Shown here: piece after piece, positions 1-64,000 of the stretch
How the letters are laid out: the number at the start of each line of letters is the position of its first letter
Numbering within the stretch: position 1 is the first letter of the stretch
IMG/VR virus record: IMGVR_UViG_3300047160_007578
Coordinates: 1-64,000 of that record
Strand: one strand, 5' to 3'
Length of the DNA: 64,000 nt
Source: a virus
Notes under the pieces: generated by a model
The model's input: only the letters and a program-made list of their open reading frames with translations
Told to the model about the DNA's origin: nothing
The model's database searches: none
Made by a program: the position numbers and the translations under genes

Positions 1-68
1 TCATAGACCCGACGAGCAGCGGCCCGAACGCGACTTCTGGTTTTTGGGGCCATTAGGAAATCAAGCAT
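1..68 (-). CDS. 5' fragment of a gene running off the window edge
   Basis: ATG at 68 preceded by AGGAG-like RBS; open to position 1. Confidence 0.5.
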   Translation of the reverse strand, partial: MLDFLMAPKTRSRVRAAARRVY

Positions 69-140
69 CGGACACGCTCTCCTGATTAATAATCATTCTG
101 GTAATCATTTTGATTCAATTATTGCTTCAGTCCGAATTGG

Positions 141-1745
141 TTATCTAATTTTGGTTATTACAAACGTTGCTTGTGATGTTGCACCAATCGTACTACCAGA
201 AGTTTGGGTCGCCATAACTTCAATGTAATCACCAGCATTTAATTGCAGCAATGCACTAACAGCATGTCGAGTATCATTCAATGAATTAGCAGACGGCCAA
301 CCGCTACCATTCATAAGCGTTGTACCATTCTTTCGGAATTCAATGAGACGATTACCGGTGGCGTTCGATACCCAATGAAGATAAAAATCTAGATGGTACA
401 GACCTGTTAACGGAACTGTAAATTTAGTTGAGCTAAGAAAGCCAGCATCATCATACTGTGCAATCCATGTTATAGCCGTCGCGACACCAGTAGGTATACT
501 AAAACCAGAACTAAGGGCATAGCAAGCAAGATTACGTTTGGAATTAATAGTCAATGCGAGAGCATTTCGCATTGTCATTATATCTTGAATACGAATGACA
601 CTACCAGACCGTTTAATAAATGGATCAGCACACAGGACTGGTGCGGCATAATTGGCGCCTGTGAGGAAACCTGATCCAGGTGTTCCATTGAAAACTGAGT
701 AATACATACCAAGACCGTTATTACTACCATCAAAAATTTCAACGTACATATAATATACTGTAGAACTGACTTGGACAAAACAGGGAGCACTGTATTGGTT
801 GGTTGATAATGCTGCAGGCCAATTGGACATCCAATGCGACACACCCGACATAACATAGCCGGATGTGAGCGAAGTAGAAGTCATAAGTTCAATATAAAAA
901 TTGGTATTAGTTTTGACAAATATATAGTAAGTACCACTAACTTTAACCACATACGGTGACTCTATACCAACGTGAAGACTTGTGCCAGTAATTGCAACCG
1001 GAGAACTCCAAGCCGTCATATCAGAACTGGTTGGATGACGCTCAAAAAGTGAACAGTTCGTATTGGCTACGCCAACACAAACAAAAATATGAACAGAACC
1101 ATCAGTATCAACAAACCATTCCGGACCCTGAACATACGCAGCACTGGCAACTGTAGCTGCCTCTGATATATCTGTGACGTGTGTCCAATTAATCAAATCT
1201 GGTGATGATGCGATACCCCACGATGTTGACGTTGTCGAACCCGTAGTATTTGTCGCCATCGTATAAACCATCCAGTATATTGTCCCGTCATAGTAAATCG
1301 ACGGGTCTTTAAGATAACCACTTGGTGGTTTATAGGCAGGCAACGGTCGTAATACGTCCCAATTGATGCCATCACCGCTACCCATAATAAATGCATTACT
1401 ATTGTTCTGCTCGGTATTGATGGAAAGGAACATTCCTTGTCCTTGATTATTCAAATTGCCTATCGGATTCGTGGCGAGATTTTGTAATGAAGCAGCGGTT
1501 AATATATTGATTACTTGAGCACCGCTAGCGTGAGCAGCCGCAGTCGTTCCTTCTTGACCGCGTGTGACTGTGAACGTAGTGCCTGAAACGACAGTCACAA
1601 CCATTATCTCACTGTCTATTAAGATATGGAAATTGCCAGCCGTTGGAAAATTGGTTGCTGATGCAACTGTTAGAGTTGTAGCGACATTGGTAATTGCTCC
1701 AGTAAGAGAACTAATCGCATTGTTGACATATTGTTCTGCGATCAT
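141..1745 (-). CDS. Putative tail fibre/receptor-binding protein: N-terminal anchor, GH43/GH32-like beta-propeller, C-terminal C1q-like domain
   Basis: KDPSIYYDG, GPEWFVDTDG and ESPYVVKV propeller-type motifs; FTVPLTGLYH...LQLNAGDYIEV C1q-like end; Ser/Thr-rich; in virion module. Confidence 0.65.
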   Translation of the reverse strand: MIAEQYVNNAISSLTGAITNVATTLTVASATNFPTAGNFHILIDSEIMVVTVVSGTTFTVTRGQEGTTAAAHASGAQVINILTAASLQNLATNPIGNLNNQGQGMFLSINTEQNNSNAFIMGSGDGINWDVLRPLPAYKPPSGYLKDPSIYYDGTIYWMVYTMATNTTGSTTSTSWGIASSPDLINWTHVTDISEAATVASAAYVQGPEWFVDTDGSVHIFVCVGVANTNCSLFERHPTSSDMTAWSSPVAITGTSLHVGIESPYVVKVSGTYYIFVKTNTNFYIELMTSTSLTSGYVMSGVSHWMSNWPAALSTNQYSAPCFVQVSSTVYYMYVEIFDGSNNGLGMYYSVFNGTPGSGFLTGANYAAPVLCADPFIKRSGSVIRIQDIMTMRNALALTINSKRNLACYALSSGFSIPTGVATAITWIAQYDDAGFLSSTKFTVPLTGLYHLDFYLHWVSNATGNRLIEFRKNGTTLMNGSGWPSANSLNDTRHAVSALLQLNAGDYIEVMATQTSGSTIGATSQATFVITKIR

Positions 1746-1751
1746 TAATCA

Positions 1752-3374
1752 TTACCTCACTTTCATTATCTTGAACAACTGATTGCCCGACATGGCTAAC
1801 GTGATCGTGCTACTTTGATAGACTGCAACTTCGATATAATCGCCGGCATTCAAATAAATCAACATCTGTAAGGAATGCATTACATCATCGAATGTGGAGG
1901 ATTGAATATAGAATCCATTTCCATTCAAGTACAATGTACCATTTTTGCGGAGTTCCGCTTTGCGAATTCCCACGTTATTTGCAGCCCAATGCGAGTATGA
2001 ATCTATCCAGTACCAGCCTGTTACTGGAGCGTAGAATTTAGTTGATCCTGCTCCACCTTGGAGGAAATTACCTTCGTCAGATATTGCTGTATAAGTAAGA
2101 GCAGTGGTTGTAGTATTAGCCACGCTGGTACCAGAAACATTTGAAGCATTACAGGCAAGAAATCTTTGACTATTAATCATTGCAGCGAAAGCGTTCCGCA
2201 TTGTTTTCATATCTTGGATGCGAGCAACAGTTCCAGATCGTTTGAGAAATGGGTCGGTGCACAAAACCGGTGCGGCATAATTGCCGCCAGTGGTAAAACC
2301 TGAACCCGGTGTGCCGCCAAAAATTGAATAATACATACCAAGGCCATTATAACTGGCATCGATCTTTTCGACGTACATGTAAAAGACTGTGGAACTAATT
2401 TGAACGAAACAAGGAGCACCGTAGCTATTTGAAGACGAAGCTGCTGGCCAATTACTCATCCAATGTGATGAACCTGCAACCGTATAACCGGATGTGAGCG
2501 AAGAAGAAGTCCAAAGTTCGATATAATAATTGCTATTGTTCCGAATAAACAGATAATAAGTCGTTCCGACTTTGATCACAAATGGTGACTCGACACCCGT
2601 TGCGAGACCGGTGCCTGTGATTGCGACTGCCGAACCCCACGTTGTCATACCGATATTTGTGGGAGAACGCTTATAAATCGCAGCAGTTGTATTACTTGTT
2701 CCAATTGTGAGAAAAACGTGAACAGAACCGTCAGTATCGATGAACCATTCTGGACCTTGAACGTATGTAGCACCGCTAACTGTTCCTGACTCCGATACGG
2801 TTGTTACGAGCGTCCAATTGATCAGATCAGGCGAGGATGCAACACCCCAAGATGTAGACGTCGTTGAACCTGTCGTATTTGTTGCTATTGTGTAAACCAT
2901 CCAATACGTTGTGCCATCATAATAGATCGATGGGTCTTTAAGAGAATTGCTTGCCGGCTTATAAACCGGGGTTGGGCGTAACAAATCCCAATTGACACCA
3001 TCACTACTACCCATAAGAAGTGCGTTACTATTGTACTGTTCCGTATTGAGGGAAACAAACATCCCTTGTCCCTGACTATTTAAGCTACCTATCGGATTCG
3101 TAGCAAGGTTTTGTAATGCCTCCGCAGAGACAATACAAATCACATTAACGCCACCGGTGTGAGAAGCAGCTGTTGTACCTTCTACACCACGAGTGATCGT
3201 GAATGTTGTACCAGAAACGGAAGTCACACGCATTATTTCATTGTCTACTAAAATATGAAAATTGCCAACAGTCGGAAATGCGGTTGCAGCTGCAACTGTT
3301 AAGGTCGTATCGGTACTGATGATAGAGCTACTAAGTGTACTGATCGCGTTGTTAACGTATTGTTCTGCGATCAT
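1752..3374 (-). CDS. Tandem paralog of 141-1745, putative tail fibre/receptor-binding protein
   Basis: Collinear high similarity with 141-1745 (MIAEQYVNNAIS, LKDPSIYYDGT, YVQGPEWF, LNAGDYIEV). Confidence 0.65.
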   Translation of the reverse strand: MIAEQYVNNAISTLSSSIISTDTTLTVAAATAFPTVGNFHILVDNEIMRVTSVSGTTFTITRGVEGTTAASHTGGVNVICIVSAEALQNLATNPIGSLNSQGQGMFVSLNTEQYNSNALLMGSSDGVNWDLLRPTPVYKPASNSLKDPSIYYDGTTYWMVYTIATNTTGSTTSTSWGVASSPDLINWTLVTTVSESGTVSGATYVQGPEWFIDTDGSVHVFLTIGTSNTTAAIYKRSPTNIGMTTWGSAVAITGTGLATGVESPFVIKVGTTYYLFIRNNSNYYIELWTSSSLTSGYTVAGSSHWMSNWPAASSSNSYGAPCFVQISSTVFYMYVEKIDASYNGLGMYYSIFGGTPGSGFTTGGNYAAPVLCTDPFLKRSGTVARIQDMKTMRNAFAAMINSQRFLACNASNVSGTSVANTTTTALTYTAISDEGNFLQGGAGSTKFYAPVTGWYWIDSYSHWAANNVGIRKAELRKNGTLYLNGNGFYIQSSTFDDVMHSLQMLIYLNAGDYIEVAVYQSSTITLAMSGNQLFKIMKVR

Positions 3375-3417
3375 TAATCATTTCCTCCTGTTAGTATTGA
3401 TTGATACCCATGAGTAC

Positions 3418-3876
3418 CTATGGATGCGTGAGCGTAAAGGAAGAAATGCTAACCGTATCGCCGCTATTGATTGTCGTTGTCGGAAAAACGATATCGAAAC
3501 TAGAAGAGGTTCCGACTGTACAATCCATAACCGCTGTACCACCGCCAGAAGCCATCCGAGCCCAGGTAGCTGTACCAGTGTTGCCAGCGGTGCCAGAAGT
3601 GATCGTGTTGGCAGTTGCGACACCATTGACGGATGCGCCGAAGGAAGTTGACGAGAACGTGAGTGTAGCCAAAAGAGTTTGGCCGGAAAGAGCGGTGTCC
3701 GGTCCAGCTGGTTGTGTGCCGGTGTAGATTTTGATCGTACCAGCGCCACCAGCGTTGAGTAATGCAGTGACCGCATCCATCGCGGCACTCTTTCCGGCAT
3801 TGCTGAGTGTCAAGTTGTTCGCGAAGGCTCGCTGGAACCACTTGAGGAATGACGCTTTGTCTGAGAACTTGATCAT
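3418..3876 (-). CDS. Virion structural protein (Gly/Thr-rich)
   Basis: IKIYTGTQP...LLATLTF...GTATWARM...TVSISSFTLT pattern typical of small phage structural proteins; RBS present. Confidence 0.6.
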   Translation of the reverse strand: MIKFSDKASFLKWFQRAFANNLTLSNAGKSAAMDAVTALLNAGGAGTIKIYTGTQPAGPDTALSGQTLLATLTFSSTSFGASVNGVATANTITSGTAGNTGTATWARMASGGGTAVMDCTVGTSSSFDIVFPTTTINSGDTVSISSFTLTHP

Positions 3877-3900
3877 TGTTGTCTCCCTTTTGATTATTGA

Positions 3901-5826
3901 TCAGGTCGAACCAACATGCCCGTGTTGCCCCGGTTTGGGTCCAGGCCGTTCTTTAACTACTGTTCCGGAATGAGTTTCACCTGATGGACTACCGCCCTTA
4001 CCGCGAACCGGGAAACCGGCTTTGGCTTTCTCGGCTTGGACTTCGCCGTCCGGATCAGCGGATTCGTCCCGATTACCTCGAGCGCCGGGATTTTGTTGAC
4101 CATTCCCATCACCGTTGGGCGCCGCTGCTCCCATTCCCTGCTCGGGCTGCTGAGCTTTCTTGATCATTTCCAGACGCTTGACTTGAGCTTCCTGAGCCTT
4201 CTTCGCCGTGCCCTCTGGATAGCCACGAAGCTTACCGGCGTAGTCAGGATCAAGGATTCCAGTTTGAACGTCCTTGGTGATCTGGTCAATGGCGATATCA
4301 ACGGTTTCAGATTCGTCGATTTCATCGTATATTTTTTGCATCATTTCCGGTGGATAGCGATGTAATAAGAGCAAGTCTGCGATTCGTTTTGCCACGCATC
4401 GCTGGAATGTAATAGAGCAGTGACCAGCTATTTGTTTCTTGTATTCTTCGACTTCGGCCCAAATGTCCTTTTGGTTCTGGACGTTGAACTTGTCAGGGTA
4501 TCGAATCGTGGCGATATCATGTTCCTTCTCGTTTTCGTACATGTGCCACAAGTAGGCGATTTGCCGCTCGGCATCTTCGCACATCGATCCGATATAACAA
4601 AGGCCAGCCTCAAGCGACCGTTCATCGAATCCGCGGGACTCAGCAGATGTGGCTCTTACGTTTAGGTTGGTAATAGACAAATTGATTAATAATCGAATAT
4701 CCATCTTCAACTGCTCTTCCAAGTCCATTCCAGACTTGAGAGACTCTGCCGATGGATTTACAAATTGCGGCCGCTCCAGTCCCTTTGCGTACATTCGGCC
4801 GTAGCCGACACCGACCTTGATATTGTGCGATGGCATCGAGCCATTACCAACAACGCCGCCATCGTCAGGCGCACTGGCAGAACCGTTTCCATTGGCAGTT
4901 TGCGGTATCGCGGCATCGCTGCCGTCTTGCAAGTGACCGGAGTACGCTCTTGGATCGAATTGCTCGGTATAGAAGGGGAAATTGGAATCAATGCCAAAGG
5001 AAAGAGTAGAAGAAGCAAGGTTCAATAGAGCTATCTGATAGTCCGCGATATCGGACATAAGAGAGTTGGATAGCTCCGCGGTGACAAAGGGAATACGTGG
5101 GATATTCAATTGGATTGGCCCGGTATTACCCTGACCAGTCGGATCAATGGGTTGACTATTTTCGTTATAGAACTGGACCCAAATCGTTCCGTCGTCTTCG
5201 TCTCGGTAATAGTACCGGTACTGGTGTGTTGTCCCGGTGGGCAGCTTGGTTATTGCGTCACGAATGAAAACCGTATCTCTAAGTAATAGTGCTTTGTAAA
5301 TATTGGGTGTAGGCGAATCGTCGTATTCCCAGGAGCGAATATCTTCGGCCTTGTACACGTACAAATAGGGGCGAATGTCCTTGTTGGCTAATACCGTCGT
5401 TCCGCGTTTAATAGGCATGTCCACGTAGATGCCGACCTTACCCATGATACACAATTCTGGAAGCACCATTGCTCCCATGAATGTGTTCATAGATGTGCCA
5501 GACAAATCCACGCCAGCTTCGCGACCCATGATCGCGGCTTGATAAGAGCGTGAGCCATCGATTCGGGTGATATCCCGGAATCGTCCGTAAATCGAACTGA
5601 TGGTATCCCGTACTGCTGCTTTGGCGAAGGCGGGGCAGTAGGCTATTTTCTTCCTTCGGCTAAAATCGTCATTAGACTCTGCCTTACGCTGTTGCAGATA
5701 TTCGTTGATGAAAATCCAGCCACCCTCATAAGTGAGTCGCCACTTATACCATTCCAGCATGCGCAAGGAATAGTGAGGGTGCGTTATTGATTCTATCGGG
5801 ATTTGTGTGACAATTTCTAGTGCCAT
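3901..5826 (-). CDS. Portal protein
   Basis: HPHY..W..WR..YEGG N-terminus, GKVGIYVDMP, RPYLYVY.AEDI..W, IPFV motifs; near terminase; start placed at the RBS-preceded ATG 5826. Confidence 0.8.
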   Translation of the reverse strand: MALEIVTQIPIESITHPHYSLRMLEWYKWRLTYEGGWIFINEYLQQRKAESNDDFSRRKKIAYCPAFAKAAVRDTISSIYGRFRDITRIDGSRSYQAAIMGREAGVDLSGTSMNTFMGAMVLPELCIMGKVGIYVDMPIKRGTTVLANKDIRPYLYVYKAEDIRSWEYDDSPTPNIYKALLLRDTVFIRDAITKLPTGTTHQYRYYYRDEDDGTIWVQFYNENSQPIDPTGQGNTGPIQLNIPRIPFVTAELSNSLMSDIADYQIALLNLASSTLSFGIDSNFPFYTEQFDPRAYSGHLQDGSDAAIPQTANGNGSASAPDDGGVVGNGSMPSHNIKVGVGYGRMYAKGLERPQFVNPSAESLKSGMDLEEQLKMDIRLLINLSITNLNVRATSAESRGFDERSLEAGLCYIGSMCEDAERQIAYLWHMYENEKEHDIATIRYPDKFNVQNQKDIWAEVEEYKKQIAGHCSITFQRCVAKRIADLLLLHRYPPEMMQKIYDEIDESETVDIAIDQITKDVQTGILDPDYAGKLRGYPEGTAKKAQEAQVKRLEMIKKAQQPEQGMGAAAPNGDGNGQQNPGARGNRDESADPDGEVQAEKAKAGFPVRGKGGSPSGETHSGTVVKERPGPKPGQHGHVGST

Positions 5827-5840
5827 AAATGATTCCTTTC

Positions 5841-6815
5841 TTAAAGGTTTAACCACCATTTAGGTGGAGCATTAGTGAAGATACCAGTTAAACCAGCAAT
5901 GCGGGAGATAAGAAAACGTATCACTATGTTATAGCCAAAGTCGATCTGTGTTTTCAGCCCGGATGCCGCCAAAACCAGGTATTCGCTATTGTTGGTGAAT
6001 GGAGTCGAAACATCCGGAATGTTGAAACTCGCTTGTGTATTAAACTCACCAGCACTATACGGTAGAATTTCCTTGAAAGTATCTGTACCAGTTTGGGCGT
6101 ATGTTGGCATACTATCTGTGCTAGTAACGTTGTATGTTAAAGTCCATACTGTTGAAACTCCGAAGAATGGAATTCCCCTACTATTAATGTCATAATACGG
6201 AGGAAAAATCTGAGCCATACCAAAGTCAGTCATAGCTGACTGATGTGGATAAATACTTGTGGTCTCTCCAGAAAAATTGTTCCACCAACTTAAGTAACTT
6301 TGCATCCAATCAACTACAACATCTAATCGCAAACCAACATCGTTGAAAAATAAAACATAAGTATATCCTGTCTGTGGAACCCAATTTCCACCAGAATCCC
6401 ATCCAGCATATTGAAGCACACTATTAAAATCGTCTTGGCTTAGTAATAACGGAGCATACATTGAATTAATAGCTGAGCGGGTTGATGGAACAAAAGTAGG
6501 AAGAGTGCCTATTTTAAACGCGCTGTCTATATCAGGTAGAGTAAACGGCGGTCCACTTGACCCTCTTACTCTGTAATTACTAAGTTGATTAAATTCAGAC
6601 ATTGGGTCTAGGTACAACGGTTGATATCCGACATATTCATCCCTAAAAGCTTTATTCAATTCAATTGGGGTTTTATTCGCAAAGTAAGCAGGTTTGACAA
6701 GTTGTTCAGTTTGGTGAACAACGGTTGTTTCAATATTATCGTAGACTTTGGTACTGTTTGGCGGTGACCATGACCCGTTGACGAAGCTAAACGTATCAGT
6801 TATATCATAGGGCAT
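5841..6815 (-). CDS. Hypothetical protein between terminase and portal
   Basis: 324-aa ORF with GGAG RBS; AT-richer than its neighbours. Confidence 0.7.
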   Translation of the reverse strand: MPYDITDTFSFVNGSWSPPNSTKVYDNIETTVVHQTEQLVKPAYFANKTPIELNKAFRDEYVGYQPLYLDPMSEFNQLSNYRVRGSSGPPFTLPDIDSAFKIGTLPTFVPSTRSAINSMYAPLLLSQDDFNSVLQYAGWDSGGNWVPQTGYTYVLFFNDVGLRLDVVVDWMQSYLSWWNNFSGETTSIYPHQSAMTDFGMAQIFPPYYDINSRGIPFFGVSTVWTLTYNVTSTDSMPTYAQTGTDTFKEILPYSAGEFNTQASFNIPDVSTPFTNNSEYLVLAASGLKTQIDFGYNIVIRFLISRIAGLTGIFTNAPPKWWLNL

Positions 6816-6840
6816 ATCATTCTCCCGTTCTGATTAATAA

Positions 6841-8514
6841 TCATGCAGTCTGGATGGTTTTGTTTTGTCCCATAGTCACCGCGAAATTCAGAGCGATTTC
6901 GGCATAATTGCGAGCGTGAGCAAAGTGATCTGCTACACGATCGCCGGTAACATAGGATGCGATTGTGTTCCCGTCTTTGTCCTTCCTAGGGACTCTGACA
7001 GGAGCCTTGATGTGGTTCTTGTAATCTGCGGGCAAATCGGCTGGGAGAGCAATGTGTTGGGCCTTGAATCGGCCGAGACTCAGGTCTAGCCAAGCAGTAC
7101 GATCAGCAGTAAAGGTCGGTTCACCGGACCAGACCGTGATATTTTTGGACCTAGTATTATCGCCGTAGATGCAAAGCATAACGAATCCGTCGAATCGACT
7201 AGCAAACTCCAGAGCCTTTCGTTTCTCTGGATGGGCGTCGATCACGCAGGCTCGGACTTGCCACTTTCGCATCAGCCTATCGAGTTCCTCGAATTCTTCC
7301 AGAACGATTACTTCCAATACCTTTGGCTTATGGGAAATATTGATATCTGGCGAATGTCCCATATAATGCCACGCGTCTATTTCAACGTGCAATTGTGCTC
7401 CCTGATCCACTCCCATTGTAATAAGTGTGCCGGCGTTGACTTTGGGATTCAAGAAGTAGTTCTTCTGGCATTCCCGGATATGTTGATCATTAATCCGAGC
7501 GCCTTTTACTTCGTGAACCTGGCCAAGAACCGAATTGAAAAGCTCTTGCTCTTCGTCGGGATCGATTTTGGCTTTGAATACTTTGGCGGCGATATTTTTC
7601 GGATGCCTGGCGGTAGCGGAAGAATATAGGCCGTTTATATGATAACCGTGCCACAATCCACGCTCGTTGTGCGGTAGCCATTGGCCGTCTTTCAACCATT
7701 CGTGTTTGGTTTCGTGCTCCAGTTTGGTTTTGCATTCCTTGCATTGTAGGTAAGAATTAACGAGACCTGGATCAAACAGATCGTCTCCGGTTATTACAAG
7801 GCAATCAGGAAAAGTCAATTCAGTGAAACGGTTACAATGAGGACAACGGAAATGGAAATGATCTTGTTTTGACTCCTCGTACTCGATGTTGATTCCAGTA
7901 CCAGCGACAGTAGGAGTAGAAATCTTGATTTGTTGGAATTGGACTTGACCAGACTGACGTTCCTCAGCGAGTGCGAGGTTCTTTTGCGTCATTTCGTCAA
8001 GTTCGTCGAAGATTATTAATCCGGCTGGAATAGACTTTAATTGAGATCGGGAGCGTGTGCCGCGGATGTACAGGTTGGTTGTACCGGCTCGCTTATGGCC
8101 GACGTTCTGCACATCCGAGAACAAATCTGTTAGATAGGTGGAACCTTCAAGTGCTGGGTCAAACCGGCCCGCGGAGAAATTGGAGGCGTCAGGTGTTTGT
8201 GATGGTAACAGATAAAGACAATCAACGCGTTTAATGTCAATGGAATAAAAGACACGATTCAAACATATCTCTGTATAGCCCATTTGGGCAGACTTTTGGC
8301 CGATCCACTTCTCGTCCTCGTTATCATGCATCGCTTTCGCCCAGGGGAAATATTTGAAGGAGTATGGCCCTGGGAAGGGTTGACCCATGATCCTGCACTT
8401 TTCCGCCCAGCTTGAGCAATTCACTATAGATTTTCGGCGTAGACCGTTAGCGATTATCTGGGAAAATGACGTAAGGAGTTCCGATGGCATTGGAATAACC
8501 CACCATTTGGTCAC
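6841..8514 (-). CDS. terL: Terminase large subunit (lambda GpA-like)
   Basis: QKSAQMGYTE Walker A variant, IIFDELDEM Walker B, ISTPT motif III, CPHC/CKEC zinc motif, MGVDQG nuclease motif, C-terminal DHFAHA. Confidence 0.92.
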   Translation of the reverse strand: MTKWWVIPMPSELLTSFSQIIANGLRRKSIVNCSSWAEKCRIMGQPFPGPYSFKYFPWAKAMHDNEDEKWIGQKSAQMGYTEICLNRVFYSIDIKRVDCLYLLPSQTPDASNFSAGRFDPALEGSTYLTDLFSDVQNVGHKRAGTTNLYIRGTRSRSQLKSIPAGLIIFDELDEMTQKNLALAEERQSGQVQFQQIKISTPTVAGTGINIEYEESKQDHFHFRCPHCNRFTELTFPDCLVITGDDLFDPGLVNSYLQCKECKTKLEHETKHEWLKDGQWLPHNERGLWHGYHINGLYSSATARHPKNIAAKVFKAKIDPDEEQELFNSVLGQVHEVKGARINDQHIRECQKNYFLNPKVNAGTLITMGVDQGAQLHVEIDAWHYMGHSPDINISHKPKVLEVIVLEEFEELDRLMRKWQVRACVIDAHPEKRKALEFASRFDGFVMLCIYGDNTRSKNITVWSGEPTFTADRTAWLDLSLGRFKAQHIALPADLPADYKNHIKAPVRVPRKDKDGNTIASYVTGDRVADHFAHARNYAEIALNFAVTMGQNKTIQTA

Positions 8515-8528
8515 TGATCAATAATCTT

Positions 8529-9773
8529 TTACTCCTTTTTGGGCAACATGGATTGTAGAATGCGTATCATTTCCTGTAACGTACGTACCTCATCTGAGGA
8601 CAATTGTAATCCACGGCCCTGACCTGGCTCCGGTTCCTTTTTCTGTTCCGGTTCGTCCAGAGGTTTTGATTTTTTCTGTTCCGGTTCCTTTACCCGGTCG
8701 GGTTCCTTCAAGCGATCCGGTGGGCAATGATCATCAATGCCGAGTACTTTCTGACTGATCTTTTGGCCGTCAGGACCGTAGCGCTCTTCAATGATGATCG
8801 GGGGACGGATACCCTTCTGGAGCATCTGTTCTTCCTTGACGATCTGCTTGAGCCGTTCGCGTTGAAACTCAAGGAAGGCTAGATCGGCCGGTGCGGCGTT
8901 GGCAATCCGAGCGTTCTGGAGTTGTTGGCTGTACTCCTTGATCTTGTGCTGCAGAATCTGCTCGTAGGTCATCATCTTCGGGTCAGACTGAGCAAGAGCC
9001 ATCGCGGCCACGGCAGTGATTGCAAGCTTCACTTTGTCTTCCTTTCGTTTGTTTGACAGTGAGAACGGATCACTGGAATCGATAGTGGCACCAACCGTCT
9101 TTTTGAGGAACTCGGGATTGGCTGTCCAAGTGCCGTCTAGCTTGGGCGAGAACGGGTGCCAACTGAAAACGGTGGTATTCCTTCCACGAAGACCATCGTT
9201 TCCAGTCAAATTGTGGCAGCTATGGCAACGTTGATCAAGACCGGTATATCCAGGTGGGCGTTCAGCTTCGTCCTCGAATGCGGTATGAGACTTCCAACTG
9301 CCCCCGACGAATTTGCGTTGCCGTAATTCAAAGGTTTTGCCCGTTTCTATCAATCGCCCGGACTGAAATTGATTTTTAATCGAAACTAGCAAATCGAATA
9401 GTGACGTTCCTTCCGGGAACTCCCACTCGCCTTTGCTTTTGTAGTATTTTACGTCGTCCGGAAGGACAATCAAAGTGACCGAGCGATACGTCCGTGGATC
9501 AACATTGGCTAATCCACCGGGAACAACCCAGGGATGTTGCCGATTAATTGCTGGTAGGAATTCGCGGACACTGAGACGAACCTTTTTCTCTGGATCATCC
9601 AGCTTGATCACTGTGAATGCGGGTTCCTTTCGATACGCCCGAATTCCATCAGGGATCGGGACTTCCTTTGGCCAAAGCTGAAGCCACCGATCCTGTTCAG
9701 TCTTTGATAAGTAGTCGGCTCGGGCGACACTCGCCGACATAAGCAGGCACAGGAATGTCGCGAAGATACGCAT
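8529..9773 (-). CDS. Exported protein with CxxCH (CHSCH) motif and charged C-terminus
   Basis: Signal peptide MRIFATFLCLLMSASVARA; WEFPEGT, FELR and FSWHPF blocks shared with 47144-47926. Confidence 0.7.
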   Translation of the reverse strand: MRIFATFLCLLMSASVARADYLSKTEQDRWLQLWPKEVPIPDGIRAYRKEPAFTVIKLDDPEKKVRLSVREFLPAINRQHPWVVPGGLANVDPRTYRSVTLIVLPDDVKYYKSKGEWEFPEGTSLFDLLVSIKNQFQSGRLIETGKTFELRQRKFVGGSWKSHTAFEDEAERPPGYTGLDQRCHSCHNLTGNDGLRGRNTTVFSWHPFSPKLDGTWTANPEFLKKTVGATIDSSDPFSLSNKRKEDKVKLAITAVAAMALAQSDPKMMTYEQILQHKIKEYSQQLQNARIANAAPADLAFLEFQRERLKQIVKEEQMLQKGIRPPIIIEERYGPDGQKISQKVLGIDDHCPPDRLKEPDRVKEPEQKKSKPLDEPEQKKEPEPGQGRGLQLSSDEVRTLQEMIRILQSMLPKKE

Positions 9774-9920
9774 GGTCGCCTCAGGATATATTGTTCTGAT
9801 TATTAATCACCGATACTTATTAATCACCGATACTTATTAAGTGTTCCTATTGTATACAAGGAATCAAGAACAGAATATATTGATATCGCAACGAATATAG
9901 CGTAAGAGATTTGAACCAAA

Positions 9921-10292
9921 TCAGCGTCCCCAACCATAGAATTGGCCAGGAAACGTCCCAAAGTTTCCGCCGAACTGATTGGAGCGGAACGACTCACGTT
10001 GGAACGAGAATTCAGACTGGAAATTGTTGCTGAGGAAGTTGCCCCACGGTGATTGTTGCTGGATGAGGAAAATCGGTGGCGGGGCTTGCTGGATGAAGAT
10101 TGCCGGTTGCCGTCGCCAGCCCCAGCCCGGTCCCCAGCCCCAGCCTGGTCCCCAGCCCGGTCCCCAGCCAGGTCCACCAAATCGACCGCCGCCGAAGTTG
10201 AGATTGACAAGACCACGTTGGAAGAGTTGAGCCGACGCAGTTTCCGCGAACAGGAACAGAACGATCAGAGTGAGCAAGAGCTTTCGCATCAC
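9921..10292 (-). CDS. Exported low-complexity protein with GPGW repeats
   Basis: Signal peptide ending ASA|Q; GPGW repeats; AAGGA RBS. Confidence 0.7.
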   Translation of the reverse strand: MMRKLLLTLIVLFLFAETASAQLFQRGLVNLNFGGGRFGGPGWGPGWGPGWGWGPGWGWRRQPAIFIQQAPPPIFLIQQQSPWGNFLSNNFQSEFSFQRESFRSNQFGGNFGTFPGQFYGWGR

Positions 10293-10364
10293 ATTGTCCT
10301 TTCGTTTGATTAAAGATCAGTTGAGTAACCAATATCAGCGGCAACTGCCGCTCATTGATCACGG

Positions 10365-10829
10365 TCAACCACTGCGCGGGGCGATGAACCGTTGCTGTTG
10401 AGCGAATTGGCCGGGGAATCCGCCGCCGTAGCCGGACCTGGCGAATCCATTGCCGTTGAACTGTCCACTTCTGGCAAATCCGTTGGAGAAGCCGTTACCG
10501 CCGTAGCCATTGCTGAACTGGCCAGGGAATCCGTTGCTGAACTGTCCCGAGAAGCCATTGCCCATGATGATCCGTTGGCCGTTGCCGCCGTAGAATTGCT
10601 GCTGGAAGCCACCGTTGGAGAACGGCCGAATCTCCGGCTGGAAGCTCTGATTGGCCTGGACAAGAAACGGTCGGAATCGAATCTGCGGGACGAAGAAATA
10701 CGCCGGCACCGGTACATCGATGACCTGTTGGCCACCGGGGAAGAATTGTTGCTGGAAACCGCCGTATTGAGCGGAGGCGGTCAACGGGGCGAGTAACAGA
10801 GCAAACAAAGCAAACATGATCTTTTTCAT
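10365..10829 (-). CDS. Exported Gly/Phe/Gln/Asn-rich low-complexity protein
   Basis: MKKIMFALFALLLAPLTASA|Q signal peptide; GQFSNGF repeats. Confidence 0.7.
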   Translation of the reverse strand: MKKIMFALFALLLAPLTASAQYGGFQQQFFPGGQQVIDVPVPAYFFVPQIRFRPFLVQANQSFQPEIRPFSNGGFQQQFYGGNGQRIIMGNGFSGQFSNGFPGQFSNGYGGNGFSNGFARSGQFNGNGFARSGYGGGFPGQFAQQQRFIAPRSG

Positions 10830-10849
10830 GGGGACACCTGTGAGGTCGG

Positions 10850-11038
10850 TTACTTCTGTGCGGCGATCTGGCGTCGTGCTGCGGGGCGCTGATTGAGGCA
10901 CTGCATCATTTGTGCCTGATTGGGGTTTTCGGGGACGGGAGCACCGGGGGAGATTCGGCCGAGCGTACCACCAGGGCCGATCATGATCTTGTAACCGCCC
11001 TTGGCTTGTCCGTTGCCGTTTTTCTTTTTCCTGGCCAT
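10850..11038 (-). CDS. Small basic hypothetical protein
   Basis: AAGGAG RBS; fits operon packing. Confidence 0.6.
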   Translation of the reverse strand: MARKKKNGNGQAKGGYKIMIGPGGTLGRISPGAPVPENPNQAQMMQCLNQRPAARRQIAAQK

Positions 11039-11060
11039 GATTAGCTCCTTTGATCTTTAA

Positions 11061-11615
11061 TCATTGCTTAGAGATTTCCAGTATTGTCTCAACCAATTTT
11101 TCGCCCATCTTGTCAAGTATTGATTGGTCCGGTACAGCTTCAGAAACGATTTCAACGATCTTTTGGGCTATCAGCATCACCTTGTCCCGGTCGAGCATCA
11201 TACCAAGTTGCGTATCCAATCGGTGACAGGTTTTGATTAGGACCGAGATTTTCATGATCATGTCGGATATCTTGCCGGAGTAACAGAGAAGTTGCTTTCT
11301 GTCACCGGCAGTTTGATTAATAATCTCTTCCAGAGTCATCCTAAGAATGCCGATTTCGCCACGGAGATTTTTGAGTTCATCATGGCTAGCGAACTCTTCG
11401 ACTCGGGCTTGATAAGTATTCAATCGGAACATATCAGAGGCACGTCTTGCAGATGCTGCAGCGCTAGTGCCAGCGTGCCTTGGACAGAATTTGTTTCCTT
11501 CTATAGCTTTGTATGGACACTGTCCCTGAGCACCCATACCTTGGCAACGGTTAGGATCAGTGGCTTCGCACCGTTGCCATTTATCTTCATCGAACATCAT
11601 GACTGTTGTCCTCAT
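11061..11615 (-). CDS. Probable terminase small subunit
   Basis: N-terminal RC..C..FCPRHAG Cys/His motif then helical region; upstream of terL on the same strand. Confidence 0.45.
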   Translation of the reverse strand: MRTTVMMFDEDKWQRCEATDPNRCQGMGAQGQCPYKAIEGNKFCPRHAGTSAAASARRASDMFRLNTYQARVEEFASHDELKNLRGEIGILRMTLEEIINQTAGDRKQLLCYSGKISDMIMKISVLIKTCHRLDTQLGMMLDRDKVMLIAQKIVEIVSEAVPDQSILDKMGEKLVETILEISKQ

Positions 11616-11667
11616 TTTGATTATTTTTGATTAATAATCACTTTTATTAGGCTTGGGCTTCTTTTTT

Positions 11668-12246
11668 TTAGTCGCGGCCGCGGCCTTGCTCGATTTCTTC
11701 GCCTTCGTCTTCCGGGAGCGGCTCGACGAAGTCGTCTTCGTCTTCGGCTTCGACTTTGTCGGTTGGGGGTTCCGGAAAGGGGTCGGGAATCGGCTCCGGT
11801 TTCTTTGCGCCTTCCTCAGGCTCTTCCTCGTAGGATTCGGGCGTGTAGACGTTGACTTCCCTCATCATGTTCACGCCGATACCGGAGGGATTCAGAGCGT
11901 TTGCGCCGGTCATGGCGAAGAATTGGACCCGATCCTCTTGCAGTGGCGAATCGTCATCGCCAAGGTCCACCATTTCCACCATCGTCTTGAACCGATAGGG
12001 CAGGAGTACGTCAAGGACGCTGGTTGACTTCGGTAGAGAGAATAGTGCAGGGGTGGACTCGCCGTCCATCGGCGTGATCCTGACGATCTTCCGGATCGTG
12101 CCCGGTCCGATCGGAGGAAGATCAATGATCACATTCGTTTTCCGGACTGCTTCGGGCGGAGCGTCCTTGCTTTTGGGGTCTCGTTCCGGTGGAACAGACT
12201 TCGATCCGATTTCCTTGTACGTCCCGTCCTTCGCAATGTCGATCAT
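11668..12246 (-). CDS. Acidic hypothetical protein sharing its N-terminal domain with 12299-14026
   Basis: MIDIAKDGTYKEIG...NPSGIG vs MIDITWDGTYKEVG...NPSGIG. Confidence 0.7.
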   Translation of the reverse strand: MIDIAKDGTYKEIGSKSVPPERDPKSKDAPPEAVRKTNVIIDLPPIGPGTIRKIVRITPMDGESTPALFSLPKSTSVLDVLLPYRFKTMVEMVDLGDDDSPLQEDRVQFFAMTGANALNPSGIGVNMMREVNVYTPESYEEEPEEGAKKPEPIPDPFPEPPTDKVEAEDEDDFVEPLPEDEGEEIEQGRGRD

Positions 12247-12298
12247 GACAAGTCCCTTTCTTTGGAAAATGATTTTTAATCACGGTATCGCTGTTGGT

Positions 12299-14026
12299 CT
12301 ATGGTATCGCTGCCCCATCGGCGGTCAAATGTACTATAAAAGAATTACCGTGGTAGCTACCAGACGAGTATCCGCCAGTAGAGCCGCTTATCAACAACGA
12401 GTCGTCAGATAATACGATGATGCTGCCAGTTGCACTGTTGCCAGTGGTACCGTATGGGTCGGGACTCAAACGAGCTTCACCATTGGTACCGAATGATTGG
12501 TCTAGAGAGCCATCGGGGTTGATGCGTAACAACGCAATATCCCAACCAGTACCGGCCTGGCCGGTCCAGGCTTTTGTCAAGACCACGATCTTGCCAGTGC
12601 TTTGAATCACTATACCGTACGGAGCAGTCGCGGATTGACCTGATGGTAATGTCCCAAATACTGCGTAACCACTTGCACCGAATGTCTTGTCTACTGTTCC
12701 GTTTGTATTGTATTGGGCTATCACGCACGTATTCGGAGCACTAGCTGTAGGATTCCAGCCAGCACCGAATCCAGTAAGGATTTTACCGGATTCCAATAAC
12801 GCGAGGGCACCAACGGGTTGATAATAACTATTGGAGGAGAGGTAAGCACCGCTGTATGTTTCAAGAACCTCTCCGCCTTGACCGAATTGTTGATCACCTG
12901 AACCATTGGCTTGAAGTCTGGCCAGAGCCGGTCTGTTTGTACTTGAGCCGGAATCAACACCACCGAATAATAAGATTTTACCATCCGGTTGGACAGTAAT
13001 ACAATAGCAAGATTGATTATTGTTCCCAGGAAAGCTGACACTTGCCATACCGTTAGTGCCGAATGAATTGTCAGGTGAACCGTCGGAATTGTAACGAGCA
13101 ACTGAGAAGGAATATGGATTACCACCACCGGCACCTGCTATTACAGTTTTACCGTCAACGGACTGAATTTCCATGGAATATGGTGCACCACTATCAGCAG
13201 AGGTCCATCTGGTGACTGTTAATCCGTTGGTGCCAAAACTGGTATCGATGGTACCGTCTGAGTTGAGACGACAAATTCCCCAGGGGTAGCCGCCTTCGGA
13301 TGCGTTATCCATGGCCCAACCAGAGAGTAGCATTTGCTGATTGGGTTGATCAATAATCGAAAACATGCCACCATAAGTAGAACCAGGGAAATTGAACTCG
13401 TAATAACCATTGGTACCGAATGATTGATCCAAAGTGCCGTCTGAATTGATCCGAGCTACTGCGAACATGGAATCAGAGTTTTGAGCCACGACCCAGGTCT
13501 TGCCGGACTCGTCTACTACGAGCCCATAGGCAGCATCGTTACCGCCCCAATTCAACAATACGTGACCGTAACCAACAGGCCCACCAAGCTCAGGTGGAAG
13601 ATCGGTTGGCGTGTAAGTATCAGGTGAGAAAACAATGAATTGATTAAAAATCGTAATCCCGATTCCAGATGGATTGTGAGCGAATTCGCCGGTTGACGCG
13701 ATGAATTTAACTTTGTCGTAAGCAACAAGATTATTGTCATGATCATAATGGGCCGATTCTACCATTACAGAGGCGTCATTGTCAACCAAAAGATCGAGAT
13801 ATGTATGGCCCTTGATTAGAGTGAAGATCGCTGGTTGATACGTTTCGTCACAGTCGGTTAATGTAACCGTTACATTTCGATATTGTGTTTCCAATTTGAT
13901 AGAAATTAAATCGACAATTATCCTGGTCTTTGTCATCTGATAATAAATGTTGCCGTCATCAGGTGGTTCCGTTGGCGGATTTTCCCCGACTTCCTTGTAT
14001 GTGCCATCCCAGGTTATATCGATCAT
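12299..14026 (-). CDS. Delta-60-repeat beta-propeller protein, probably virion-associated
   Basis: Six repeats of R.N.DG.LD.SFG.NG and Q.DGKI; start set at ATG 14026 by RBS and paralogy. Confidence 0.8.
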   Translation of the reverse strand: MIDITWDGTYKEVGENPPTEPPDDGNIYYQMTKTRIIVDLISIKLETQYRNVTVTLTDCDETYQPAIFTLIKGHTYLDLLVDNDASVMVESAHYDHDNNLVAYDKVKFIASTGEFAHNPSGIGITIFNQFIVFSPDTYTPTDLPPELGGPVGYGHVLLNWGGNDAAYGLVVDESGKTWVVAQNSDSMFAVARINSDGTLDQSFGTNGYYEFNFPGSTYGGMFSIIDQPNQQMLLSGWAMDNASEGGYPWGICRLNSDGTIDTSFGTNGLTVTRWTSADSGAPYSMEIQSVDGKTVIAGAGGGNPYSFSVARYNSDGSPDNSFGTNGMASVSFPGNNNQSCYCITVQPDGKILLFGGVDSGSSTNRPALARLQANGSGDQQFGQGGEVLETYSGAYLSSNSYYQPVGALALLESGKILTGFGAGWNPTASAPNTCVIAQYNTNGTVDKTFGASGYAVFGTLPSGQSATAPYGIVIQSTGKIVVLTKAWTGQAGTGWDIALLRINPDGSLDQSFGTNGEARLSPDPYGTTGNSATGSIIVLSDDSLLISGSTGGYSSGSYHGNSFIVHLTADGAAIP

Positions 14027-14278
14027 TCGGTTCTCCCGAAAATGATTAATGATCAGATGTTGCCGGCACAAATCTGTGACAGAATTAGTTGGCTGGTCCA
14101 AAATGGATAACCCGATACCTACCTATTTATGCTACGGCAAAAACCGGGAAGAAGTGCCAAAAATTTATTTTGTAACAGATTCGTTCCGCACAACTTTTTG
14201 AGAGGCTTGGATTTTGTTTTGAAAATTTTTGAAAATTGAATTTTGTCAAAGATTAATAATCGATTTTAGGATTCTATA

Positions 14279-14417
14279 GCACCGAGCACCGAGCACCGAG
14301 TATTGAGCACCGAGCACTTGTCTAAACGGTTTTGCGGCTCTAAGAAATTATAAACGGTTTCGTGGCTCTAAGAAATTATAAACGGTTTTGCGCAAATTCG
14401 TGGCTCTAAGAAATTAT
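14279..14417. repeat. Tandem repeats: 7-bp AGCACCG x5-6, then ~28-bp TAAACGGTTTYGYGGCTCTAAGAAATTA x3
   Basis: Read directly from the sequence. Confidence 0.9.
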
Positions 14418-14658
14418 TCCTAGCGCCCCCTCCGATTTTTGGCGGCTCAGAAAAGTTCCCTAGGTAAATGACCCTCCCCCTGGCCGGCTGTACAGTGATC
14501 CTTAGATGACGGCGACAATTGAGACCGGGGTAGTGGCTTATTCCATTTCCTACTTCGCGGGTCTCTTTTATTTCCTACCGTCGCGGGTTCTTATTCTAAT
14601 TCCCACTATCCCGGTGGCAATTGGGCGTCATGCCCAATTGCCACAAACCGGGGAGGTA

Positions 14659-15018
14659 TTACCTCATGGCGAGTTCGGCGTATGCTCCCCGCCCATACTG
14701 CGCCGCCGCTTCGCGCTGTGCGCTGTCATAGTCCGGCGCGTTGACCGCGCCGACCGTGACGCGCCGCTCGTATGTGATGAAAGCGCCCCGACTAAGCGCT
14801 TTCACGTATACGGTATATTCCTTAGCATCGGCCGACGCTTGGATGCGGCTATTTGCCACCTTCGCGGTCCGGATTGTGCGCCGTTCCGGGAAAAGCCCGG
14901 TGACGCTAATTGCCACAATCCCGCTCCCGATTACGGTGAGCGTATCGGGCGCGCCGACCGCCCATCCGATGATGCCGCACACGATACCGGTGATGATGAC
15001 TGCAACGATCTTGAGCAT
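14659..15018 (-). CDS. Small membrane protein (module gene)
   Basis: Two hydrophobic segments; GAGG RBS; promoter TTGACT-16-TACAAT at 15071-15098. Confidence 0.65.
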   Translation of the reverse strand: MLKIVAVIITGIVCGIIGWAVGAPDTLTVIGSGIVAISVTGLFPERRTIRTAKVANSRIQASADAKEYTVYVKALSRGAFITYERRVTVGAVNAPDYDSAQREAAAQYGRGAYAELAMR

Positions 15019-15353
15019 GGTCGATTCCTCTGGCGTTGCGCCCCGCGAATTGCGTAGCGTCAACATATCTATTGTAGCATCGTCCCGGTGAGAGTCAAGC
15101 GATTATTGATCTTTTTTCCAAAAATAATTGTCATCATTTCGAGACGCGCCCCTATTTCCTACTGTGCTAGTTCACATATCAGACCGATTACAGAAACTAG
15201 GCAAATCCCCTGTCATCAAAGTGATGAATTCTCAAAAATGCGAATCGCTCAGGATCGACGATCGACAAGCAAATTGACCCGAGACCCGTCTAAAAACGAT
15301 CGTCGATTCTAGGCCTATCCTGACGCGTTTACGGGCATATCGCGTTTTCAACG

Positions 15354-15378
15354 AAAAAGCCCCGCTTTCGCGGGGCTC
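15354..15378 (-). terminator. Intrinsic terminator
   Basis: GAGCCCCGCGAAAGCGGGGCTTTTT on the minus strand after 15403-15927. Confidence 0.8.
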
Positions 15379-15402
15379 ATTTGTACAGTAGTGGTCAGGC
15401 GC

Positions 15403-15927
15403 TCACCGCTTGCGGTGGAGGATTTCCGCGCCCATGTAGGATAGTGAAAGGATGAACACCGGCAGGAACACGCCGAAGCCAACCGCGGCGCACGTGCCGA
15501 ACGTAGTGGACGCGTGTTCAACAAATGCATGACTGTTCAGTACCATGCTGACCAGTGTACAGGCGCTCACAATGGCCCACGCGATCGCGCGGTTGGTGGA
15601 CGTTTGTGCGCTTAGGTGCGCTTTGCACACTATCATCCCGCAATCGATGATGATGGCAAGAAACCATGCGGCCGCGGCGCTGGCACCTGTAAGCGTGTTC
15701 ACTTCGCCCGCGAGATGCGGCAGGCTCACCGCGAGACCTGCGCCCGATAGGGCGAAGAATGCCGCGGCGCGGATGCGCTCGCCTTGCGTCAAGCGCCGTG
15801 CGCTGTGCGCCTTGCGCGCTTTGCGCGGCTGCGCCTTATCGCTCGCCTTGCGCGCCTTGCGCGTCTCGCGCAGCCACTTGTCAGATTCCCGCTGCGCGCC
15901 ATTGAGAATTGCGTCCACCTGGTTCAT
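15403..15927 (-). CDS. 4-TM membrane protein with basic N-terminus (module gene)
   Basis: Four hydrophobic helices; promoter TTGACT-16-TATGAT at 15988-16015. Confidence 0.7.
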   Translation of the reverse strand: MNQVDAILNGAQRESDKWLRETRKARKASDKAQPRKARKAHSARRLTQGERIRAAAFFALSGAGLAVSLPHLAGEVNTLTGASAAAAWFLAIIIDCGMIVCKAHLSAQTSTNRAIAWAIVSACTLVSMVLNSHAFVEHASTTFGTCAAVGFGVFLPVFILSLSYMGAEILHRKR

Positions 15928-16176
15928 TGTACAGTGCCTTTCGAGTTCGATCCGATGCCGCGACGCGCACGCGTCGCCGACAAGGGAATCATACTTCGCG
16001 GGGCGCGAGAGTCAAATGATTTTGATTAAAAATCCCAAAAAAGCCGGATCGCTGTAATAGCGCCACGGCGCGCCGTGGCGCGAGCGTAGCTCTTGGCTGT
16101 ACATAAGCTACAGCGGAATTTTTTGCGCTGCGCAGAAAGCGAGCCAGCGCTTTTGGCGCTGGCTCGCTTTTGTACA

Positions 16177-16422
16177 CTAGCTGGCGTGGTGAAGGATCGC
16201 GCCGGCGGCTGCAGCCGTCGGATAGTTCGCGGCCGCGCGGCCATCGAACGTCTGCCATCCCGTGATAGTGGCCGATTGTACACGTGCGCGATAGCGTTCG
16301 CTGAACAAAAGCCGATCGGCGCGAAGCGCGGCGACGATAGCATCGGTATCGGTTTCCGACGCGATAGTGTGCTTGCGTACACTGCCATCAACCCGAGTAA
16401 CCTGGATAGTCCAAATGAGCAT
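16177..16422 (-). CDS. Hypothetical module gene
   Basis: 81 aa; RBS; stop abuts the repeat element. Confidence 0.6.
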   Translation of the reverse strand: MLIWTIQVTRVDGSVRKHTIASETDTDAIVAALRADRLLFSERYRARVQSATITGWQTFDGRAAANYPTAAAAGAILHHAS

Positions 16423-16490
16423 TTGTACACTTCCCTTTCAAGTAGAGCGAAGATCGCGCCGCCCACATTAGGCGGCGCTAATCCTCGCGA

Positions 16491-16709
16491 TTAGCTGCCA
16501 ATAACAAACTGCGTTTGTTCGCGCTTCGCTGCCCACTTGGGCGCCCGAAACCAATAGGTCTGCGCCTGAGTAAGCGCCATGCGCTCCGCATTGTGGCGCT
16601 TCTCTTCTTTGGTCGCGCCCGGAACATCGGGACGATACTGAGGAAGCGTATAGGTGTACTTCCGCTTCCCGTTGACCATCACTTCGACGTGAACAAAAAT
16701 GCAGTTCAT
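16491..16709 (-). CDS. Hypothetical module gene, paralog of 20068-20283
   Basis: Shared TLPQYRPDVPGAT.EEKRHNAE...WFRAPK. Confidence 0.8.
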   Translation of the reverse strand: MNCIFVHVEVMVNGKRKYTYTLPQYRPDVPGATKEEKRHNAERMALTQAQTYWFRAPKWAAKREQTQFVIGS

Positions 16710-16925
16710 TTTTCCGCTCCGTTGAAATCCCCGACACAATCCATTATCGCTTGCACCGCGGGGATTGTCAATTGATTTTTGATCTTTTTTTCCGAAAAAG
16801 TCAAATCGCTGTAATAGCGCCAGGACAGCGCTGGCGCGACTCTGCGCGCTTGGCTGTACATAAGCTACAGCAAAATGTTCTGCGCTCGCCAAAAGCGATC
16901 CTGGCGCGTTTGGCGGCCTATCGGC

Positions 16926-17123
16926 CTAGAAATCCAGGTTGACGCGCGCCCATTCGCGCGCCGCGCTCTCGTTGTCAAACGTCCGACGCATCGGACATTG
17001 TTCAAACGTGCCATCGGCGTGCACGTGTACAATTGTCCAATCAACGTGCCAGTGCGGCGCGTTAGTGTACAGACATTCAGGGTAAGCCGGACCGACGACG
17101 ATGTTTTTCACGTGCAGTGACAT
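16926..17123 (-). CDS. Hypothetical module gene
   Basis: AGGAG RBS; upstream TTGACA promoter. Confidence 0.6.
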   Translation of the reverse strand: MSLHVKNIVVGPAYPECLYTNAPHWHVDWTIVHVHADGTFEQCPMRRTFDNESAAREWARVNLDF

Positions 17124-17356
17124 TACATTCACTCCTGACAAAGTGTTGTGAAACGTCCAACCGACACTAATACTTACCATGCGCCGCGGCGCTTGTCAAC
17201 CGAAAAATATTCCGATTCTTCCAGCTGGACGCGCCAACCGATCATTAATCAAATCCGCCTGAATGCCCCGCAATAGTGCCAGGACGCGCCAGAAACGCCG
17301 ATCGGAGCGCCAGGCTACCACTATGGCCAGAACGATTATTAATCGATCCTGGCGCG

Positions 17357-17398
17357 TCCTGGCGCTATTACGGGGCATGCCCCGTAATAGCGCCAGGA
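17357..17398. repeat. Perfect 42-bp palindrome
   Basis: TCCTGGCGCTATTACGGGGCA|TGCCCCGTAATAGCGCCAGGA. Confidence 0.95.
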
Positions 17399-17517
17399 TC
17401 GATCCTGGCGCTAGCGCCCCGGTTTGCTGTAGCTTAGGTACGTTGGAGCGCCCTGCGCTCGCCAGAAACGAAAACAGCCGCTTTCGCGGCTGTGATCGTT
17501 TGGCCAGTATACGGCTG

Positions 17518-17955
17518 TTAACGGGATTCGTCCGCGGCGCACTCGTTGAAAGCGGCGCGCCAACCCGCCTGAAATTCTTCCGAGAATCCCTCTTGATCGG
17601 GAACTTTTTCAGGGTAAGCGGCGCAACCCGCCTGAAAACCGGCGTCCCATTTTTCCTGCGCGATCGTTTCGATGGCCGTTTGTACAGCAACCTCAATGTC
17701 GAGTAGGAAAGAACCGTTTCCGCCAAAGTTCCAACCGTAACGGCTGCGACCGATTGCTTCCAGGATAGCGGCGCCGCATACTTCCCGGATGATCATTTCC
17801 ACCGTAGTCATGGCTGCGCCGAAAACGCCATTGTGCGCCGGATCGGATGATTGCCATGCCCACTTGCCGGTATCGCGAGCGTTCGCGAAATAAAGCAATT
17901 TTGCGAGTGATTCGACGAACGGGCGAACGTCAGCGGGAAAGCGGAAATCGGCCAT
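17518..17955 (-). CDS. Hypothetical module gene
   Basis: GGAG RBS; TTGACT..TATAAC promoter upstream. Confidence 0.65.
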   Translation of the reverse strand: MADFRFPADVRPFVESLAKLLYFANARDTGKWAWQSSDPAHNGVFGAAMTTVEMIIREVCGAAILEAIGRSRYGWNFGGNGSFLLDIEVAVQTAIETIAQEKWDAGFQAGCAAYPEKVPDQEGFSEEFQAGWRAAFNECAADESR

Positions 17956-18201
17956 TGCAGGAACTCCAAAAGGTTTTTCGGACGCGTCCGGGAACTCCCC
18001 GGACAATGAAGTTATACCTTGCGCCACGAGAGAGTCAACCGATTTTGATTAAAAATCCCAAAATAGTTCGGATCGCTGTAAACGCGCCAGGACAGCGCTG
18101 GCGCGACTTTGTTCGTTCCGGTGTAGCTTAGCATCAGCAAAACGGACAGCGCTCGCCAAAAGCGATCCTAGACGATTCTCGTCTAGGATCGCGCCTGTAC
18201 A

Positions 18202-18414
18202 CTATCGCGCCGGATAGCGCGTCGTATACTCGTCGCGCGTCGTGGTGACGGGAACGATTGCAGCGCATTTTGGGCATTGCGTTCGCTCGGGACGGCAGGT
18301 GATTCGCGCCATGGCAACGGTTTTCCCGCACACCGTTTTGACGCGTTGGCGCTTCATTTGCGTGAACGTGCCCAAAAGGTATTGGTACAGCGGAGTTGCG
18401 GATAGGTGAAGCAT
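18202..18414 (-). CDS. Small zinc-ribbon-like module gene
   Basis: CGK, CPKC; GAGG RBS; stop abuts the repeat element. Confidence 0.55.
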   Translation of the reverse strand: MLHLSATPLYQYLLGTFTQMKRQRVKTVCGKTVAMARITCRPERTQCPKCAAIVPVTTTRDEYTTRYPAR

Positions 18415-18490
18415 TGGACAAATCCTCAGTAGTGTACAGAAATCCAGGGAAGAGGCGCGCCGCACAATGCGGCGCGCCAGGGGTTGACGA

Positions 18491-18691
18491 CTAGGCGCGG
18501 ATGACAGGCGGCGCGCCGAATTCGGTTTCCTGCATATCGCAGATATCGATATGCAATTCGCGAACCGCGGCGCGCTTCCCCATATAGCGCACGTTGGTTT
18601 TGAAATCGCGCACCATCGCGCGAACCTGTTGGCGCGAGAGGTTCAACTCCGATTCGCGAACCGCATTCAGGACAAATTCTGCTGCTGCCAT
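18491..18691 (-). CDS. Hypothetical module gene
   Basis: GGAG RBS; promoter upstream. Confidence 0.6.
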   Translation of the reverse strand: MAAAEFVLNAVRESELNLSRQQVRAMVRDFKTNVRYMGKRAAVRELHIDICDMQETEFGAPPVIRA

Positions 18692-18786
18692 TGCATTACT
18701 CCGGAAAAAGGTTTGTGTCGGATTTCTCCCCGACAATGAAACCATAGCATCGGGATTTCGAGAGTCAAGGAAATAAAAAAGATTTT

Positions 18787-18853
18787 TCCGCTCCGCTCCG
18801 CTCCGCTCCGCTCCGCTCCGCTCCGCTCCGCTCCGCTCCGCTCCGCTCCGCTC
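18787..18853. repeat. (CTCCG)n microsatellite, ~13 units
   Basis: Read directly from the sequence. Confidence 0.97.
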
Positions 18854-18961
18854 TGATCATTAATCAGAATGCCCCGTAATAGCGCCAGGATGCGCCAGGA
18901 TTGATTAATAATCACAAAACGGCCGATGATAGCCTGAGGCGCTGCGCGTCGATCCTGGCGC

Positions 18962-19005
18962 ATCCTGGCGCTATTACGGGGCATGCCCCGTAATAGCGCC
19001 AGGAT
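18962..19005. repeat. Perfect 44-bp palindrome (second copy of 17357-17398)
   Basis: ATCCTGGCGCTATTACGGGGCA|TGCCCCGTAATAGCGCCAGGAT. Confidence 0.95.
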
Positions 19006-19113
19006 CGATCCTGGCGCGTCCCGTTGGGTTGGCTGTAGCTAAGCATCAGCAAAATGATCTGCGCTCGTCCTGCGCGATCCTAGCGCTTCCTGCGCTAGGA
19101 TCACATTTGTACA

Positions 19114-19551
19114 CTAGCTGTTGACGTTCAAACTGCGCGCCGCGCGCTTGGCATCTTCGTAATTGTGCCACGATATTTGATCCGTTGGTGGAACGCGCAC
19201 GAGTACGGGAATCCAAGCGTAATCTTCATACGCAAGAATCCAATGCTCGGCGCGCTTATCGCAGCGCGGACAATCTTCACCATTGAAGGGAAGATCGCAG
19301 CGCATGCAATGCGCCGAGTAGCTCGGCGCTTTGGTCGCGGTCGGCGCTTTGGTCGCGGTCGGCGCTTTGGAATTGCGCTTGCCCGGAACATAGTCCACCG
19401 ATAACCGGCGCGAACCGCACGCCGGACATACCTTGCCCGCGGCGCGCCACGTATCGGCACGGTTGATGCGGCATTCTTGACCGCATTCTTCACAGAAACG
19501 GCGACCCGTGCTCTTGACGATATTGTGGCCAGATACGTGATTCTTCGCCAT
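19114..19551 (-). CDS. Double zinc-ribbon module gene
   Basis: CEEC/CPAC and CMRC/CPRC; KAPTAT repeat linker; GGAG RBS. Confidence 0.7.
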   Translation of the reverse strand: MAKNHVSGHNIVKSTGRRFCEECGQECRINRADTWRAAGKVCPACGSRRLSVDYVPGKRNSKAPTATKAPTATKAPSYSAHCMRCDLPFNGEDCPRCDKRAEHWILAYEDYAWIPVLVRVPPTDQISWHNYEDAKRAARSLNVNS

Positions 19552-19787
19552 TGCAGGAACTCCAAAAAAGAGGATTCGTCGCGTCGGATTTCTCCCCGAC
19601 AAGGGAAACATAGTTCGCGGCCGCGGATTGTCAAGGAAAATTCGATTAATAATCAAAATCGCTGTAAACGCACCAGGACAGCGCTGGCGCGACTTTGTTC
19701 GTTCCAACGTAGCTAAGCTACAGCAAAACGGACAGCGCTCGCCCTGCGCGATCCTAGCGCTTCCTGCGCTAGGATCACATCTGTACA

Positions 19788-20063
19788 CTACTCTTCCTCG
19801 GGTAGCGCTTCCTCCAGCGCTTCCACCGTTGCAAGCAACACGCTGAATTGTTCCAACCACGCTTCGCGGTCGCCGTCGAATGCTACTGTACTCTTGTCCA
19901 CCATACGCCGGACGGCGCGCAGCTCACTCGCGAGACCGCGCAGATAATCCGCGCTGTGGATTTGTCCAGTACTGAGCACACTGTACATACTGGACCATTG
20001 TCCATCATGCCAATCTGTACAGAATGCCACCAATTCCGGCGACGCGTCGATAGGAAAAACCAT
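19788..20063 (-). CDS. Hypothetical module gene
   Basis: 91 aa; ASPELVAFC.DW..G block resembles 23921-24247 (ASPEFLAFCQAWNTG). Confidence 0.7.
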   Translation of the reverse strand: MVFPIDASPELVAFCTDWHDGQWSSMYSVLSTGQIHSADYLRGLASELRAVRRMVDKSTVAFDGDREAWLEQFSVLLATVEALEEALPEEE

Positions 20064-20067
20064 TGCA

Positions 20068-20283
20068 CTAACTCCCGATAGAGAACACGGTTACATCGCG
20101 CTTCGCCGCGCACTTCGGTGCGCGAAACCAATTGCGCTTCGCTTCGGCAATGGCCATTTGTTCAGCATTGTGCCGCTTTTCTTCGCGGGTCGCGCCCGGA
20201 ACGTCCGGACGATACTGAGGCAAAGTCATCGTATACTTTTTCTTGCCCGCGACGAAAATCTCGACATACACGAAAATCATCAT
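20068..20283 (-). CDS. Hypothetical module gene, paralog of 16491-16709
   Basis: Collinear similarity with 16491-16709. Confidence 0.8.
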   Translation of the reverse strand: MMIFVYVEIFVAGKKKYTMTLPQYRPDVPGATREEKRHNAEQMAIAEAKRNWFRAPKCAAKRDVTVFSIGS

Positions 20284-20889
20284 GGCCAAACCCCTTAGCG
20301 TTGACTCCCCGAACAATGTAATTCTAGTTCCGGCCCGGGGAGAGTCAACCGATTTTGAGCAATAATCACAAAAGTAATTGCGCAACTTTCTGCGCAGCCG
20401 CTGCGCAGACCGGTTCCCTAGAGATAAGCAATACACTGCTCAAAAGTGTTGCAGAATCATACATGCCCCGTAAACGCTCTAGGATCGCTCTGGCGCGACT
20501 TTCGACGCGCGGCTGTAGCTAAGCTACAGCGGAATTCCGATCGGGGCTTCTTAGACGGCGCTAATTTCCTACATTAGTTGGCGATAATCTCCAGTATTAG
20601 GCGGCGCTAATCATTTGACTTAGGCTCGATTATATGCTAGGGTATGGTGGACAGATGCCGCGCAATGAACAGGTGTACAATGAACGTATGTACAGTGTAC
20701 AGAGTGACAGTGAGCGCACGGACAGTGCGCGCCTGTACAGTGTACAAAACGCCAGTGGATGCCTGCGCAGCGCACGGCTGAACACTGTACAGGCGTCCAC
20801 CGGGATTCGCACCCCTCCCGCCGCTATATACAAGCGCTGCGAAATGGAACAGGAATAGGAATTCCTTTTTCCAATTTCGCGCGCCGTTT

Positions 20890-21102
20890 TCACGGCTTCC
20901 AGTTAGGCGGACCGTTAGTGGCCATTTGAACAGCGGCGGCAGCAATCCGCTGCAACGTCATGCCGCGAGCATCATGCTCGCGAGCAAGTATCTCGCGGCC
21001 GATTTCCATTGCAGCCGCGAAGTTGATCGGTCCGCCGCTCCAAGCAAGACGGTTCGCCACGTGGATAATGATCGCCTCTTGATTAATCCAGTTAGTCAGC
21101 AT
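20890..21102 (-). CDS. Hypothetical module gene
   Basis: GGAGG RBS; promoter at 21134-21161. Confidence 0.65.
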   Translation of the reverse strand: MLTNWINQEAIIIHVANRLAWSGGPINFAAAMEIGREILAREHDARGMTLQRIAAAAVQMATNGPPNWKP

Positions 21103-21133
21103 GGCCGATTCCTCCCGTTGTTGACTCTGCACA

Positions 21134-21204
21134 ATCATAGCACAGAAAAAAGACTTGTCAAATAAAAATTTCCTCTTGACAGATTAAAGATCATAGCGTA
21201 TGAT
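21134..21204. promoter_or_regulatory. Back-to-back sigma70-like promoters
   Basis: Minus: TTGACA-16-TATGAT (21161-21134). Plus: TTGACA-17-TATGAT (21176-21204), with the 13-bp palindrome in its spacer. Confidence 0.8.
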
Positions 21205-21243
21205 TAAGTGAGTTCAAAACAACCCTTTTCCTGGAGAGATACC

Positions 21244-21459
21244 ATGATTCTGGAAGAATGGCAGATGGACAATATCTTGCAGCGCCAAAAAGCCGAGATA
21301 ATCAACCTTATCGACGCGGGCAAGATCGATGAAGCGCTGACGGTTCTGCGCATCCTGGAGCCGTTGTGGGACGGTGTTACACCGAACTACAGCTACAAGC
21401 GCACCGAACTTCTCAAGCGCGCCAACGATTGGTGCGAAGCGAATCTCCCGGAAACATAG
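21244..21459 (+). CDS. Hypothetical module gene
   Basis: GGAG RBS; own promoter. Confidence 0.65.
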   Translation: MILEEWQMDNILQRQKAEIINLIDAGKIDEALTVLRILEPLWDGVTPNYSYKRTELLKRANDWCEANLPET

Positions 21460-21540
21460 TCCAGACGCGCCAGGATCGCTCTGGCGCCCAAAAGTTTCGG
21501 CCAACGTAGCTTATGTACGTTGGCCGAAACATAAATCGTT

Positions 21541-21580
21541 AAAAAAGGAGGGGGACGGTCCTAAGACCGTCCCCTTTTTC
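21541..21580. terminator. Probable bidirectional intrinsic terminator
   Basis: A-run, GGGGACGGTC-loop-GACCGTCCCC, T-run between convergent genes. Confidence 0.7.
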
Positions 21581-21796
21581 CTATCGAACCCGTCGCATGT
21601 ATTCCAGGTTGCGAGAGGCGCGCCGTCGCGCGGTAGACTCTCGCTCGTTGACAGCGCGGCGGAACTCCAGCGCCTCTTGCTCCGTGTCAAAACCGTGTTC
21701 CGTTGTGTCCCGTCCGAGTAGAACGGCGGGCGCCTTGAAAACGGGCGCATCCGCCATACCGCTATGATCGGACACATAAACGTACCATCGTAGCAT
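21581..21796 (-). CDS. Hypothetical module gene
   Basis: 71 aa with RBS. Confidence 0.55.
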   Translation of the reverse strand: MLRWYVYVSDHSGMADAPVFKAPAVLLGRDTTEHGFDTEQEALEFRRAVNERESTARRRASRNLEYMRRVR

Positions 21797-21808
21797 CGCT
21801 GTTTCCCC

Positions 21809-22030
21809 CTAATAGACAATGTACAAGTTGCCAACGGCGTCGCCAGTTGAAAGACGACGACAAATGATCTTTTTGACCGGTCCGCGCAACTTGTGTCGCC
21901 ATTTGTCGCACCACGCTTTGATTTCAGCATCGGTAGCGCGACGGTACTCGTTCGGCCAACGTCGAACGCAATCGTCGTTGTACTTGCGAATTGCCTTTTT
22001 CAGTGAGCGATACCATGTTTTCAAGATCAT
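21809..22030 (-). CDS. Basic hypothetical module gene
   Basis: GAGG RBS; conserved leader and promoter. Confidence 0.65.
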   Translation of the reverse strand: MILKTWYRSLKKAIRKYNDDCVRRWPNEYRRATDAEIKAWCDKWRHKLRGPVKKIICRRLSTGDAVGNLYIVY

Positions 22031-22170
22031 TGTTTTCCCTCTCGTTGTCTCGTTGACTCTGCACAATCATAGCATCGAAAAACCATTTGTCAAATTATTT
22101 TTTCCACTTGACAGATTAATAATCGTAAGCTAGGATTGTGCAGAGTTAACAACACCACCTGAGGACAATC

Positions 22171-22422
22171 ATGCCGATTACCGAAACCTTGAACAAATCG
22201 CCCAACGTCAACGGCGTGATTGTGGCGCTTATCCGCCACGTCAATGGCAAGTACAGTGTGCAGCGCTGCAAGCTTGCGACAGGACAATGGCAAGCGCGCA
22301 CTTGCGCACTGGATTGCGAACGCCACGCGTTTGAAATCTTTTGCCGAGAGTCATACGCGTTGCTGCACAATTGCAACCCGTTCGACGTGCATCTCGGTAC
22401 CGATTGCGACGATGAATGGTAA
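22171..22422 (+). CDS. Hypothetical module gene
   Basis: GAGG RBS; TTGACA..TAGGAT promoter from 22108. Confidence 0.65.
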   Translation: MPITETLNKSPNVNGVIVALIRHVNGKYSVQRCKLATGQWQARTCALDCERHAFEIFCRESYALLHNCNPFDVHLGTDCDDEW

Positions 22423-22770
22423 ACCGCTTAGGGCGCCTTTGGCGCTCACTGGATCATTCCAACGTACATAAGCTACGTTGGAATGGTCTAAGGGCGCCAG
22501 GAACGATCCTGGCGCTTCTGCTGCCCGCGACCGGGGAATAGGCGCCGATAGTCGGCAGTGCGCCCGGTCGCGGGAGTCGTTGGCGCCGCGGGGAGGGGAT
22601 AGGGAGTCGTACCCGCGGCGCCCTTGTGCTTTGCTTACGGTCCCTACGGCCAGTGCATGGCTTGTTTTCTCCTATGCGGACACGTGCCGCCGTTGTTGAA
22701 GATGCTCAATTGTAGCTCGCGATACCAGGATTGTCAAGGAAAAATCCCTGACAATCCCAGCAAGGTCGAA

Positions 22771-22950
22771 CTAGGACGGGAGCGCGCCGACGCGCTTGCA
22801 GTACTCGGTGTAAAGCGCTTCGTTGTCGCCAGTGAGCGCCCGGACGCGAGCGCGAATGTCGTCCCACGAACAGCCGCCGTCCCGCGCGGCATTCTTGATA
22901 TCCTGCAAGCGCTCCTCCACGGTTCGCTCGCGATTCTCGTAAGTGGACAT
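22771..22950 (-). CDS. 59-aa hypothetical module gene (MSTYENRERT...), not in the ORF track
   Basis: Translated by hand; AAGGA RBS; TTGACA..TATGAT promoter upstream. Confidence 0.6.
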   Translation of the reverse strand: MSTYENRERTVEERLQDIKNAARDGGCSWDDIRARVRALTGDNEALYTEYCKRVGALPS

Positions 22951-23115
22951 TGCTGCACTTCCTTTCGGATGGTGTTGTGTTTTGAACTCACCTAATCATA
23001 CGGCGCGATTCTCGGATTGTCAAGGAAAAAGATTCCTAATCTTTTTCCTTGACAACGCTATTTTGTAAGGTATGATTGTGCAGAATCAACAACGCAACCT
23101 GAGAGGTTCAATCCA

Positions 23116-23316
23116 ATGGGAAAAATCAGTCTCCGATGGTATCGCGACCGCGACCGTGGTCAACAGGCTGCCGACACAACCGGCGCCGAGCAAACCGCGT
23201 GCGGAACATGGCCGATGGCTGTTTGGCCGTGCGACAACGCGACAATCGCCAATCTCCGTTGGGCATGGTTGCTTGACACGTTTGGCGTCAACGCCGAGAC
23301 CCGCCACGAATGCTGA
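23116..23316 (+). CDS. Hypothetical module gene
   Basis: GAGG RBS; promoter and conserved leader. Confidence 0.55.
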   Translation: MGKISLRWYRDRDRGQQAADTTGAEQTACGTWPMAVWPCDNATIANLRWAWLLDTFGVNAETRHEC

Positions 23317-23422
23317 GAAACGCGCCAGGATCGATCCTGGCGCCCCGATCTTTTTTCCAACGTAGCTAAGCTACGCTAGAAAAAAGATCGGGGCGCCAGA
23401 GCGGTCCTGGCGCGTCCGCGGC

Positions 23423-23779
23423 CTATCGTCGCGGGAGTTTTTTCACGTCGGCATTGGACGGTTGGCGCAGGATGATTAGGGCGCTTTCGCACACAAATTC
23501 GCCCGTATCGTTGTCCTGGAAGTATCCGCGACCGCAAACGGGACAGTCGATTTTCGCGGTCAACCCCTCGCGAGGAATCATGTACGGTTCAGGAATGGCC
23601 GCGAAGATCGCGCTATCCTTTGGGCATTTGACGATGGTGCGCGTCGGATAGGTTGCAGCAACCCCGTCAGCATACCCGCGGAAATATTCCTTGTTCGCGC
23701 GGTCTGACTCGAATGCGCGGAATCCAGCTTTGGGCACAGAGTTCCGCCCGTCCCGGAATCCCTTGTCATACGCTTTCAT
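23423..23779 (-). CDS. Hypothetical module gene with zinc-ribbon-like motif
   Basis: AYDKGFRDG / YFRGYADG repeats; CPVC. Confidence 0.65.
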   Translation of the reverse strand: MKAYDKGFRDGRNSVPKAGFRAFESDRANKEYFRGYADGVAATYPTRTIVKCPKDSAIFAAIPEPYMIPREGLTAKIDCPVCGRGYFQDNDTGEFVCESALIILRQPSNADVKKLPRR

Positions 23780-23920
23780 TCTGTTTCCTCTCGTTGACTC
23801 GTTGTCTACACTGATACCATAGCACAAGAAAATCCGTTGTCAAATAAAAAATTGGATTTGACTAATAATCAATCGTGAGCTAGGATTGTGCAGAGTTCAA
23901 ACACAACCCGGAGAAAAACA

Positions 23921-24247
23921 ATGCTCTGTCCAAAGTGTTGCGACGATGGTAAACCGTCGTACATCTTTTGCCCAAATTGTGGGCATGCGCTGCGCACGTT
24001 TACGGCATGGCCGTTGACGGCATCGCCTGAGTTCCTCGCGTTCTGTCAAGCGTGGAATACTGGCATTCACAGCGCTCTAGGTCAAGTGAACGCAACGGGA
24101 ACAATCCACGATTGGCAAGTTAGTGGCATCGTCCGCGAGCTAATCAATATCGCTCGCCTAATGCCGCGGCGCTTGCCTCTGGCACAAGAGGATATTGCCG
24201 AAGCGTACATTGAATTCTTTGACCGTATTATGCTCGCAGGCAAATAA
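23921..24247 (+). CDS. Zinc-ribbon module gene
   Basis: CPKC..FCPNCG; GGAG RBS; promoter. Confidence 0.7.
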   Translation: MLCPKCCDDGKPSYIFCPNCGHALRTFTAWPLTASPEFLAFCQAWNTGIHSALGQVNATGTIHDWQVSGIVRELINIARLMPRRLPLAQEDIAEAYIEFFDRIMLAGK

Positions 24248-24365
24248 ACCGTCTAGGGCGCTCATGGCGCCTCTTTGTGCGCTCCAGCGTAGCTAAGCTA
24301 CGTTGGAATGCCGCGCGTCGCGCCAGAGGGGAGCCAGGGGCATCCTGCCCCTGGTGGACGGGTGT

Positions 24366-24599
24366 TCACTTGCCGCGGCGCTTCTTGCTGAAAGCGCTGC
24401 CGCGCTTGTTCATCTTGCGCCGTTCCTGAGGCGCGCGGTTTGCGGGAAGCGTGGTATCGCGTTCGGCGTGAATCGTAGGCGTTGATCCCGCCTTTTTCAC
24501 TTTGCCTAGCGCGAGTTCCATCTCTTCAATCCAATCCAGCTTAAACAGGCGCTTCCTGTTTCCGCTAGCGATGACGATTTGTCCGCGTCGCGTTCGCAT
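24366..24599 (-). CDS. Basic hypothetical module gene
   Basis: RBS and promoter; stop abuts the repeat flank. Confidence 0.65.
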   Translation of the reverse strand: MRTRRGQIVIASGNRKRLFKLDWIEEMELALGKVKKAGSTPTIHAERDTTLPANRAPQERRKMNKRGSAFSKKRRGK

Positions 24600-24777
24600 T
24601 GTCTTTCCCTCTCAGGTTGTTGGTTGCGTCTCAACTACATTCCAATATACAACACGATTGCGAGCATGTCAAACGGATTTCAAGAAAAGATTTTTAGTCA
24701 TTTTCGTTTGACATGCTCGCGATTGTATTGTATGATTGTGCAGAGTTAAACAACGACACCCAAACAAGGGGAATCAA

Positions 24778-25125
24778 ATGGAAAGCAATGCGGTGAGTTC
24801 ACTAGGCTACCACTTTGTGGCGCAACCTGAAAGCGCACAAGTGGAATGCACAACGCGTATCGGCAAGCGCGACGCCAAACCGCGACCGCAATCGCCGGCG
24901 CGCTTACACTTCAATGGAAAATTGAAGCGTCGCGAGCGACGCGCACACAACGCGCATCCGCGCCGGTTAACCGATGATGCGCTGTTTTCGCTCGTTGCAA
25001 GCGCGTTCGCCCTACTCGGACGCCACGCGCGTCCAGGTGAGACGTTCCGCGCTTGTCGCGCCGCGAAAGGCGCGAAGGATGCCGCCGATGCCGTCAAGCG
25101 CATCATCGATGAAATCAACCGATAG
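24778..25125 (+). CDS. Basic hypothetical module gene
   Basis: RBS, promoter and conserved leader. Confidence 0.6.
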   Translation: MESNAVSSLGYHFVAQPESAQVECTTRIGKRDAKPRPQSPARLHFNGKLKRRERRAHNAHPRRLTDDALFSLVASAFALLGRHARPGETFRACRAAKGAKDAADAVKRIIDEINR

Positions 25126-25254
25126 GATAAGCGCCAGAGCCACGGACGGCTCTTTGGCGCTCACCAAATCGTTCCAACGTAGTTAAGCTACAGCGGAATT
25201 TTTTGCGTCGATTAGGGAGCCAACCAGGGCATCCTGCCCCTGGTGGACGAGTGT

Positions 25255-25476
25255 TCACTTCGGCGGACCGATCCAGACCAGCAAATGCGTGCGCTCGCGG
25301 TGCACGAGTTTGGCATCGACAAGCTTTTGGATGATGCCGTTGAACGTGTCTAGGCTCATGCGCCCAGACAGATTCGCGTACATATGTCCCGCTGGCACAC
25401 TACCTAACTCGCGAATCACATCGCCGACGGCAGCGATTACCTTGATTGCGGCGATGATTTGCTCTTTCGTGGACAT
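25255..25476 (-). CDS. Small winged-helix-like module gene
   Basis: Helical protein ending LVDAKLVHRERTHLLVWIG; AAGGA RBS. Confidence 0.6.
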   Translation of the reverse strand: MSTKEQIIAAIKVIAAVGDVIRELGSVPAGHMYANLSGRMSLDTFNGIIQKLVDAKLVHRERTHLLVWIGPPK

Positions 25477-25715
25477 TGGATTGCGTTCCTTTCGTTGCGT
25501 GCGGTTTAGTGGTTCAGTGTCGTTCACTACAATGTAATGATAGGACACAATCGCGAGAATGTCAAACGGATTTGATTAAAAATCTGGCTTTTCCAAAAAC
25601 GCTCTAGAATCGCCTAGGATGCTCTAGAATCGACGCGCGCCGTTCCAACGTAGTTAAGCTACATCGGAATTTTTTGCGTCGCGCCTGCGCCGTCCTAGCG
25701 CATCCGCGGGCCGTT

Positions 25716-25925
25716 CTAGCCCATTAGAATTTTCCAGACCGTTCCCAGACCGCACCGATAGTGCCAATACATACACCATATACCAGTGTTCATTGCCCAG
25801 CAAAACAGGACAATATAGGTATACTGTACATTGTTCCATCGCTTCTTACTGTTTACACTGTGATACGTTGTAATCAACGTGATGACAGTAAACAGCGCGG
25901 CGAAAACGGCCAAATTGTGCTGCAT
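25716..25925 (-). CDS. Small 2-TM membrane protein (module gene)
   Basis: GGAGG RBS; two hydrophobic segments. Confidence 0.6.
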   Translation of the reverse strand: MQHNLAVFAALFTVITLITTYHSVNSKKRWNNVQYTYIVLFCWAMNTGIWCMYWHYRCGLGTVWKILMG

Positions 25926-26149
25926 TGTGTTTCCTCCCGTGTCGTGTTGTCAACCTAATAGAGTCTAGCATAGAATGGCGCGATTGTCAAACGAAAATGA
26001 TCAAAAATCCCAAAAAATCCCAAAAAACATTGCCTCTGGAGCATAGCGCCAACGCGTTAGGGCGCTTTCTGGCGCTAGATTTTTCGGCCAGCGTATTAAA
26101 GCTACATCGGAATGGCGCGCGTCGATCCTGCGCGATTCTGGCGCGTTTT

Positions 26150-26520
26150 TTATTTCCTATCGCAAATGTAGGAATTTAGCGCCGCCTAACTATTTGCCAC
26201 AAAAAAGATCTTTAATCTCTCAATGCCGATTTGCCACAAAAAAAAGATCGCAATTATCCGCAATCGGAATTTGCCACAATTCCTATCTCAATTGTATTGC
26301 ACAATCGCGATTTGCTACAATCGTGATCTTTAATCAATCTTTATCTCAAATATTTGCTACAAAAACGGTCGCAATTGTATTGCACAATTCCTATTTGCTA
26401 CAAAAGAGATAGAAATTAATCAAATCTTTTTGAGATATTCCTACTATTTCTATCTCAATTGTAGCGAACATTTGAGATAAAGAGAGTATCTTTATATTTC
26501 TACTATTTAGGTCTTTAATC
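26150..26520. repeat. AT-rich non-coding region with short degenerate repeats
   Basis: ATTTGCYACAA x5, CAATTGTATTGCACAAT x2, several TTYCTAY. Confidence 0.75.
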
Positions 26521-26539
26521 TCCCTTACGAAAAATTAAC

Positions 26540-26897
26540 TTGACAATGCCGCGTAGTATGCTATGATAGTATCGTGGAGTATGCGCCGATTGGTTTGGCG
26601 CGGGCCGGAAAAGATTTGATTAATTCCGGTTTGGCACGGGAATTGCTGGCGAATTCTGATTAAAAATCGCTGGACATACGAGCGCTGGACAAAGGAACAG
26701 TAAAAAGAAATCCAAAATTCGGTTTGACAATCGGCCAGAGTGAGCTAGAGTCTATTAGAGTGAGATTGACGCAACGACACGACAAAATGAAAGGGGATTT
26801 TGAGGCGCGCGGAATTAAACTTGCACTATCCGCGCGGCCGAAAAAACCGGAACAAAAAAACGAAAAAATTTGACTTTCCGGTTTTTCGTGCTATACT
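26540..26897 (+). promoter_or_regulatory. Three tandem sigma70-like promoters
   Basis: TTGACA-16-TATGAT (26540-26567), TTGACA..TAGAGT (from 26724), TTGACT-16-TATACT (26870-26897); the first and third have an extended TGn. Confidence 0.75.
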
Positions 26898-26903
26898 GGA
26901 GTG

Positions 26904-27800
26904 TAAGGTTAAGTGAGCGAGTGGTTGCTTGACTCGCGCGGTTCGATTCCGCGGCGCTCAAATCGGTTTAGGCACTTCGCCTAGACTGCAACGCTACCAT
27001 TGGAGGAAAAAGCCACAACCGAAACGGCGCACGTGAGGCTAATCCCCTGACACGGGCGCAATATACATAGCGGTGGGACCGCTACGGTGAATCATTGTAC
27101 ATCATAGGCGTCGCGCCTATCGGTTCGATCAATGATCTTTCCGCGTCCATTCATCCCGATGCCGCAAGGCTAGACGGTACGTCAAGAGGCAAGCGCCCAG
27201 CTTGCTAGACGCTAGTGCCGTGGTGATTGGACAAAGACTGATTAAAGATCGGGCACGGTGCGTCAAGTATGCTCTGTATGCAACGACACTATGCGAATTG
27301 CCGAAAGTAGACGGCTAACGGGTCACAGTTGCCCGGTTCAAGAATCCCCAGCTAACGTAGAGACGAGCTGGCGTCCAATCCTGTAAGGGGTGGTCACAAA
27401 CCATCCACGGGTAAACGGCAAGTTTGATCTTTGATCAAAGTTGCCCGAAAACCGCAGAGATTGCAGGACAGACGAAAAAGAACCACCATAAGACAGGCTA
27501 CCGCCCAACTATGATCGTGGAAGCGGCCCAAAAACCGCTGATCCGTGTGAGTAGGGTAGCTTAACATTTCTTATGGTGACTGTGCGGCGCTTCGGAATGA
27601 GCACCTGACCTTTCTTTCCCGTAAGGGAAATTCGTCAGATTCCATCCGGGTCGTGTAAATATCCGTTCCGTGTGGAATGGAACACGATTTGGAAAATCAC
27701 GTTTGCCTTTCGTCCCCGCCCTATGCCAACCGTTGACAGCTACAACGATTTTTAATCGTCTCGCTGTGCAACGGTGGCAAGGGCCGGAACGTGGCAGAAA
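26904..27800 (+). ncRNA. Large structured non-coding RNA / leader, family unassigned
   Basis: No credible ORF; strong promoters upstream; many stems incl. GNRA hairpins; long-range CACCATAAGA/TCTTATGGTG and GCTACC/GGTAGC pairings; tRNA-like T-arm at the 5' end. Confidence 0.75.
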
Positions 27801-27812
27801 GATAGGTGACTC

Positions 27813-29201
27813 ATGTCCAGAGTGCTCGCAATCGTCCTCAACTTCGCTCAAATCGCTTGGGTTTCGGCGGTCAACTACCGTCGGGACTACGGCGACACTG
27901 ACCGACTGCGGGCCAGTTTGACCGATCGTGATTGGGTTCAGGACAACGTGGTTCAGGCGTTTCCGCTCGACAACGCGGCGGCGCTCGGCTACGACGTTCC
28001 GACCATGATCGCGGCCGAACTGGACCTGCGGCAGAAGTTGTGGGACACGCTGAAAGCCGATCAGTCCAAGGAAGGACTCGTGAAGCTGAAGGTGTTCGAG
28101 AAGCTCTATACCGTCAACGGTGACGGCAAGCGGCTGATCGAACCAAACCACTTCGGCAACAGCGGCTTCCGGCGCCACTCGGTCTACTTCGCCGCAATGG
28201 TTGACCGCTGGAACCTCCGCGAGAAGCCCGAATACGCGGGCTACGAAATCTCGGGTCACGTTCCAGTCCGGGTCATGACCTACGCGACGAAGGCCGATCA
28301 AATCTTCGAGCAACAGCTTGAGAACGCCATGCAGAACGTCGGCACGAAGCAGATGGAGGACTTGGAAAAGCTCCGAGTCACTCACGATCTGTTCCAGGCC
28401 GGCGCGAAGCAGGTCAAGATTCGGCATCTGTACCCCGGTTCGACCGGCCAGAAGCTGTTCTCGATCTGTCTGGCCGATCTCAACTGGCCTGCGTTGAAGA
28501 TTTATGATCGTTTCCACTTGCCCGAATCGCATCCCGATCGGATCAAGTGGGGTCCGGTGCGTCAACAGGACGTGACGAAGTTCAACAACAGGTTCGATGC
28601 CGTCCGCAAGGAGAAGGACGGCCTGCCGCTCACTCCCGCGGAGCAGAAGGAATTGCTGCCACCGATCACCCTGGATGACCTCCAGATCGCGGTGGACAAC
28701 TACTTCCGCGACGCTTCCCGCGGCAAAGAGGACGATTCCGCCAAGATGATGAAGAAGGGCGACATTGCATCGCTCGCTCGCGTCCACCGCTGCTCTATCG
28801 TCCGTCGGGCGATGGACTCGGTACTCGGCGACGTGCAGACGAACTTGCAGAAGTTCGTCAGCAACCCCGACTGCATCAACTTGGCCACGGAACTGTATGA
28901 TCTTGGCGGTCAGGACGCCGGCAAGACCATCCTCACTCCGCTGATCAATGATCAGACCGAAACCACCCCGGAGGGCAAACAGGTCGCCAAGCGCGTTTTC
29001 AACGACAAGGCGGCTCTCGCGCTCGTCGGTGCGGCTACCCTGCTGATCAAGGGTCAGGGCGACGCCTTGCTCAAGGCGATCGACCTCATCAACAACCCGC
29101 CGCCCCCGCCCGCTCCGGTGGAGGAAAAGCCCGCTGCCACTCCCCCGACCGCTCCGGCCAACGGCGGCAAGAAGCAGCAGACCGGCGGCAAGCGCAGCTG
29201 A
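27813..29201 (+). CDS. ParB/Srx-like N-terminal domain protein with Pro/Lys-rich tail
   Basis: NYRRDYGD..L.ASL, SGFRR (GxRR), VPVRV and EN...MEDLEK follow ParB box I/II order; strong C/G third-position codon bias. Confidence 0.6.
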   Translation: MSRVLAIVLNFAQIAWVSAVNYRRDYGDTDRLRASLTDRDWVQDNVVQAFPLDNAAALGYDVPTMIAAELDLRQKLWDTLKADQSKEGLVKLKVFEKLYTVNGDGKRLIEPNHFGNSGFRRHSVYFAAMVDRWNLREKPEYAGYEISGHVPVRVMTYATKADQIFEQQLENAMQNVGTKQMEDLEKLRVTHDLFQAGAKQVKIRHLYPGSTGQKLFSICLADLNWPALKIYDRFHLPESHPDRIKWGPVRQQDVTKFNNRFDAVRKEKDGLPLTPAEQKELLPPITLDDLQIAVDNYFRDASRGKEDDSAKMMKKGDIASLARVHRCSIVRRAMDSVLGDVQTNLQKFVSNPDCINLATELYDLGGQDAGKTILTPLINDQTETTPEGKQVAKRVFNDKAALALVGAATLLIKGQGDALLKAIDLINNPPPPPAPVEEKPAATPPTAPANGGKKQQTGGKRS

Positions 29202-29363
29202 ATCCGTCGGTTTAGCACCGCTTCCGGTGACTTTGCCCTAATGGGCTATTAACAAATCCGGTCAGGTGCTCATTCCCAAGTACCGCACAGTACAAATCAA
29301 AAGGAATGATTTTTAATCATTCTTTTCCGAAGCGCCGCACGGTTGACAGAAAGGTAGGTGAAC

Positions 29364-29651
29364 ATGGCTTTCATCAAGGCACGCAATGTCACCCGAATCG
29401 GCAACAGCGATGTTTTTGAAGTCGAGCTAATCGACGAAGGGACTCCGCTGACCACCGAAGAAATGGAAATCTTCGAGCGCCGATTCCCGAACACGCGGAA
29501 CCGCGTCGAGCAAGCGCTTGAAGTCGAGCGCGTGCTTAGCACGATTCCAACCGAAACGGAAATCATCACCGCACAGCGCAACAACGGCAAGAAACGTGGG
29601 AACGCTCACATGCCAACCGCGATTCCGCCCGCCACGCCGCCCAAGTATTGA
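29364..29651 (+). CDS. Hypothetical protein
   Basis: GAAAGGTAGGTG RBS. Confidence 0.75.
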   Translation: MAFIKARNVTRIGNSDVFEVELIDEGTPLTTEEMEIFERRFPNTRNRVEQALEVERVLSTIPTETEIITAQRNNGKKRGNAHMPTAIPPATPPKY

Positions 29652-29757
29652 CACTTCCCAACGATCTTTAATCTTGTCTCCAAACCCGTCAACCGTGGTG
29701 CTTCCGATGCGCCGCACAGTGCAGCGTATCTATCTTTTCGCGAAAGGTAGGTGCTAC

Positions 29758-30075
29758 GTGTTTCATTTCACCGCGGTCATGGAGGACAATGTCCTGATCG
29801 CAACCGATGTTGGTCATGCCCTATCGGCTGAAGAAATTCTCAAACTTCACGAATCGGGCACGCCAGCGCCACCGAATCTGTCCGTGGTCGGCAGCGACAA
29901 CTTCACCGGCAAGACCGGAACCGCGAAGTGGACGCCGCAACAGCTTTGCGCTGTGATCGCTCTCGCGTTCGGTGCCGGCGAAGAAAAATGGCTGGGCTAC
30001 GACGTGGACGCGCTCTACGCAACCGCGGAACCCCTGTTCAAGGATTGGCCCGCCGAGTGTCGGCCGATTCCCTGA
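29758..30075 (+). CDS. Hypothetical protein (GTG start)
   Basis: GAAAGGTAGGTG RBS. Confidence 0.7.
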   Translation: MFHFTAVMEDNVLIATDVGHALSAEEILKLHESGTPAPPNLSVVGSDNFTGKTGTAKWTPQQLCAVIALAFGAGEEKWLGYDVDALYATAEPLFKDWPAECRPIP

Positions 30076-30247
30076 ACCCCAACCGCTCTGATTAAAAATC
30101 AGAGCGGTCCGAAGCGCCGCCCGGAATTGACACGTAAAACAGAAAGGAGCGTGTCAAATGTTCCGTCCCTGAAAAGGGACTCAGCGCACCCGATTGATTA
30201 AAAATCTTTCGGGTCCGCCCGAAGCGCCGTGCAGAAAGGAGGATGCC

Positions 30248-30568
30248 ATGCCGAATTTCCTCGTGATCATCACGAAAAACGACGGCAAGCAAAAAGACCC
30301 AAAGACCAAAAAATGGGTCGATGTTGTTCCAGAGCAAACGCCAGTCCGATTGTGCAATTGGATTGCCGAAAAGCTCCGGCTCAATATCAACTTCTACGGT
30401 TCCGTTGCAGTGCATGTTCTGCCGACTGCCAAAGACACGGCGGATAAGCTCATCGCCGCACTGGAATCCGTGCCGGACGTTCACTTGCCACTTTCCCGAC
30501 GTGAAGCAATCACCACCGCTATCATGTCCGTGCTCATCCCGCCCGCACACACGCAAGGGCGAAGATAG
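30248..30568 (+). CDS. Hypothetical protein
   Basis: AAGGAGG RBS. Confidence 0.75.
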   Translation: MPNFLVIITKNDGKQKDPKTKKWVDVVPEQTPVRLCNWIAEKLRLNINFYGSVAVHVLPTAKDTADKLIAALESVPDVHLPLSRREAITTAIMSVLIPPAHTQGRR

Positions 30569-30632
30569 CCTGATCATTAATCGCATGGCGCTTCCGAATC
30601 GCCGCACAGTAAACCAACCGAAAGGAGATACC

Positions 30633-31007
30633 ATGCCTGATCGACCAAAGCGGGTTTGGTGTCAGGACGATGGACATTACAACCATCTTCCAACGCCAAA
30701 CGAACCCGTTCCAATTGGCGAATTCTGGTACTGGCTGTTCCAAGCCAGTTTCACCGTGGAAGTTCGCCAAGTGGAAAAGTTCCGCTACAACAAAGTGCTG
30801 ATCTTTTGGGCAGAGAATTCCGCTTACGCGCTGATCCAGCCGGACAAGTGGAAAAGCTCCCCAAAGCTGCACTATCCGAACATGCCCACCGCACTTCGCA
30901 TCGGTTGCCGACACGAATACCATGTCGAACGGCAACCGTTACCGTGTTACAAGGAAGTCAAATGCGCCAAGTGCGGGCACGAAAAGGTGATCGACAGTTC
31001 GGATTGA
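30633..31007 (+). CDS. Hypothetical protein with C-terminal zinc ribbon
   Basis: GCRHEY...CAKCG...DSSD; AAGGAG RBS. Confidence 0.75.
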   Translation: MPDRPKRVWCQDDGHYNHLPTPNEPVPIGEFWYWLFQASFTVEVRQVEKFRYNKVLIFWAENSAYALIQPDKWKSSPKLHYPNMPTALRIGCRHEYHVERQPLPCYKEVKCAKCGHEKVIDSSD

Positions 31008-31080
31008 AACCCAACCGGATTGATTAAAAATCAATTCGGTCCGAAGCGCCGCACAATTGGCTTGGGAAAGAGAGGTTCCA

Positions 31081-31284
31081 ATGGCTCAAAGGAATTGTGC
31101 CGTGTGCGGTGCTGAACTTACTCCGTTCCGAACGGATACACTCACCGCTCACGAATTCGATTGCTACCAAAAGCATCCCGAACTCATCCCCGATGAACAC
31201 CGCGAACAATTCGAGAAAACGCTCGCATGGAAGCAACGCAGCGACGCCGCAAAACGTGCGGCAAAGAAGCGCCGCAAGTCCTGA
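31081..31284 (+). CDS. Small zinc-finger-like protein
   Basis: CAVC...H..C; basic tail; RBS. Confidence 0.7.
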   Translation: MAQRNCAVCGAELTPFRTDTLTAHEFDCYQKHPELIPDEHREQFEKTLAWKQRSDAAKRAAKKRRKS

Positions 31285-31350
31285 TCATTAATCAAGCCAG
31301 TTGTGCAGCTTCCGAAGCGCCGCACGGTGACTTGGGAAAGAGAGGTTCCC

Positions 31351-31584
31351 ATGCACTATTGGTGCCAGTTCATCGACGACAGCAAAGGCACGATCAACGC
31401 AGACAGCATCGAGCAACTGCACGAAGTCGCTGCCAAGCTGAAAAAGCCCATCAAGCATTGGTGGCCGCTTCCGTATCCCGCCAGTCCGCAACTGAACCCC
31501 GGCAATTGTCCGCCGTTCTGCTTCACGCCGGAAAGGTGCAAAGGGCACAGTTCGTGCCCACGCAACTACGCTTGTTCCGAGTGA
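31351..31584 (+). CDS. Small Cys-rich protein
   Basis: CPPFC..C..SCPRNYAC; RBS. Confidence 0.7.
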   Translation: MHYWCQFIDDSKGTINADSIEQLHEVAAKLKKPIKHWWPLPYPASPQLNPGNCPPFCFTPERCKGHSSCPRNYACSE

Positions 31585-31640
31585 TCATTAATCAAGTCAC
31601 CGTGTCGCTTCCGAAGCGCCGTGCAGGAAGGAGCGTGCCT

Positions 31641-31844
31641 ATGCTCAATCCAGACATCAACAAATTGCACCAACTCGACAAGTTGTATCTCGAAATAAAA
31701 CGGTTGGCTGAAAAGATCAACGACGTGTATCGAGCATACAACAGTCCCGGTCTATGCAACATTGAAGCTTGCGAACAACAACTCGCGACCGTCGCGAATC
31801 AACTCGAAAGCCTTACCCCGCTCTTACGAGCGTGGAAGGGCTAA
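31641..31844 (+). CDS. Small helical hypothetical protein
   Basis: AAGGAG RBS. Confidence 0.65.
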   Translation: MLNPDINKLHQLDKLYLEIKRLAEKINDVYRAYNSPGLCNIEACEQQLATVANQLESLTPLLRAWKG

Positions 31845-31943
31845 AACGATCTTTAATCAAAGCACGTCGCTTCCGAAACGCCGCACAGTGCGAGTGAGTA
31901 TCACACTCAATCACCCCGCAAGGGGAGAAAGGTAGGTGCTCAC

Positions 31944-32825
31944 TTGAAGATTCGTGTTACCGATTACGACGAACTTCGGAATTGGTTCACTGACTTCGCT
32001 GACGACCAATACGATATCATGATCGTGGAAGGTTCCGCGGGCACAGGCAAATCTCAGATCGCCCGCGAGTCGATTAAAAATCTTGACCCGAAAGATTACT
32101 GCTTTCTGGAAGGTCGGATTTCCGCGGTCTGCCTGTACGAGAAATTGTACAAGCACCGCGATCAACCCATCTACATCGACGACGTTGACGGTCTATACGC
32201 TGACCGTCAGTGCGTGAACCTGTTGAAGTGCGTCTGCCAGACCAACGCGGACAAGACCGTCATGTGGAACACGCGCGGCATCAAGAACATGCCCGCGGAT
32301 TTCACAACACGTTCCAAAGTCTGCATCATCACCAACAACTGGCGAGCACTCAACAAACACGTCGGCGCAGTGGAAGATCGGGGTATCCTTATCCCGTTCC
32401 ATCCAACGCCATACGCGGTGCATGATTACGTCGGCAACAATCTGATCGACTGCGATTGGTTCGACGATGAGATTTTCATCTTCATCGGCGAGTTGCTGCC
32501 CGTGATCAATAATCCGTCCATTCGCCACTACCGGAACTGCAAGCAAATCAAGAACGCAGGCCGGAACTGGCGAGCGGTCATGGCGGAATCGTGCGGACTG
32601 AACGAAACCGAAGCTCTCGTGCTCAAGCTCCTTGTCGGCGGCGTGGAAGGTCAGCGGGTCAGTTTCAACGAACTGGCTCACATCTTCGCGCAGATTGCCG
32701 ACCGATCAACGCGGACGTTCTGGCGAATCAAGGCGGAATTCGCCAAGAAGGGACTCACGTGTGCAGGGGAAGCGGAAATCCCAGCAGATCAGGAAGATTC
32801 GGTCAACGGTCAGATCGATCATTAA
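31944..32825 (+). CDS. P-loop (AAA+-like) ATPase with possible C-terminal HTH
   Basis: GSAGTGKS Walker A, IYIDDVD Walker B, CIITN sensor. Confidence 0.85.
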   Translation: MKIRVTDYDELRNWFTDFADDQYDIMIVEGSAGTGKSQIARESIKNLDPKDYCFLEGRISAVCLYEKLYKHRDQPIYIDDVDGLYADRQCVNLLKCVCQTNADKTVMWNTRGIKNMPADFTTRSKVCIITNNWRALNKHVGAVEDRGILIPFHPTPYAVHDYVGNNLIDCDWFDDEIFIFIGELLPVINNPSIRHYRNCKQIKNAGRNWRAVMAESCGLNETEALVLKLLVGGVEGQRVSFNELAHIFAQIADRSTRTFWRIKAEFAKKGLTCAGEAEIPADQEDSVNGQIDH

Positions 32826-33282
32826 TCAACACCGGAATCCTCCGGTTCTCACTCGCTGTTCTTTTTCGATAAAATTCCTTGACTCAAGCGGAGTTTCGGC
32901 GTAAAATGATTAATGATCAGAAACAGCGAAACGGGGTTCACGGCACACTCCGTTCGCAAGCCGAATTAATCAAATCATTCCCGCAAAGTCTGAAAATGGC
33001 GGTTTTTGTCATAAGGATTTTTCCTTATGACAAAAGTGGGCCATTTTCGACGCGCAAACGGCAGCGCTGGCCAGCGCTGCCGGTGTGGGAAGGGCGAACA
33101 CTGAACAAAGATTCAGTTTTTGTTCGGTGCAAATGGGATTCACGCCACATTGCGCGCGGCGCTATGATTATTAATCGGGGCGGCCATTGCATAGAGCGCT
33201 GGCGAATGGAACAGGAAATCGAAATTCATAATTCAGTTTCACAATCGGCCCGACCCTGGAGGGTCAATTGATCAATGATCTT

Positions 33283-33570
33283 TCAACGGTCGTCAGAAGT
33301 TATCTCCACCGCTCGGATATCTTTTGCGACCGAGCAAAGAACATTGTGCAGATTGGTCAACGGCACCACGATGCCCTTGGTCGCATTGAACATGCTGGCG
33401 ACATTCGATCCCTGTCCCGGCAGTGCGACCAGAATATCTCCCATATCGCAGCCGACCGGAATCTCACCCGGTTTCGCGCAGACTTTCTCGACGCGGAGCG
33501 GCACCAACATCGGACAATTGTGAGCAGGGATCGCTTCCTTCACTGGCTGACGAACGATTTTAATAGACAT
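33283..33570 (-). CDS. Hypothetical protein
   Basis: AAGGAG RBS; last gene of the convergent minus-strand block. Confidence 0.6.
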   Translation of the reverse strand: MSIKIVRQPVKEAIPAHNCPMLVPLRVEKVCAKPGEIPVGCDMGDILVALPGQGSNVASMFNATKGIVVPLTNLHNVLCSVAKDIRAVEITSDDR

Positions 33571-33599
33571 TGCGAGACTCCTTTTCCTGAGGGTGATGA

Positions 33600-33854
33600 T
33601 TAATAATCATTTACTTTTGGCTCGCTGAAAATCAGACTCCCCATTATCGACGCAACCAACATCAAACCGGTAGAAACTGCACCGAAATTGCGAACCAAAT
33701 CAAAAGCAACCAGAAATCGTGATACGTAAATGTAACCACCCATACCAACTTCATCAGCCCACTGTGTCTTGAGAACATCCAAGACACAAATCAAAAGACA
33801 CAGCAAGAGCGATACCGCTCCCCAACCAAGTAGAATAACCTTCGCTGCCTTCAT
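33600..33854 (-). CDS. Small membrane protein
   Basis: Two hydrophobic segments; AGGAG RBS. Confidence 0.65.
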   Translation of the reverse strand: MKAAKVILLGWGAVSLLLCLLICVLDVLKTQWADEVGMGGYIYVSRFLVAFDLVRNFGAVSTGLMLVASIMGSLIFSEPKVNDY

Positions 33855-33899
33855 GCCGAAAACTCCTGATCAATGATCAATTCCAATTTCCAACGCTCT

Positions 33900-34724
33900 T
33901 CAATCTCGGCCCTCTATCTTGACGTAATCATCAGAATCAACCAATTGATAGCCGAGATTCTTGGCAAAATCATGCAGCGACTCAAGAGCCGCCTTCAAGA
34001 ACAATGGATCGTTACCAGCAACACGTACTCTCACTTTCCTTTCCTTACGCTTGGCGAATAGCAACGACGCTTTCAAGCCAATCAACACGCAGTAATCGCG
34101 CTCGAGACCAATCGTTATCGTTCCTTTGATTTTGAAGTGCCAACCAATATCGAACCAGAAAGCTTTCTCGCACGTATCCGAATCGACTCGTAGATAAAGG
34201 TAATTGATTATTGATCGGCTTCCAGCGGCAATAACTTCTTCATCAATTGATCGGTGATTGATTTTCACCACCTTCTCAGTTTCAAAAACCTCTTCTTCAA
34301 CTTCTTCCCTATCTCTTATCGCCTCAATCTTTGGCTTATTGTCAACACCTTCATTTGTGAGCCGATCATCAAATCTTGCACTTGCCAGTTTCCGCAACGC
34401 TTCAAGATCGCCCTCGAAAGGTTCATCGCCCCGCGGGTCAATTATCTTATGTCGATATTTCCTCATGATCGTAGTCAACTTATTCAACAAGTATTGATCC
34501 CACTCTTCTTTCGCCCCGACAATTGTCACTTTATAAACGCCGCGACTACCTTTCCAAATGAATCGCATCAAACCATGAAAACAACGAACGTCAAAAGACT
34601 CTATTCCAAGCTTCACAATATTAATTCGCCAACGACCACCTTGCGACCAGCTACGAAATTGTGACCGAAACAGTTCTTTCATATCATCAACACGCTCAAA
34701 AGGTTCCACTAATTTCAACAACAC
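33900..34724 (-). CDS. Hypothetical protein
   Basis: 274-aa ORF; AGGAGG RBS. Confidence 0.7.
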   Translation of the reverse strand: MLLKLVEPFERVDDMKELFRSQFRSWSQGGRWRINIVKLGIESFDVRCFHGLMRFIWKGSRGVYKVTIVGAKEEWDQYLLNKLTTIMRKYRHKIIDPRGDEPFEGDLEALRKLASARFDDRLTNEGVDNKPKIEAIRDREEVEEEVFETEKVVKINHRSIDEEVIAAGSRSIINYLYLRVDSDTCEKAFWFDIGWHFKIKGTITIGLERDYCVLIGLKASLLFAKRKERKVRVRVAGNDPLFLKAALESLHDFAKNLGYQLVDSDDYVKIEGRD

Positions 34725-34873
34725 GCGAAAACCTCCTTTTCTAGATGATTATTAATCAGTTTCCAAAATCATTTTGCGCACAAATCTGCGACAGAATAAA
34801 TTTAGAGCGACTAAAGGAATTCCCTAATTATACGTTAAGTGCCATTTACGCACCTGGCTCGCGCCTTTACTAT

Positions 34874-34911
<38 letters not shown>

Positions 34912-35129
34912 TAAATAAAACAGTATACGTAGCTCTTGACATTTGTACAGTATCACCCTGGCCGTGCCGTGCTCCTTGCCGACCGCGCCGGTTGCCTCTG
35001 TTACGTTTGTTTACGTTTGTTTATACGTTATCTTGTCATCAAGCTATAATCGTCTCTTGACATAGGACGATTTCCCTAGTATGGCCAAAATGGACTAGGA
35101 TAATTGTGTCACAAATTTGTGCCGGATCA

Positions 35130-35534
35130 TTAATCACGATAGCCACGATTTTCAGGAGCTAAATCATCTATTCTTTTTAAGTAAGGTCTTTTCAATTTTG
35201 CTTTTGAACATTTATAACACATCAATTCTCCCTCATTTTCTGTGTTGAATTTTAGTATAATTAATTGACTATTTTCCTCACTGCTACCATCTTCGCCTCT
35301 GAACCAAATTAAAAATCTTTTACATTTTGGACAACAGAAACCTGTCCTATTAGAGAGATCATTAATCAGCCACTCCAACTCTTCCTCAGTTATTTCATGC
35401 CCTGCACGTTTCGCGGTAATGATCATCTGTGATATTTTCCGATGCGGTATACATCTCTTATTTTTTGGGCCCAATCCCGCCCGCTCCAGATGACACAGAT
35501 CACATCGCTCGTGTTCAAACTCTTCAAAGACCAT
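35130..35534 (-). CDS. Cys-rich protein, possibly HNH/endonuclease-VII-like
   Basis: CDLC, CPKC and C.KC motifs; catalytic residues not evident. Confidence 0.5.
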   Translation of the reverse strand: MVFEEFEHERCDLCHLERAGLGPKNKRCIPHRKISQMIITAKRAGHEITEEELEWLINDLSNRTGFCCPKCKRFLIWFRGEDGSSEENSQLIILKFNTENEGELMCYKCSKAKLKRPYLKRIDDLAPENRGYRD

Positions 35535-35725
35535 ATTCTTTCACTGAGTACTTTCCTACTTTGATCTCTTCCAGAATCTCTTCCATGCGTTTCCTGTGAA
35601 TCGCCCGATGTTCTTCGGTCGCGGCCTGATCAATATCTATCTTGATCTGCCGCAGGTCACGTTCCAGTTCCAGGCGTCGCACTTCTCGCGTATGCTCAGG
35701 GCTACCGAGCACCCACTGTTTTTCT

Positions 35726-36151
35726 TCAGCCAAGCCACACCTTCCCTTTCGGCCAGTAGAAATCACTTATGCCAGAATCTTCTTCCCATCCCCACCTTCT
35801 AAGTGCATCCGCTAATATCTCATTTCCTACGCCTTCCACCACGATCATTCCCAATTCGCTTTTATGTAAATTTGGGTCCAAATGATTCCTAATCAATTCG
35901 TTAATGAAACTCTTGAAATGCCCCTTATTTTGTTCCGTTTCCGGATCAACTGTGACGGATTCAATCACCAGCGAATATGTTGTCGGACCCGGAGCCGAGG
36001 CCGCGGTAGGGTAAGACTTGCGTCGGTTGCTATCTAGGACATAGCACATCCGATACATCACATGCAAATACCTTTTCTCGTCCCGATATATTTGCGATTC
36101 CATTCCCATGCAAGGGAAGTCCTGTCCCTCCCGGTTCACCAGTTTAAGCAA
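35726..36151 (-). CDS. Hypothetical protein, possible GNAT-like fold
   Basis: IESVTVDPE...QNKGHFK...VEGVGN..L...L..WGW. Confidence 0.5.
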   Translation of the reverse strand: MLKLVNREGQDFPCMGMESQIYRDEKRYLHVMYRMCYVLDSNRRKSYPTAASAPGPTTYSLVIESVTVDPETEQNKGHFKSFINELIRNHLDPNLHKSELGMIVVEGVGNEILADALRRWGWEEDSGISDFYWPKGKVWLG

Positions 36152-36152
36152 A

Positions 36153-36605
36153 TTATCCCTCCTCCGATGGGCCCATCCAAGGCTCTGGCTTTTTCATTTT
36201 CCCATATTGAAACTGACAAAAAGCCTGGAACCGATGGAAACCGATATCAACATCGCCAATATCCTTTTCAGGCTCCAGTTGATTAATAATCGCGACTTCC
36301 AATTTGGCTATTAAGAGCCCACCATTGAGAACGTGATCTTGCATCGACGGCTCAAGCTTATCGAATTCCTCCCGTTTCGGACGATAGTGCCCGTATGTCA
36401 CTTCTACTTTCCCCGTTATTTGTAGCTTGTAACAGTCCGAAGCACACTCGACCATGCCCCGGTCTTTGCTCTGCCCCGGCATTTCAAAGAAATGCAGAAA
36501 CGGAGTCGTACCGTGTGCCAGATTGATCGTAAAAACAGGCTGATACCGTACCCGATCAGTCCGATGGTACGGCACGTACCGATTGATCGCGCCACGCTTT
36601 TCCAT
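36153..36605 (-). CDS. Hypothetical protein
   Basis: Coupled to neighbouring ORFs. Confidence 0.65.
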   Translation of the reverse strand: MEKRGAINRYVPYHRTDRVRYQPVFTINLAHGTTPFLHFFEMPGQSKDRGMVECASDCYKLQITGKVEVTYGHYRPKREEFDKLEPSMQDHVLNGGLLIAKLEVAIINQLEPEKDIGDVDIGFHRFQAFCQFQYGKMKKPEPWMGPSEEG

Positions 36606-37075
36606 TAAACTCTTCCTTTCCTGAGCAGTTCCGCTATCTCTTCAAAATCGTAGACCTTGAACGGTACTTCGATATTTTGGTACACTATCAACGAATCACC
36701 GCAAATCATGTGATACATCTGATCAAAATTAGATCGCCTCAGTACCATCCCGGAATTATCAAGTAACACGCACTGATCGACCCTTATCGCTTTGACGACA
36801 TGCAATGGGCACGTCTTGATACAAGCTGATCCGCGACCGGTTTCGCTATTAACAATCCCAATCGAATCAATCGGCGGTGCCTGTATCGTATAACCGCTAA
36901 GGCTATCCCGAAATAACATCCGATACGGAACATGATTATTAATCACATCCACTATTTCTTTCTGAACGGGTTCGTGATACAGCCTTGCGTAGAAAGGCCA
37001 CAACGCCACCGAGCCGAGCAGCGATCCCAGAAATCCCCTTCGATCTATCTCCAATTTCCTTTCCTCCCAGCACAA
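36605..37075 (-). CDS. Hypothetical protein with twin-arginine-like signal
   Basis: DRRGFLGSLLGSVAL near the N-terminus; true start probably slightly downstream. Confidence 0.6.
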   Translation of the reverse strand: MCWEERKLEIDRRGFLGSLLGSVALWPFYARLYHEPVQKEIVDVINNHVPYRMLFRDSLSGYTIQAPPIDSIGIVNSETGRGSACIKTCPLHVVKAIRVDQCVLLDNSGMVLRRSNFDQMYHMICGDSLIVYQNIEVPFKVYDFEEIAELLRKGRV

Positions 37076-37230
37076 GCCGTCCGTTGATTATTTTCGCCCA
37101 CTCTACCCGGTAATCTTCCTTGCCTGCGAACACCACATCGCAATCGCAGTTATCAGCATCAGTCGTAACAAAACGATCAACCAATTCTCGCAGATTGTGC
37201 ACCTTCATTTGACCCTCCTGTGATTTTTAA

Positions 37231-37761
37231 TCAGTATGCCCTCACTTCCCACCAGACAGTTTTCCTATTTGGTAACACACCAACATTTGTCTGGTACGTA
37301 GAGAACTCTATCACCCACGCATCCCTATACATTTCCAGTAACAACATCAAATCCTCCCAATCATTACCTTCCATGTGTACTTTCAACAGCGACCACGCCA
37401 GTAGTCCAGTAGCACATATCCCATTTGGATAGGTAACAGCTTCCCGGTGCCTCAATCCAGCTTCGGTACTATAAGTCAATTTCAATTCGGTATCAGTCAA
37501 GTAAATATTCCCCTGTATCGTTAACAAATCATCAGGCATCGATTCATTGAAATGACACCTGTCGCAATCTGCCCAAACAATATCCTTTACGTGTACACCA
37601 TACCTAGCCTTACCACCGATATCTAACGGTCTTAGTGTAACATATCCACTATAATCAGAGTCCCTCAATTCCTTCCAGTTTGCCCAAATCCTGGGCCTAT
37701 TACCAAACTCCCCCTTATCAAAACGCTCAACAAACTCTCGTTTGCTTCGCGGAGCGGCCAA
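37231..37761 (-). CDS. Hypothetical phage protein
   Basis: 176-aa ORF in operon. Confidence 0.7.
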   Translation of the reverse strand: MAAPRSKREFVERFDKGEFGNRPRIWANWKELRDSDYSGYVTLRPLDIGGKARYGVHVKDIVWADCDRCHFNESMPDDLLTIQGNIYLTDTELKLTYSTEAGLRHREAVTYPNGICATGLLAWSLLKVHMEGNDWEDLMLLLEMYRDAWVIEFSTYQTNVGVLPNRKTVWWEVRAY

Positions 37762-38058
37762 TCATCCACCTTCACTTTCGCGTTTATTGTCCAGTTCCAC
37801 CAGACACACTTCCAGAGTAGACGTGAACATCAGCTTCATCAACTCCAGCGACGGTTTCGCGTCATCAGATATCTTGGCCAGGTCCAATTTCTCCCGTATA
37901 TCTAACATCATCTGCGTAATCAGAGCCTTTACTTTCTCAATGTCTTTCCCGTGAATCAACAGAGCCGTCGTCGTTATCAACTCGTTCTGCAATTGCATTT
38001 GCTGTCTATTGAAATTCTCAGGCGTCAGGTTCAGGTCCGGCGAATCGAATCCAGGCAT
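37762..38058 (-). CDS. Helical hypothetical protein
   Basis: GGAGG RBS. Confidence 0.65.
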   Translation of the reverse strand: MPGFDSPDLNLTPENFNRQQMQLQNELITTTALLIHGKDIEKVKALITQMMLDIREKLDLAKISDDAKPSLELMKLMFTSTLEVCLVELDNKRESEGG

Positions 38059-38090
38059 ACATTCCTCCGTTTGTGATTATAAATCATTTC

Positions 38091-38981
38091 CTATAGCCAA
38101 CCCCACTCATCCCCTCTAAGTCTGCTCCAATCAAAGTCGCCAACTTCAATCACTTCCCCTAATTGTTTCTCTACCATCAGAGCACAATATTGTTTGCTTA
38201 TCTCCACTCCAAAAACGTATCTCTGTTCACCACCAGGACCGAGCCCCAGCTTATTAGCCCGTAAAGAACTCCCTGATCCCGCAAAAAGATCAACGAAACA
38301 TTCCCCAGGAAACGTAGAAAACAGAATGATCCTTTCCATCAACTTGATCGGATGCTGCGTAGGAATCTCCGGAACTCTTTCCCAGGAATTACCCACAATC
38401 CGCGGAAACGCCCAAACATTGGCTGGAACCCTTGGACCAGCGGCTCTACCGTCCCCTAAAAGCATCCGCCCTGATACCTCTCTTATAGAATCAACATTCA
38501 ATCTACCCAATCTATTATCCGAGTATGTTCCCGGCCGCTTCCCACCGTCTCGGGGCTTATTCCCGGTCCACCGAAACCGCAAAATTGGCCGATACCCGCT
38601 GGTGCAATCGCTGTCGTTGTACTGACCGAAAGTATAATTCCAAATGAACTTATCAACTTCAACCGTCGGAAAGATTGCACCGTATTTCTTTCCTTCGTAC
38701 CCCTCCACTTTCCGACCTTTAATCAATTCCAGAACAAGACTGCAAATCTCTAGGTCATGTATCTGATTGTAAGACAACCAAAAGATTTCACATCGACTGA
38801 CAGCTTCGATTATCAACAGTTTCAACCAGAGATAGTATGTCTCAGGGTCCAATCTATCTCGATAAATATTTTCTTCACCGTAATCAAAACCAATATTATC
38901 AGGCACGTCTGCAAACATAGCCTTGACTTTCCCTGGCGGAGTCTTCCGTAGGAATTCAAGGCAGTCTCCGTGAATGATCAA
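38091..38981 (-). CDS. DNA methyltransferase (N4-C/N6-A, beta class) with atypical catalytic motif
   Basis: IIHGDCLEFL, ADVPDN at the DPPY position, NVW, PTQHP..LMERII, VDLFAGSGS, GVEIS. Confidence 0.85.
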   Translation of the reverse strand: MIIHGDCLEFLRKTPPGKVKAMFADVPDNIGFDYGEENIYRDRLDPETYYLWLKLLIIEAVSRCEIFWLSYNQIHDLEICSLVLELIKGRKVEGYEGKKYGAIFPTVEVDKFIWNYTFGQYNDSDCTSGYRPILRFRWTGNKPRDGGKRPGTYSDNRLGRLNVDSIREVSGRMLLGDGRAAGPRVPANVWAFPRIVGNSWERVPEIPTQHPIKLMERIILFSTFPGECFVDLFAGSGSSLRANKLGLGPGGEQRYVFGVEISKQYCALMVEKQLGEVIEVGDFDWSRLRGDEWGWL

Positions 38982-39944
38982 TAATCATTCCTCCTTTCTC
39001 TGACTAGTCCAGGTGTATCGCATCACCGGAATGACCGTTGGGGCATTGAATCTCCCAGCCACGGGGCTTATCGGTACCAGGTTCCTTTACCAGCGCCATG
39101 CTACCACCATCAGCGTTTACTTTCATCGCTATTTGTTCACAGGAATCAAAGTCCCCACTATCATATTTACAGATATCACATTTGACAAACATACCACTCT
39201 CCTTTCAGAATTCGCTTACTTAACCAGAATCCGTTGTCCTTCGGGCCGTTTGGGCGGTTCAGTTTTCATCTGCGATTCTTCTGACGGAGCCTCTGGAATG
39301 AACGCTCCAGTGGGCGTAGTCTTTTCGATTTCGTTCTCCGCCCTAGGATCAACCACTTGCGGGTTCTCCCAGCCGCTGTTGTGTGCTCCGAAACACCCGA
39401 TGGAGCAGTAACTATCTGATCCTGTCTGCCCCTTGTAGTACAGAGTCGATCCGTTGATCGCGGAACCGCAAACAATGCAATTCCGGTTTTCTTCAGCCAT
39501 TGGTTTCTCGTTTGCCATGGCCCAAATCCTCCACTGTCATGATCATGCCCTCGATCATATCCACGAATATCTGTAGTGGTACCTTTATCCCCTTAGTCTT
39601 TCCTTTTCTATTCGTTATCGAAACCCAAATGTTATCAGCGTCAGTACGACTCTCCAGAATCACTGCAGAACCATCATCAAAAATCAAATCCAACGCCTTC
39701 GCTTGTATCTCAGCTTCTATTATGCGGCGTCCGTAATTTTTGATTTTTAATCCGTTTCCTTTCCTAGCCATCAAATACTCCTTTCGATCAGTACATGTCA
39801 TCCGGTAAATTCCTGGCCTGAAACTCTTGATTAATAATCAAAATCATTTCCTTACCCAGCGGCGTATTGTCCCCGATTATCCTACGCACTTCAGTTAATT
39901 GTTCCACAGGTATCAATCGGACAATCCTTTCTAGTGCGGCGACC

Positions 39945-40346
39945 CTAACCCTCAGTTCGTTGTATTTCATCTTTCCCTCGGGATTGGATACAAGGCATAC
40001 ACCAGAACTGTTCACCTATTGTCCCCATATTCACAATCTCATACCCTTTCGCCAAATCATTCTTCTTGCAATTTTCACAGATATCGATACCCTTGAACCA
40101 GCGAGCTTCCGATATAGGATCATGTTGTATTTTGACTCGTACTTCTATCTCCCTAGGTCTCTCAAACAACATCTTGAACCAGTCCCAGAAATTCCAACCC
40201 ACTGTAACCGTAGTCGTAATGAACGGGTCTTCTATTGCTTCGACCTTATTAAGTTTCCCATTTATTTCCGTTCGTAGAAACAAATGGCGTTTCATGTCTC
40301 TGACCAGTTTCTTGGCCATCCAGCCCTCCTTTTGATTAAAAATCAT
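39945..40346 (-). CDS. Hypothetical protein
   Basis: In operon; CENC/CMPC. Confidence 0.6.
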   Translation of the reverse strand: MIFNQKEGWMAKKLVRDMKRHLFLRTEINGKLNKVEAIEDPFITTTVTVGWNFWDWFKMLFERPREIEVRVKIQHDPISEARWFKGIDICENCKKNDLAKGYEIVNMGTIGEQFWCMPCIQSRGKDEIQRTEG

Positions 40347-40638
40347 AGAAAAATATCACTTTGTCCAACAGCAGCATTACCTCATCAAACGTATGATGAT
40401 CATTGAATGAACTGATATTATCAACATAAGGTGCAAACGCGCCCAGAATCTCATCAGGTAGCCAACCGTTTGGCCGAATATTTAGAACTTTCCTTATCGC
40501 TCCCCCTAGACACCAACAAATAGCCTCAGGACTTGTAGGCTCACAAGGCTCCTTCCTATTATTGAAAGCGTATCCATTCTTCGTCCAGCAACTTTGATCC
40601 TTATAGAGTGCCCTTACCGCGATCAGAGTTTCAATCAT
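40336..40638 (-). CDS. Hypothetical phage protein
   Basis: WTK...CWCLGGAI...FND..TF.EV..LLD pattern. Confidence 0.7.
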   Translation of the reverse strand: MIETLIAVRALYKDQSCWTKNGYAFNNRKEPCEPTSPEAICWCLGGAIRKVLNIRPNGWLPDEILGAFAPYVDNISSFNDHHTFDEVMLLLDKVIFFYDF

Positions 40639-40656
40639 TAATCATTCCTTTCTTTA

Positions 40657-41160
40657 TTATCCGATCCTAAGCATATTATTTTCAACCTTCGGAACAAATT
40701 GGAAAACATCAGGGCTGAAATGTCGCATTCCCCTGTACTTACAGAATTCGATCGCGGCATAGATCATCGTATTATTAGGGTCTCCTCTCCAAACATCGAT
40801 CAGAATGGAACTGAAATTGAAAATCTTCAGAGTATTTTCTGCGATATGATCAAATTCTTGTGGACCCCAATTCTGATATCGCCCCACTATTTCTGTGATA
40901 TCGATTCGCCAACATTCCAGGCTATGCAAGTGACCAATAATCGTATCCTTCTTTACCACATACGCTGTATAAAGCCATTTATCGTTGTTCAAATCAGAAG
41001 ACCGGAATATCAAACCCCTAGGGAACACCAATCTTGGTTGTCCCTTCTTCTCACACTCGACAGCCTTCGTCTGCGAGTTGTATGCCTCCTCACAAATCTC
41101 GCAACGAAACTGGTGATGCGTCATCACCATCAGACACACTTCCTTCCGATTAAAAATCAT
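40657..41160 (-). CDS. Hypothetical protein with N-terminal CxxC
   Basis: FRCEICEEAY...A..CE. Confidence 0.6.
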   Translation of the reverse strand: MIFNRKEVCLMVMTHHQFRCEICEEAYNSQTKAVECEKKGQPRLVFPRGLIFRSSDLNNDKWLYTAYVVKKDTIIGHLHSLECWRIDITEIVGRYQNWGPQEFDHIAENTLKIFNFSSILIDVWRGDPNNTMIYAAIEFCKYRGMRHFSPDVFQFVPKVENNMLRIG

Positions 41161-41268
41161 TTCAATGTAACAGTTTCAAAAATAACACACAACCCATTAA
41201 AAGAACAATAATCAAAATCGCCCTGATTATATCAAACAGTCTCCAAATAAACCGTCTTGTTCTATCGT

Positions 41269-41706
41269 TCACTCGTTTTCCCCGTTAGAATACTTCGGAT
41301 CATCCGGATCGTCACCATTCCCATTATCAGTTTCCGGAACGACCAGATAAGATTCTTCGCACAGATTGCATAGAACAAAGAATCCCGGCAGCGATCGAAC
41401 GCCCTGACTCTCAGGCAAGCCAAACCAGGTGGCTTGTAAAAGCCCCGCAAATTCTACTCCATCCTTATCAGCCAGCGCCTTATCAAAAGCCGCAACTGGA
41501 TCACCAACCCCGGATTCTTTCCGAATATCATCCCGTATCTTGTCGCAGATATCTTCAGTGGTAGGAGCAGTGATCGCGAACTCACCATCAGTCCGCTTTT
41601 GACCGGCCCCGCGACTTTGAGGATGCCAGTCTGCTACCAGTTTCCTTAGTGCATCCTTATTCTTTTCAGCAACCTGCCAGTATTGCTCTTCCGTTTTTGG
41701 GACCAT
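41269..41706 (-). CDS. Hypothetical protein
   Basis: AAGGAG RBS. Confidence 0.7.
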   Translation of the reverse strand: MVPKTEEQYWQVAEKNKDALRKLVADWHPQSRGAGQKRTDGEFAITAPTTEDICDKIRDDIRKESGVGDPVAAFDKALADKDGVEFAGLLQATWFGLPESQGVRSLPGFFVLCNLCEESYLVVPETDNGNGDDPDDPKYSNGENE

Positions 41707-41767
41707 CAGGCACTCCTTTCACTTAGATTGGTTACGTCCTGATCATTAATCAATAGCCTTAAATCAT

Positions 41768-42331
41768 TCACATCCCCAAACGATGCTTGTACCTTTTATC
41801 AGTCTTTTTATCACTTCGGATACCAGCTTCTACTACTCGCACGTTCGCTACCATTTGCGCCATTTCTTGCTCGTTGCAAACCTCAATCAATCCACTTGAT
41901 CTTCCAGCCGATTCTTCTATCTTGCCCCTCTCCGAATCGTATCCCTCTTTCATCACTCTCTCAATTTCAGACTTTATCGCGACCAGAGCTTTCTCTTTAG
42001 ATTCCACGTTATCTTCACAAAGAAGAAAGCCCTGCAATATTCCACCGAGATTAATCAACTCCAATGCCTCAGTCATCGTCAGGCCCAACCTACCATATGG
42101 ACCAATACCACCCTGAACATTACCCCACATAGAAACAACTGTCGAGCCACCGTTAACGCAAACTAGCTCCGCCAATCGTTCCAGTAATTTCACCTTGTAT
42201 TTACAGAGCAAACCGTCAGAACTGCTTTTCGTAATAACTCCTTCTTCTTGGAGCCACGTCAGCACGCTTTTCATTTCTTTTCCCTGGTCGCCATGAGTTT
42301 GAGATGCTTCTCGAATTTGGTCGCCAACCAA
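41768..42331 (-). CDS. Hypothetical protein
   Basis: ORF; likely start at MKSVL, coupled to the upstream stop. Confidence 0.6.
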   Translation of the reverse strand: MVGDQIREASQTHGDQGKEMKSVLTWLQEEGVITKSSSDGLLCKYKVKLLERLAELVCVNGGSTVVSMWGNVQGGIGPYGRLGLTMTEALELINLGGILQGFLLCEDNVESKEKALVAIKSEIERVMKEGYDSERGKIEESAGRSSGLIEVCNEQEMAQMVANVRVVEAGIRSDKKTDKRYKHRLGM

Positions 42332-42945
42332 TCGAAAAGATTAATGATCACTCGACTATCGCTTCCATTATGAGCACGACCATTGGATAATATGGTTTCC
42401 TTCTCCAGCTTAGACAATTCAAATAACCTACTCTCTAGTGATTGCAATTTGGAAACGACTGTGCTCCCATCCTTGGGGACCTCGATCAATGTCATATAAT
42501 CAGTAAAGGTTATTTCCTCTTTCCTTGATCCCTCGAATTTATTATACACGTCACTCTCAGTCACTCGGATAATGAAATGATCCAAAGTCTTAGGAAGCGT
42601 ATTACTGCCAGACAATGGCACTGTGGCGCTAGCGCTAGGCGCTGTGGCAGGCCCGGACTCAACTGCATTGGCCTTGACCAAAGAACGTCCACTGTTGGTG
42701 ACTCGATATTTCTTCCTACCGGTTCGCTTCAATAATCCTCTCTGTACCAGACCCTTGACTCCCATCAAGTTGGACAGCACCTTATTTTCGGCGGGGTGCT
42801 CGTTCTCATACCCTTCCAATCCGAACACATTCCGATTGAATTCCCACGCCGCCACGACCAGTTCCGATTCAGTGAATTCGTCGCCCAGCTTGGACGCAGC
42901 TGTCAAGATGATTTCCGGCCTGGTTATTTCAGATCGCATTGTCAC
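42271..42945 (-). CDS. Winged-helix-like protein
   Basis: FTESELVVAAW...LVQRGLL...YRVTNSG. Confidence 0.6.
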   Translation of the reverse strand: MTMRSEITRPEIILTAASKLGDEFTESELVVAAWEFNRNVFGLEGYENEHPAENKVLSNLMGVKGLVQRGLLKRTGRKKYRVTNSGRSLVKANAVESGPATAPSASATVPLSGSNTLPKTLDHFIIRVTESDVYNKFEGSRKEEITFTDYMTLIEVPKDGSTVVSKLQSLESRLFELSKLEKETILSNGRAHNGSDSRVIINLFDWLATKFEKHLKLMATREKK

Positions 42946-43251
42946 TCCTTTCGATTAATAATCCTTTCAAACAAACACTGTATTACACAAACACGATATC
43001 TTTGTGCGGATTGCTTGGAGCGTTCCTTACCAGCTCAGTCAACGCTTCGCCATTACCGAGAGCCGCATCCAATTGTTCCGGACTGATTTCGTTCCTGCGT
43101 ATCGGATAATAAAGTGCCTCGTAGTGCTGTTGAGTATCCAAACCGAAATCAACGATCGCGGCTGTACGAGGCCACATGTCCAGGTTGATACTGTCGATGA
43201 GATTCTGCGTAGTCGGTCTAACCATTCGTCCCTCTGATTACTAATCACTGG

Positions 43252-43845
43252 TCAGTTCTTCTCAATCAAGTGTAATCTCGAATTGATCGCAAGACCTTCA
43301 ACGTATTGGTTATGCTTCATCAAACCGGAATCAATCAATTGGTACGCATTCTCTGCTTCCAATTCAGCCACATTCTTATCACTTGGAAGTTCTATTTCAG
43401 CCCCCATCTTATCCAGCATATCTTGTAACGCTCGACCTTCAGGCGTATCAGTCACATGGTGCGGCTTGAGCCGCGGCAACAATTCTCCGTTCTTTGCCCA
43501 TAGCTCACACAATATTTCTCTGTTGGTTATCCCGTCGGTTCCAGTCAAGAGCCATTGAGTTGCCCAAGGCTTTTCACCATTAGGTATCATAAGGCCCGTT
43601 ATCGGCAAGTCAACGTTGACGTTACAATAGAAGTTCACTACACCGATTATTTTGTCTCCAACTACCAGAGTATACTTTTCATCCGGTAATTGAGATATCT
43701 TTCCTTTCAATTTCGCCGCAGGTATCTCAACCGTATCACCGATATGGAAACGATCATTAATCACACCGATCAATTTCTTCCAATCTTCCATAGCGGCAGT
43801 TTGCCTAAAGGGCGGTCGTGGTAGGATCATCGCGGCACTCTCCAA
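43252..43845 (-). CDS. Hypothetical protein
   Basis: 197-aa ORF in operon. Confidence 0.65.
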   Translation of the reverse strand: MESAAMILPRPPFRQTAAMEDWKKLIGVINDRFHIGDTVEIPAAKLKGKISQLPDEKYTLVVGDKIIGVVNFYCNVNVDLPITGLMIPNGEKPWATQWLLTGTDGITNREILCELWAKNGELLPRLKPHHVTDTPEGRALQDMLDKMGAEIELPSDKNVAELEAENAYQLIDSGLMKHNQYVEGLAINSRLHLIEKN

Positions 43846-44092
43846 CCTCTCATATTATACTCCCGAATCGTGTGCTCGAAATCTTTGGACGGTACGTTCC
43901 GCGTTTCGCAGACAACGACAGCACAGGGACCGACACCGACCAAAATGTATCTGGTGTGCTTGACTATTTCTTGGTACCCATCAAAGGCCAAAACATCGCC
44001 GGCATGGGGAGCAATGACCATATCTGCTGGAAGGTTCTTTGTTAAGAACACACTATTCCTCATTTCGACACTATGGATTTCGATTTCTAAGA

Positions 44093-44659
44093 TCATTCTC
44101 CCTTCCTTCCGGTTCTCAATTTTTTGACTCTCAGAACACCCACATCACCATTAATATCAGCGGGGAATCGCATCGACTCGTTGATGTATTTCCAGATCGG
44201 GCGTGTTCCATATCTTGGAACCGACCGTTTGTGTTCAACACACAAAACAATCGGTGTGATGATTGGCTCAAGTTCATCATCCAAGAACAGAACGACAACG
44301 TATGCCGCTTGATTCTTACAATCGGAATAAGTACAAATGCCCCATGAACACCGTTCACAAGCAACGCCACAGAAAAGATACCCGAACTTTGGCAAATAAA
44401 TCGACGGTGATTCAACGGGAATCTTTCCACAGAATGTGCAACCTTGATTAAAAGTCAAATTCAATAGCTTATCTTCTTGTTCGCAATTCATTACCTCACA
44501 ATTGGGTGTCCTACAATATCTTTTATTAGCGTCGTTGTATTCTTCCATACTCACAAAGAATAAACCGTGCTCAGGGCAGTATAATCCGAACGGAGTTGAC
44601 GCGGTGATAATCACGACAGCCTCCTTTGATCGAATTAATTGTTTCAGATCATTAATCAA
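44093..44659 (-). CDS. Cys-rich hypothetical protein
   Basis: Multiple CxxC/CxxH. Confidence 0.6.
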   Translation of the reverse strand: MINDLKQLIRSKEAVVIITASTPFGLYCPEHGLFFVSMEEYNDANKRYCRTPNCEVMNCEQEDKLLNLTFNQGCTFCGKIPVESPSIYLPKFGYLFCGVACERCSWGICTYSDCKNQAAYVVVLFLDDELEPIITPIVLCVEHKRSVPRYGTRPIWKYINESMRFPADINGDVGVLRVKKLRTGRKGE

Positions 44660-45163
44660 TCACCGATGAAACAACGTATCTACCATCGAATCTAGGTCTT
44701 TACGGAGATTCTCTATTGCCGCATCAATTGATGGGCCGATGCCTCTTACGATATTATCGTGGAAATTAGGATCGAAAGGATTAGCATTGATACTGGATTC
44801 AAAATTGGTATTGCCCATGATCGCGATACCAACGCGAGCCTCATATTCTTCGCGGCTCGGCCAGTAAACCACTACCAATTGAGTAACTATAGCCACTCCC
44901 GGACTGGTCCTGAGAGTTATTCCGAAATCCATATTGATTGGTGTCGGTCCAAGCTCGGCTGTAATCGGTATCTCTCGTCCGATCTTGAACACTACCGACC
45001 GACCACACCAGATACATTGACCATATCGTTCCTTTACCCGATCATCGTCCCTGTTGAAAGAGACTTCGGGACTGAGAATCACTTTCCCGCATCCGCTATT
45101 AGGGCACTTGACTTGCTCGAAATGTCTCAAAATCCTGGTGCTTTTTATCCCCATAGTTTCCAC
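44660..45163 (-). CDS. Zinc-ribbon hypothetical protein
   Basis: CPNSGC...CIWC. Confidence 0.6.
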   Translation of the reverse strand: METMGIKSTRILRHFEQVKCPNSGCGKVILSPEVSFNRDDDRVKERYGQCIWCGRSVVFKIGREIPITAELGPTPINMDFGITLRTSPGVAIVTQLVVVYWPSREEYEARVGIAIMGNTNFESSINANPFDPNFHDNIVRGIGPSIDAAIENLRKDLDSMVDTLFHR

Positions 45164-45391
45164 CGATGGTTCTTGTTGTTTTCAATCATATCAATACACT
45201 CTATCAAGTCTCTCTCATTCAAAGGCAAATCAAGATGATTATTAATCTCCGTGGCTATTGAATGTATACTTGGGCCCACACCAACATCAGGATTTGCATT
45301 GTCCAAAGCAATTGTAGTCAGAATCAGCACCACCATCAGTTCCTTTTCCCGCTTGGTCATTGGAACTGGATCAGTTACATTACTTCGCATA

Positions 45392-45922
45392 CTATTTCCT
45401 TTCCTTACTTTTCATTTCCATATCAGCTTCACAGATTTGACCGCCCTTTTCCACAAATTTCCGCTTCCATTCCGCCAGCTTCTCGGGTGTCCCGTACATT
45501 TTGCCCTCGAAGAAGAACATCGAAGTCCTTTCCATTTCACGCATAAATCCTTTTGCTCGAGCGCTCAATGTACCCTTTCCGTATCGAAACATGCCAATCA
45601 CACCCTCCAACGGAGGCACAGCCATCACCGTGATTACTAATCCTAATTTATCTGGTCGGTATGCTTGCTTACCGTGCATTATCATGTTCTGTACCCACGC
45701 GCAATAAAAATCCTTGCACTTGGGCGGGCGACTATTGTAGATACCGCAACCGCAGCCACGGCCCTTAGGATTCTTCAACAGGAATTCGCAATCAACGTCC
45801 CGTTTCTTTTCCAGTTCGCTGATTGTGAACACTGTACAGCAAGCCGTACAATCACCACAACCAACGTCCCTCGCTTCCCTTGGTGCCATCGCCAGCGGAA
45901 TCATCCGGCTCCTTTGTTTCAT
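45392..45922 (-). CDS. YkgJ-like CxxCxxCC protein
   Basis: CGDCTACC...CEFL...CGIYNSRPPKCKDFYC. Confidence 0.8.
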   Translation of the reverse strand: MKQRSRMIPLAMAPREARDVGCGDCTACCTVFTISELEKKRDVDCEFLLKNPKGRGCGCGIYNSRPPKCKDFYCAWVQNMIMHGKQAYRPDKLGLVITVMAVPPLEGVIGMFRYGKGTLSARAKGFMREMERTSMFFFEGKMYGTPEKLAEWKRKFVEKGGQICEADMEMKSKERK

Positions 45923-46400
45923 TTTCCTCCCTCTGGTTATTTCCGGATTATTAATCGTTCCTCACCATTTTCCTTCACTATTTCCATTACCGGCGTATGA
46001 TATTGTCGCCCATCAAACAACTGAACTTTCATTTTGCTTCCACAATAACGTTCAATGAACCACTGCAATTGTCCTGCGTTACTGATCAGGTCGATTGGTG
46101 CTCCCACGCCGCGGCTCTCATGGCATTCTTCGTGCCACTGTCCTTCGGGACCGACGACGATTTTGAACAGATTTTCATTCAGTTCAGAGAACGGTACAGC
46201 GTTTTCCAATAATGGACGCTTGCAGATAATACACACGTTCAGACAATTGTAATGCGCGAATTCTTTCCCGTATTTCAACACCACCCGCATAGGCGGTGCA
46301 ACTGATTCTATGAGAATATCACGTTGATTTTCGCGAAACAGTTTGATTGGTTCGCCGCAAATCCGGCAAATACTTTTAGCTTTCGCTTCTTCCAGACTGA

Positions 46401-46637
46401 TCATGGTTGTTTTGTCTCCGTAGGGACTTCTTCCTGCCGCTTCCACCAATGGACATTATCCATCGCAAAGTCCCGAGTTTCCATCTTCTGCAAATCAAAC
46501 GCTTCACAGTGCCACCCAGCAATCGGATGGAACGCTGTACTGCCGAACCACATCCGAATCGGCCGAATCAGCCGTAAGGCTCGTTTGCCCTTGTGATTCG
46601 TGTAATCGATTTTGACAATCGAAGGATCAAACCCCAT
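46401..46637 (-). CDS. Stand-alone WYL-domain protein
   Basis: IDYTNHKG...R.IRP..WFGST.FH...W...AFDL.K...RDF. Confidence 0.8.
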   Translation of the reverse strand: MGFDPSIVKIDYTNHKGKRALRLIRPIRMWFGSTAFHPIAGWHCEAFDLQKMETRDFAMDNVHWWKRQEEVPTETKQP

Positions 46638-46662
46638 TGTCCTTTCCTCTCTTGATTATTAA

Positions 46663-47055
46663 TCACTCCGGTTTGGGCACTGGAAGTACACATACTCTTG
46701 ACCAGTGACTATAAAACAGATTGTGAACAAGATCATAAGTCCTACCATTTTCTTCCATCATCATGCCACTCTGATGATCAAACTCGATCATCCGTGGCCG
46801 ATTGATTCTGGTATCCCAAACATTATAGAAACCAGATTGAGTTGGAATCCGATCCTTGAATGGATGCCAGTTCTCCAGTATCTCCCACTGATAGCACCAG
46901 CCCGAAATCGTGAAGATATTCAGTCCGCGTTTGGTATCCCAACAAGCACGCATATAATCGTAAACAGCCGTTACTATGCCAAGCTCAGTATTAACAAATA
47001 CCCGCTCACTCTCGCCCACCACTTCCGGTGGTGCTCCTGTCCGCCAGTTGATCAT
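46663..47055 (-). CDS. Tandem DUF551-like protein
   Basis: INWRTGAPP...W and WHPFKDRIP...SHW. Confidence 0.55.
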   Translation of the reverse strand: MINWRTGAPPEVVGESERVFVNTELGIVTAVYDYMRACWDTKRGLNIFTISGWCYQWEILENWHPFKDRIPTQSGFYNVWDTRINRPRMIEFDHQSGMMMEENGRTYDLVHNLFYSHWSRVCVLPVPKPE

Positions 47056-47102
47056 TCTGCTTTCCTCCCAATCATTCTAGCTCCTTTGTGATTATAAATC
47101 AG

Positions 47103-47130
47103 GCCCCGCGGCAGTCTCCTGCCGCGGGGC
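47103..47130. terminator. GC-rich hairpin, possible terminator or processing stem
   Basis: GCCCCGCGGCAG-TCTC-CTGCCGCGGGGC. Confidence 0.55.
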
Positions 47131-47143
47131 AGGGAACCACCAA

Positions 47144-47926
47144 CTATTCAGCCCAACCGTCTAACATATCGGAATCGATCCACGTTCGGACATGTCCAGA
47201 ATTATAACTGATACTTTCCTTCGTGAATGGGTACCACGAGAACCGACGATCGCTGCCCCTAATGGATACACCGTAGTTCTCGCTGGCTCCAGCTTGCTGG
47301 TGACATTCGATACACTTCTTACCAGCACCCTTGAAGCCGATAGGGCGATCAGCTTCGGGAGCCTTCCATTCGACGCGATCATCCCAGCCGTTTTTCGTTT
47401 TGGTGCTCATCCTAAGCTCGAACGGCCAGCCTGTTTTCCCGTCGGGCGTACAGGCACAGAGTAGATCGACAAACTCTGTGCCTTCAGGAAATTCCCACTT
47501 CAATTGAGGAAGCCAGCGGGATGCCATCGGAACTGGCACCCGCTCCGTCCAATATCGGACAGACTTCCCTTTCGGTATCGTGACGCCGAATACGTTGAAC
47601 CAGAGATTTCGCGGTATGTTGTCCATGCCGCCGGGAAATGCGTAAGGGAATTTTTTGTTCGGATTGAGTTGGGGTCGATCATCGGTGCCGTGGTGCCCCC
47701 ACCAGTGGACACCGTTGTAGTCCTGGCCATTATTGATTACCAGATATTGTGAAGCCCGCGGCATCGAATCGCCGTTATAGAATTTTAATCCTTTCGGGAA
47801 CTCCACATTTTTCGGCCAGAATTGTTTCCAGTATTTTTGATCATTCTCTCCGAGATACTGGTCGCCGTGGACCGTTGGAACCGGAATCAGGAAAACAAAC
47901 AGGACCACGGCATAAAACTGCTTCAT
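47144..47926 (-). CDS. Exported protein with CxxCH (CIECH), paralog of 8529-9773
   Basis: Signal peptide; WEFPEGT, FELR and FSWYPF blocks. Confidence 0.75.
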   Translation of the reverse strand: MKQFYAVVLFVFLIPVPTVHGDQYLGENDQKYWKQFWPKNVEFPKGLKFYNGDSMPRASQYLVINNGQDYNGVHWWGHHGTDDRPQLNPNKKFPYAFPGGMDNIPRNLWFNVFGVTIPKGKSVRYWTERVPVPMASRWLPQLKWEFPEGTEFVDLLCACTPDGKTGWPFELRMSTKTKNGWDDRVEWKAPEADRPIGFKGAGKKCIECHQQAGASENYGVSIRGSDRRFSWYPFTKESISYNSGHVRTWIDSDMLDGWAE

Positions 47927-48017
47927 GCTGAACTCCTCATGAGATACAGGTTTAGGATCACAGCGTGATAGAATCACACCATAAATCCAATAAACCCCTC
48001 CTCTGCTCCTGTTGTTG

Positions 48018-48293
48018 CTACTCGTCCTTATCCTTGCTGTCGCCCTTGCCCTTATCCTTGGGCTGCCAGTCTGGGCCTTTTCCCTTTTCCTTGTCCCAGC
48101 CGGGCGGGGGCAAAGGTGTCGGTATCGGCCCCTCGAAGATCGGCGGTGGACCCATCCTTGGTTGACAGGGCATCACGATGATGCACTGTGGTGGCGGACC
48201 ACAATGGCTATGACCCCTCCGGTGCCGGCGACACGCATCCGCTGTGCCGACGATCAGCAGTGCCAGTAGCACCGCTCCGATCAATCTGAACAT
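48018..48293 (-). CDS. Exported Pro-rich small protein
   Basis: Signal peptide ending ADA|C; AGGAGG RBS. Confidence 0.65.
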   Translation of the reverse strand: MFRLIGAVLLALLIVGTADACRRHRRGHSHCGPPPQCIIVMPCQPRMGPPPIFEGPIPTPLPPPGWDKEKGKGPDWQPKDKGKGDSKDKDE

Positions 48294-48372
48294 AGGAAAT
48301 CCTCCTACGACCACGAAATTGGCGAGTTCATCATCGGCCAACATAGACCGTGAACCCGCCAAAGATCATTAA

Positions 48373-48945
48373 TCAAGTCGCTCGACTCTCAGTCTTGACA
48401 GCCTCGCTCTTGGTCTTGCCAAGGCTCATCGCCGCGACTTGAAGATATTTCAAAGCTTCATCGAATCCACCTACCTTATCAATGTACTCGAGCGCCGCAT
48501 CCAATTTGCCTTTTACTGCCTGCTTTTGCTCATCCGTGACTTTCACAATCTCCGACTTGATCGGGCGGGTTCCCCGGCAATTCGGGTATCTTTCACAGGA
48601 CCAGAACTGCCCGAACTTCCCATCCCGTACCACCATATTCGCTGAACACTGCGGGCATACAGGAGCGTCCGCGACCTGTCCGTCTCGGGCCTTATCAAGT
48701 ACTTCGTTCAATTCAACTTCGCTATTGGCTTTCATATCATAATACTTCTGTTGAGCAACAGCGTATGACAAATGATAATACTTCGCCAAGAATTTGATAT
48801 CGGAAGCTCGCTGCCGACTTCTTTTCTTCGCAAGCTCCCGCTTATCAACCGTTTCCTCTCTGCCAATTGTTTCCGGTGGTGGCCCTGGAAGGATTTCATC
48901 CGGTTCCGGTCCACGTTGCTCGAACGAATTTTCGTCTGGTTTCAT
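48373..48945 (-). CDS. Protein with topoisomerase-I-type C4 zinc finger
   Basis: CPQCSANMVVRDGKFGQFWSCERYPNCRGT. Confidence 0.8.
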   Translation of the reverse strand: MKPDENSFEQRGPEPDEILPGPPPETIGREETVDKRELAKKRSRQRASDIKFLAKYYHLSYAVAQQKYYDMKANSEVELNEVLDKARDGQVADAPVCPQCSANMVVRDGKFGQFWSCERYPNCRGTRPIKSEIVKVTDEQKQAVKGKLDAALEYIDKVGGFDEALKYLQVAAMSLGKTKSEAVKTESRAT

Positions 48946-49645
48946 CGACCCCTCCTCCTTTCACTATATTGGTATTTCCAGTGACCCGCGACGAGCTTGT
49001 AGAAGTACCAAGAATTATTAATCAATTTGATCCTGACCTTGGTCGGACCCACCCATTGTAATACAGTGATTTCATCCCGTTTGAACATATTCCGCAATTC
49101 AATCGGAATCGTATTGTACCGCTCTTTAGATATTGCCATTACTTTTTATTCCTTAGTTCTTCTTGTCGTAACGCTTCTTCGATTCCTTCTTCAACTACGT
49201 TTCCATTAAGCTTTTTAAGAACATCGTCAAATTTTTTATTACGAAGTTCGACACTATCATTATACCGTATTATTTCCGCTAGTTGATTATTTAGTCTGTA
49301 AAGATTAAAAATCACAATTAAACACCCAAGAAACACCAAAGTCCGTCGAAGCATAAATCCTCCCTGGTCTAATCCTCCACAATCATCGAGGACACAAGCA
49401 ACTGATCCTGCATAGGTCCAGGATAGTTGTCCTTGATCGCGTCCTTTGCCTCCATTTCAGTGTCGAACGTCGTCGCGTCCGTCCGCAGACGAGTGAAAAT
49501 CCAACCCTCAATCGGGTCTTCGGTCGCCCAACCTCCCCCGTTCTTGTCCACAACGATGTACTTGAGTGTGGCCATCGGTTTCCTTTCTCTGAAAGCGAAT
49601 ATTGCAAAACCAATTATTGTCAAGGCATAATCAACCCACAACATA

Positions 49646-50209
49646 TCATTCCTCCGATTCTTGTTCTTCGGTGGAAGCCGCTTCCGTGATCTGTTCCTGA
49701 GCATCCGTAGATTCTACTCCCTCAGAACTTCCGAGTCCCTTCTGGCCGCGCTCGGACGGAATCGCGAGTAAATCTTCCATGCTGACCTGAACCCAATTGA
49801 CCGCAGGCAATTCTTGAATCACAATCTGAGCCACTCGCATCCCGTGTCTGATCATGAACGGTTCACGCATGAACGAGTGCAGAATGATTCCCCACTGGCC
49901 ACGGTAGGACCAGTCGATAAGACCGCCGAAAGGAACAACATCGGGTGTATCTTGTGGAGAATTAATAATCATTTCCCGAAAAACGTGAAGTCCCTTGGCT
50001 CCGAAGGAACTCCGATCCCAAACGAACGCGGCATAGCCCGGCGGCAATGCAGCGTGGAATCCCAGGGGAATGATCTTGGTATGACCGGGACTGATGATGT
50101 GTTCACCATAGCTGAAAACATCCCAGCCGATCGAGTCAGGCTGTTGCGACGGGGGCACCGTTTGATCATTAACCGCTGCCCAGGGTAGCTCAATCGCCAT
50201 CGTCGTCAT
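49646..50209 (-). CDS. dut: dUTPase (trimeric type)
   Basis: GWDV, DRSS, GLIDWSYRG, RVAQIV and RGQKGLGSS motifs I-V. Confidence 0.93.
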   Translation of the reverse strand: MTTMAIELPWAAVNDQTVPPSQQPDSIGWDVFSYGEHIISPGHTKIIPLGFHAALPPGYAAFVWDRSSFGAKGLHVFREMIINSPQDTPDVVPFGGLIDWSYRGQWGIILHSFMREPFMIRHGMRVAQIVIQELPAVNWVQVSMEDLLAIPSERGQKGLGSSEGVESTDAQEQITEAASTEEQESEE

Positions 50210-50467
50210 CCTCCTATTCTGGCAGAGTGAATACGGCCAATTTGCTGATCTGATTGAGTTCCGTCGCAGTTGCTGAAAACTCAGGCCGCGGATCGCGGAA
50301 ATAAACGTAGACGTGCCACATTACTTTTTCAGGTATCGATTTGTTCGGTAACAGAAGAATGAATTGACCGAATACTTGGTGCCAACCCATTCGAGGATTA
50401 TTAATCGGAAAGTAATGCTTTACTTCCTCGGGCGTGAACTCATGCTTTGAGTCTGGCATCGGCAGCT

Positions 50468-50818
50468 TCACGAATATTCTCCTCTCCGTTCCATCGGTGG
50501 TGGAACTCTGTAGATATCGCGATTGTTGAATACTTTTTCGTGTACTTCTTGCCCGCGATAGGGGCTGCGAGATAGGAGTTCAGTTTCCAAAGTTGTCAGA
50601 CAATGGAACCAAACCGTCGGATTGAACCGTGGACCCTTGTAAGCGATCCACGGATAGCAAGAATCGTCGATTGTGAGCCCGAGATTCTTTGCCGTAGTTG
50701 GCGTCATCGTCTCATGCGTCTCAGAATCGTATTGCCAATCGTGTTCGTTATCACCGTCACCGCAGTATTTTGACTGGTTGGTCTTCGTTGTCTTTCCGCA
50801 CTTCGTGCACTTCGGCAT
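50468..50818 (-). CDS. Hypothetical protein with N-terminal CxxC
   Basis: ORF in operon. Confidence 0.55.
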   Translation of the reverse strand: MPKCTKCGKTTKTNQSKYCGDGDNEHDWQYDSETHETMTPTTAKNLGLTIDDSCYPWIAYKGPRFNPTVWFHCLTTLETELLSRSPYRGQEVHEKVFNNRDIYRVPPPMERRGEYS

Positions 50819-51752
50819 GATTTTTAATCACTCCGAAACGAATCATTCCGCAATTACGGGTTATTCCGTTATTGGGTTATTCCGCAATCAACATGCCCTC
50901 ATCATCGACGGTGACTTCCTCTTTACCTTGCATGAACAAAATCGCGATCTGAAAATCAGCAGCGGTCGCCGTGTATCCAGATGCAAGCAAATCCGGTATC
51001 AGGCTCTCTTCCAAGTGTGCAATAAATTCAGTTCGAGTTAGTGACACAGCCATTATTGTGGTACCTCTGTTTCTGGCGCCGCCGCTTGCACCAAATCCCG
51101 AATCGGGACCGTTCGCACAATCACGTTGGATGTGCTTCTGACTACCGCCGCAATCGCTTGATCTGTGTTGCCTGCGAAGGTATAGCTGATGTTTCCGTCG
51201 ATTTCAACGGAGAACGCCACCTGTCGCGAACTTCCACCACGCTGGCCGAGTAGGAACCCGGCCAGCTTTCCAAGTGAATCAAAAACGTGCCTCATGTTTT
51301 CTCTGTTGGTTTGCGAGGTTTGTCGGTATTAATGGACTTTTCGTTCTTCGCGTCCGTCAAGTCTTGATCGTTAAAAACGACTTCGACATGGAACTCGACA
51401 TTATCTTTATCGGCAATCCGCATCGTATATTCGTTGCGGTCGCTATTCCACTCCAATTGTACCCAAATATTATTCACATGAAACGGATTCGGTCCGCCGT
51501 CCTGTCTGAGCCCTGGGCTTACGGGGTTGATATGTGCCCCTGATTTCACTTGCATTGCACTCTCCAGTCACTTCGTAGATTGCGACCCTTTCCTTTTGAT
51601 CAACGTAGATGAGAACGAGATTTTGTCCGAGTATCCCGAAGTGATCGAAGAAATACTTATTCACCACCGAATCGATTTGATCCAGGTCCCTGATGTTATC
51701 CAAAACAGTCAAGGGCATCGGCAGGCGTTGACGATTGTTGTTGGAAAGATCA

Positions 51753-52379
51753 TTAATCATCGGCATCATTCCTTTTCTTCTTCGGTTTGGGTCCAGTCTT
51801 TTTCAAACCGCAGGCATCCAACCAATGAAACCGTGTTGGTAAAGTGGGCGGATTCTTTTCCCAAATACACCAACCGTATGGACACGCGTCGTATTGATTC
51901 CAACCAAAATTAGGACGGCGACACAAGCAGTATATATCAGATGGCCGATGTTCCAATAATTGTTCGGAACGTCTAATACCGGTCAACAGAGACAATCGGA
52001 GCAAGAATACTGCTTTGCCCTGAAAATTGAGAAGTGTTATCGCTTTCCGAAGGAATTCGTAGAATTGATTGTAAGGCGGATTAGTGATTATTAAATCGAA
52101 ACCACATGCTACAGTATCACTCAAAAAATCTTGGTTGTAATAGTGGACCCGCGGATGTTCACTCAAGCTCAGTGGAAATATTGCCGGGTCACGTTCAACT
52201 GCTGTAATAATAAAACTGAAGTCATCCCTATGTAATAGAACTTTTACTATTGCTCCGTTACCAGCCGCCGGCTCCAACACGTTGAGAAGCCGATCATTAA
52301 TCAAATCGGCCCCGTAAAGGATATCGCGAATCGTTTGCGTTGGCGTAACGAAATACGTATCGGCAACCTTGCTGGTCAT
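51753..52379 (-). CDS. DNA N6-adenine methyltransferase
   Basis: VLEPAAGNG SAM motif; DLIITNPPY catalytic motif. Confidence 0.88.
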   Translation of the reverse strand: MTSKVADTYFVTPTQTIRDILYGADLINDRLLNVLEPAAGNGAIVKVLLHRDDFSFIITAVERDPAIFPLSLSEHPRVHYYNQDFLSDTVACGFDLIITNPPYNQFYEFLRKAITLLNFQGKAVFLLRLSLLTGIRRSEQLLEHRPSDIYCLCRRPNFGWNQYDACPYGWCIWEKNPPTLPTRFHWLDACGLKKTGPKPKKKRNDADD

Positions 52380-52547
52380 GTTTTTGCCCGGAGTAGAGGT
52401 TCCACTGTGATTATTAATCGCGAATCAAATGTTTTTCCGTATTTTTTGGCTTTTCGCTTACGTTTGAATGGGCCGTAAATGCCTAAGTTGGTGGGCGAGT
52501 ATTTGCTATAGACAACAACCACCCACCTTTTCTTCATCCGATATCTC

Positions 52548-53639
52548 CTACTCTTTCGTTTTGTAGGTCGTTTTCACGTCGTTCATGTTCCCGACGAACA
52601 GATGCTTGTTGACGAAGACCGGCGGAATCCTCCGATATATCTTGATCGTCCGTCCTGGCCCGGTCCAGTAAGCATGGCGATGACCGCGACGCTTGTGCGG
52701 CTTCTTTGTACGTCCAGTGGGTTCGGCCGGCAGGTCTGATTCATTTTCCACTGTCCGATGCAACACGACGTTTTGATCAATAATCGTGTAGTAGATCGGG
52801 AGGCGATCCAGGATCGCTCTTTCCGGCGGCGTAATACGACGCTCTCGCCGTTTCCGATCCAGTTTCTCGTAGTGTTTCGGATTCTTCGGCCCGAGCTTCT
52901 TGAGACCGAGTTCCTCGACCAGCAGGCAGTAATTGATGCACGCCCGCAACAGACCGCCGGAAATCTTTTCTTCTTCCTCGGAAGTCTCCATCGCGCCATT
53001 GAATCGTATCTCAGTCTTTTGCAACTCTGCCTCTATCTCTTCCCCGTCCTTGAAGGTGAGAGAGTATTTGATGCTTTGACCAGAAGAGAAGCAAGCACAG
53101 AACAGCATGCACTTCTGTTTCTCGTCGAAGTGAATGATACAGAACCGCGGATCGTGCGTTTCCGGGAGTATCTCGCCGAAGCTATCTTCCCCGACTTGCG
53201 GAATCATCGCCTTCCGTTGCTGGTAGAAGTCCTTGGGAAGATCAATAATCATTGTCGGGAACGGTTGATGGTAGTCCTCGATGGGCATGTTGAGGATCAT
53301 TTCTTCCATCATCGTTAACTGGTAGGTCGTCGGCTTGAACACCGACACACCTTCCTCGGCGATTTTGGTGTACAGGTAACATTCCGTGTAGTTGGCGGTA
53401 TTGTCGCCCCGGCCCAATTGGGTCAGAGACATCAGCGCATTATTCGACATGAACAGCTTAGCTTCTGCGGACAAATGGAGCATGAACTTGAAGCCATCCG
53501 CGGTTTTGAGCAGTTCGATGCATTTGAACTTGGCGAACTCCGACCAAACGTCGAGCGCTCGTTTGAAGATTCGCTGGAATTGCTCGAAGTTCTCGAACTT
53601 GTCGATCACTTCAATATATTTCGTGACCATGTTAATCAC
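52548..53639 (-). CDS. Hypothetical phage protein
   Basis: C-terminal PH.RRGH...W.GPG...I.P..VN motif. Confidence 0.75.
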   Translation of the reverse strand: MINMVTKYIEVIDKFENFEQFQRIFKRALDVWSEFAKFKCIELLKTADGFKFMLHLSAEAKLFMSNNALMSLTQLGRGDNTANYTECYLYTKIAEEGVSVFKPTTYQLTMMEEMILNMPIEDYHQPFPTMIIDLPKDFYQQRKAMIPQVGEDSFGEILPETHDPRFCIIHFDEKQKCMLFCACFSSGQSIKYSLTFKDGEEIEAELQKTEIRFNGAMETSEEEEKISGGLLRACINYCLLVEELGLKKLGPKNPKHYEKLDRKRRERRITPPERAILDRLPIYYTIIDQNVVLHRTVENESDLPAEPTGRTKKPHKRRGHRHAYWTGPGRTIKIYRRIPPVFVNKHLFVGNMNDVKTTYKTKE

Positions 53640-53848
53640 CCCTTTCTATTGTGTGATGGAGAATGCCAAACGCACCAGGTAACAGTTGCGATATCGACAT
53701 TCCAGAAATCAACTCCGGTCGTCCAATCGAACGGAGATACGTTGGGATATTGTCGCGAACATATTGTATATTTTCTGCCTGTAGGATAATCTCCCACTGG
53801 CCGCTATCAGATGACTCATCCTTTCCAGACACACGAAAGATGCTCATA

Positions 53849-54148
53849 TTACCTCCTGACCACCCGTGGTCTCTCTGGAACCACCCGGTACTTTTGTTCT
53901 GCTTGGAACATCGCCCACTTGTCGTCGCCCATACCGACGATACAGACAACAGTATCTTCACCAAGGCGTTCATGCGCCTCGTCTTCCGCCTGATTCCTGT
54001 CGGTATAGACCAGGATCGAACCGTCAGGATCACGAACCGTCGGCATGAATGTGTCGGGATGGACAGCGAAAAAGTGATGGGTCTGAACACCAGTCACGTT
54101 CACTCGCGCTTGAAAACGCTTCCGTTTCTGCTTGCGTGCTCGGCTCAT
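53849..54148 (-). CDS. Hypothetical protein
   Basis: Coupled to the ligase stop. Confidence 0.6.
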   Translation of the reverse strand: MSRARKQKRKRFQARVNVTGVQTHHFFAVHPDTFMPTVRDPDGSILVYTDRNQAEDEAHERLGEDTVVCIVGMGDDKWAMFQAEQKYRVVPERPRVVRR

Positions 54149-55260
54149 AGCGTTGTAGCCTTTCGGTAGTATTGTGCCATCTTCGGCTCACCCTTCGCCG
54201 TCAAGTCGCGATAGCGGAAAGTGATCTTTGATCCGAGCGGAAACTTCGGATTCGTTATCTGCGTCGTATCCACCGGCAGCCCTGAGAGCATCTGCCCGAG
54301 CCGCACGGCCGGGAATCCAGTGGAAATGATGAACATGTCGCGTTCTTCCCAATTGAAGCCGCCGACTTCGATCTTGCGACCGTCCCAATCACAGACGAGA
54401 ACTCCCATCCTTCCCAGCAGCTTGGAGCCTTTGTCCGTTTTCCTGCCCCAAACATAGCCGACGACGGTTGCTTCGGCATCGAACCACTTTTTGATCTTGA
54501 GCAGATTGTGGGAACGTTCTGGTGTCCAATACGATTGATCCTTCCTGACCATGAGTCCTTCGCCGTTCGCGGCGAGAACCTTTTCCATTTCGCGATTAAT
54601 AATCGTTTCGATCGCACCATTCGCGTTGGTCATCGGGAGCCTGGTCTGCTCCAGGATTTTGACGTGGTCATTTTCGATGCCCATCGCTTTGAGCCAGCCA
54701 TAGACGAATTCCATTTCGCGGTACTTCGGCTCTGGCATTGTCCCGGTTTCTCGCGCTCGAGCCATCGCCCAATCCAGAGTACCTTTATCAAAGGTCTTGG
54801 AGTAGATATCGCCCGCATTGCCCAGAATGCCTGGAGCGAAGATCATATCCAGTGGCGGACTATCGAATACGTGGAATTGAACCGCCTTCCACGCATCTTC
54901 GTCCGGAACGATCTTCTTGGTGATCGAGTTGGTTTGCTCGAATTTCTGATACCCCGACCATAACTCCCCGTCCAGAGGAATGTTCGGGAGCATGTCGAGA
55001 AACCACGCCGGTGCTCGTAGAACCTTCCCGTTGCGGGTCCAAAGTCCAGTCGCTTCGTAGTCGCGGTTCACGAACCGATCGTCCCGTTCCCAATTAGAAA
55101 ACGGCACCGATCTTACCGATTCGCCGCGGCTGATACCGCCATCCCAAAACACGCGAAGGCCATCCATTTTCTGAGACAGCATCCAGCCCCGAATCTTGTC
55201 GAAACTGTCTTTTGTCTCATCGAACGTGTGGGCCAGCAGAACGAATTCACGCTTTGCCAT
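54145..55260 (-). CDS. lig: ATP-dependent DNA ligase
   Basis: KMDG, LDGELW, FHVFD, EGLMVR and LLKIK motifs; C-terminal OB domain. Confidence 0.93.
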   Translation of the reverse strand: MAKREFVLLAHTFDETKDSFDKIRGWMLSQKMDGLRVFWDGGISRGESVRSVPFSNWERDDRFVNRDYEATGLWTRNGKVLRAPAWFLDMLPNIPLDGELWSGYQKFEQTNSITKKIVPDEDAWKAVQFHVFDSPPLDMIFAPGILGNAGDIYSKTFDKGTLDWAMARARETGTMPEPKYREMEFVYGWLKAMGIENDHVKILEQTRLPMTNANGAIETIINREMEKVLAANGEGLMVRKDQSYWTPERSHNLLKIKKWFDAEATVVGYVWGRKTDKGSKLLGRMGVLVCDWDGRKIEVGGFNWEERDMFIISTGFPAVRLGQMLSGLPVDTTQITNPKFPLGSKITFRYRDLTAKGEPKMAQYYRKATTL

Positions 55261-55286
55261 TAATCACCCCTTTCTTTGATCATTGA

Positions 55287-55502
55287 TCATTTCTTTGCCA
55301 TTCGCGCGATCGTCTCATGACTACGCTCGTTCCGCGCGAGCGTCTCAAGATGGTCACGGAGCTTCTGCTTGCTCAGACTGCACCGACTCGGCGGACAGCT
55401 GAATCGCTCGCGCGCAATCGCAACGAGCGTTTGTTTCGCCGTTTTCGGATCATTAATCAGAGTCTCGGCGTCCCGCAAAGTCAACATTGCAAAGTGAGTC
55501 AC
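55287..55502 (-). CDS. Hypothetical protein
   Basis: First gene after the 55600-55628 promoter. Confidence 0.6.
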   Translation of the reverse strand: MTHFAMLTLRDAETLINDPKTAKQTLVAIARERFSCPPSRCSLSKQKLRDHLETLARNERSHETIARMAKK

Positions 55503-55599
55503 GAATCACCCCTTTCTGGATTATTGATCAAATCACAAAATCGAATCGATCAAATTAATCAAATCTTTCCCGCGTGCGCGCGCAGCGCTCCGCTACTAA

Positions 55600-55628
55600 A
55601 TTATAACATATTATTTTGCCTATGTCAA
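55600..55628 (-). promoter_or_regulatory. Consensus sigma70 promoter
   Basis: TTGACA-17-TATAAT; near-identical block at 62794-62822. Confidence 0.9.
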
Positions 55629-55679
55629 GAAGAATTTTTCAAATCACCGGAATGATTTGATTAATTTACGCATGTAGTT

Positions 55680-55970
55680 TGGTTCTCACCCGACTAATGG
55701 ATTAAAAATCACCTGATACTTGGTTCTCATCAGGATCACAGCTACATTGGTTCTCACCAGTCGGATGGTTACACCTATCATTTGTTTCTTTCGCGGCCAG
55801 TGGATACTCACTCCTCATCTGGTTCACACGTGGATTATGGATTCGCTAGGATATTGGTTCACACTTCCTCGAAGGATAAACACTATCGGCTTGGTTCTCT
55901 CGCACGAACTGGATACTCACCGGGTTTTTGGTTCTCAACCGAGCTTGGATTCACTTGTGATCTGGTTCTC
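55680..55970 (-). repeat. TIGR-like dual-repeat array 1 (~8 units)
   Basis: Alternating TGGTTCWCRC and TGGWTWCDC-type repeats (plus strand) separated by 7-10 variable nt. Confidence 0.8.
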
Positions 55971-56014
55971 GTGGATCGATCACACCCGGTATTGCTACCG
56001 GGTGTGATCATTAA

Positions 56015-56248
56015 TCACGACTGCTTCGGTCCGGGAGCCGGCGTCGCGGGCGGAGTCGTCGGAGGCTGTTCCGGCGTCGCAGGCGGAGTACCCGGCTGAT
56101 GCGACGGCGCACCAGGTGGGACGTTGGGCTGGTGTCCCGGAGCCGGTGGTGCTCCGGGAGTAGGACGCTGTTCAGGCGTCCCGCCCGGCTTGACCGGCTG
56201 TTGCGACGGTCCACCAGCTTTGGTTTCACTCATGGGTTCTACCTCCAA
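56015..56248 (-). CDS. Pro/Gln-rich small protein
   Basis: PGxPP repeats; GGAGG RBS. Confidence 0.6.
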   Translation of the reverse strand: MEVEPMSETKAGGPSQQPVKPGGTPEQRPTPGAPPAPGHQPNVPPGAPSHQPGTPPATPEQPPTTPPATPAPGPKQS

Positions 56249-56347
56249 GGGCGACAGGGGATGAGTTGGCGGTGAGCAACGATCTACGGACCAACTACGT
56301 GCACGACCTTATCCGTATCTTTGGTGATTTTTAATCAGGCGAACCAA

Positions 56348-57307
56348 TCAGGCCGATGCTTCGGGCGTTTCCCTCTCGGGATCATCCTGCTCCGCGGGCT
56401 CTTCCGTTGGTGTCTGGTTCATTTCCTCCGGAGTCAGCGGTCGAACCGGAGCAACCACCTTGGTTTCGACTGACACGCCACCGATGGTCAGCTTCGTAGC
56501 CTCTTCCTCGGGCTCAGGCTCGCTGGGCTCGGGCGTGGGCGGAGCGAGCCGCGGATCATTGATCGAAACCCACTGCTCGGTGTCCGGGTCGAACGCCTCG
56601 AAATACTTTGCCGAGTAGTTCTTGTCGTAGGCCGGATGGATCGACTCCGGGAAGCGAGTCCTGAGTTCCTCGATTGACTTGCCCTCCCACAGCGTCTTGA
56701 ACTTCGGCTTCTCGTGCAGCCGCGACGTGGGAATCCGACCGTCCCGCCAGATGAACCGGACCTTCCGGCGGTTCTCGATCGCCTTGAGCGCTTCGTGGTA
56801 TTCGGACTCGAAAGCCCACCAGAGCGCCTTGGCGGTCTTGTCACCCTGCATCTCGACGTACAGGATGCGGTCGTCTTCCTTGGGGATGACGAGATTACTA
56901 ATCGGACCGTCGATGCTGGGCTGGTCGCTGCCGTTGCAGGTGATCGACTTCTGCCGCGACAGGTGGAAATACACGACGGCCTCATCGCCGTCACGCTTGG
57001 CGAACGCGAAGGCACGCTCACCCTGATTGAAAACCTTGGTCACGACCGCGCGCTGCGCACTGCATTCCCAGCAGTGCCAGATCAGGAACCCGTCCCTGGA
57101 AACGGAAGCGATGGGCTTGTTGCACTTCGGGCAGGGGCGACTGACCTGTGCCGCACGCGACCATTCGACCATGAAGAAGGGCTGGAATCGTTCCTGAATC
57201 TTGGCGGCGCACTCAGCGCATTTGCAGCGCTTGTCGTGCGAGCCAGCGACGGATTCGGTGTCGTCATCCGGGGTTTGGACGACGGCCTGGGAAATGTTCT
57301 CGCTCAT
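56348..57307 (-). CDS. Zinc-ribbon + cold-shock/OB-like domain protein with acidic tail
   Basis: CPKC..CWEC; VTKVFNQGERAFAF...VYFHLS; AGGAG RBS. Confidence 0.65.
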   Translation of the reverse strand: MSENISQAVVQTPDDDTESVAGSHDKRCKCAECAAKIQERFQPFFMVEWSRAAQVSRPCPKCNKPIASVSRDGFLIWHCWECSAQRAVVTKVFNQGERAFAFAKRDGDEAVVYFHLSRQKSITCNGSDQPSIDGPISNLVIPKEDDRILYVEMQGDKTAKALWWAFESEYHEALKAIENRRKVRFIWRDGRIPTSRLHEKPKFKTLWEGKSIEELRTRFPESIHPAYDKNYSAKYFEAFDPDTEQWVSINDPRLAPPTPEPSEPEPEEEATKLTIGGVSVETKVVAPVRPLTPEEMNQTPTEEPAEQDDPERETPEASA

Positions 57308-57406
57308 ACGAGGCTCCTGAGGGTTAGGGCGAAAGGGATTTCGGACTACGCCAGGAACACCCCAGCGTTTATGGTCCAAACAATACTTTTCGATCATTAA
57401 TCTTTC

Positions 57407-57691
57407 TTACAAATCTGTTCGAGCTTTTTCGATAGCGGCCAATTCTTCCTGGGCCTGGGCGCGACAATCCATTTGGACTGCGAATTCAGACGCACGAGAC
57501 TCGAATGCCGGTAGACTCTCTCCTTCCCTTATTCTGAGGAAACAGACTAATTCACCGTCCTTGGCATCCGGACCAAGGAAAATCGGGATGAAAGCGATTG
57601 AATCCTCCTTTCCGTTTTTCCGAAGAAATTCCACGTCCCCTGAGTAATAAATCACCGCCGGCATAATACACTCCTTAAGTGGTTCCCGCAT
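57407..57691 (-). CDS. Hypothetical protein
   Basis: AAGGAG RBS before MPAVIYY. Confidence 0.6.
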   Translation of the reverse strand: MREPLKECIMPAVIYYSGDVEFLRKNGKEDSIAFIPIFLGPDAKDGELVCFLRIREGESLPAFESRASEFAVQMDCRAQAQEELAAIEKARTDL

Positions 57692-57885
57692 CGGATTTGG
57701 TTACACGAGTACCTTGGTTCACGCGCACGAAATGGTTACGCGACGATTATGGTTCCCACTGTTTGTATGGTTACGCTTCTACGTTTGGTTCTCGTCCATC
57801 TGATGGTTCCATTCGCCGGGCTTGGTTCTCACATCGAGATTGATTAAAAATCACTGCTCCTATGGTTCTCACGTGGTGCGAGGAT
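57680..57885 (-). repeat. TIGR-like dual-repeat array 2 (~6 units, 35-nt period), immediately downstream of the Nop-domain gene
   Basis: TGGTTCCCGC-n8-TGGTTACAC-n8-TGGTTCACGC-n8-TGGTTACGC-n8-TGGTTCCCAC-n8-TGGTTACGC. Confidence 0.9.
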
Positions 57886-57887
57886 AA

Positions 57888-58958
57888 TCACGCTCCCATT
57901 TCGGCGAGCTTCTTCCCGGTGCTCTCTCGCCAGACCGTCAGGTTCGGCGGAGCGATGTAGTGTCGATGATCCGTTCCAAGCGCCTGATTGAGAGTCTCAG
58001 ACAGAGCGAAGGGTTTCGGTGGCTCACGCCCGAAAAAGTCCTGGTAGAAGATTTCGTGCATGTGACTCATAAAGAGTTTTGTTACCCATCGCCGGGATCG
58101 AGCCAGCATGTGCCCATCCGGCAATCGTCCAGTGATGTAGACCTTGTAGGCATCCGTGGTCTTGCGAACTCGCTTGGCACCGGCCGCTGCTTGATCCTGA
58201 TAGTCGCCGCGGTCATTCTTAGCGTCCTCGTAGGCCCGTCGCTGGGCGTACAATGCGCCGTAGAAGTCCTTGGCGTTTCCTTGAACCTTGATGAAACAGC
58301 TGCCCGCATGGAAACACAACTGTTTCACACTGGCTGCCCACGGGCGCTTGGCCAGCAGTGCGATGACATCTTCGCGAGTGTTCGCTTCGCGTTCTTCGCG
58401 TTCGCCCAGGCGCTGGATTTTGCCGAGTAGCTCCGTCAGAGTCCACTTGGCCTTTCCTGCGATAGCGGTCAGATCATCAATCGGAACCGCGCCTTTGGGC
58501 TTGACCCGGTCTTCCAGGACTTCCTTGACCAGTGCCTCGGACTTGGCCTTGCCGAGCCATTCCCTTGTGGGGTCGAGTCCCGCGAACCGCCACCAGTGAC
58601 CGACGGTTTCAGGAATCGGTGTGCTCAGGTTGGCCAAGAATCCGGCGCTGATTACTGGTCCGATGCCGCAGATGCTCTGGAGCCATTCGCCGGCACGGAA
58701 ACTGGCAGCGAATGCGCCAAGAGCGGACTTGATGTTGCTTTCCAGGGTATTGAGATTGTCGAAGGTCCATTCTAATAGTTTGGACGGCTCGCCGGCTTCG
58801 GTGGAAGTCCGGTGACGGTTTCCAGAACTCACACGGAAGTCCTGGATTTGATAATAGATATCGACCAGGAATCGGGCTTCATTCCGGCCGATCAGACGAG
58901 CCGCGGCCCGCAGGTCGCGATTGAGTTTGTCCAGAGCCTCGTATTGTTCTTCTGGCAT
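57888..58958 (-). CDS. Nop-domain RNA-guided DNA-binding protein, TasA-like (IS110-related, lacking a RuvC/DEDD domain)
   Basis: LVDIYYQIQDFRV...N coiled coil, WLQSICGIGP, WWRFAGLDP, RPW, FYGALY, GHMLARSRRWVTKLFMSH; flanked by dual-repeat arrays. Confidence 0.8.
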   Translation of the reverse strand: MPEEQYEALDKLNRDLRAAARLIGRNEARFLVDIYYQIQDFRVSSGNRHRTSTEAGEPSKLLEWTFDNLNTLESNIKSALGAFAASFRAGEWLQSICGIGPVISAGFLANLSTPIPETVGHWWRFAGLDPTREWLGKAKSEALVKEVLEDRVKPKGAVPIDDLTAIAGKAKWTLTELLGKIQRLGEREEREANTREDVIALLAKRPWAASVKQLCFHAGSCFIKVQGNAKDFYGALYAQRRAYEDAKNDRGDYQDQAAAGAKRVRKTTDAYKVYITGRLPDGHMLARSRRWVTKLFMSHMHEIFYQDFFGREPPKPFALSETLNQALGTDHRHYIAPPNLTVWRESTGKKLAEMGA

Positions 58959-59018
58959 GGTTCACATCCTTTCTCCGGTCGTTGACCGGAATGCGATTAT
59001 TAATCAACGTCTCTTTTT

Positions 59019-59371
59019 TGGTTCACGCGAGCTTCACGGTTACACTCCTTCTTGGGTTCTCGCGAAGTCAGTGGTTACGCGCCTTGTATGGTTCTCACGG
59101 TATCAATGGTTTGTCCGCTCCTCCTTTCTCGGAGCCAACGGAACAGGCTCCTGTTTGCACATTCCCTCCGTGGTTCTCACAGTCGCGTTGGTTACGCTCC
59201 TTTCGTGGTTCTCTCGGGCAAATTGGTTACACCTGCATTCTGTTTCTAGCAAAGCGGGTGGTTTTACGCAAATCATCTGGTTCACGCGGGTGCGATGGTT
59301 GCACTCCCTGATCGTGGTTCTCGCATTTAGACTGGTTACTCTCAAGCACTGGTTCCCACCAAACTGATGGT
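59019..59371 (-). repeat. TIGR-like dual-repeat array 3 (~8-9 units), upstream of the Nop-domain gene
   Basis: Same alternating repeats; interrupted at ~59111-59170 by a hairpin-containing insert. Confidence 0.9.
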
Positions 59372-59739
59372 TAGCTGATTTCCTTAAAGCCGGGGAACTT
59401 CATCTGGTTCTCGATGACGGTTTTCCAGACGCCATCGATCTGGATGGACAGCAGCCGCTCCGGATCGAAACAGCGATACTGTTCTTGCGGGTATTCGTAG
59501 ACGCCGATGAGTCCCTTCTTCTTGAAATCGACGCCCTTGTTGTACGGATTCTTCGCCAACAGAATCTCGTCGGCGATCCCGGTGGCACACTCCATGCCGC
59601 GGATCGTGCCGTCAGCCTTGACGAAACGGATATGGAACCGAACACGGGGATGTTCTTCGATCCACTTCTTCGCGTCCGCGAGTGAAATGACCGTGGTATT
59701 GGCCGCTGGATCAGGAGTTACGATTTCAGGGGTATCCAT
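59371..59739 (-). CDS. Sm/SH3-like beta-barrel (WYL_2-like) protein
   Basis: FHIRFVKADGTIR.M..........YRCFDPERLLSI pattern. Confidence 0.65.
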   Translation of the reverse strand: MDTPEIVTPDPAANTTVISLADAKKWIEEHPRVRFHIRFVKADGTIRGMECATGIADEILLAKNPYNKGVDFKKKGLIGVYEYPQEQYRCFDPERLLSIQIDGVWKTVIENQMKFPGFKEIS

Positions 59740-59796
59740 TGTTGCACCTACTTTCTGCCCCATAGGGGCGTTGATTAAAAATCACAGACTGGTTGA

Positions 59797-60078
59797 TTAA
59801 CTGAACTTCTTACCGAAGACTCGTTGCGCTCGGTCCTTTGTCATGACTCCCGGCCCGCTGCGGACAGTCGCGAAGAGTTCTTCAAGCGGCTGGCCATAAT
59901 ATTGGTACGAGTCGAGCAACGCCTCAGCGCCGGCTCGGTTCTCGTCTTTGGGAAAGAAGCCGACTTCGCTCAGGTCGTACTTCTTCATGAACTCGACCAC
60001 TTGGTCCAAATCAGCATTACTTATCATATCACCTACTTTCTGCTCCATTGGAGCGTTTTGATTAAAGATCACCGACAA
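59797..60078 (-). CDS. Hypothetical protein
   Basis: ORF in operon; likely start at MISNAD. Confidence 0.55.
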   Translation of the reverse strand: MSVIFNQNAPMEQKVGDMISNADLDQVVEFMKKYDLSEVGFFPKDENRAGAEALLDSYQYYGQPLEELFATVRSGPGVMTKDRAQRVFGKKFS

Positions 60079-60093
60079 TGTGGTTCTCGTTTG

Positions 60094-60342
60094 TTACTTG
60101 GTTACGAATTCGATCTGCTCCATCGGAACGAATCCGCCGAACGGTCGCGTATGCACGGCAAAGCCACGCCCACCATAGGTGGTATCCTGGGCACTGCCGA
60201 TGATGTTGTCGTTGTCGTCCAGAACGAAACCATAGCGGCGTCCTGGTCCGTTGTCCTGAGTCAATCTGACCCGAAATTTCCCTCCCAAAATTGAGTGCCA
60301 GACAGCAGTGACGCTGTCAGTGTCAGCTTTAATCGTTGCCAT
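60094..60342 (-). CDS. Hypothetical protein
   Basis: GAGG RBS. Confidence 0.65.
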   Translation of the reverse strand: MATIKADTDSVTAVWHSILGGKFRVRLTQDNGPGRRYGFVLDDNDNIIGSAQDTTYGGRGFAVHTRPFGGFVPMEQIEFVTK

Positions 60343-60361
60343 TGTTACCTCACTCGGGTTT

Positions 60362-60421
60362 TGTTTCTCACCAAAATTCTGGATTCACCCGCTCGTCTGG
60401 TTCTCACCACTCTTTTGGATC
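60362..60421 (-). repeat. TIGR-like mini-array 4 (~2 units)
   Basis: TGTTTCTCAC-n8-TGGATTCAC-n9-TGGTTCTCAC-n8-TGGAT. Confidence 0.7.
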
Positions 60422-60430
60422 ATTGATCAA

Positions 60431-60736
60431 TCACTCCGGGCGTTCTTGGCGAGTCGGGATCGGCAGCTGCGCCGCCATGATCGTGAACTCGAACGGGCAG
60501 CCGAACATGTAAATCTTGAACCGCGTTTCCTCCGGCCAGCGATGACGCCACGGCAGGAAATCCTGAGCTTGCTGCGTGCCAGGCGGAGGAAATTCCACAT
60601 CCGGAACGATCAGAAGCGTATCGGTTGCAGTGAGATACACGCCAGGACCGTTGAACTTGAAATCGTTACCCAGGTAGGTTTCGATTTGTTTGCCGGTTCC
60701 TGAGTGTGTCCAGTCAGGCATTACTTGGTACGGCAT
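60431..60736 (-). CDS. Hypothetical protein
   Basis: Coupled ORF. Confidence 0.6.
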   Translation of the reverse strand: MPYQVMPDWTHSGTGKQIETYLGNDFKFNGPGVYLTATDTLLIVPDVEFPPPGTQQAQDFLPWRHRWPEETRFKIYMFGCPFEFTIMAAQLPIPTRQERPE

Positions 60737-61002
60737 TATCCACCTTTCGGATAAGAGGGGTGTTTCTCGCGTCCGCGAGTATATCCGTCGCAGAACGCCC
60801 GCAGACGGAGAACAGTGTTTTCGTCGAGTTGGCCCCGCTTTTCAAGATCGTAGTGAAAATCGAGAAAAATATGGCCAGCATCCTTGCGATTAATAGTCAC
60901 ATCCACATCATAGAGGTCAGCAAGTTCCTCTTGTAGCTCTTTTGCCAGCATGGGCAAATGAATGTGGACACTGTAGATTGTTTGCGACACTATCATGATC
61001 AC
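60736..61002 (-). CDS. Hypothetical protein
   Basis: Coupled ORF with RBS. Confidence 0.6.
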   Translation of the reverse strand: MIMIVSQTIYSVHIHLPMLAKELQEELADLYDVDVTINRKDAGHIFLDFHYDLEKRGQLDENTVLRLRAFCDGYTRGREKHPSYPKGG

Positions 61003-61060
61003 CTATCCTTTCCGGCCAATAACGGCCACTGCGATTAATAATCACCACTCGGGGTGGGAT

Positions 61061-61567
61061 TTACCACTCGGGGTGGAACTCATTCCAGTCGACGCTCTTG
61101 TTGACGGTCTGGCCGAGGTTGGCACAGAACACTTCAATCGGGTCTTCGGCATCGAGCACGACGACGAACTTCATGTCGCCGCCGATGATGACTTCGTAAT
61201 ATTTCGGATTTTCGATTTCCACGACGATTCCACCTTTCCTGTTTTCGTTGCTGGCGAAAGTCTGTTCTGCACAGTAGAACTCGATCAGCCGCTTCACGAA
61301 CGCGCAGTTGTCCGCTTTCGCTGCGGCGTTGATCGCGGTGCATCCTTGCAGGTACGACAGTGCTTCCCTCACGCCGTACAGGTTGACATCTTGCCAGAAC
61401 TGAATGGCATACGCCTGATCATCCAGACAGGCGTCAACAGCCATTTCCAGTCGGCGGACCCGGCAACCTTGATCGCCGCGGTCCATTTCCTCCAGAATCC
61501 GCTGAGTCAATCGTTGCTTTGCCATGATTTCTCTCTTCTGTATTACATGTCCAAATGTGAAGATCAT
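61061..61567 (-). CDS. Hypothetical protein
   Basis: Likely start at MAKQRL. Confidence 0.6.
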   Translation of the reverse strand: MIFTFGHVIQKREIMAKQRLTQRILEEMDRGDQGCRVRRLEMAVDACLDDQAYAIQFWQDVNLYGVREALSYLQGCTAINAAAKADNCAFVKRLIEFYCAEQTFASNENRKGGIVVEIENPKYYEVIIGGDMKFVVVLDAEDPIEVFCANLGQTVNKSVDWNEFHPEW

Positions 61568-61570
61568 TAA

Positions 61571-61780
61571 TCATTCCTTGAGTTGAATCGTTTCGTCCAG
61601 GTCCAATGCAGGTTGCACCACGCGAACCTGAAAGCACAGACCAGGATATTCTTTCCGGAACAGTTCGATAGCCCGCTCTTTGGTGGCACAAACGTATCGT
61701 CCCCATTTCGAGCCGCCGCAACCACTTGTTGTGCCCACGTCGTAGACCCAATTCGCGGATACTATGAACTCGTATTGCAT
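61571..61780 (-). CDS. Hypothetical protein
   Basis: AAGGA RBS. Confidence 0.6.
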   Translation of the reverse strand: MQYEFIVSANWVYDVGTTSGCGGSKWGRYVCATKERAIELFRKEYPGLCFQVRVVQPALDLDETIQLKE

Positions 61781-61804
61781 CGTATCATTCCTTTCGATTA
61801 AAAA

Positions 61805-62242
61805 TCAGTACGGGCGTTTCATCTTGATCCCGAGCTTTTCTCGTATCGCTACGATACTCAGTTCTTGTTTCTGTTCCTCAGTCAGCGTCAGGTACTTGGG
61901 CGCGCACTCGTCGCAGATCGCGTTGTTGAATCCTTTCGACTTCGGCTCCGTCAGGATCACACCCTTGCAGAGCACGCACTCTGTCCAGTGGATGTTCGCG
62001 ATGCCGGGTTCCTTTTCCCAGCCATCGGAAATACTGCCTGTCCGACGGAAGTGTTGTACTGCGAGACGCCGATAATGCTCCAGCAGCACCTTCCGCGACA
62101 TTCGCTTCGGCGACACTGGAAAACGATACACTGTAGAGCGGTGATCCTTTTCCACGCCGAAAGCGAGTTTCACGGCCGCATGTTCGGTCGGTGCTTGCTC
62201 GCATCGTATCGCGTTGCCATAAGCTACTGCGAAGTAGGCCAT
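61805..62242 (-). CDS. Zinc-finger-containing hypothetical protein
   Basis: CVLC...CDEC. Confidence 0.65.
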   Translation of the reverse strand: MAYFAVAYGNAIRCEQAPTEHAAVKLAFGVEKDHRSTVYRFPVSPKRMSRKVLLEHYRRLAVQHFRRTGSISDGWEKEPGIANIHWTECVLCKGVILTEPKSKGFNNAICDECAPKYLTLTEEQKQELSIVAIREKLGIKMKRPY

Positions 62243-62243
62243 T

Positions 62244-62441
62244 TTAACCCTCGATTGAGAATTTTCCGCTCAGAGCCTTGTTCAGACCCTCTTGCGGAGT
62301 AAGGATACCGTGGACGACTTGCTTGTAAAGCTTTTCGTCCCCGAACTTCTTCACCCACTTGATCGTTGTGCGGCACGTCTCGCAGCAGTGAGCACCAGGC
62401 TCTTCGCAAACCGCACGATTGCAACCGTAGCACAGTTCCAT
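62244..62441 (-). CDS. Small Cys-rich protein
   Basis: CYGC...CCETC. Confidence 0.6.
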   Translation of the reverse strand: MELCYGCNRAVCEEPGAHCCETCRTTIKWVKKFGDEKLYKQVVHGILTPQEGLNKALSGKFSIEG

Positions 62442-62463
62442 GAATCGTCCTTTCGATTAAAAA

Positions 62464-62667
62464 TCAGTTTCCCAGGCACGCGAGAACCAGGTCCATCGGA
62501 CTGCCAGCCGGCCAGATGATCCGGTTATTAGCCGGAATCCTGACGGCGGGGTAGCTCTTGCCTTCGTAGCAGTAGCTAACCGACTTGTTACCGTTGGCGT
62601 CCTCACAGGGCACCACGGTCGTGCAGCCGCGATTTTCCAACCACAGCTTCATCGTAATGTAGTCCAC
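62464..62667 (-). CDS. Hypothetical protein
   Basis: First gene after the 62794-62822 promoter. Confidence 0.55.
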   Translation of the reverse strand: MDYITMKLWLENRGCTTVVPCEDANGNKSVSYCYEGKSYPAVRIPANNRIIWPAGSPMDLVLACLGN

Positions 62668-62793
62668 GAATCACCACCTTTCATTGTTTGATCATTAATC
62701 ATTTCCGAGTCACGATACTCAAATCTGATCAATAATCGCAGGCCAAATTAATCAAATCTTTCCGGCGGACCGCGCGCAGCGCTCCGCTATTAA

Positions 62794-62822
62794 AGTATAC
62801 CATATTATTTTGCCTATGTCAA
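62794..62822 (-). promoter_or_regulatory. Near-consensus sigma70 promoter
   Basis: TTGACA-17-TATACT. Confidence 0.88.
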
Positions 62823-62874
62823 GAGGAATTTTTTGACCTATCGAAAAGATTTGATTAATCTCGCTCTCTCCTTA

Positions 62875-63084
62875 TGGTTCTCACAAAACCATTGGCTGAT
62901 TAATAATCGCGAGTCGCTTGGTTCACACTCGTATAATGGATACGCTACGAGTTTGGTTCTCACGCTGTCCAAGGATACACCTTCGGTCTGGTTCTCACCG
63001 ATCAGATGGTTGCACCGCCCAATGGTTCTCACCATCTTTTTGGCTACACCTTCCAGTTGGTTCTCACAGCCACGACGGTTAAGC
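62875..63084 (-). repeat. TIGR-like dual-repeat array 5 (~6 units)
   Basis: TGGTTCACAC-n8-TGGATACGC-n8-TGGTTCTCAC-n8-AGGATACAC-n8-TGGTTCTCAC-n8-TGGTTGCAC. Confidence 0.9.
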
Positions 63085-63329
63085 CAAGTCACTGCAATGT
63101 GGACAAAGTGATCGCGGAGTCGCGTTGTCCGGATTAGAGCAGTTCGGGTGATGAAAAGAAGTCCAGTATTTGACCGTGTGATCTTCACCTTTCTGCCGAA
63201 TCAATTCTTGCGCGTAGTGATTGGCACCGGCCGCACTTTTCATCTGAGCGACGATTCGGCCGTTTTTATGCAGTACCTTCCACGGACGAGCGGGATCAAT
63301 CAGCATTATTGGTCCTTTCACGTACTCAT

Positions 63330-63380
63330 TGGTTCGCACCAGGACATTGGATACAAGAGCTATGGTTCTCACCATCCACC
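63330..63380 (-). repeat. TIGR-like mini-array 6 (~1.5-2 units)
   Basis: TGGTTCGCAC-n8-TGGATACAA-n6-TGGTTCTCAC. Confidence 0.65.
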
Positions 63381-63404
63381 TGATTAATAATCACACTCGT
63401 TGGA

Positions 63405-63872
63405 CTAAGCATGTGGTTTGATGGGCGAAGCCATCTTTTCGTAGACCTTCGGCATTCCGAGGTTGGCGTGTTCGTCCTTGTGAACGAGACTGACCACCTT
63501 GAAGTGCGCCAGCTTGTTGAGTTCGTGGTTGTCGAACATGTGGTCGTAGGTCGGGTTCATGATCGTGGCCATCATCCGCTTGCATTTTTGGCCGGGCTTG
63601 GCCGGATGCGGACCACCACTATCGCGAAAGGCGCTCGCGATACAGTGATGGATCGGATTGGTTGTGCAAAATGCGATTTCGCACAACAACCAATCGTGCC
63701 ATTGGAATTCGATTCCTTCCGACACATACATATGCGGCAGGCCAGATTCCTTGTAGACTTTGATGACCTCGAAAACTGAGATACTCACCAGACCCTCCTT
63801 TCGATTAAAGATCACACGACCTTTTTTGGTTCCCGCTGGATCAATGGTTACACCGTGGACCTTGGTTCTCAC
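63405..63872 (-). CDS. Hypothetical protein (true start probably near 63790)
   Basis: AAGGAGG RBS at ~63795; the upstream extension overlaps mini-array 7. Confidence 0.55.
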   Translation of the reverse strand: MRTKVHGVTIDPAGTKKGRVIFNRKEGLVSISVFEVIKVYKESGLPHMYVSEGIEFQWHDWLLCEIAFCTTNPIHHCIASAFRDSGGPHPAKPGQKCKRMMATIMNPTYDHMFDNHELNKLAHFKVVSLVHKDEHANLGMPKVYEKMASPIKPHA

Positions 63873-63889
63873 TTGCCACAGGGTTACTC
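63827..63889 (-). repeat. TIGR-like mini-array 7 (2 units)
   Basis: TGGTTCCCGC-n8-TGGTTACAC-n9-TGGTTCTCAC-n8-GGGTTACTC. Confidence 0.8.
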
Positions 63890-64000
63890 TGATTCGTAGC
63901 CCTAGTATTTGCGCAACGGAGTGTTGGGAAGGGACAAGTCTCTGCGGTAGATCGGCTTGATGCCGCAGCCATGCGCAGACCAGTGAACGGTCCAGGGAAT

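Follow-up and report, generated by a model that had tools for sequence, protein, structure and literature searches.

Which molecule reads a 13-bp palindrome that recurs throughout a viral genome, and to what end? The first-pass annotation of this 64,000-nucleotide stretch of DNA (the window) had counted about 100 copies by eye at intervals of about 600 bp. An exact search for GATYWWWRATC finds more, with 115 matches (first at 84, last at 63803), whereas 100 dinucleotide-preserving shuffles averaged 0.87 and never exceeded 3.

84..63813, no strand: the 115 GATYWWWRATC copies of the window, many reading TGATYWWWRATCA, at intervals averaging ~560 bp

Copies in the window lie 559 bp apart on average (median, 450 bp). 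The spacing is slightly more regular than chance placement would give (CV 0.75; 0 of 2000 uniform placements were that low), and the widest motif-free gap, 3460 bp, is of ordinary size for random placement. All of the positions given earlier as examples are recovered, offset by 1 for the 13-mer (4684, 28943, 54594, 21182, 22114, 27426, 27747, 55700, 57842, and 62898). The whole phage record (G000; 130,262 bp) contains 216 evenly dispersed exact copies, compared with a third-order Markov expectation of 3.1, and variants with one mismatch are near background (80 vs. about 52 expected), which limits the excess to exact copies.

The consensus, tGATYWWWRATCa, is a 13-bp dyad with symmetric T/A flanks (T before the motif in 69 and A after it in 70 of the 115 window copies), a form that agrees with the 13–16-bp dyads of ParB-type sites. 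The full 13-mer TGAT..ATCA is present at 41 of these copies, and 59 contain at least one GATC, the feature behind the earlier suggestion that methylation could modulate binding. The spacer is specific: GAT-N5-ATC is found at 265 places in the whole record, compared with 15–90 for the other spacers between N0 and N11, and N5 alone is enriched. Orientation is absent, in that AAA and TTT centres are both present in a minus-strand gene block.

Copies had been described as lying both at gene junctions and inside genes, and both descriptions hold: by the gene calls made in this analysis, 29 of the 115 window copies are more than 15 nt inside genes and the remainder are intergenic or sit at the edges of genes. 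Of the 216 copies in the whole record, 74 fall clearly within genes, at a density far above chance, and 143 (66%) are intergenic or at gene ends. The following copies illustrate these placements.

1740..1750, no strand: junction copy between the ribosome-binding site and gene 141-1745, with the ATG start within the motif
3369-3379: copy arranged in the same way as that at 1740..1750
4684..4694, no strand: intragenic copy in the 641–652-aa gene adjoining the large terminase (probable portal), identical in the relative L005
6832..6842, no strand: junction copy after the terminase gene, the TGA stop forming the first three letters of the 13-mer, followed by a ribosome-binding site and the start of the next gene
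7485..7495, no strand: copy within the large terminase gene, unchanged in L005
8011-8021: second intragenic terminase copy, lost in L005
21182..21192, plus strand: spacer copy directly after the TTGACA -35 box of TTGACA-17-TATGAT, an operator-like position
22114..22124, plus strand: spacer copy in a TTGACA-17-TAGGAT promoter-like site, positioned as at 21182

The enrichment had been expected to disappear if it merely reflected codon usage or overlapping stop-start signals. Codon controls were run on the whole record, with 200 synonymous-codon shuffles and 200 codon-order shuffles. Coding DNA holds 78 copies, compared with 6.4 ± 2.3 (maximum, 13) after synonymous-codon shuffling, a 12-fold excess, and with 1.0 (maximum, 4) after codon-order shuffling; non-coding DNA holds 138, compared with 0.17 expected. 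Called stop or start codons are touched by only 45 of the 216 copies (stop, 34; start, 13; both, 2), and the enrichment therefore does not disappear.

Comparison with relatives separates what is conserved from what is not. L005, with 85% overall DNA identity, keeps seven of eight sites, five of them letter for letter, and the copies are therefore under selection. In distant relatives, motif positions coincide at chance level only; the conserved property is motif density, not position. Relatives carry their own GAT...ATC palindromes with different spacers, mostly intragenic: tGATc-N4-gATCa in G007 (138 copies, 123 intragenic), GRTT-N5-AAYC in G008 (88 copies, 66 intragenic), and ttGATa-N4-tATCaa in G001 (102–158 copies; 53 of 102 intragenic), with 48 of 62 copies intragenic in G002. 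The remaining enriched relatives have N5, N6, or N7 spacers. Independence from gene context is thus evident in the relatives, and the pattern suggests a lineage-specific code built on a common GAT/ATC core. This is, in short, an interrupted palindrome of the "highly iterated" type, genome-wide and under selection. The relative G011 lacks the dispersed motif and has five perfect CATGATAAWWTTATCATG palindromes within one 220-bp non-coding cluster, which resembles a local operator of the classical kind, or a parS-like set, built on the same TGAT..ATCA type.

The earlier judgement that the site is too dense for a simple operator is upheld by 216 strand-symmetric copies kept by selection. Because the site is dense, genome-wide, strand-symmetric, and selected, the most suitable class of explanation is a phage protein marking or coating the genome, as had been proposed; the gene proposed to encode it is not supported.

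27813..29201, plus strand: 462-aa ORF of no known family, with two motif copies inside (28499, 28943)

Searches of Pfam, PHROGs, and PDB sequences (E ≤ 1) return no ParB match for this ORF, formerly called ParB-like; it is also absent from the ParB_N matches of a six-frame search of the whole record (E ≤ 1) and aligns with a true ParB alignment at a probability of 0.2 in an hhalign profile–profile comparison. It is not supported as a ParB protein, as neither a ParB N-terminal nor a ParB HTH domain is detectable by these searches. Its AlphaFold model is poor (pLDDT 57.6); Foldseek with this model gives Spo0J, KorB, and Noc rows that are non-significant (E ≥ 1), and residues ~181–239 give weak, generic rows that may resemble a helix-turn-helix (VIA Z 3.7–4.9). 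Co-occurrence with the palindromes in related phages had also been suggested as a check; no homologue of the ORF is present in G001, G002, or G003, which include relatives with palindromes of their own.

A recognisable ParB lies outside the window, at G000 86073-86945, and contains ParB_N (E 4e-14) and HTH_ParB (E 2e-9) domains; among solved chains it matches Noc best (E 4e-22), along with Spo0J and ParB (range, 4e-22 to 1e-9). A second ParB_N protein is encoded at G000 94656-95777. The GxRR and ENxQRxxL boxes are the CTP-binding motifs of the ParB N-domain, and GHRRYAA and VENIQRQDLN of the phage protein align with GERRWRA and IENLQREELS of Noc; CTP binding by the phage protein is putative. 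Neither a ParA-type (AAA_31) match nor an integrase was found in the whole record. Because there is no such ParA match and the 216 sites are evenly dispersed, a classical parABS partition locus is rejected, and the arrangement resembles the orphan style of Noc and KorB.

The reading placed first here, with somewhat less than even confidence, is that a symmetric, dimeric, sequence-specific phage protein recognises the palindrome as double-stranded DNA, and that this protein is likeliest the orphan ParB/Noc-type product of G000 86073-86945. ParB would load at every motif copy, with TGATTAATAATCA as the proposed target word, and would spread outward from each in the fashion of KorB and Noc; with a loading site each ~0.6 kb, the whole phage chromosome could be covered or marked. 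The purpose may be gene silencing or timing, protection, compaction, or discrimination between own and foreign DNA.

ParB is the sole recognisable sequence-specific DNA-binding family common to all 13 compared records. In the ParB tree, all nine of the strongly enriched loci fall outside a well-supported 14-row clade and none inside, and 11 of 15 enriched rows, compared with 2 of 16 non-enriched rows, carry a recognition helix of the form W-[VI]-Q-x-R. A second sample, drawn through the methyltransferase rather than ParB, comprised three motif-bearing and two motif-free records; ParB is present in two of the former (the third is a 39%-complete fragment) and in neither of the latter. ParB is the best candidate on these grounds, by a circumstantial link that is a correlation confounded by phylogeny: on the tree, the motif association amounts to about one gain and three losses. 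Further observations stand against ParB as the reader. It is also present in relatives without the dispersed motif (G003, G011, G012, and the whole 14-row clade); the helices of G007 and G008 are nearly alike (KSRGWVQIRGMLL and KSRGWVQVRGMLL), yet their spacers and inner bases differ; and the helix of G000, KKWVVIR, deviates from the common pattern. Several relatives are enriched at two adjacent spacers, which is not expected of a rigid dimer. Known ParB-family systems need few sites because their clamps spread, and 216 sites with all-or-none recognition would be just as compatible with an enzyme, for instance a methyltransferase.

38091..38981, minus strand: N6/N4 DNA methyltransferase, beta class (adenine), the rival candidate reader of the GAT half-sites

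An orphan methyltransferase reading of this kind would make the motif a phage counterpart of the highly iterated palindromes (HIP1 and alternate HIPs) of cyanobacteria, in which the enzyme methylates the adenines of both GAT half-sites and copies are kept since methylation is needed, or are made by a methylation-dependent repair bias. Such a reading is rather unlikely. An adenine methyltransferase is encoded in all seven motif-bearing records examined (PF01555 in G000 and G001; PF02086 in G002, in two copies, and in G006, G007, G008, and G009), the adenine sits in the invariant GAT core, G002 with its two Dam-like genes has two enriched spacers, and all-or-none recognition resembles enzyme behaviour. 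However, five of seven non-enriched relatives also encode a methyltransferase (G010, G012, G013, G014, and G015, but not G003 and G011), the same GAT core is accompanied by two unrelated enzyme families, and the commonest half-site is GATT rather than GATC. Small stand-alone methyltransferases of these classes are known to read contiguous words, unlike half-sites 5–7 bp apart. The cyanobacterial account ties HIPs to cognate methyltransferases (Elhai, 2015; PMC4390886). As described there, HIPs resemble the phage motif in running through coding and non-coding sequence alike, roughly once per kb (here, 216 copies of one palindrome across both), in being substituted by other palindromes in related lineages, and in the presence of orphan methyltransferases. 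They differ in being contiguous GC-rich 8-mers of cellular genomes, whereas the phage motif is an AT-rich interrupted dyad of a virus, and methyltransferases occur in all enriched but also in most non-enriched phage records examined.

The stoperators of Cluster A mycobacteriophages are dozens of 13-bp sites that a single phage protein recognises, most of them in the short gaps between genes; they are asymmetric, oriented with transcription, and bound by a monomeric repressor. Many 13-bp sites across a phage genome with a proposed single-protein reader recall this arrangement, and the palindromes might by analogy serve another fast-evolving DNA-binding protein (a repressor or the product of ORF 27813-29201), unrecognisable by sequence across relatives, that binds promoters and many sites along operons. 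The copies at 21182 and 22114, which occupy the spacers of strong TTGACA-17-TAnnAT promoter-like sites, seem placed as true operators would be, gene boundaries hold 66% of the G000 copies, and the weak helix-turn-helix-like rows (Z 3.7–4.9) of ORF 27813-29201 would suit such a protein. The reading is nevertheless improbable: no gene family follows the motif across the 13 records, that ORF lacks homologues in the three relatives named above, and copies in relatives are chiefly intragenic. The 123 promoter-like sites hold no more than 3 of the 216 copies in their spacers, and a sigma-70-type promoter operator is accordingly rejected. Membership of the stoperator class itself is rejected, as the phage motif is dyad-symmetric and unoriented, with AAA and TTT centres in one transcription block, and about ten times commoner. 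Another likeness is offered by Cluster O mycobacteriophages, for which the available text describes a 17-bp palindrome, TGTTCGGNNNCCGAACA, in 34 copies per ~70-kb genome, with invariant arms, a 3-bp A/T-rich centre (mostly AAA or TTT), no meaningful orientation, copies between and inside genes, and a suspected dimeric phage regulator (PMC4351075). Sequence, host, and density (34 per ~70 kb vs. 216 per 130 kb) differ, and spacer evolution among relatives is not described in that part of the source.

It is very unlikely that the copies are loading or priming sites, at about Okazaki-fragment spacing, for the phage primase-helicase (DUF5906 protein, G000 97039-99897). A spacing of 0.4–1 kb and occurrence on both strands suit lagging-strand priming, and a conserved replication module is common to the ParB gene and the motif-bearing clade; however, known primase sites are short one-sided words rather than 11–13-bp dyads, a dyad whose half-sites are 5–7 bp apart suggests that a dimer binds duplex DNA, and no evidence links the DUF5906 protein to the motif.

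A role in punctuating gene expression at junctions, be it as a terminator, a site of RNA processing, a promoter, or a signal for stop-start coupling, is scarcely credible and already largely refuted, as the predominance of intergenic and gene-end copies, and the stop codons that the motif provides in two of three frames on both strands (sometimes with ATG too), are set against a variable register relative to stop codon, ribosome-binding site, and start codon, the few called stops and starts overlapped, the 12-fold intragenic excess, the lack of orientation bias, and the largely intragenic copies of G007. An intrinsic terminator or RNA hairpin is rejected: the 13-mers yield hairpins worth 0 to -0.1 kcal/mol, a T-run is near only 32 of 216 copies, and motif-centred 33-mers fold more weakly than random 33-mers (-3.0 vs. 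-4.5 kcal/mol). Because the hairpin is unstable and promoter-like spacers hold so few copies, the palindrome is largely excluded as a gene-expression signal.

The ParB/Noc-type reading has two instructive precedents. Noc of Bacillus subtilis, an orphan ParB paralogue, nucleates on many dispersed chromosomal palindromes (NBS), roughly 70 in 4 Mb, and plasmid RK2 carries about a dozen OB sites. No solved protein is closer in sequence to the phage ParB than Noc, although the membrane-tethering function of Noc is without evident meaning for a phage. KorB of RK2 is a ParB-family CTP clamp without a classical centromere role, like the proposed phage reader, and reads a short palindromic operator dispersed on one replicon, from which it slides to act distantly (PMC11790492). 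The phage differs from the KorB system in having 216 sites, about one per 600 bp and a third of them intragenic, and no known KorA-like partner, and ParB binding in the phage is putative.

It is possible, if rather doubtful, that in this clade of soil phages an orphan ParB/Noc-type CTP clamp, with 100–200 dispersed lineage-specific loading palindromes, coats or labels the entire chromosome. If so, the palindromes would constitute a virus-wide identity mark, whose spacer length and inner bases diverge fast between related phages, as plasmid incompatibility determinants do, and which could silence, protect, or sort phage DNA with respect to the DNA of competitors and host.

The palindrome GATYWWWRATC occurs 115 times in the window, whereas dinucleotide-preserving shuffles of the 64 kb average 0.87 copies and never exceed 3. 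The whole 130,262-bp record (G000; completeness estimated at 88% in its IMG/VR entry), of which the window is the first half, contains 216 copies, with 11 to 26 in every 10 kb. The first-pass annotation had described a 13-bp palindrome repeated throughout the window; the array is real, extends genome-wide and is stronger than was claimed. GAT-N5-ATC is present 265 times in G000, and every other spacer from 0 to 11 only 15–90 times. Among the window copies, the three central letters are all A or T, position 4 is C in 45 and T in 70, and position 8 is A in 91 and G in 24. A preceding T (69 of 115) and a following A (70 of 115) give rise to the 13-mer originally noticed, as in palindromes of the TGATTAATAATCA type. 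Exact copies in G000 far exceed the 3.1 expected from a third-order Markov model, whereas one-mismatch variants number 80 against ~52 expected; recognition is therefore nearly all-or-none, and mirror positions 3 and 9 are the only somewhat tolerant positions. When window positions 1–20000 were compared by megablast with 50,697 phage records, no match was found, and a keyword literature search found neither a prior paper on the motif nor a phage this dense in one palindrome.

An in-house gene caller based on codon bias yielded 207 genes (84% coding); its starts are approximate, and 14.1–27.8 kb is poorly called. Of the copies in G000, 74 are located over 15 nt within genes, in many cases long and well-supported ones. 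Coding DNA holds 78 copies, compared with 6.4 ± 2.3 after gene-by-gene shuffling of synonymous codons and 1.0 after codon-order shuffling, and the 20.8 kb of non-coding DNA holds 138, where 0.17 are expected. A called stop codon is overlapped by 34 copies, a start codon by 13 and both by 2. Enrichment thus persists after control for stop–start junctions, and these shuffles, together with the few overlaps, rule out the motif as a by-product of such junctions. The register at junctions is variable: the TGA or TAA of the motif is sometimes the stop codon of the upstream gene, and other copies lie between the ribosome-binding site and the start or upstream of the ribosome-binding site. Gene boundaries are favoured in G000, as is to be expected of a word with stop codons in two of the three frames of each strand, for which intergenic DNA is the cheapest location. 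Two tandem paralogous genes (~535 aa, with the same N-terminus) each start within a copy:

141–1745, minus strand, probably a receptor-binding or tail-fibre protein; weak matches to glycosyl-hydrolase-43 and C1q-like domains
1752–3374, minus strand, its paralogue, probably of the same function

Selection on individual copies can be followed in L005, a relative whose terminase protein is 97% identical and whose DNA is 85% identical over 6.3 kb. A copy is retained at seven of the eight window sites compared; five sites, including three of the four intragenic ones, are identical, and the other three comprise one altered centre, one shift of 4 nt and one loss. The chance that an 11-mer stays unchanged at 85% identity is about one in six.

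Palindromes are usually purged by phages, which allows escape from restriction enzymes. In G000, avoided 6-bp palindromes (observed/expected) include GGATCC (0/18), TTCGAA (1/54), GACGTC (1/18), TTTAAA (1/17), AGATCT (1/14) and GAGCTC (1/12); its relative G001 avoids TGATCA (0/38), and G003 avoids GATC (45/245) and GATATC (1/22). GAT-N4-ATC, which matches the sites of BsaBI-like restriction enzymes, is strongly avoided, with 15 copies in G000 (66 expected) and 1 in G001 (44 expected), and is near zero in several relatives, including the motif-free G010. Despite this strong avoidance, G000 keeps the motif at over 70-fold its expected number, even at the price of changes to its proteins; a cost of this kind implies a function requiring sites at intervals of a few hundred bases.

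Phages that share the terminase (42–50% identity) or the ParB gene with G000 have dispersed dyads of their own, akin to that of G000 but not identical to it:

G001, 94 kb, ttGATa-N4-tATCaa; 102 TGAT-N6-ATCA against 5.2 expected, with 0 for the reversed-pattern control
G007, 55 kb, tGATc-N4-gATCa; 138 copies
G008, 68 kb, GRTT-N5-AAYC; 88 copies; has terminal repeats
G002, 33 kb, N5 and N6 spacers; 62 and 45 copies
G006 and G009, moderate enrichment
G003, G012, G013 and G015, no dispersed motif

Copies in these relatives are mostly intragenic (123/138 in G007, 66/88 in G008, 48/62 in G002 and 53/102 in G001), and no conserved intragenic positions beyond chance were found between orthologous genes of distant relatives (e.g., G000 and G001 coincide at 1 of 21 sites, with 0.6 expected). 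Site density is therefore conserved, rather than places or gene context; what is conserved is the density of sites on DNA with a shared GAT/ATC core, the inner letters and spacer being lineage-specific. No genes exclusive to motif-bearing records were found among 13 records, several of which are incomplete, so that this absence is weak evidence.

A local arrangement is found in G011, where a 220-bp non-coding stretch at 53229–53447 (L145:13229–13447) contains five perfect 18–20-bp palindromes (CATGATAAWWTTATCATG) and adjoins CTACATCG tandem repeats and a CTAG array of 8-bp period at 53996–54211. This region is probably an operator, origin or centromere-like element; the set resembles an ordinary operator or centromere-like cluster, local in extent and of the same palindrome type, and the dispersed state may have arisen from a cluster of this kind. 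Another type of iterated word is present in G011, which lacks the palindrome: the one-sided GGTCGCTGG (longer form AGGTCGCTGG) is dispersed 47 times over 69.5 kb, where its 8-mers would be expected ~4 times. CTAG-N4-CTAG in G011 and GGCC-N5-GGCC in G010 were dropped as alternative dispersed palindromes, being local tandem arrays of 8-bp and 9-bp period, respectively; the latter yields 19 matches in 320 bp (L139:4885–5200, part of G010).

The general proposal that a phage protein recognises the motif throughout the genome is supported, but the gene originally named for it, a supposed ParB-like ORF at 27813–29201, is not. This ORF has no Pfam, PHROGs or PDB-sequence match, aligns to a true ParB with an hhalign probability of 0.2, and gives no match at E ≤ 1 in a six-frame ParB_N search. 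None of its six homologues has a Pfam domain, and a homologue is absent from G001, G002 and G003. Its predicted model is poor (pLDDT 57.6), and two fold searches gave no significant match (Spo0J, KorB and Noc rows non-significant, generic helix-turn-helix rows weak). A genuine ParB/Noc-type protein is encoded in the replication and regulation module at 64–104 kb of G000 (L038/L039), which includes:

69865–70923, PD-(D/E)XK nuclease
73590–74366, sigma-70-like factor
79804–80418, NYN-domain RNase
86073–86945, ParB/Noc-type protein with ParB_N and HTH_ParB domains
88104–88592, HNH-AP2 endonuclease
88589–90652, SNF2 helicase beside ParB
94656–95777 (L039:10656–11777), minus strand, second ParB_N protein of 373 aa with a 230-aa uncharacterised C-terminal part
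97039–99897, DUF5906 primase-helicase

The closest solved relative of the 86073–86945 protein is Noc (E 4e-22), and it has both the GxRR and the ENxQRxxL box. Its gene adjoins the SNF2 helicase and DNA polymerase genes, and neither ParA nor an integrase was found in the record. ParB is the sole recognisable sequence-specific DNA-binding family common to all 13 compared records; the second ParB_N protein has conserved counterparts in G001, G002 and G003, and a second, weaker ParB match is present in each of G016 and G018. In a ParB tree of 31 rows, all nine strongly enriched loci fall outside a well-supported 14-row clade, which itself has none. The recognition-helix pattern W-[VI]-Q-x-R occurs in 11 of 15 enriched rows and 2 of 16 others, and in a sample drawn via the methyltransferase, ParB was present in two of three motif-bearing records and neither of two motif-free ones. 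The association, drawn from sequence comparison, is suggestive and is confounded by descent, because ParB also occurs in motif-free relatives, the helices of G007 and G008 are nearly the same while their spacers differ, and the helix of G000 is itself atypical. The orphan ParB/Noc-type protein would load at motif copies, and such loading could mark or coat the whole chromosome; this is our leading, tentative reading, which we rate at somewhat under an even chance.

The METHYLTRANSFERASE rival, a methyltransferase-linked palindrome, is less likely. G000 encodes a beta-class N6/N4 methyltransferase (38091–38981), all seven enriched records have an adenine methyltransferase, and the all-or-none pattern would suit an enzyme; however, the enzymes of enriched records come from two unrelated families, and five of seven non-enriched records also have a methyltransferase; the enzyme as an obligatory partner was rejected as a clean correlate. 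An unrecognised repressor-like protein reading the motif is doubtful to a similar degree; two copies (21182 and 22114) abut a perfect TTGACA in promoter-like spacers and may double as operators. That the copies are replication sites is improbable. Least probable of all is expression punctuation, since a role as an RNA or promoter element is largely ruled out by an unstable 13-mer hairpin (0 to −0.1 kcal/mol; 33-mers centred on the motif fold more poorly than random ones), the rarity of nearby T-runs (32/216 copies), the presence of only 3/216 copies in sigma-70-like promoter spacers (among 123 such promoter sites in G000) and the absence of orientation (AAA and TTT centres both occur within a long minus-strand gene block).

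The stretch is present in 24 soil-metagenome runs, among which no RNA runs are listed. A terminase scan of prokaryote genomes gave only three distant matches (27–33% identity), in actinobacterial and Chloroflexi-type MAGs, and no host is inferred. Contigs of four soil-metagenome runs were compared with the window. At 26000–34000, contigs from other samples have deletions or replacements of 90–370 bp. Of the 17 joint end-points, 6 have a motif copy no more than 15 bp away (e.g., 26210, 33285, 33597); copies are dense in this region, and contig joints at likeness under 95 are unreliable. The pattern may reflect recombination at copies or merely variable intergenic DNA. The 13.7 kb at 14100–27800 contain no ORFs other than short ones with weak scores, together with repeated ...GAGTCAA...GATTTTGATTAAAAATCCCAAAAAA-type elements, and include the longest motif-free gap of G000 (22114–25574). 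At 55680–63890, copies lie between units of TGGTTCTCAC-type repeat arrays (e.g., 55700, 57842, 60418, 62898, 63382), and an ORF between these arrays (57888–58958) has at most a faint IS110-type match.

The nearest described cases include the KorB/OB sites of RK2 (PMC11790492), Noc with its NBS sites, stoperators, the cyanobacterial highly iterated palindromes (HIP; PMC4390886) and, in Cluster O mycobacteriophages, a set of 34 invariant 17-bp palindromes of unknown function (PMC4351075). None has the density or the AT-rich interrupted form found in G000, and spacer-length drift among relatives is documented in none. The differing site versions of the relatives provide a natural series for finding the reader of the motif, and for following the simultaneous drift of a DNA-recognition code across hundreds of sites. 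If a ParB-type clamp reads the motif, viruses would be putting CTP-dependent DNA clamps to a new use, and a handle for tagging or silencing entire replicons would be gained; if a methyltransferase does, the array would be the counterpart in a virus of the HIP sequences, which are themselves unexplained.

Follow-up and report, generated by a model that had tools for sequence, protein, structure and literature searches.

A probable composite leader of a phage's first early operon, with a tRNA-like 5' element and a gene-flanking stem

The region from 26904 to 27812 of the sequence analysed here, hereafter called the window (64,000 nucleotides, positions 1 to 64,000 of the IMG/VR virus record IMGVR_UViG_3300047160_007578), is probably the long, structured, non-coding leader of the first early operon of this phage, carrying a processing stem and a translational switch. 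It is best read as a composite leader, which would consist of four modules: a tRNA-like minihelix, a fast-evolving middle, a conserved core (27296-27578) and the switch (Table 1). A sequence-only reading had taken the region for a large structured RNA. This holds in that it is non-coding, lies behind three sigma-70-like promoters and contains structure conserved by covariation, but not for the 3' ~230 nt (27579-27812), which are not free-standing and serve the downstream gene as 5' UTR and control region. The direct observations are sequences, conservation, covariation and predicted alternative pairings, from which we infer that the region is transcribed, is cut by RNase P and RNase III, and affects translation.

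Table 1 Features of the leader and its surroundings in the window (p, pair probability in the pair-probability fold)
Feature	Position	Strand	Remarks
Promoter-like site P1	26540..26567	+	TTGACA, 16 nt, TATGAT, with TG; 11/12 matches
Promoter-like site P2	26724..26751	+	TTGACA, 16 nt, TAGAGT; 10/12 matches
Promoter-like site P3	26870..26897	+	TTGACT, 16 nt, TATACT, with TG; 10/12 matches
tRNA-like minihelix	26914..26960	+	~10 nt past predicted P3 start
10-bp hairpin	26964..26988	+	p 0.99; two G.U pairs on + strand
Variable middle	26989..27295	+	local hairpins 27068-84 and 27104-20; domain 27145-27232
Stem	27068-74/27078-84		p 0.79
Stem	27104-10/27114-20		p 0.94
GCC-GCAA-GGC stem	27161-70		p 0.99
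Conserved core, part A	27296..27483	+	words shared collinearly with L003
Core hairpin with AAAGUAGA loop	27300-15	+	
Core hairpin	27319-35	+	
Core single-stranded UCAAGAAU	27337-45	+	
Core hairpin	27348-71	+	
Core branched domain	27372-27474	+	
Core AAAAGAAC	27476-83	+	
Domain D3	27484..27578	+	closed by 10-bp stem ending one base before 5' arm
Stem	27484-93/27569-78		p 0.86; encloses 27496-502/27555-61, p 0.81
5' arm region	27579..27614	+	gene-flanking stem arm, 27579-27610
5' UTR hairpins	27615..27796	+	GUAA-loop 27616-29; 27638-98; long hairpin 27704-96
Stem	27616-20/27625-29		p 0.96
Long hairpin	27718-27784		p 0.93-1.0
Ribosome site (27797-27808) and first operon gene P0001	27797..29201	+	462 aa
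3' arm	29260..29291	+	59 nt past stop codon of first gene
Ten CGAAGCGCCGCACAG-like motif copies	29276..31888	+	complementary to first 15-19 nt of 5' arm

The region was compared with two distant relatives, the loci L003 and L004, and with soil strain variants; a further relative, L005, also has upstream DNA. A total of 24 soil runs were found, none of them listed as RNA. The strain-variant letters come from single contigs at a depth of 3-9 and cover 40 of the 224 differences and 12 of the 36 indels. Aligning the leaders with MAFFT gave nothing usable. Neither the DNA of the leader region nor P0001 has a match in GenBank phages, P0001 and its alignment found no relatives in IMG/VR contigs or in one genome per prokaryote species, and the composite DNA pattern had no match in genome contigs. 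The 71 IMG/VR loci sharing a 15-mer were set aside as chance matches, having neither a P0001 relative nor the composite motif (one gave a weak model match, E 0.4), and three loci retrieved with a two-part motif were rejected for lack of a P0001 relative and of the palindrome density. A junction of 29327 to 26430, seen in two runs, is most simply a repeat-array variant resembling 29307-29327 by chance, and the alternative of a rearrangement was dropped.

The stretch is gene-free, as had been proposed: the longest open reading frame lying fully within 26904-27800 has at most 57 amino acids (27394-27567, minus strand), and it has no counterpart in L003. The three tandem promoters postulated earlier were likewise found upstream, as sigma-70-like sites on the plus strand with 10-11 of 12 matches; a promoter scan over 3 kb returned 7 sites against 3.2 ± 1.5 in shuffled sequences. 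The extended -10 TG is present in two of the three predicted promoters (P1 and P3), and P3 leads to a predicted transcription start near 26904. In strain variants the -35 of P3 is weakened to TTGCTT while its -10 reaches the consensus TATAAT, so that the two changes compensate each other. In L003 the tRNA-like element is preceded, at equal distance, by TTGCTT with an extended -10 (read by eye). The arrangement is that of tandem sigma-70 early promoters, with several -35/-10 pairs at 16-18-nt spacing facing one direction ahead of the first early gene, and host RNA polymerase would transcribe the leader rightwards from all three.

All stems named in the sequence-only reading were recovered in the pair-probability fold. 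The 909-nt stretch folds with z = -8.1 on both strands (20 shuffles). When 675-nt windows were compared (12 shuffles each), the target reached z = -4.7, a value matched or undercut by 4 of the 12 control windows taken elsewhere in this phage (-5.0, -5.1, -11.5 and, for the coding region next to it, -7.6), so that folding energy or stem density alone is not evidence, and folding energy was discarded as an argument. Sliding 150-nt windows gave only two strong local folding peaks (27350-27499 and 27650-27799). Hairpins with GNRA or UNCG tetraloops number 3, 2 and 1 on the plus strands of the three leaders, and 0, 1 and 0 on the minus strands, in favour of the plus strand. Four copies of a DNA palindrome that occurs 216 times genome-wide are found within the leader, so DNA-level sites are also present there.

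The region had earlier been likened to the giant RNAs GOLLD and ROOL, large ornate RNAs that are described as often occurring in phages (PMC12286853), and it does resemble them in being several hundred nucleotides long, phage-borne and rich in hairpins. However, no Rfam family reached its gathering score in the 64-kb window or in L003-L005, and the comparison therefore fails. The cmscan check suggested at the time, run with E up to 10, gave six sub-threshold rows of 12-16 bits, the best with 15.9 bits against a cut-off of 38; apart from a 17-nt T-arm match to a cyanobacterial tmRNA, none of the six belongs to the large ornate RNAs, introns, RNase P or tmRNA. ARAGORN found no tRNA or tmRNA gene in the 64-kb window, a further point against the comparison. 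An ornate RNA of this size is also at odds with a middle third that has no detectable conservation in the relative, and with the three relatives having upstream DNA, of which L004 has a leader of just 262 nt without a tRNA-like element and L005 no leader but an ORF in its place; the first gene can therefore do without the long 5' part. Unlike GOLLD and ROOL, moreover, the leader is conserved in a tiny clade only, and its 3' part is a 5' UTR. No Ro60/TROVE was found in the phage. Size, phage setting, several GNRA loops and the tRNA-like piece would suit a divergent member of GOLLD, ROOL, OLE, raiA, HEARO or tmRNA, or a self-splicing intron, but given the search results we regard such a kinship as extremely improbable.

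The tRNA-like minihelix consists of a 6-bp acceptor-like stem, a conserved A.G layer and a 5-bp T-stem with a T-loop of 7 nt (TTCGATT; TTCGAAT in the counterpart), and so shows the stack of 12 layers, acceptor-like stem on 5-bp T-stem, and the 7-nt TTCRANN loop that mark the minihelix type of RNase P substrate known from C4 RNA. Its variable middle, the 16 nt that separate the acceptor strand from the T-stem, contains a conserved UGG, and the minihelix has neither an anticodon arm nor CCA. The comparison of homologs that had been recommended revealed covariation in the minihelix, in domain D3 and in the arms (L003, L004 and strain variants), the comparative support for the minihelix and D3 coming from two sequences only, the window and L003. 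Set against positions 365-410 of L003, 11 of 11 pairs of the minihelix are standard in both sequences, 7 of them through changes on both sides; all 22 pair cells being standard was equalled in 8 of 500 shuffles, and sliding the partners by 1-3 columns left 40-56 % paired. The L003 element is in the matching place, directly behind a promoter, and the neighbouring protein is 37 % identical. In the strain variants both stems are unaltered among the differences listed, and one T-loop letter and at least 11 letters of the middle are altered. The model of the minihelix (R1) found no second copy within the 130-kb genome.

From these features we infer that the minihelix acts as a signal for processing or for stability; cleavage there by RNase P would leave a flush, base-paired 5' end. 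The mascRNA of MALAT1 is described as a tRNA-like module acting as processing signal for a long RNA (PMC8457004); unlike mascRNA, the piece found here is without D and anticodon arms and is located at the 5' rather than the 3' end. The orientation of the T-loop points to the plus strand as the putative RNA strand. The adjacent hairpin (26964-26988) preserves its 10 pairs in the strain variants through three double and two one-sided changes (paired by hand), and one variant has a G.U pair workable on the plus strand only.

The middle of the leader has no similarity to L003 (nhmmer, blastn; alignment z 0.3-0.8) and is ~84-90 % identical in the variant contigs. In the core, the pairing of the small hairpins, which were chosen after the alignment had been viewed, is maintained despite altered letters. 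One variant contig has only 4 differences within 27289-27375, and one has 19 differences in the 444 positions of 27283-27726 versus 58 in the 383 positions compared in the coding region next to it; recent recombination, instead of selection, could account for so little divergence in the core. Domain D3 occupies the matching position in L003, where its closing stem (1041-50/1139-48) is, as in the window, paired at 10 of 10 positions, 8 of them changed on both sides, and a stem like that of D3 ends at only 1.4 % of genome positions. In both loci D3 is flanked by identical AAAAGAAC and CUGUGCGGCGCUUCG, conserved single-stranded motifs.

This last core domain abuts the 5' arm of the proposed switch. 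A gene-flanking stem of 27-34 nt is present in all three loci, with different letters in L004. Complementarity of the arms is 91 % over 32 nt in the window and 85 % over 34 nt and 93 % over 30 nt in the other two, with scores of 23, 19 and 24 against shuffle maxima of 14 (300 shuffles), 10 and 11, and the mismatches are G.U-compatible to an equal degree on both strands. In its 3' half (27597-27614), the 5' arm is the complement of the next gene's ribosome site together with its start codon. When the leaders were folded alone, ribosome site and start codon were paired with the 5' arm in every one of the three loci, whereas in folds of the full transcripts 30 of 32, 30 of 34 and 22 of 27 arm positions paired with the 3' arm instead. 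No leader window pairs with the ribosome site as well as the 5' arm does in any of the three loci (0 of 73, 0 of 72 and 0 of 74 other windows), and shuffled arms equalled the real match 25, 36 and 52 times per 1000. In contigs of two runs, 27727-27824 is replaced by a diverged 107-nt stretch.

According to the proposed mechanism, the 5' arm would initially mask the first gene's start codon and ribosome site by pairing with them, and once the 3' arm has been synthesized, a stronger 32-bp duplex of the two arms would form and free the ribosome site. The duplex is of the kind found in RNase III stems (double-stranded RNA of some 20 bp upwards, almost uninterrupted, within one transcript) and should be long enough as a substrate for the host enzyme, whose cleavage would excise the mRNA of the first gene from the polycistronic transcript and release a leader of ~690 nt. 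No RNase III domain is encoded by the phage, so the host enzyme would be needed for cleavage of the arms.

Long stems that flank a functional RNA and are cut by RNase III are known from rRNA operons; unlike these, the stem described here encloses a protein-coding gene. In the hok mRNA of plasmid R1, pairing of the 5' end with the 3' end keeps the mRNA silent, and there, as predicted here, pairing across the reading frame governs the accessibility of the ribosome site. In hok, however, the 5'-3' pairing blocks translation until the 3' end is trimmed, whereas here it is predicted to have the opposite effect, freeing the ribosome site, and there is no toxin-antitoxin context. The early region of T7 has the promoters A1-A3 and an RNase III site before gene 0.3. 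In our reading, the layout found here is T7-like, in variant form, sharing tandem sigma-70-type promoters, a non-coding leader and a double-stranded RNA element before the first early gene. It differs in that the T7 sites are local hairpins, whereas here the duplex spans the whole 1.4-kb gene, in the leader of 675-1040 nt with a tRNA-like element at its start, and in one arm doubling as an anti-ribosome-site sequence. T7 transcripts are described as polycistronic and cut by E. coli RNase III (PMC6938266).

Inverted repeats of 27-34 bp around a single gene of 1.3-1.4 kb, present in 3 of 3 loci and co-varying as the ends of transposons do, could also be the terminal inverted repeats of a small mobile element, with P0001 as its transposase and the upstream region as flanking DNA. 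This is very unlikely. P0001 showed no transposase, integrase or nuclease family, and no family of any kind, in Pfam, PHROGs or a PDB sequence search; it has six relatives among 5.8 billion proteins and one copy in the genome, the placement behind early promoters is alike in the window, L003 and L004, no direct repeat was seen beside the arms (by eye), and the arm additionally matches the ribosome site and the operon motif. The transposase gene, several copies and target-site duplication of insertion sequences were accordingly not found. The AlphaFold model of P0001 was poor (pLDDT 57.6), and Foldseek returned weak rows only (E at least 0.18), with Spo0J, KorB and Noc among the rows at E of at least 1. 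A 'ParB-like' identity was left unconfirmed, the Foldseek rows being weak and the profile searches against PDB sequences and Pfam empty.

Matches to the motif complementary to the 5' arm (plus strand, up to three mismatches) number ten in 29276-31888 and two elsewhere in 130 kb (76350 and 93365). Nine of the ten precede a start codon and its ribosome site by 13-55 nt, and the tenth, at 29276, is inside the 3' arm. The duplexes of arm and motif have predicted energies of -36 to -45 kcal/mol. The first 15 nt of the arm are identical in the window and L003 while the remaining arm has diverged, and L003 has ~8 such complementary sites, whereas L004, which is without a long leader or tRNA-like element, has its own 3' arm only. 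All of these observations would be consistent with the leader being a riboregulator itself, that is, a stable RNA of ~690 nt and of a new class, with a flush tRNA-like 5' cap produced by RNase P, a conserved core and a 3' seed produced by RNase III. This seed, the 3'-terminal 15-19 nt of the RNA, would pair with about ten downstream intergenic motifs directly ahead of the ribosome sites of the downstream genes, for RNase III guidance or translation tuning. We consider this possible but unlikely, since the same motif letters in two distant phages would better suit a site read by a protein, be it a promoter, an operator or an RNA-binding site, half of the motif copies form a DNA palindrome, GCTTCCGAAGC (by eye), and the association of a long leader with many sites is one of two loci versus one.

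The C4 antisense RNA is part of the leader of the very operon that it regulates, is complementary to sites downstream in the same transcript, and is set free by RNase P by virtue of tRNA-like features. The candidate described here is similarly embedded in a leader, has tRNA-like features and is complementary to sites further down the transcript. C4 has ~77 nt and one target region, whereas the candidate would have ~690 nt and ~10 candidate sites, carries its tRNA-like piece at the far 5' end and is known from its sequence alone. For phages P1 and P7, C4 is described as being processed by RNase P (PMC11143913).

Protein recognition of the motif could take the form of a promoter for a phage sigma factor, as the phage encodes a sigma-70-family protein and the ~18-nt motif is found ahead of almost all genes of one operon and is conserved between phages. 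Such a promoter in the inverted copy (27580-27594) would drive transcription leftwards and give an antisense RNA over the core that interferes with the early promoters, and the conserved features would be DNA sites or belong to a minus-strand RNA. A weak terminator-like site on the minus strand (27028-27012) and the equal fold energies of both strands agree with this, but it seems quite improbable to us. The T-loop is readable, and the hairpin 26964-88 has its G.U pairs, on the plus strand only, and both lie further left than the terminator postulated for the antisense RNA; the inverted copy is without the palindrome found ahead of nine of the ten direct copies; terminator-like sites are at chance level (7 versus 3.8 ± 1.8); and the complementarity of arm and ribosome site in 3 of 3 loci would be unaccounted for. 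A T7-type RNA polymerase was not found in the phage, in a search whose control was likewise silent.

The leaders of early operons in phages set the speed and order in which takeover genes are expressed, and have been little explored beyond a few model phages. The composite leader would unite a tRNA-like 5' end, a near-invariant core and a gene-spanning stem with a second role as anti-ribosome-site switch, a set of three devices not known to have been described in combination. The gene-spanning stem is conserved by covariation in three distant soil phages, and the core appears almost unchanged in strains whose neighbouring gene differs by ~15 %. As the promoters are near the sigma-70 consensus, all parts can be tested in E. 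coli. If the switch is true, transcripts would be translatable only once completed past the stop codon. There is a slimmer chance that the matured ~690-nt leader times or cuts the whole operon, as a self-targeting antisense or RNase III guide RNA, and an additional action of the leader on the ten downstream sites, if real, would make it a one-to-many phage riboregulator of a new kind.

The 909-nt region at 26904-27812, which lies ahead of the gene for the 462-amino-acid protein P0001, appears on balance to be the cis-acting leader of an early operon, a reading drawn from sequence comparison. The IMG/VR virus record is 130,262 bp long (completeness estimate 88%), the window being its first 64 kb. 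Tail proteins, the portal and the large terminase are encoded on the minus strand of the window, and the region is located in a divergent stretch, with leftward genes up to about 24 kb and rightward genes from 27813. P0001 matched no family in Pfam or PHROG and has only six relatives among 5.8 billion proteins. Three loci (L003, L004 and L005) encoding a P0001-like protein with 34-37% identity came from scanning metagenome contigs. Only two long-leader loci are known in this very small clade. No overall alignable sequence was found when the leaders were compared across loci; their 3' halves share words in collinear order. DNA nearly identical or 80-95% similar to the window (strain variants) is present in contigs of four soil-metagenome runs, which were drawn from 24 rows of 17 studies that a word search had retrieved.

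The sequence-only reading had described a large structured RNA, lacking a credible ORF and driven by three tandem promoters, that might be a divergent relative of GOLLD or ROOL or a new class. Its description was accurate: the longest ORF inside 26904-27800 is at most 57 amino acids, is on the minus strand and has no counterpart in L003, all listed stems were recovered (pair probability 0.79-1.0), and sigma-70-like sites at 26540, 26724 and 26870 face the region. The comparison with GOLLD and ROOL was unsupported, as neither the window as a whole nor the three related loci had an Rfam match that reached gathering score, and a permissive search of the region gave six rows of 12-16 bits, each far under its cut-off. 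The ARAGORN scan of the window was negative for tRNA and tmRNA. The 909-nt fold had z = -8.1 on both strands. Among 675-nt windows the target had z = -4.7, a value equalled or undercut by 4 of the 12 control windows taken from this genome, so folding energy does not discriminate and the claim of a functional RNA must rest on comparison. Two controls that folded better than the target, 27900-28574 in the neighbouring P0001 coding region (z -7.6) and 24500-25174 within an array of small promoter-bearing genes (z -11.5), lie far below shuffles, further than the leader itself does.

Coordinates of features in the window and the related loci
Feature	Locus	Position	Remark
Minihelix	window	26914-26960	~8-10 nt past promoter-predicted start
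Minihelix	L003	365-410	~8-10 nt past promoter-predicted start
D3 closing stem	window	27484-93/27569-78	10 bp; 95-nt domain, ends one base before 5' arm
D3 counterpart	L003	1041-50/1139-48	10-bp stem, exactly same place
5' arm; 3' arm	window	27579-27610; 29260-29291	
5' arm; 3' arm	L003	1149-1182; 2656-2689	
5' arm; 3' arm	L004	4620-4646; 6119-6145	
Leader	L003		~950 ORF-free bases upstream of gene
Leader	L004		tandem promoters; only ~262 nt
Leader	L005		different ORF upstream of gene
GATTAWTAATC (examples)	window	25574, 26658, 27127, 27240, 27426, 27747, 29308, 30090	

The stretches (arms) before and after the P0001-type gene are complementary in the window, L003 and L004, with ungapped scores of 23, 19 and 24 compared with shuffle maxima of 14, 10 and 11 (300 shuffles each); the arm letters of L004 are quite different from those of the other loci. 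In leader-only folds of all three, the ribosome site and start codon are duplexed with the 3' half of the 5' arm, and when folds were extended through the 3' arm, 30/32, 30/34 and 22/27 arm positions, respectively, shifted to an arm-arm duplex. No other leader window pairs with the ribosome site as well as the arm does (0/73, 0/72 and 0/74), and shuffled arms matched its pairing in 25, 36 and 52 of 1000 trials. These predicted alternative pairings are read as a translational switch, in which translation of the first gene would be blocked until the RNA extends beyond its stop codon. The 27-34-bp arm-arm duplex would naturally suit host RNase III as a substrate; the phage genome was found to encode no such enzyme. 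The polycistronic RNAs of the T7 early region are cut by RNase III, according to PMC6938266, and the layout here is similar in its predicted RNase III-type stem in an early operon, but here the stem encloses an entire gene.

The reverse complement of CGAAGCGCCGCACAG makes up the first 15 nt of the 5' arm; of the motif itself, ten plus-strand copies (at most 3 mismatches) occur in 29276-31888 and two more, weak, elsewhere in the 130 kb. Nine of the ten are preceded by a palindrome and followed by a start codon 13-55 nt later, with a ribosome site and a short gene; the tenth is inside the 3' arm. The set is an operon-specific module. Arm-motif duplexes were predicted at -36 to -45 kcal/mol. The identical 15-mer is present in the L003 arm, and L003 has about eight motif sites, whereas L004 is without motif sites, long leader or minihelix, and this co-occurrence (two loci versus one) keeps alive an antisense role, in which the processed leader would be a self-standing riboregulator acting in trans or cis on the motif sites. 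The C4 RNA of P1/P7, which is excised from the leader of the operon it belongs to, is comparable with this candidate antisense RNA. C4 RNA is processed by RNase P, according to PMC11143913. The riboregulator is nevertheless unlikely: the motif reads the same in distant phages and often makes a DNA palindrome, features that suit a protein-recognised site, e.g. a promoter used by the phage sigma factor; the inverted copy might then drive leftward transcription. Outside the window, a 262-amino-acid open frame on the minus strand of the genome record (74025-74222) matches sigma-70 region 2 at 29 bits, which exceeds the cut-off, and redirection of host RNA polymerase by the phage is probable. Readings other than the cis-acting leader and the riboregulator are each less probable than these two.

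Other repeats were seen in the DNA. The 11-bp palindrome GATTAWTAATC has 216 sites in 130 kb (about 1.5 expected), and many copies inspected stand directly before genes. Pairing does not continue into its flanks (mean 0.49 bp), which suggests a site in DNA, either bound by a dimeric protein or serving as a phage promoter element. L003 carries 9 copies within 5 kb; in L005, the most distant relative, a longer palindrome of the GATTGATTAAGATCAATC type stands before genes in its place (140-165, 565-615). Just upstream of the promoter-like site at 26540, the AT-rich stretch 26192-26520 contains seven repeats starting ATTTGCYACAA at ~41-nt spacing, which resemble iterons or operators, as in an origin, a partition site or an array for a repressor, and have rearranged units in strain variants.

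At the 5' end of the cis-acting leader, the tRNA-like minihelix of the window aligns with that of L003 with one gap. All 11 pairs (6-bp acceptor-like stem, 5-bp T-stem) are standard in both, 7 of them changed on both sides, and the pairing score was equalled by only 8 of 500 shuffles (slid partners pair 40-56%). The T-loop TTCGAWT, an A.G layer beneath the acceptor stem and UGG in the middle are kept. A two-sequence model found no further copy in the genome, L004-L005 or 74 unrelated loci, except one at E 0.4. A variant contig differs from the window at 31 positions and 10 indel letters across 239 nt, with the stems unchanged and one T-loop letter and 11 letters of the 16-nt middle altered. 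The hairpin 26964-26988 retains ten pairs in strain variants through three double and two one-sided changes, one variant having a G.U pair feasible only on the plus strand, and the promoter-like site at 26870 changes from TTGACT/TATACT to TTGCTT/TATAAT. Elsewhere in the genome record, the one tRNA reported by ARAGORN (minus strand 72513-72584, outside the window) is odd and of undetermined type, with a perfect T-arm at 72538, the sole tRNA-like gene besides the minihelix.

In the core (27296-27578), 8 of 10 pairs of the stem closing domain D3 are changed on both sides relative to L003, with AAAAGAAC preceding and CUGUGCGGCGCUUCG following in both; a stem of this kind ends at just 1.4% of genome positions. 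L004 has, by eye, A-rich AAAGAAAC, a 39-nt hairpin and then the arm. Further upstream both long leaders have, in the same order, a hairpin with AAAGUAG in an 8-nt loop, then a small hairpin, then UCAAGAAU as a single strand; the hairpins retain their pairing with different letters, a comparison of lower weight, being chosen after inspection. Over 27283-27726, one variant contig has 19 differing positions plus 4 gap letters relative to the window; in the coding sequence beyond, 58 of 383 positions of that contig differ. Contigs of two other runs have 4 differences in 27289-27375 and 15 differences plus 4 gap letters in 27585-27726. By these sums (contig depths 4-6), no difference would fall in 27376-27584, which comprises D3, AAAAGAAC and a branched domain, if all share one lineage, as their shared joints suggest. 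Recombination could explain the low core divergence. In contigs of two soil runs, 107 diverged letters replace 27727-27824 (last leader hairpin tip, ribosome site and first codons), and both flanks still align.

The promoters, T-loop, G.U pairs of the covarying hairpin and GNRA/UNCG tetraloop hairpins (6 on the plus versus 1 on the minus strand in three leaders) point to the plus strand; fold energies and arm mismatches did not discriminate between strands. The comparisons indicate that the finding is real and is RNA, and a composite early-operon leader describes the region better than a giant free-standing RNA would, the role of its 5' 690 nt being one that we infer. The leader presents a known layout in a new variant with three uncatalogued motifs: the minihelix at the 5' end, the D3-containing core and the switch that spans the gene.

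Follow-up and report, generated by a model that had tools for sequence, protein, structure and literature searches.

The c4 antisense RNA of phages P1 and P7, about 77 nt in length, is a small RNA processed by RNase P, for which an Rfam model exists. Pairing is also seen at RNase III stalks (rRNA operons, T7 early mRNA sites), where a functional unit of a polycistronic RNA is bracketed by long-range or local helices no shorter than 20 bp, and in Dscam exon-6, where one docking sequence is complementary to selectors upstream of each alternative unit, the setting there being eukaryotic intron RNA and spliceosomal exon choice. In the immI operon of P1/P7 (c4-icd-ant), as summarized in PMC8198154 (citing Citron & Schuster 1990), the antisense element and its short targets share promoter and direction, and the target lies by the RBS region of the next gene. 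P4 CI RNA, in the summary given by PMC4825925 (citing Sabbattini 1995; Briani 2000), is processed from an untranslated leader, pairs with the complementary seqA and seqC up- and downstream in the same unit, and governs expression further downstream. In T4-type phages the PeSL cassettes, as outlined in PMC2839356, have short conserved intergenic elements, each with a sigma70 promoter and a terminator stem-loop, between the small non-essential ORFs of a hyperplastic region.

Here we describe an uncultured soil phage in which one short site in an untranslated leader (the dock) is the reverse complement of a box that precedes the following genes of an operon. Within the window, i.e. the whole 64,000-nt stretch of DNA that was analysed, the dock occupies 27579–27610 on the + strand (a 19-nt core, 27579–27597, plus a 13-nt extension) and forms with 29260–29291 a 32-nt inverted repeat, complementary at 29 of 32 positions (91%), which is the longest between 26500 and 33700. 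The initial annotation of this DNA had reported this pair, and also that the first 19 nt of the dock match nine further boxes; both observations are borne out. With up to three mismatches the 19-mer pattern has 10 matches, nine on the + strand and one, the dock itself, on the − strand, against a chance expectation of 0.01, and 10 were reached in 0 of 100 shuffles. The tenth + strand box, at 30217, has five mismatches to the 19-mer and an exact 11-nt core. Box coordinates had been right to within 1–2 nt (30107, 30217 and 31039 rather than 30108, 30219 and 31040). Elsewhere in the 130,262-bp record there is no further copy, just three − strand matches with five mismatches, which is the chance level.

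All ten boxes are co-oriented with transcription. One site in one orientation and ten in the other, and a 19-bp repeat of a length resembling that of shufflon sites, would suit sites at which a multiple DNA-inversion system (shufflon or invertase) crosses over, or attC-like cassette sites, a reading that we find hardly credible. The cognate tyrosine or serine recombinase of a shufflon or integron attC array is missing: the 130-kb record, estimated to be 88% complete, contains neither PF00589 nor PF00239, in a search whose positive controls were found in 14 and 12 of 14 genomes. Nor was a strand-changing joint seen in the contigs of four of four DNA runs, although contigs drop rare forms. Every inversion would moreover place cargo antisense to the only strong promoters, and the central mismatches of the arms would hinder crossover.

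The first box (box 0, 29260–29291, +; 19-mer box at 29273) complements the dock over its full length; its core is degenerate, its extension perfect, and no gene follows it. Eight others, all on the + strand, end 12–54 nt before a start codon: b1 (29325–29343) precedes the gene at 29364–29651 (95 aa), b2 (29702–29720) that at 29758–30075 (105 aa), b4 (30217–30235) that at 30248–30568 (106 aa), b5 (30592–30610) that at 30633–31007 (124 aa), b6 (31039–31057) that at 31081–31284 (67 aa), b7 (31310–31328) that at 31351–31584 (77 aa), b8 (31609–31627) that at 31641–31844 (67 aa) and b9 (31871–31889) that at 31944–32825 (293 aa, with a weak AAA_16/phrog_1250 match). Box b3 (30107–30125, +) is followed by just a 4-codon ORF, an ‘empty cassette’, and two + strand ORFs beyond 32825 are without a box. 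A 13-bp palindrome had been included in the layout of each junction, and a GATYWNWRATC motif does lie 0–40 nt upstream of all nine boxes b1–b9; but the motif occurs genome-wide, 118 times in the window where 1.6 would be expected and 224 times in the record, and is not part of a private code.

Consensus scans place the three strong promoter matches, all sigma70-like and in tandem on the + strand (26540–26567, 26724–26751 and 26870–26897; 11, 10 and 10 of 12 consensus positions), upstream of the operon, whose interior has just 9/12 matches and one weak + strand terminator-like match. Between 29200 and 31950 the scan returned a single promoter match, of 9/12 (31004), and nothing terminator-like on the + strand, and at the junctions themselves it found no strong match to a sigma70-like promoter or to a terminator. 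Dock and boxes therefore appear on one predicted rightward transcript, headed by an untranslated leader of about 900 nt (26905–27812, +), the large RNA that carries the dock. This leader contains no ORF of more than 60 aa with an RBS and gives no tRNA call. Its 5′ end is tRNA-like (acceptor 26915–26919/26955–26959, T-arm 26937–26953), with compensatory changes in the stems of a distant relative (L011, 366–409, read directly). A box-like segment within the leader (27019–27033, +), with two mismatches to the 11-nt core, pairs with the dock in the minimum free energy (MFE) fold of the leader alone; no counterpart was found in L011. Between the dock and the first gene, within a larger hairpin (about 27723–27779), the consensus scan picked out a weak terminator-like hairpin at 27731–27747 (+; 5 pairs, tail ATTTTTAATC), one of 16 such hairpins found against 10.6 expected in the region. 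Together with the tRNA-like 5′ element, this hairpin is only suggestive of antisense release by processing.

The boxes might instead be promoters, or promoter-proximal elements, for a phage-directed form of RNA polymerase, which would give each cistron a transcription start of its own, with the inverted copy driving leftward transcription through the leader. A block-specific repeat does stand directly upstream of each RBS, and the record encodes one ORF containing sigma70_r2. We nevertheless consider this very improbable, as at two boxes the RBS starts at or inside the last box bases, and the start codon comes 12 and 13 nt after the box, which leaves no room for a downstream transcription start. 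The box is also GC-rich, unlike the sigma70-type promoters of the same genome, and the covarying extension described below would go unexplained.

What is new here is that two distant relatives, L011 and L012, keep an inverted repeat of about 30 nt around the homologous gene. Their proteins are about 35–39% identical to that of the window (gene DNA 63–66%), and the repeat brackets the gene in all three loci with both flanks readable. The bracket helix pairs at 29/32 positions in the window, at 29/34 plus two G-U in L011 and at 28/30 in L012, so that each locus could form a flanking helix of the length found in RNase III stalks (about 20 bp or more). Compensatory change between dock and box in homologous loci had been named as a check at the outset, and it is found: the arms of L011 and L012 differ in sequence while remaining 85–93% complementary. 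The inner halves of the arms, extensions of 13–17 nt, are unalignable between phages, yet complementary within each; those of the window pair at 13/13 positions, and past the central mismatches the L011 and L012 stretches have one non-Watson–Crick pair each (a G-U and a U-U, respectively, counted by eye). Since the extensions differ between phages yet stay paired, they covary, and selection on the complementarity of dock and first box is supported by this comparison. The covariation is confined to the flanking pair, and mismatches in the bracket cluster 9–17 nt from the outer end in all three loci (7 of 10 disruptive). In each locus the first box has the worst core; a degenerate core with a near-perfect extension is easier to reconcile with a constraint on pairing energy than with a protein that recognizes the core. 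Window and L011 agree at every position of the 15-nt core (15/15), which in L011 is repeated before seven unrelated small ORFs. L012, in which three tandem promoter matches and a 15-bp terminator enclose both arms, has a single partner, and its arm has drifted throughout. A core that is frozen with many partners and drifted with one is the pattern predicted for a single dock that has to suit them all.

Another possibility is that the boxes are mainly junction homology, from or for cassette recombination, with no pairing function and with the dock a flipped leftmost junction, a situation resembling that of the T4-type PeSL cassettes. The cargo ORFs are indeed unrelated orphans (BLASTP of eight L011/L012 ORFs against the 10 window ORFs gives no match at E<0.01), ‘empty’ cassettes occur in both phages (window 30107–30235; L011 4039–4181 and 3296–3396), and contigs from other soil samples differ by blocks that run from junction to junction (31007 to 31873, 29815 to 30182; 29591 to 29688 replaced). 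As a full account we regard it as improbable. It leaves unexplained why all three phages have the leader copy in inverted orientation, why a 13–17-nt extension covaries with the first box, and why, among the differences listed for a diverged strain, some 25 substitutions fall in 29361–29498 and none in 29297–29360, which holds the palindrome, b1 and its RBS. In addition, PeSLs are defined by a sigma70 promoter and a terminator, and the junctions here have no strong match to either.

In predicted duplex energy, the ten best + strand targets of the 32-nt dock in 26905–33600 are exactly the ten boxes, with values from −56.7 to −35.9 kcal/mol; the background averages −20.1 (sd 6.3), and the next best target reaches −33.6. 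Local folds leave most boxes weakly paired, and in the MFE fold of 26905–29400 the whole dock pairs with the box 0 extension plus the b1 core. The variants that retain pairing as G-U had been read as favouring RNA, an argument that does not survive counting. Over core positions 3–18 of b1–b9 (144 cells) there are 132 Watson–Crick pairs, seven plus-strand wobbles, two of minus-strand type and three other mismatches; as A or C stands at 11 of the 16 core positions, seven plus-type transitions in nine are what composition leads one to expect (69% in the window). L011 has four plus-type against three minus-type transitions, and in the three bracket helices plus- and minus-strand wobbles each make up 3 of the 10 non-Watson–Crick pairs. 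The G-U counts carry no strand signal.

This absence of bias is also what one would see if dock and boxes were double-stranded DNA sites for a protein, be it ParB/KorB-like or another phage regulator, that loads or binds at each junction and silences, insulates or organizes the block, the leftmost inversion being inherited and not required. The bracketed gene (27813–29201, +) makes this worth weighing. Its 462-aa product, between dock and first box, has a ParB N-domain and an HTH, and the ParB-like assignment made initially is upheld by both Foldseek and VIA as a ParB/KorB/Noc fold: the AF2 model has a pLDDT of 91.9, the top Foldseek matches are all of the ParB family (probability up to 1.00), and VIA gives Z 9.2 to a ParB–CDP structure (96 aligned, rmsd 2.3) and Z 8.0 to KorB (172 aligned, residues 4–306), while the Pfam ParB model is matched by 0 of 87 family members. 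ParB-fold proteins typically bind site arrays adjoining their own gene, and the known sites of the ParB/KorB family are palindromes read by a dimer.

Three further features suit a DNA site. A core kept between phages at 39% protein identity would be expected of a sequence-specific protein as well, which is a point against RNA; five of the ten window boxes lie within an 11–13-bp near-palindrome centred on TTC-C-GAA; and a degenerate inverted junction (32888–32919, −; palindrome plus box-like 12-mer, 75% complementary to 29307–29338) sits in the spacer of a promoter-like site (32879–32907), the classical position of an operator. We judge the DNA-site reading, whose orientation-independent form had been named at the outset as a refuting alternative, a serious rival, if rather unlikely. 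The 19-nt box is not the palindromic site of ParB–parS or KorB–operator systems, in that its core is asymmetric and its most conserved part lies off-centre relative to the partial palindrome; this concerns the box alone and leaves the genome-wide palindrome aside. Extensions that covary just in the flanking pair are not called for by a shared protein site, the first box has its worst core in all three loci, and the consensus scan shows no sigma70-like promoter at the junctions. The putative recognition helix spans residues 210–224, and T211, Q213 and K214 do not vary among the eight sequences compared (8 of 8). L012, with a different core in its arms, retains this helix, and the palindrome is kept in all loci, which would make the palindrome the better candidate site for the ParB/KorB-like protein.

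Complementarity, co-orientation, placement, conservation and covariation are features of the DNA itself; with dock and boxes apparently on one predicted transcript, the best reading is that both work as RNA, the helix being a processing or gating signal, and we hold it tentatively, at slightly less than an even chance. We infer the following course. The region from about 26905 to about 32850 would be transcribed rightward as one long RNA from the three tandem promoters. The dock would pair with its full complement just past the first cistron, so that a helix of about 30 bp encloses the ParB/KorB-like gene in a loop of some 1.7 kb, or alternatively with any one of the nine 15–19-nt boxes near later start codons. 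Such a duplex of 20–30 bp would be a natural substrate of RNase III, for which the host enzyme would be needed, since the phage record contains no RNase III domain. On cleavage the leader RNA would be released, the ParB-like message would be left with paired ends and fresh 5′ ends would arise shortly before an RBS; initiation could also be modulated by a helix that abuts the Shine–Dalgarno sequence. If the weak hairpin at 27731–27747 terminates some transcripts, free leader RNA could act on the boxes in trans, like P1 c4 and P4 CI. With the same box before every cargo cistron, cassettes may also be gained and lost through the homology that the boxes provide. It counts against pairing in RNA that one dock per transcript cannot fill ten boxes at once.

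That limit is put to use in the docking/selector idea with which the locus was first described, and of which the leader site complementary to the boxes, their co-orientation and the selected complementarity remain, without the G-U argument or the palindrome as private code. In a prokaryotic form of such competition, the single dock would pair with one of about ten boxes, and because each dock pairs with only one, each RNA molecule or infected cell would be processed to express a different cargo cistron or nested set. By analogy this is conceivable, and we think it quite improbable. If true, orphan early genes in an exchangeable cassette array would have a means of bet-hedging, with the 900-nt dock-bearing leader RNA and its tRNA-like 5′ end as the common organizer.

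Among known systems, Dscam is likewise built on one dock complementary to many selectors, but the analogy is one of logic only, as there is no splicing machinery here and a one-of-many choice would be hypothetical. With the KorB operators of RK2 and with ParB–parS, the locus shares a ParB-fold protein encoded beside many short sites spread before genes; it differs in its asymmetric box, and the genome-wide 11-bp palindrome fits the sites of that family better. As in PeSL cassettes, strain differences are bounded by the elements and cargo is non-homologous between phages, whereas the junctions here lack the strong promoter and terminator matches, and PeSLs, as described, have no complementary leader site. 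RNase III stalks are not known to offer ten alternative 3′ partners to one 5′ strand, as the dock has here, where cleavage would be hypothetical. The initial statement that no described phage system has this layout was too strong, P1/P7 c4 and P4 CI both being antisense elements co-transcribed with short complementary targets. As with these, dock and boxes are predicted on one strand and in a single unit, downstream of the promoter matches with no strong + strand terminator between (likewise in L012), and short complementary blocks lie beside downstream translation starts, here eight start codons. No homology to c4- or CI-type RNAs was detected, no Rfam 15 family being matched at E≤1 on either strand of 26700–32000. 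P4 CI, as summarized in the source cited above, has two targets and acts through transcription termination in immunity, whereas here there are ten targets with no terminators there in the consensus scan. The likeness to c4 lies in the logic of a co-transcribed antisense element and its targets; c4 has one target region, whereas the dock of this phage sits in a leader of about 900 nt, with ten targets and a potential 32-nt helix around a whole cistron.

The virus record under study spans 130,262 bp, and its first 64 kb, the window, holds a terminase (6841–8514, minus strand), a portal (3901–5859, minus strand) and tail-fibre-like genes. Within this window the initial annotation had described a leader site, the dock (19-nt core plus 13-nt extension), complementary to boxes lying before every later gene of an operon. 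Allowing three mismatches, the box pattern occurs ten times (nine on the plus strand, one on the minus strand at 27579–27597), against 0.01 matches expected in shuffled sequence, and a tenth plus-strand copy at 30217 has its 11-nt core exact. The minus-strand copy extends to 32 nt (27579–27610) and is complementary to the first box (29260–29291) at 29 of 32 positions, forming the longest inverted repeat within 26500–33700; elsewhere in the whole record there are no further copies except three five-mismatch matches, which is chance level. Given this complementarity and the excess over shuffles, the original observation stands: the dock and its boxes are a real and conserved feature. The placement before every later gene holds for eight boxes, which end 12–54 nt upstream of the start codon of small genes or of a 293-aa AAA-like gene, but not for the box at 30107, followed only by a 4-codon ORF, nor for the first box (29273), with no gene directly after it. 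Seven small ORFs and two ORFs past 32825 had no PHROG matches and together gave one sub-threshold Pfam match. The sole other near-match to the box core is a tandem 18-nt coding repeat (CCAAAGCGCCG three times; 19324–19370, minus strand) that is unrelated to the boxes.

Consensus scans for promoters and terminators gave plus-strand sigma70-like matches at 26540 (11 of 12 consensus positions), 26724 (10 of 12) and 26870 (10 of 12). Promoter matches in the operon interior are no better than 9 of 12, and the sole plus-strand terminator-like match is a weak 5-bp hairpin (27731–27747). By these scans the dock and boxes thus lie on one predicted rightward transcript. That the boxes are themselves promoters we hold to be very improbable. 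The record's only sigma70 region-2 match (74025–74222, minus strand) falls outside the window, within a 262-aa open frame; in a search for a T7-type RNA polymerase, the control matched nowhere.

The predicted transcript opens with a non-coding leader of ~900 nt, for which Rfam gave no match, either at gathering score across the window or at E ≤ 1 across 26700–32000; no tRNA or tmRNA was called. The leader aligns poorly past its first ~100 nt with that of L011, a metagenome locus carrying a homologue of the gene that follows. At the 5′ start both have a tRNA-like acceptor stem and T-arm (window 26915–26959, L011 366–409; loop TTCGATT and TTCGAAT), in which ARAGORN calls no tRNA; the sequence of both stems has changed with pairing kept (GAGCG/CGCTC in the window versus GGATG/CATCC in L011, and CGCGG/CCGCG versus CGAAGG/CCTTCG). 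A 34-nt inverted repeat, 79% complementary (26606–26639 and 32950–32983), runs from the promoter region to just beyond the next promoter-like site and so encloses the whole operon; it includes a palindrome-like GATTAAT stretch and may partly reflect chance.

Dock and first box bracket a gene (27813–29201) for a 462-aa protein that has six close homologues and whose family counts 348 members at a cutoff of E ≤ 0.001; its closest homologues include P0001 (98%) and P0002 (88%). No relative of this protein was found in IMG/VR or in GTDB genomes, and among 50,697 phage records blastn found nothing matching 26800–32000. Exact box words matched IMG/VR contigs at most once each (10 and 71 loci); when the full set of 84 loci was scanned again with looser criteria, L011 alone carried multiple boxes. 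The comparison drew on three metagenome loci, one of which (L013) ends inside the gene and lacks a 3′ flank, leaving three comparable brackets: the window, L011 and L012. An inverted repeat encloses the homologous gene in both loci with both flanks, with arms of 34 nt in L011 (1149–1182 and 2656–2689) and 30 nt in L012 (4620–4649 and 6116–6145). The bracketed genes share 63–66% DNA identity among phages. Docks of L011 and the window are identical over their first 15 nt, the remainder of the arm being unalignable, and the L012 arm differs almost entirely; yet in all three phages the arms are complementary to each other. The window extension is paired at 13 of 13 positions, and beyond the central mismatches L011 and L012 have, counted by eye, one non-Watson–Crick pair each (G-U and U-U, respectively). 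Compensatory change, proposed at the outset as a check, is therefore what these arms display, so complementarity, or inverted symmetry, is itself under selection. An insertion sequence was rejected as the origin of the bracket: neither 27579 nor 29291 shows a target-site duplication, three diverged phages have the bracket in the same position, and nothing in the protein's fold resembles a transposase apart from a generic HTH.

Beyond the bracket, the 15-nt core of L011 also lies ahead of seven small ORFs, and L012 has one partner only, with a single small ORF and then a strong terminator behind it. Three L011 boxes are ‘split’ (2938–2990, 3296–3396, 4039–4181), an 11–12-nt left core copy preceding an inserted stem-loop of 17–100 nt and then the full box; the two flanking copies at 4051/4166 agree at all of 12 nt, a pattern like that of a target duplication or of a cassette that has lost its content. 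In L012 the dock-bearing leader is only ~270 nt, with three tandem sigma70-like promoter matches ahead of it and a 15-bp bidirectional terminator ending the unit (4076–4462 and 6383–6415).

At what level does the complementarity act? Our best, still tentative, reading of these sequences is long-range RNA pairing. Of all sites within 26905–33600, the ten boxes are the ten to which the dock is predicted to bind best (−56.7 to −35.9 kcal/mol, against a background mean of −20.1, sd 6.3), and the minimum free energy fold of 26905–29400 pairs the entire dock with the first box's extension and the core of the next box, b1. Most boxes are weakly paired in local folds. Three further features were counted for RNA: in each of the three phages the first box has a poor core and a perfect extension; the core common to many partners is frozen, and sequence with one partner alone has drifted, with compensating changes; and dock and boxes are co-oriented on one predicted transcript. 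The initial claim that box variants kept as G-U pairs favour RNA did not survive, as the wobbles carry no strand signal. For the nine later boxes of the window (b1–b9), 144 cells comprise 132 Watson–Crick pairs, seven plus-type and two minus-type wobbles and three other mismatches, a split that matches base composition, A and C making up 11 of the 16 core positions; L011 has 76, four, three and seven, respectively, in 90 cells, and the three bracket helices have ten non-Watson–Crick pairs, with three wobbles of each type.

Dock and boxes might instead be DNA sites for a protein, which we consider rather unlikely, though the bracketed gene encodes a ParB-fold protein, the box core is conserved, five of ten boxes are partly palindromic, and a degenerate inverted junction lies in the spacer of a promoter-like site (32879–32907). 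No Pfam family matches the 462-aa protein or any of 87 relatives, a profile search of PDB sequences gave nothing meaningful, and an atlas search gave weak ParB leads only. A first AF2 model from seven sequences (pLDDT 57.6), with weak structure searches, was superseded by an AlphaFold model on 87 rows (pLDDT 91.9). The best Foldseek rows for this model are all ParB-family (KorB, Spo0J, Noc, ParB and pNOB8 ParB), with E-values starting at 2.6e-3 and probabilities reaching 1.00, and VIA-align gave Z 9.2 against the ParB-CDP dimer (residues 3–176) and Z 8.0 against KorB (residues 4–306); the earlier label ‘ParB-like’ is thus supported by fold.

The more likely target of this protein is a different element. 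The motif GATYWNWRATC, originally described as the 13-bp palindrome of a stop–palindrome–box–RBS–start layout, is not confined to the operon: the window contains 118 copies, where 1.6 are expected, and the record contains 224. They lie at gene boundaries on either strand, for the most part after a stop codon and ahead of the following RBS. The motif also falls within the spacer, or directly past the −10, of several sigma70-like promoters. Relatives carry it as well (nine copies in 5.2 kb of L011, ten in 12.9 kb of L012). A helix at residues 210–224, which we infer to be the recognition helix of the model, is conserved in the window, L011, L012 and L013, with T211, Q213 and K214 invariant in all eight sequences. 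Since palindrome and helix are both kept in relatives and the L012 arm core is different, the protein more probably reads the palindrome than the boxes, and is a candidate reader of GATYWNWRATC.

Contigs from four soil DNA runs show how the array varies. In those of other samples (sets X1, X4 and X5), the differences from the window are blocks whose limits fall at junctions: 31007 to 31873 is skipped in X1 and X5, 29815 to 30182 in X1 and X4, and 29591 to 29688 and 27726 to 27825 are replaced. The last replacement swaps 98 nt directly ahead of the ParB-like start codon for 107 other letters, and 133 nt of leader RNA (27149–27283) are absent from other-sample contigs, so parts of the large RNA are dispensable or variable. 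‘Empty’ box-to-box units are present in the window phage and L011, and the downstream cargo ORFs are unrelated between phages (none of eight matches any of ten window ORFs at E < 0.01). The boxes could accordingly be junction homology with no pairing function, which we judge improbable. In a diverged strain (a 938-nt X4 contig, also in X5), the differences listed include at least ~25 substitutions in 29361–29498 and none in 29297–29360 (palindrome, box b1 and RBS), which is only suggestive that the junction is spared. Inversion or attC-like sites are barely credible, as the record has no tyrosine or serine recombinase domain and the contigs of the four runs contain no strand-changing joint, although contigs hide rare forms.

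If RNA pairing is correct, the universal element would be a ~30-bp helix that loops out the ParB-like cistron, serving as an RNase III-type processing site or a stabilizing stalk. Extra boxes would let one leader site address each cargo cistron beside its ribosome-binding site, either in cis, with the dock on a single box at once, or, should part of the leader be released, in trans, and the boxes could double as recombination homology. A Dscam-like choice of one among many is possible, but we hold it to be quite doubtful, the likeness to Dscam being one of logic only. RNA pairing, if real, would make the locus the first phage operon with a single leader element that reaches all cistrons downstream of it by way of a shared tag, offering a simple rule for plugging new orphan genes into an existing control circuit, and a testable function for a large unknown leader RNA and an unannotated ParB-fold phage family (348 proteins at E ≤ 0.001). 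Were the boxes DNA sites, the locus would be a compact phage model of ParB/KorB-like gene-block control.

A literature search found no description of the dock–box layout, which is not proof of absence. The closest systems by logic are the c4 RNA of P1/P7 (PMC8198154) and the CI RNA of P4 (PMC4825925), in each of which an antisense element co-transcribed with short complementary targets controls downstream genes; lacking an Rfam match, the locus is not a member of either family. PeSL cassettes (PMC2839356) share the cassette dynamics, but their promoter–terminator make-up is absent here. In contrast to c4 and CI, this locus has ten targets, spread through an exchangeable array with one ahead of each cistron, and its predicted helix encloses a whole gene; RNA pairing would widen a logic that has one target in P1 c4 and P4 CI to an entire exchangeable cassette array.

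Follow-up and report, generated by a model that had tools for sequence, protein, structure and literature searches.

A predicted two-state leader in a phage operon: one anti-Shine-Dalgarno-like arm with alternative partners at the two ends of the first cistron

Why does the leader of a phage operon carry a string that resembles the 3′ end of 16S rRNA? We examined this question in a 64,000-nt stretch (the window) of a 130,262-bp phage record, where the initial annotation had proposed an anti-Shine-Dalgarno (anti-SD) mimic that matches the unusual ribosome-binding sites (RBSs) of the operon. The stretch at 27598-27615 reads TGAGCACCTGACCTTTCT, which differs from the CACCT..CCTTTCT of that annotation by an inserted GA. 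The reverse complement, AGAAAGGTCAGGTGCTCA, agrees with 31926-31942 (AGAAAGGTAGGTGCTCA), ahead of the ATPase gene, in 17 of 17 letters with one extra C, and the partial matches claimed at the g2 and g3 sites (13 and 14 letters, with the same gap) and at 27796-27813 (AGAAAGATAGGTGACTCA; 16 letters, one mismatch, two indels) are also present. The complementarity of the motif to ribosome-binding sites of the operon is real and beyond chance: in a scan of the 18-mer against all 43,392 + strand 30-nt windows of the phage record (0.1th percentile, -21.2 kcal/mol; 1st percentile, -15.1 kcal/mol), the ATPase start region ranked second (-26.9 kcal/mol) and the g3 site fifth (-22.4 kcal/mol), with the g2 site (-18.9 kcal/mol) and the first gene's site (-18.1 kcal/mol) past the 1st percentile and short of the 0.1th. 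AGGTAGGTG occurs five times in the record, three copies being these + strand sites and two lying elsewhere on the minus strand. The top partner of the motif genome-wide is not an RBS and lies behind the first gene, at 29260-29291 (-27.1 kcal/mol, 17 perfect pairs). This partner had been overlooked in the initial annotation.

Table 1. Features of the operon leader and of the start regions discussed in the text
Feature	Position	Strand	Details
Three sigma-70-like promoters	26540-26567, 26724-26751, 26870-26897	+	Consensus scan only; 10-11 of the 12 hexamer positions match; TG extension in two
Arm U	27576-27615	+	27579-27597, perfect antisense copy of the 18-nt box; 27598-27615, anti-SD-like motif
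Hairpin TTTCCC-GTAA-GGGAAA	27615-27630	+	Directly 3′ of the motif; MFE pairs 27615-27618 with 27627-27630
Two long hairpins inside the U-T helix	27631-27796	+	MFE fold
T	27797-27836	+	SD (AGAAAG..AGGTG), ATG 27813-27815, first 7 codons of the first gene
First gene, 462-aa predicted ParB/KorB-fold protein	27813-29201	+	AF2 pLDDT 91.4
D	29260-29291	+	59 nt past the stop codon; SD-like GGTCAGGTGCTCA, then degenerate box
Nine further boxes, 18 nt each	29325, 29702, 30107, 30217, 30592, 31039, 31310, 31609, 31871	+	One per intergenic module, through 31888
g2 RBS AGAAAGGTAGGTG	29348-29360	+	ATG 29364
g3 RBS GAAAGGTAGGTGCT	29742-29755	+	GTG 29758
ATPase start region	31914-31963	+	Hairpin CCCC-GCAA-GGGG, AGAAAGGTAGGTGCTCA, TTG 31944

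The anti-SD-type stretch is real and stands beside a perfect antisense copy of an 18-nt box, but 16S mimicry is not its best reading. Compared with a 15-nt 16S tail sequence, the motif binds more strongly at four of four AGGTAGG-type start regions, as the initial annotation had proposed, and more weakly at six of six others. The ordinary anti-SD nevertheless largely accounts for the AGGTAGG sites, an outcome that the same annotation had named as speaking against its proposal: it binds them at -14.6 to -18.7 kcal/mol with one U bulged, against -12.9 to -18.2 kcal/mol at the canonical sites of the same operon, and GAAAGGAGG and AAGGAGG sites occur elsewhere in the phage in 8 and 23 copies. A simpler reading of the 16S-like string is as the complement of an extended SD, and it resembles the 16S tail because it complements such a sequence; in the related locus L001 the equivalent segment is not SD-like, yet pairs with both its partners. 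Rfam returned no family, c4 included, at gathering score across the whole window, and at E ≤ 10 gave four chance-level matches in 25900-27900, none to c4. We also rejected the motif as a minus-strand RBS, as no ATG, GTG or TTG follows minus-strand AGAAAGGTCAGGTG within 12 nt, and a 408-aa minus-strand open reading frame (27561-28787) as the shadow of a well-supported + strand gene.

The first gene belongs to a protein family of 348 representatives without a Pfam model. Pfam assigned no family to any of 76 members, including a ParB family in 0 of 76 at E ≤ 0.01, and a sequence search of the PDB with the gene product gave no match. The structure model predicts a ParB N-terminal fold followed by a helical DNA-binding domain, with matches to the ParB CTPase domain 7bnr_A (Z-score 11.2, rmsd 2.2 Å, 94 residues aligned) and to KorB and pNOB8 ParB-N structures (5k5d_A, Z-score 9.2 over 177 residues; 8qa9_A, Z-score 8.8 over 174). 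A first model, built from 7 sequences, was poor (pLDDT 57.6) and was discarded. Close protein relatives are P0001 (98%) and P0002 (88%). Among the loci gathered, tblastn with the protein matched only three, all from metagenome contigs (L001-L003), and we compared the arms in the window, L001 and L002; L003 was left out of this comparison, since its sequence breaks off within the gene and another gene stands immediately upstream. Searches of viral contigs with the protein, A1 and A3 confirmed 0 related loci, searches of genome contigs with A1 and A3 found 0, and tblastn of INPHARED phages and PLSDB plasmids found no match. The box pattern gave 71 single matches in viral contigs, none at a locus encoding the protein, and these were treated as chance.

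In the sequence the motif forms the 3′ part of a 40-nt arm, U, followed directly by a hairpin whose GTAA loop we take to be of GNRA type on the + strand. The three promoter candidates upstream would drive the leader and the operon, and the window holds no strong terminator between them and the first gene. With the downstream arm absent, the MFE fold of the leader (27540-27835; -130.3 kcal/mol, z -8.54, 0 of 200 shuffles equally stable) pairs U, through position 27614 or 27615, with T, the start region of the first gene (duplex -42.5 kcal/mol, z -5.0 against 500 shuffled partners). In the window this pairing persists when the flank is 20 nt (33 of 40 nt at P > 0.5), 100 nt (29 of 40) or 200 nt (29 of 40), and in a 961-nt fold of the whole leader (29 of 40 nt), in which 15 of the 18 motif nucleotides pair at P ≥ 0.82 with the first gene's SD and AUG and the SD has a P(unpaired) of 0.17. 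U-T pairing is present in the leader MFE folds of all three loci (window, L001 and L002). Outside the window it is weak: its z is only -2.2 in both L001 and L002, its pair probabilities fall to 0.18-0.51 with longer flanks, and among 4,267 windows in L002 it does not reach the best 12. For the non-box part of U in L001, the best of 1,690 windows is D and the next is the gene's start region. With the extended arm, T of the window ranks ninth of 13,005, and unrelated windows score alike.

The partner behind the first gene, D, forms with U a 32-nt inverted repeat (27579-27610 and 29260-29291; 29 Watson-Crick pairs, one G-U pair and two mismatches, 91% complementary) with a duplex energy of -58.7 kcal/mol (z -11.4, and -8.9 to -11.4 across the three loci; 500 shuffles). 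T and D form a duplex of merely -13.4 kcal/mol with each other; D, with its SD-like GGTCAGGTG, pairs with the anti-SD arm and not with the SD. When the full cistron is folded, the MFE shifts U to D in three of three loci (32 of 40, 30 of 34 and 22 of 33 nt). The U-D bracket is conserved with covariation in distant relatives: the homologous genes of L001 (37% protein identity) and L002 (34%) are likewise bracketed, by 34 nt at 85% and 30 nt at 93% complementarity, and in a comparison of three sequences aligned by register, 11 of 32 columns (window and L001) and 11 of 28 (window and L002) have changed in both arms without loss of pairing. Over their outer 13-16 nt, the arms are wholly different among the three loci and complementary within each. 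The operon RBSs had been taken as the targets of the motif, and the conserved partners are instead this element and the first gene's own start region. One predicted unit of L002 runs from a promoter (4435) through U, T and D to a strong terminator (6383-6415); L001 has 0 sigma-70-like promoters in 500-3000. Among the variant rows listed for four DNA runs (contigs only), none falls in U or D, and no strand-changing joint is listed at the arms. A diverged strain replaces 27726-27825, and the run data count neither for nor against any reading.

We propose that the motif is the cis anti-RBS part of the 40-nt arm in a two-state leader, a reading to which we give an even chance. On a + strand RNA, U would have two mutually exclusive partners, T and D. 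In a short message, U-T pairing would close a very stable leader domain, and since T contains the first gene's SD, AUG and first codons, we propose that this state keeps ribosomes off. Once the polymerase has passed the gene, D would be made, an SD-like decoy with a degenerate box that is predicted to be the stronger partner of U. U would then move to D, forming a 32-bp stem around the whole cistron and freeing T. This strand swap over 1.65 kb is a prediction from thermodynamics. The long U-D double strand would also be a plausible RNase III site, through which the cistron could be excised from the polycistronic RNA. In this reading, the strong match of the motif to the ATPase start region may mark a further target, or be a relic of the module duplication from which the operon arose.

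A first alternative, which we consider unlikely, places the function in DNA: a protein, possibly the first gene's own ParB/KorB-fold product, would bind the boxes and both arms as operators or centromere-like sites, with 27579-27610 an inverted site and the RNA complementarity a by-product. The predicted ParB CTPase and KorB/pNOB8-like DNA-binding fold of the first gene suits this reading; KorB is reportedly a ParB-family CTPase and represses promoters at distances of up to kilobases from the DNA site it binds. Also in line with it are the short palindrome GCTTC-C-GAAGC in the box core of several copies, the box consensus common to the window and L001 despite 37% protein identity, and the lack of + strand preference in the window's duplex energies (+ against minus strand: U-T, -42.5 and -43.2; U-D, -58.7 and -61.1 kcal/mol). 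Against a DNA site, however, all 10 downstream boxes share one orientation, the best-conserved part of the box, CGCCGCACAG, is asymmetric, and the palindromic centre varies in length (TTCCGAA, TTCGGTCCGAA, TTCGGGTCCGCCCGAA), which suits hairpins better than a dimer site. Outer arm segments that differ completely between loci while remaining complementary within each also speak against this reading, as does the L002 arm sequence, which exists only as that single pair. T overlaps the SD and AUG and needs six G-U pairs, and the search at ≤4 substitutions missed it, so that it makes a poor DNA copy and a good RNA partner. In the window, neither the count of 6 G-U against 2 A-C pairs in the U-T helix nor the two-strand duplex energies separate RNA from DNA.

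A second alternative, that of the initial annotation, extends the role of the arm to the whole operon: the leader, or a stable processed piece of it, would be an antisense regulator acting in cis or in trans, docking on the boxes and masking the ATPase, g3, g2 and first-gene starts in the manner of c4. We regard this, too, as rather improbable. It draws on the box itself, of which U carries a zero-mismatch antisense copy: when up to 4 substitutions were allowed, the two strands of the entire record contained 11 matches, all in 27580-31888, the 10 + strand copies are confined to this operon, and each of the nine further boxes stands 15-56 nt ahead of a start codon. L001 retains the antisense copy together with boxes that share the consensus, the ATPase start region and D are equally good partners of the motif (-26.9 and -27.1 kcal/mol), the motif outcompetes the 15-nt 16S tail at the four AGGTAGG sites (losing at the six others), and three tandem promoters could yield leader in excess. 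A single U per transcript, however, cannot cover at least 10 sites unless the leader accumulates, and in cis D is synthesized before g2, g3 and the ATPase gene and binds U more strongly. L002 keeps U, T and D without a box array, the L001 start regions other than the first gene's do not stand out, and the missing Rfam match, c4 included, counts against it as well.

The geometry of the arm likewise does not fit the bipartite recognition of box plus RBS that the initial annotation had suggested. The c4 RNA of P1 and P7 reportedly has a two-site target. In U the anti-box lies 5′ of the anti-RBS, so a single continuous helix would require a target ordered RBS then box; the downstream genes are ordered box then RBS, and simultaneous pairing with both would therefore take a crossed, pseudoknot-like topology. 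When the anti-box complementarity was extended into coding starts, it was marginal at the first gene (null fraction 0.03) and g2 (0.07) and absent at the other eight starts, with no significance at the ATPase gene (0.49) or g3 (0.36); we therefore rejected the view that each of the four AGGTAGG start regions copies T in full. With the extended arm, the ATPase start region ranks second of 13,005 (-56.8 kcal/mol, pairing over 41 positions). A bolder synthesis, which we hold to be more doubtful still, would make the 40-nt arm an RNA-only hub that shuts the first gene, is released by the decoy and then reads the ten boxes and the AGGTAGG-type starts, the ATPase foremost, in cis or as an abundant processed leader, setting the order or ratio of cistron translation or cutting. 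Such many-to-one pairing would explain why the box stays unchanged between distant relatives while the arm's private part drifts together with its partners.

Least probable in our judgement is that U has no present function and is the leftover of an inverted duplication of a start-region module, its RBS matches reflecting common descent. In its favour, the modules between the genes have evidently been duplicated (the leaders of g7 and g8, for example, are nearly identical), an alignment of ~45 nt that takes in the preceding hairpin joins D and the ATPase start region to the reverse complement of U, and inverted module copies are abundant at 16-26 kb, where 33 inverted-repeat pairs of ≥26 nt within 3 kb mark such copies as a habit of this genome. 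Against it, the bracket keeps its position in three lineages (34-37% protein identity) despite sequence turnover, with 11 compensatory columns each; the window's anti-box copy departs from the consensus nowhere (0 mismatches), and that of L001 has an exact 15-nt core; and both flanking hairpins carry loops that we take to be GNRA-type (GTAA, GCAA) on the + strand, unlike a plain inverted copy.

How does the proposed two-state leader compare with known systems? Structures that hide an RBS are common. The start region of the MS2 maturation gene and those of T4 e, soc and I-TevI in early transcripts are sequestered by an upstream complementary sequence; as predicted here, translation in these cases depends on the folding state or on the transcript made, and these cases are not known to have a conserved third partner behind the gene. 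Long imperfect double strands also form the RNase III stems that bracket rRNAs and the RNase III sites of T7 and of the lambda N leader. As in those stems, sequences on both sides of a functional unit pair in an arrangement suited to excision; here, unlike there, the sequences enclose a protein-coding cistron, the 5′ arm has a second role as an anti-RBS and cleavage is putative. Only a handful of bacterial cistrons are known to have their two ends paired, icaR and hbs among them.

In the icaR mRNA of Staphylococcus aureus, the 5′ and 3′ untranslated regions pair, and the resulting SD/anti-SD duplex prevents initiation and serves as a substrate for RNase III (PMC3868564). The likeness lies in complementary elements before and behind the coding region of one mRNA. 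The 3′ element of icaR is the anti-SD and pairing represses, whereas here the anti-SD lies in the 5′ leader, and an SD-like 3′ element is predicted to lift the masking as a competitor of the true start region. The Bacillus subtilis hbs transcript has a 5′/3′-UTR interaction of 14 bp that modulates RNase Y (PMC5737220), and it shares long-range intramolecular pairing between cistron ends; unlike that 14-bp contact, the arm here is 32-40 nt long, has two alternative partners and is conserved in relatives. A preprint describes pyrimidine-rich aSD-like stretches that pair with an RBS over hundreds of nucleotides and inhibit initiation (PMC12697547); those stretches lie downstream of the RBS, at distances of several hundred nucleotides, unlike the arm here, which lies 185 nt upstream, in the leader. 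The c4 antisense RNA of the P1/P7 immI operon is complementary to a downstream ribosome-binding region (Citron & Schuster 1990, as cited in PMC8198154). Like c4, U is a phage antisense element at the head of its own operon that complements a downstream RBS region (here, that of the ATPase); unlike c4, it has no Rfam match, and its best partners flank the first cistron instead of lying at a downstream RBS only.

A full-text literature search found no phage leader arm with a partner behind its cistron, which is not proof of absence. A single leader arm is here predicted to pair in either of two ways, with the start region or with a decoy past the stop codon. If this is true, translation of the ParB/KorB-fold protein waits until the whole cistron has been transcribed. 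The bracket persists, through compensatory changes, among soil phages with only a third of the protein sequence in common. Should the prediction be confirmed, the leader would be a clean natural example of 3′-end-dependent translation activation and would offer a handle on the control of the unstudied protein family to which the first gene belongs.

The 18-nt motif at 27598–27615 has the sequence reported in the initial annotation, which read it as a mimic of the 16S rRNA 3′ end directed at the AGGTAGG-type ribosome binding sites (RBSs) of the operon. Its reverse complement agrees with 31926–31942, before the ATPase-like gene, in 17 of 17 letters once a single extra C is allowed, and matches the other three sites (first gene, g2 and g3) more loosely. 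When the 18-mer was scored against all 43,392 plus-strand 30-nt windows of the record, the ATPase start region came second at −26.9 kcal/mol and the g3 site came fifth at −22.4 kcal/mol, with the 0.1th percentile at −21.2 kcal/mol; such ranks are not due to chance. The best partner is not an RBS and instead lies 59 nt 3′ of the first gene's stop codon, in a segment termed D (29260–29291). The motif lies immediately 3′ of an antisense copy, free of mismatches, of an 18-nt box with 10 plus-strand copies, every one within intergenic modules at 29273–31888, and no further copy in 130 kb at ≤4 substitutions. Anti-box and motif together form arm 27579–27610 of a 32-nt inverted repeat with D (29 Watson–Crick pairs, 1 G–U pair and 2 mismatches), with a duplex energy of −58.7 kcal/mol and a z-score of −11.4 against 500 shuffled partners.

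Relatives of the 462-aa protein encoded by the first gene number 6 in 90% clusters and 348 among 50% representatives, and a metagenome scan recovered three loci, two of which (L001 and L002) contain both flanks. The homologous gene is bracketed by a 34-nt repeat in L001 (37% identity; 1149–1182 and 2656–2689; 85% complementary; z −8.9) and by a 30-nt repeat in L002 (34% identity; 4620–4649 and 6116–6145; 93% complementary; z −9.6). The L001 arm shares the anti-box core with the window and has an unrelated outer part that is not SD-like, and the L002 arm differs from that of the window almost throughout. Relative to the window, 11 of 32 columns in L001 and 11 of 28 columns in L002 (anchored on a shared C–C mismatch) are changed on both sides with pairing kept. 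Because both genes are bracketed again with other sequences, these comparisons indicate that the bracket around the gene is conserved and that the 16S likeness is not.

The upstream arm U (27576–27615) is also predicted to pair with T (27797–27836), which spans the first gene's SD, its ATG (27813) and its first seven codons. In the minimum free energy (MFE) fold of 27540–27835 (−130.3 kcal/mol, z −8.54, none of 200 shuffles equally stable), 27576–27614 pairs with T in a helix predicted to enclose two long hairpins. This pairing was kept with flanks of 20, 100 and 200 nt (33, 29 and 29 of 40 U nucleotides at P > 0.5) and in the 961-nt leader as a whole, where the count is again 29 of 40, P ≥ 0.82 holds for 15 of the 18 motif nucleotides and the SD has an unpaired probability of 0.17. 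The U–T duplex scores −42.5 kcal/mol (z −5.0), and the anti-box alone is marginal against the first 30 coding nucleotides (null fraction 0.03). MFE folds of the L001 and L002 leaders also join the arm to the start region, covering the AUG in L001 and both GAAAGG and the AUG in L002 with the spacer looped out. Pairing in these relatives is weaker than in the window (z −2.2 in both) and its probabilities drop as flanks lengthen; the L001 start region ranks 2 of 1,690 windows for the non-box part of the arm, and the L002 start region falls outside the top 12 of 4,267.

In whole-cistron folds (27560–29310 and the L001 and L002 equivalents), the arm quits the start region and pairs with D at all three loci, engaging 32 of 40 arm nucleotides in the window, 30 of 34 in L001 and 22 of 33 in L002, where 8 remain on the start region. 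Thermodynamic prediction would have the leader closed over the first gene's RBS before D is transcribed, and U would move from the start region to D once D is present. Complementarity, fold prediction and three-locus covariation are computed, and from them we infer all else, including the most likely reading, held with about even confidence, that the motif belongs to an arm acting in cis against the RBS, within a leader of two states, and to a stem bracketing the cistron. At L002, a single tidy unit is predicted, running from a promoter (4435–4462) through U, T and D to one small gene and a terminator of 15 bp (6383–6415); no sigma-70-like promoter was found in L001 at 500–3000. Repeated modules of ~460 bp with TGCCATTTTGGCAG palindromes flank the L002 unit (3000–4300 and 6400–6700) and echo the window's module array at 14.6–26.2 kb.

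A reading of the repeats as DNA-level sites gains some plausibility from a predicted ParB/KorB-like DNA binder next to 11 repeated boxes. Searches of Pfam, PHROG and PDB returned no sequence match naming the 462-aa protein. In its AlphaFold model (pLDDT 91.4; 76 sequences), the first 175 residues align with ParB CTPase domains (Z-score 11.2, rmsd 2.2 Å, 94 aligned) and residues 3–306 match pNOB8 ParB-N (Z-score 9.2) and KorB (Z-score 8.8). Searches at E ≤ 0.001 and 1e-30 place 348 and 72 representatives, respectively, in the sizeable family that the protein founds, which has a confidently modelled ParB/KorB-like fold and no Pfam model. Duplex energies in the window show no preference for the plus strand and inverted module copies abound in the genome at 16–26 kb, yet the boxes share one orientation, their best-kept part is asymmetric, their palindromic centre varies in length, the outer parts of the arms covary, and T is a poor DNA copy and a good RNA partner through 6 G–U pairs, leaving DNA-level sites unlikely. 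Separately, the whole record holds 265 copies of an 11-bp palindrome, GATnnnnnATC, whose centre is A/T-rich (GATTAATAATC, GATCATTAATC, GATTAAAAATC and others), versus ~33 expected; the centre is A/T-rich in 220 copies, evenly spread at ~1 per gene. It often lies at or just 3′ of a stop codon, extended to a 15–19 bp hairpin, is also present in L001–L003, and may be a promoter, a terminator or the recognition site of a DNA-binding protein, for example the ParB/KorB-fold protein.

The sequence observation of the initial annotation is confirmed, and its interpretation, an RNA that can mask or present these RBSs, is supported in part. GAAAGGAGG and AAGGAGG serve elsewhere in the phage (8 and 23 copies, most of the latter ahead of a start codon), which makes a standard anti-SD a fair assumption. 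The canonical 15-nt 16S tail, used in place of the host's, pairs with the four AGGTAGG-type start regions at −14.6, −18.6, −15.7 and −18.7 kcal/mol when the extra U bulges out, and with six canonical start regions at −12.9 to −18.2 kcal/mol; these scores are alike, and ribosomes therefore need no special helper at AGGTAGG. The dichotomy drawn between the two classes is real, because the motif beats the tail at 4 of 4 AGGTAGG sites (−18.1 to −26.9 kcal/mol) and loses at 6 of 6 others (−8.0 to −15.1 kcal/mol), although the T of AGGTAGG fits the motif only with the motif's own G bulged. Bipartite recognition of box and RBS as one continuous helix is impossible at downstream genes because the box precedes the RBS there; the order needed by the arm is present in D and T only. 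Extended over its 3′ hairpin (27574–27632), the arm pairs with the ATPase start region over 41 positions (−56.8 kcal/mol), a score that D alone exceeds among 13,005 windows. Much of this pairing is due to the hairpin 5′ of the ATPase SD, a mirror of the one 3′ of the motif. The plus-strand loops of these hairpins, GCAA and GTAA respectively, are of GNRA type, a slight argument for plus-strand RNA because a plain inverted copy would not give such loops twice. The ATPase match could mark a second target or could reflect common descent of U, D and the AGGTAGG start regions in a module-duplicated operon; overall, an antisense hub appears rather improbable. That the complementarity is simply a relic of such duplication is less probable still.

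The record is a 130,262-bp IMG/VR phage sequence, of which the window is the initial 64 kb, and we found no rRNA gene of the phage's own; near-identical DNA occurs in soil metagenomes only (24 runs, none RNA). Contigs from three of four soil runs reveal a diverged strain in which 98 nt at 27726–27825, comprising the final leader hairpin and the bulk of the start region, are replaced by 107 other letters, and 27283–27726 is little changed (one contig of 1,144 nt shows 19 letter differences and 4 gaps). The ~1.3 kb 5′ of the motif contains no credible ORF. Within it, 26934–27005 carries a T-arm-like GGTTCGATTCC with chance-level Rfam matches only (RAGATH-36, E 3.9; cyano tmRNA, E 1.5), and ARAGORN detected no tRNA or tmRNA in the window. 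Just 5′ of the leader promoters, 26190–26400 (42% G+C) holds six iteron-like repeats ATTTGC(C/T)ACAA with interspersed palindromes and looks, by sequence, like a replication origin or centromere-like site. A 34-nt inverted repeat (26606–26639 and 32950–32983, 79% complementary) surrounds the entire leader and operon (6.3 kb) and may be due to chance because the common palindrome GATnnnnnATC lies inside it. The full module at 30107–30172 (box, AGAAAGGAG RBS and ATG) serves just a 4-codon ORF (ATG TTC CGT CCC TGA) and is either a collapsed gene or a regulatory mini-ORF. At 32879–33270, a strong sigma-70-like promoter (TTGACT-17-TAAAAT) 3′ of the ATPase gene precedes ~350 nt in which no ORF is convincing and which may encode a further non-coding RNA.

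Features of the leader and operon in window coordinates
Feature	Position	Strand	Remark
Sigma-70-like promoters	26540, 26724, 26870	+	n = 3, in ORF-less stretch upstream of the motif
First gene	27813–29201	+	462 aa
Small ORFs (starts)	g2 29364, g3 29758, mini-ORF 30158, g5 30248, g6 30633, g7 31081, g8 31351, g9 31641	+	eight; mini-ORF of 4 codons
ATPase-like gene	31944–32825	+	293 aa
GATnnnnnATC	27747, 29308, 29663, 30091, 30197, 30572, 31022, 31283, 31584, 31849, 32818		examples

Parallels to the phage element include RNase III stems of the kinds known from rRNA and T7, the MS2 maturation-gene leader, and the T4 e, soc and I-TevI early transcripts. Among described cases, the closest to the phage leader are icaR, in which a 5′–3′ UTR duplex blocks the SD and feeds RNase III (PMC3868564), hbs with a 14-bp 5′/3′ interaction (PMC5737220), and long-range masking by aSD-like stretches that act on an RBS across hundreds of nucleotides (PMC12697547); P1/P7 c4 RNA resembles the antisense proposal (PMC8198154). 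At the gathering score, no Rfam model, c4 included, matched in the window. What would set the phage leader apart from icaR, hbs, c4 and the other parallels is its predicted three-way design, in which an anti-RBS arm has as partners the true start region and, 3′ of the stop codon, a decoy that resembles an SD.
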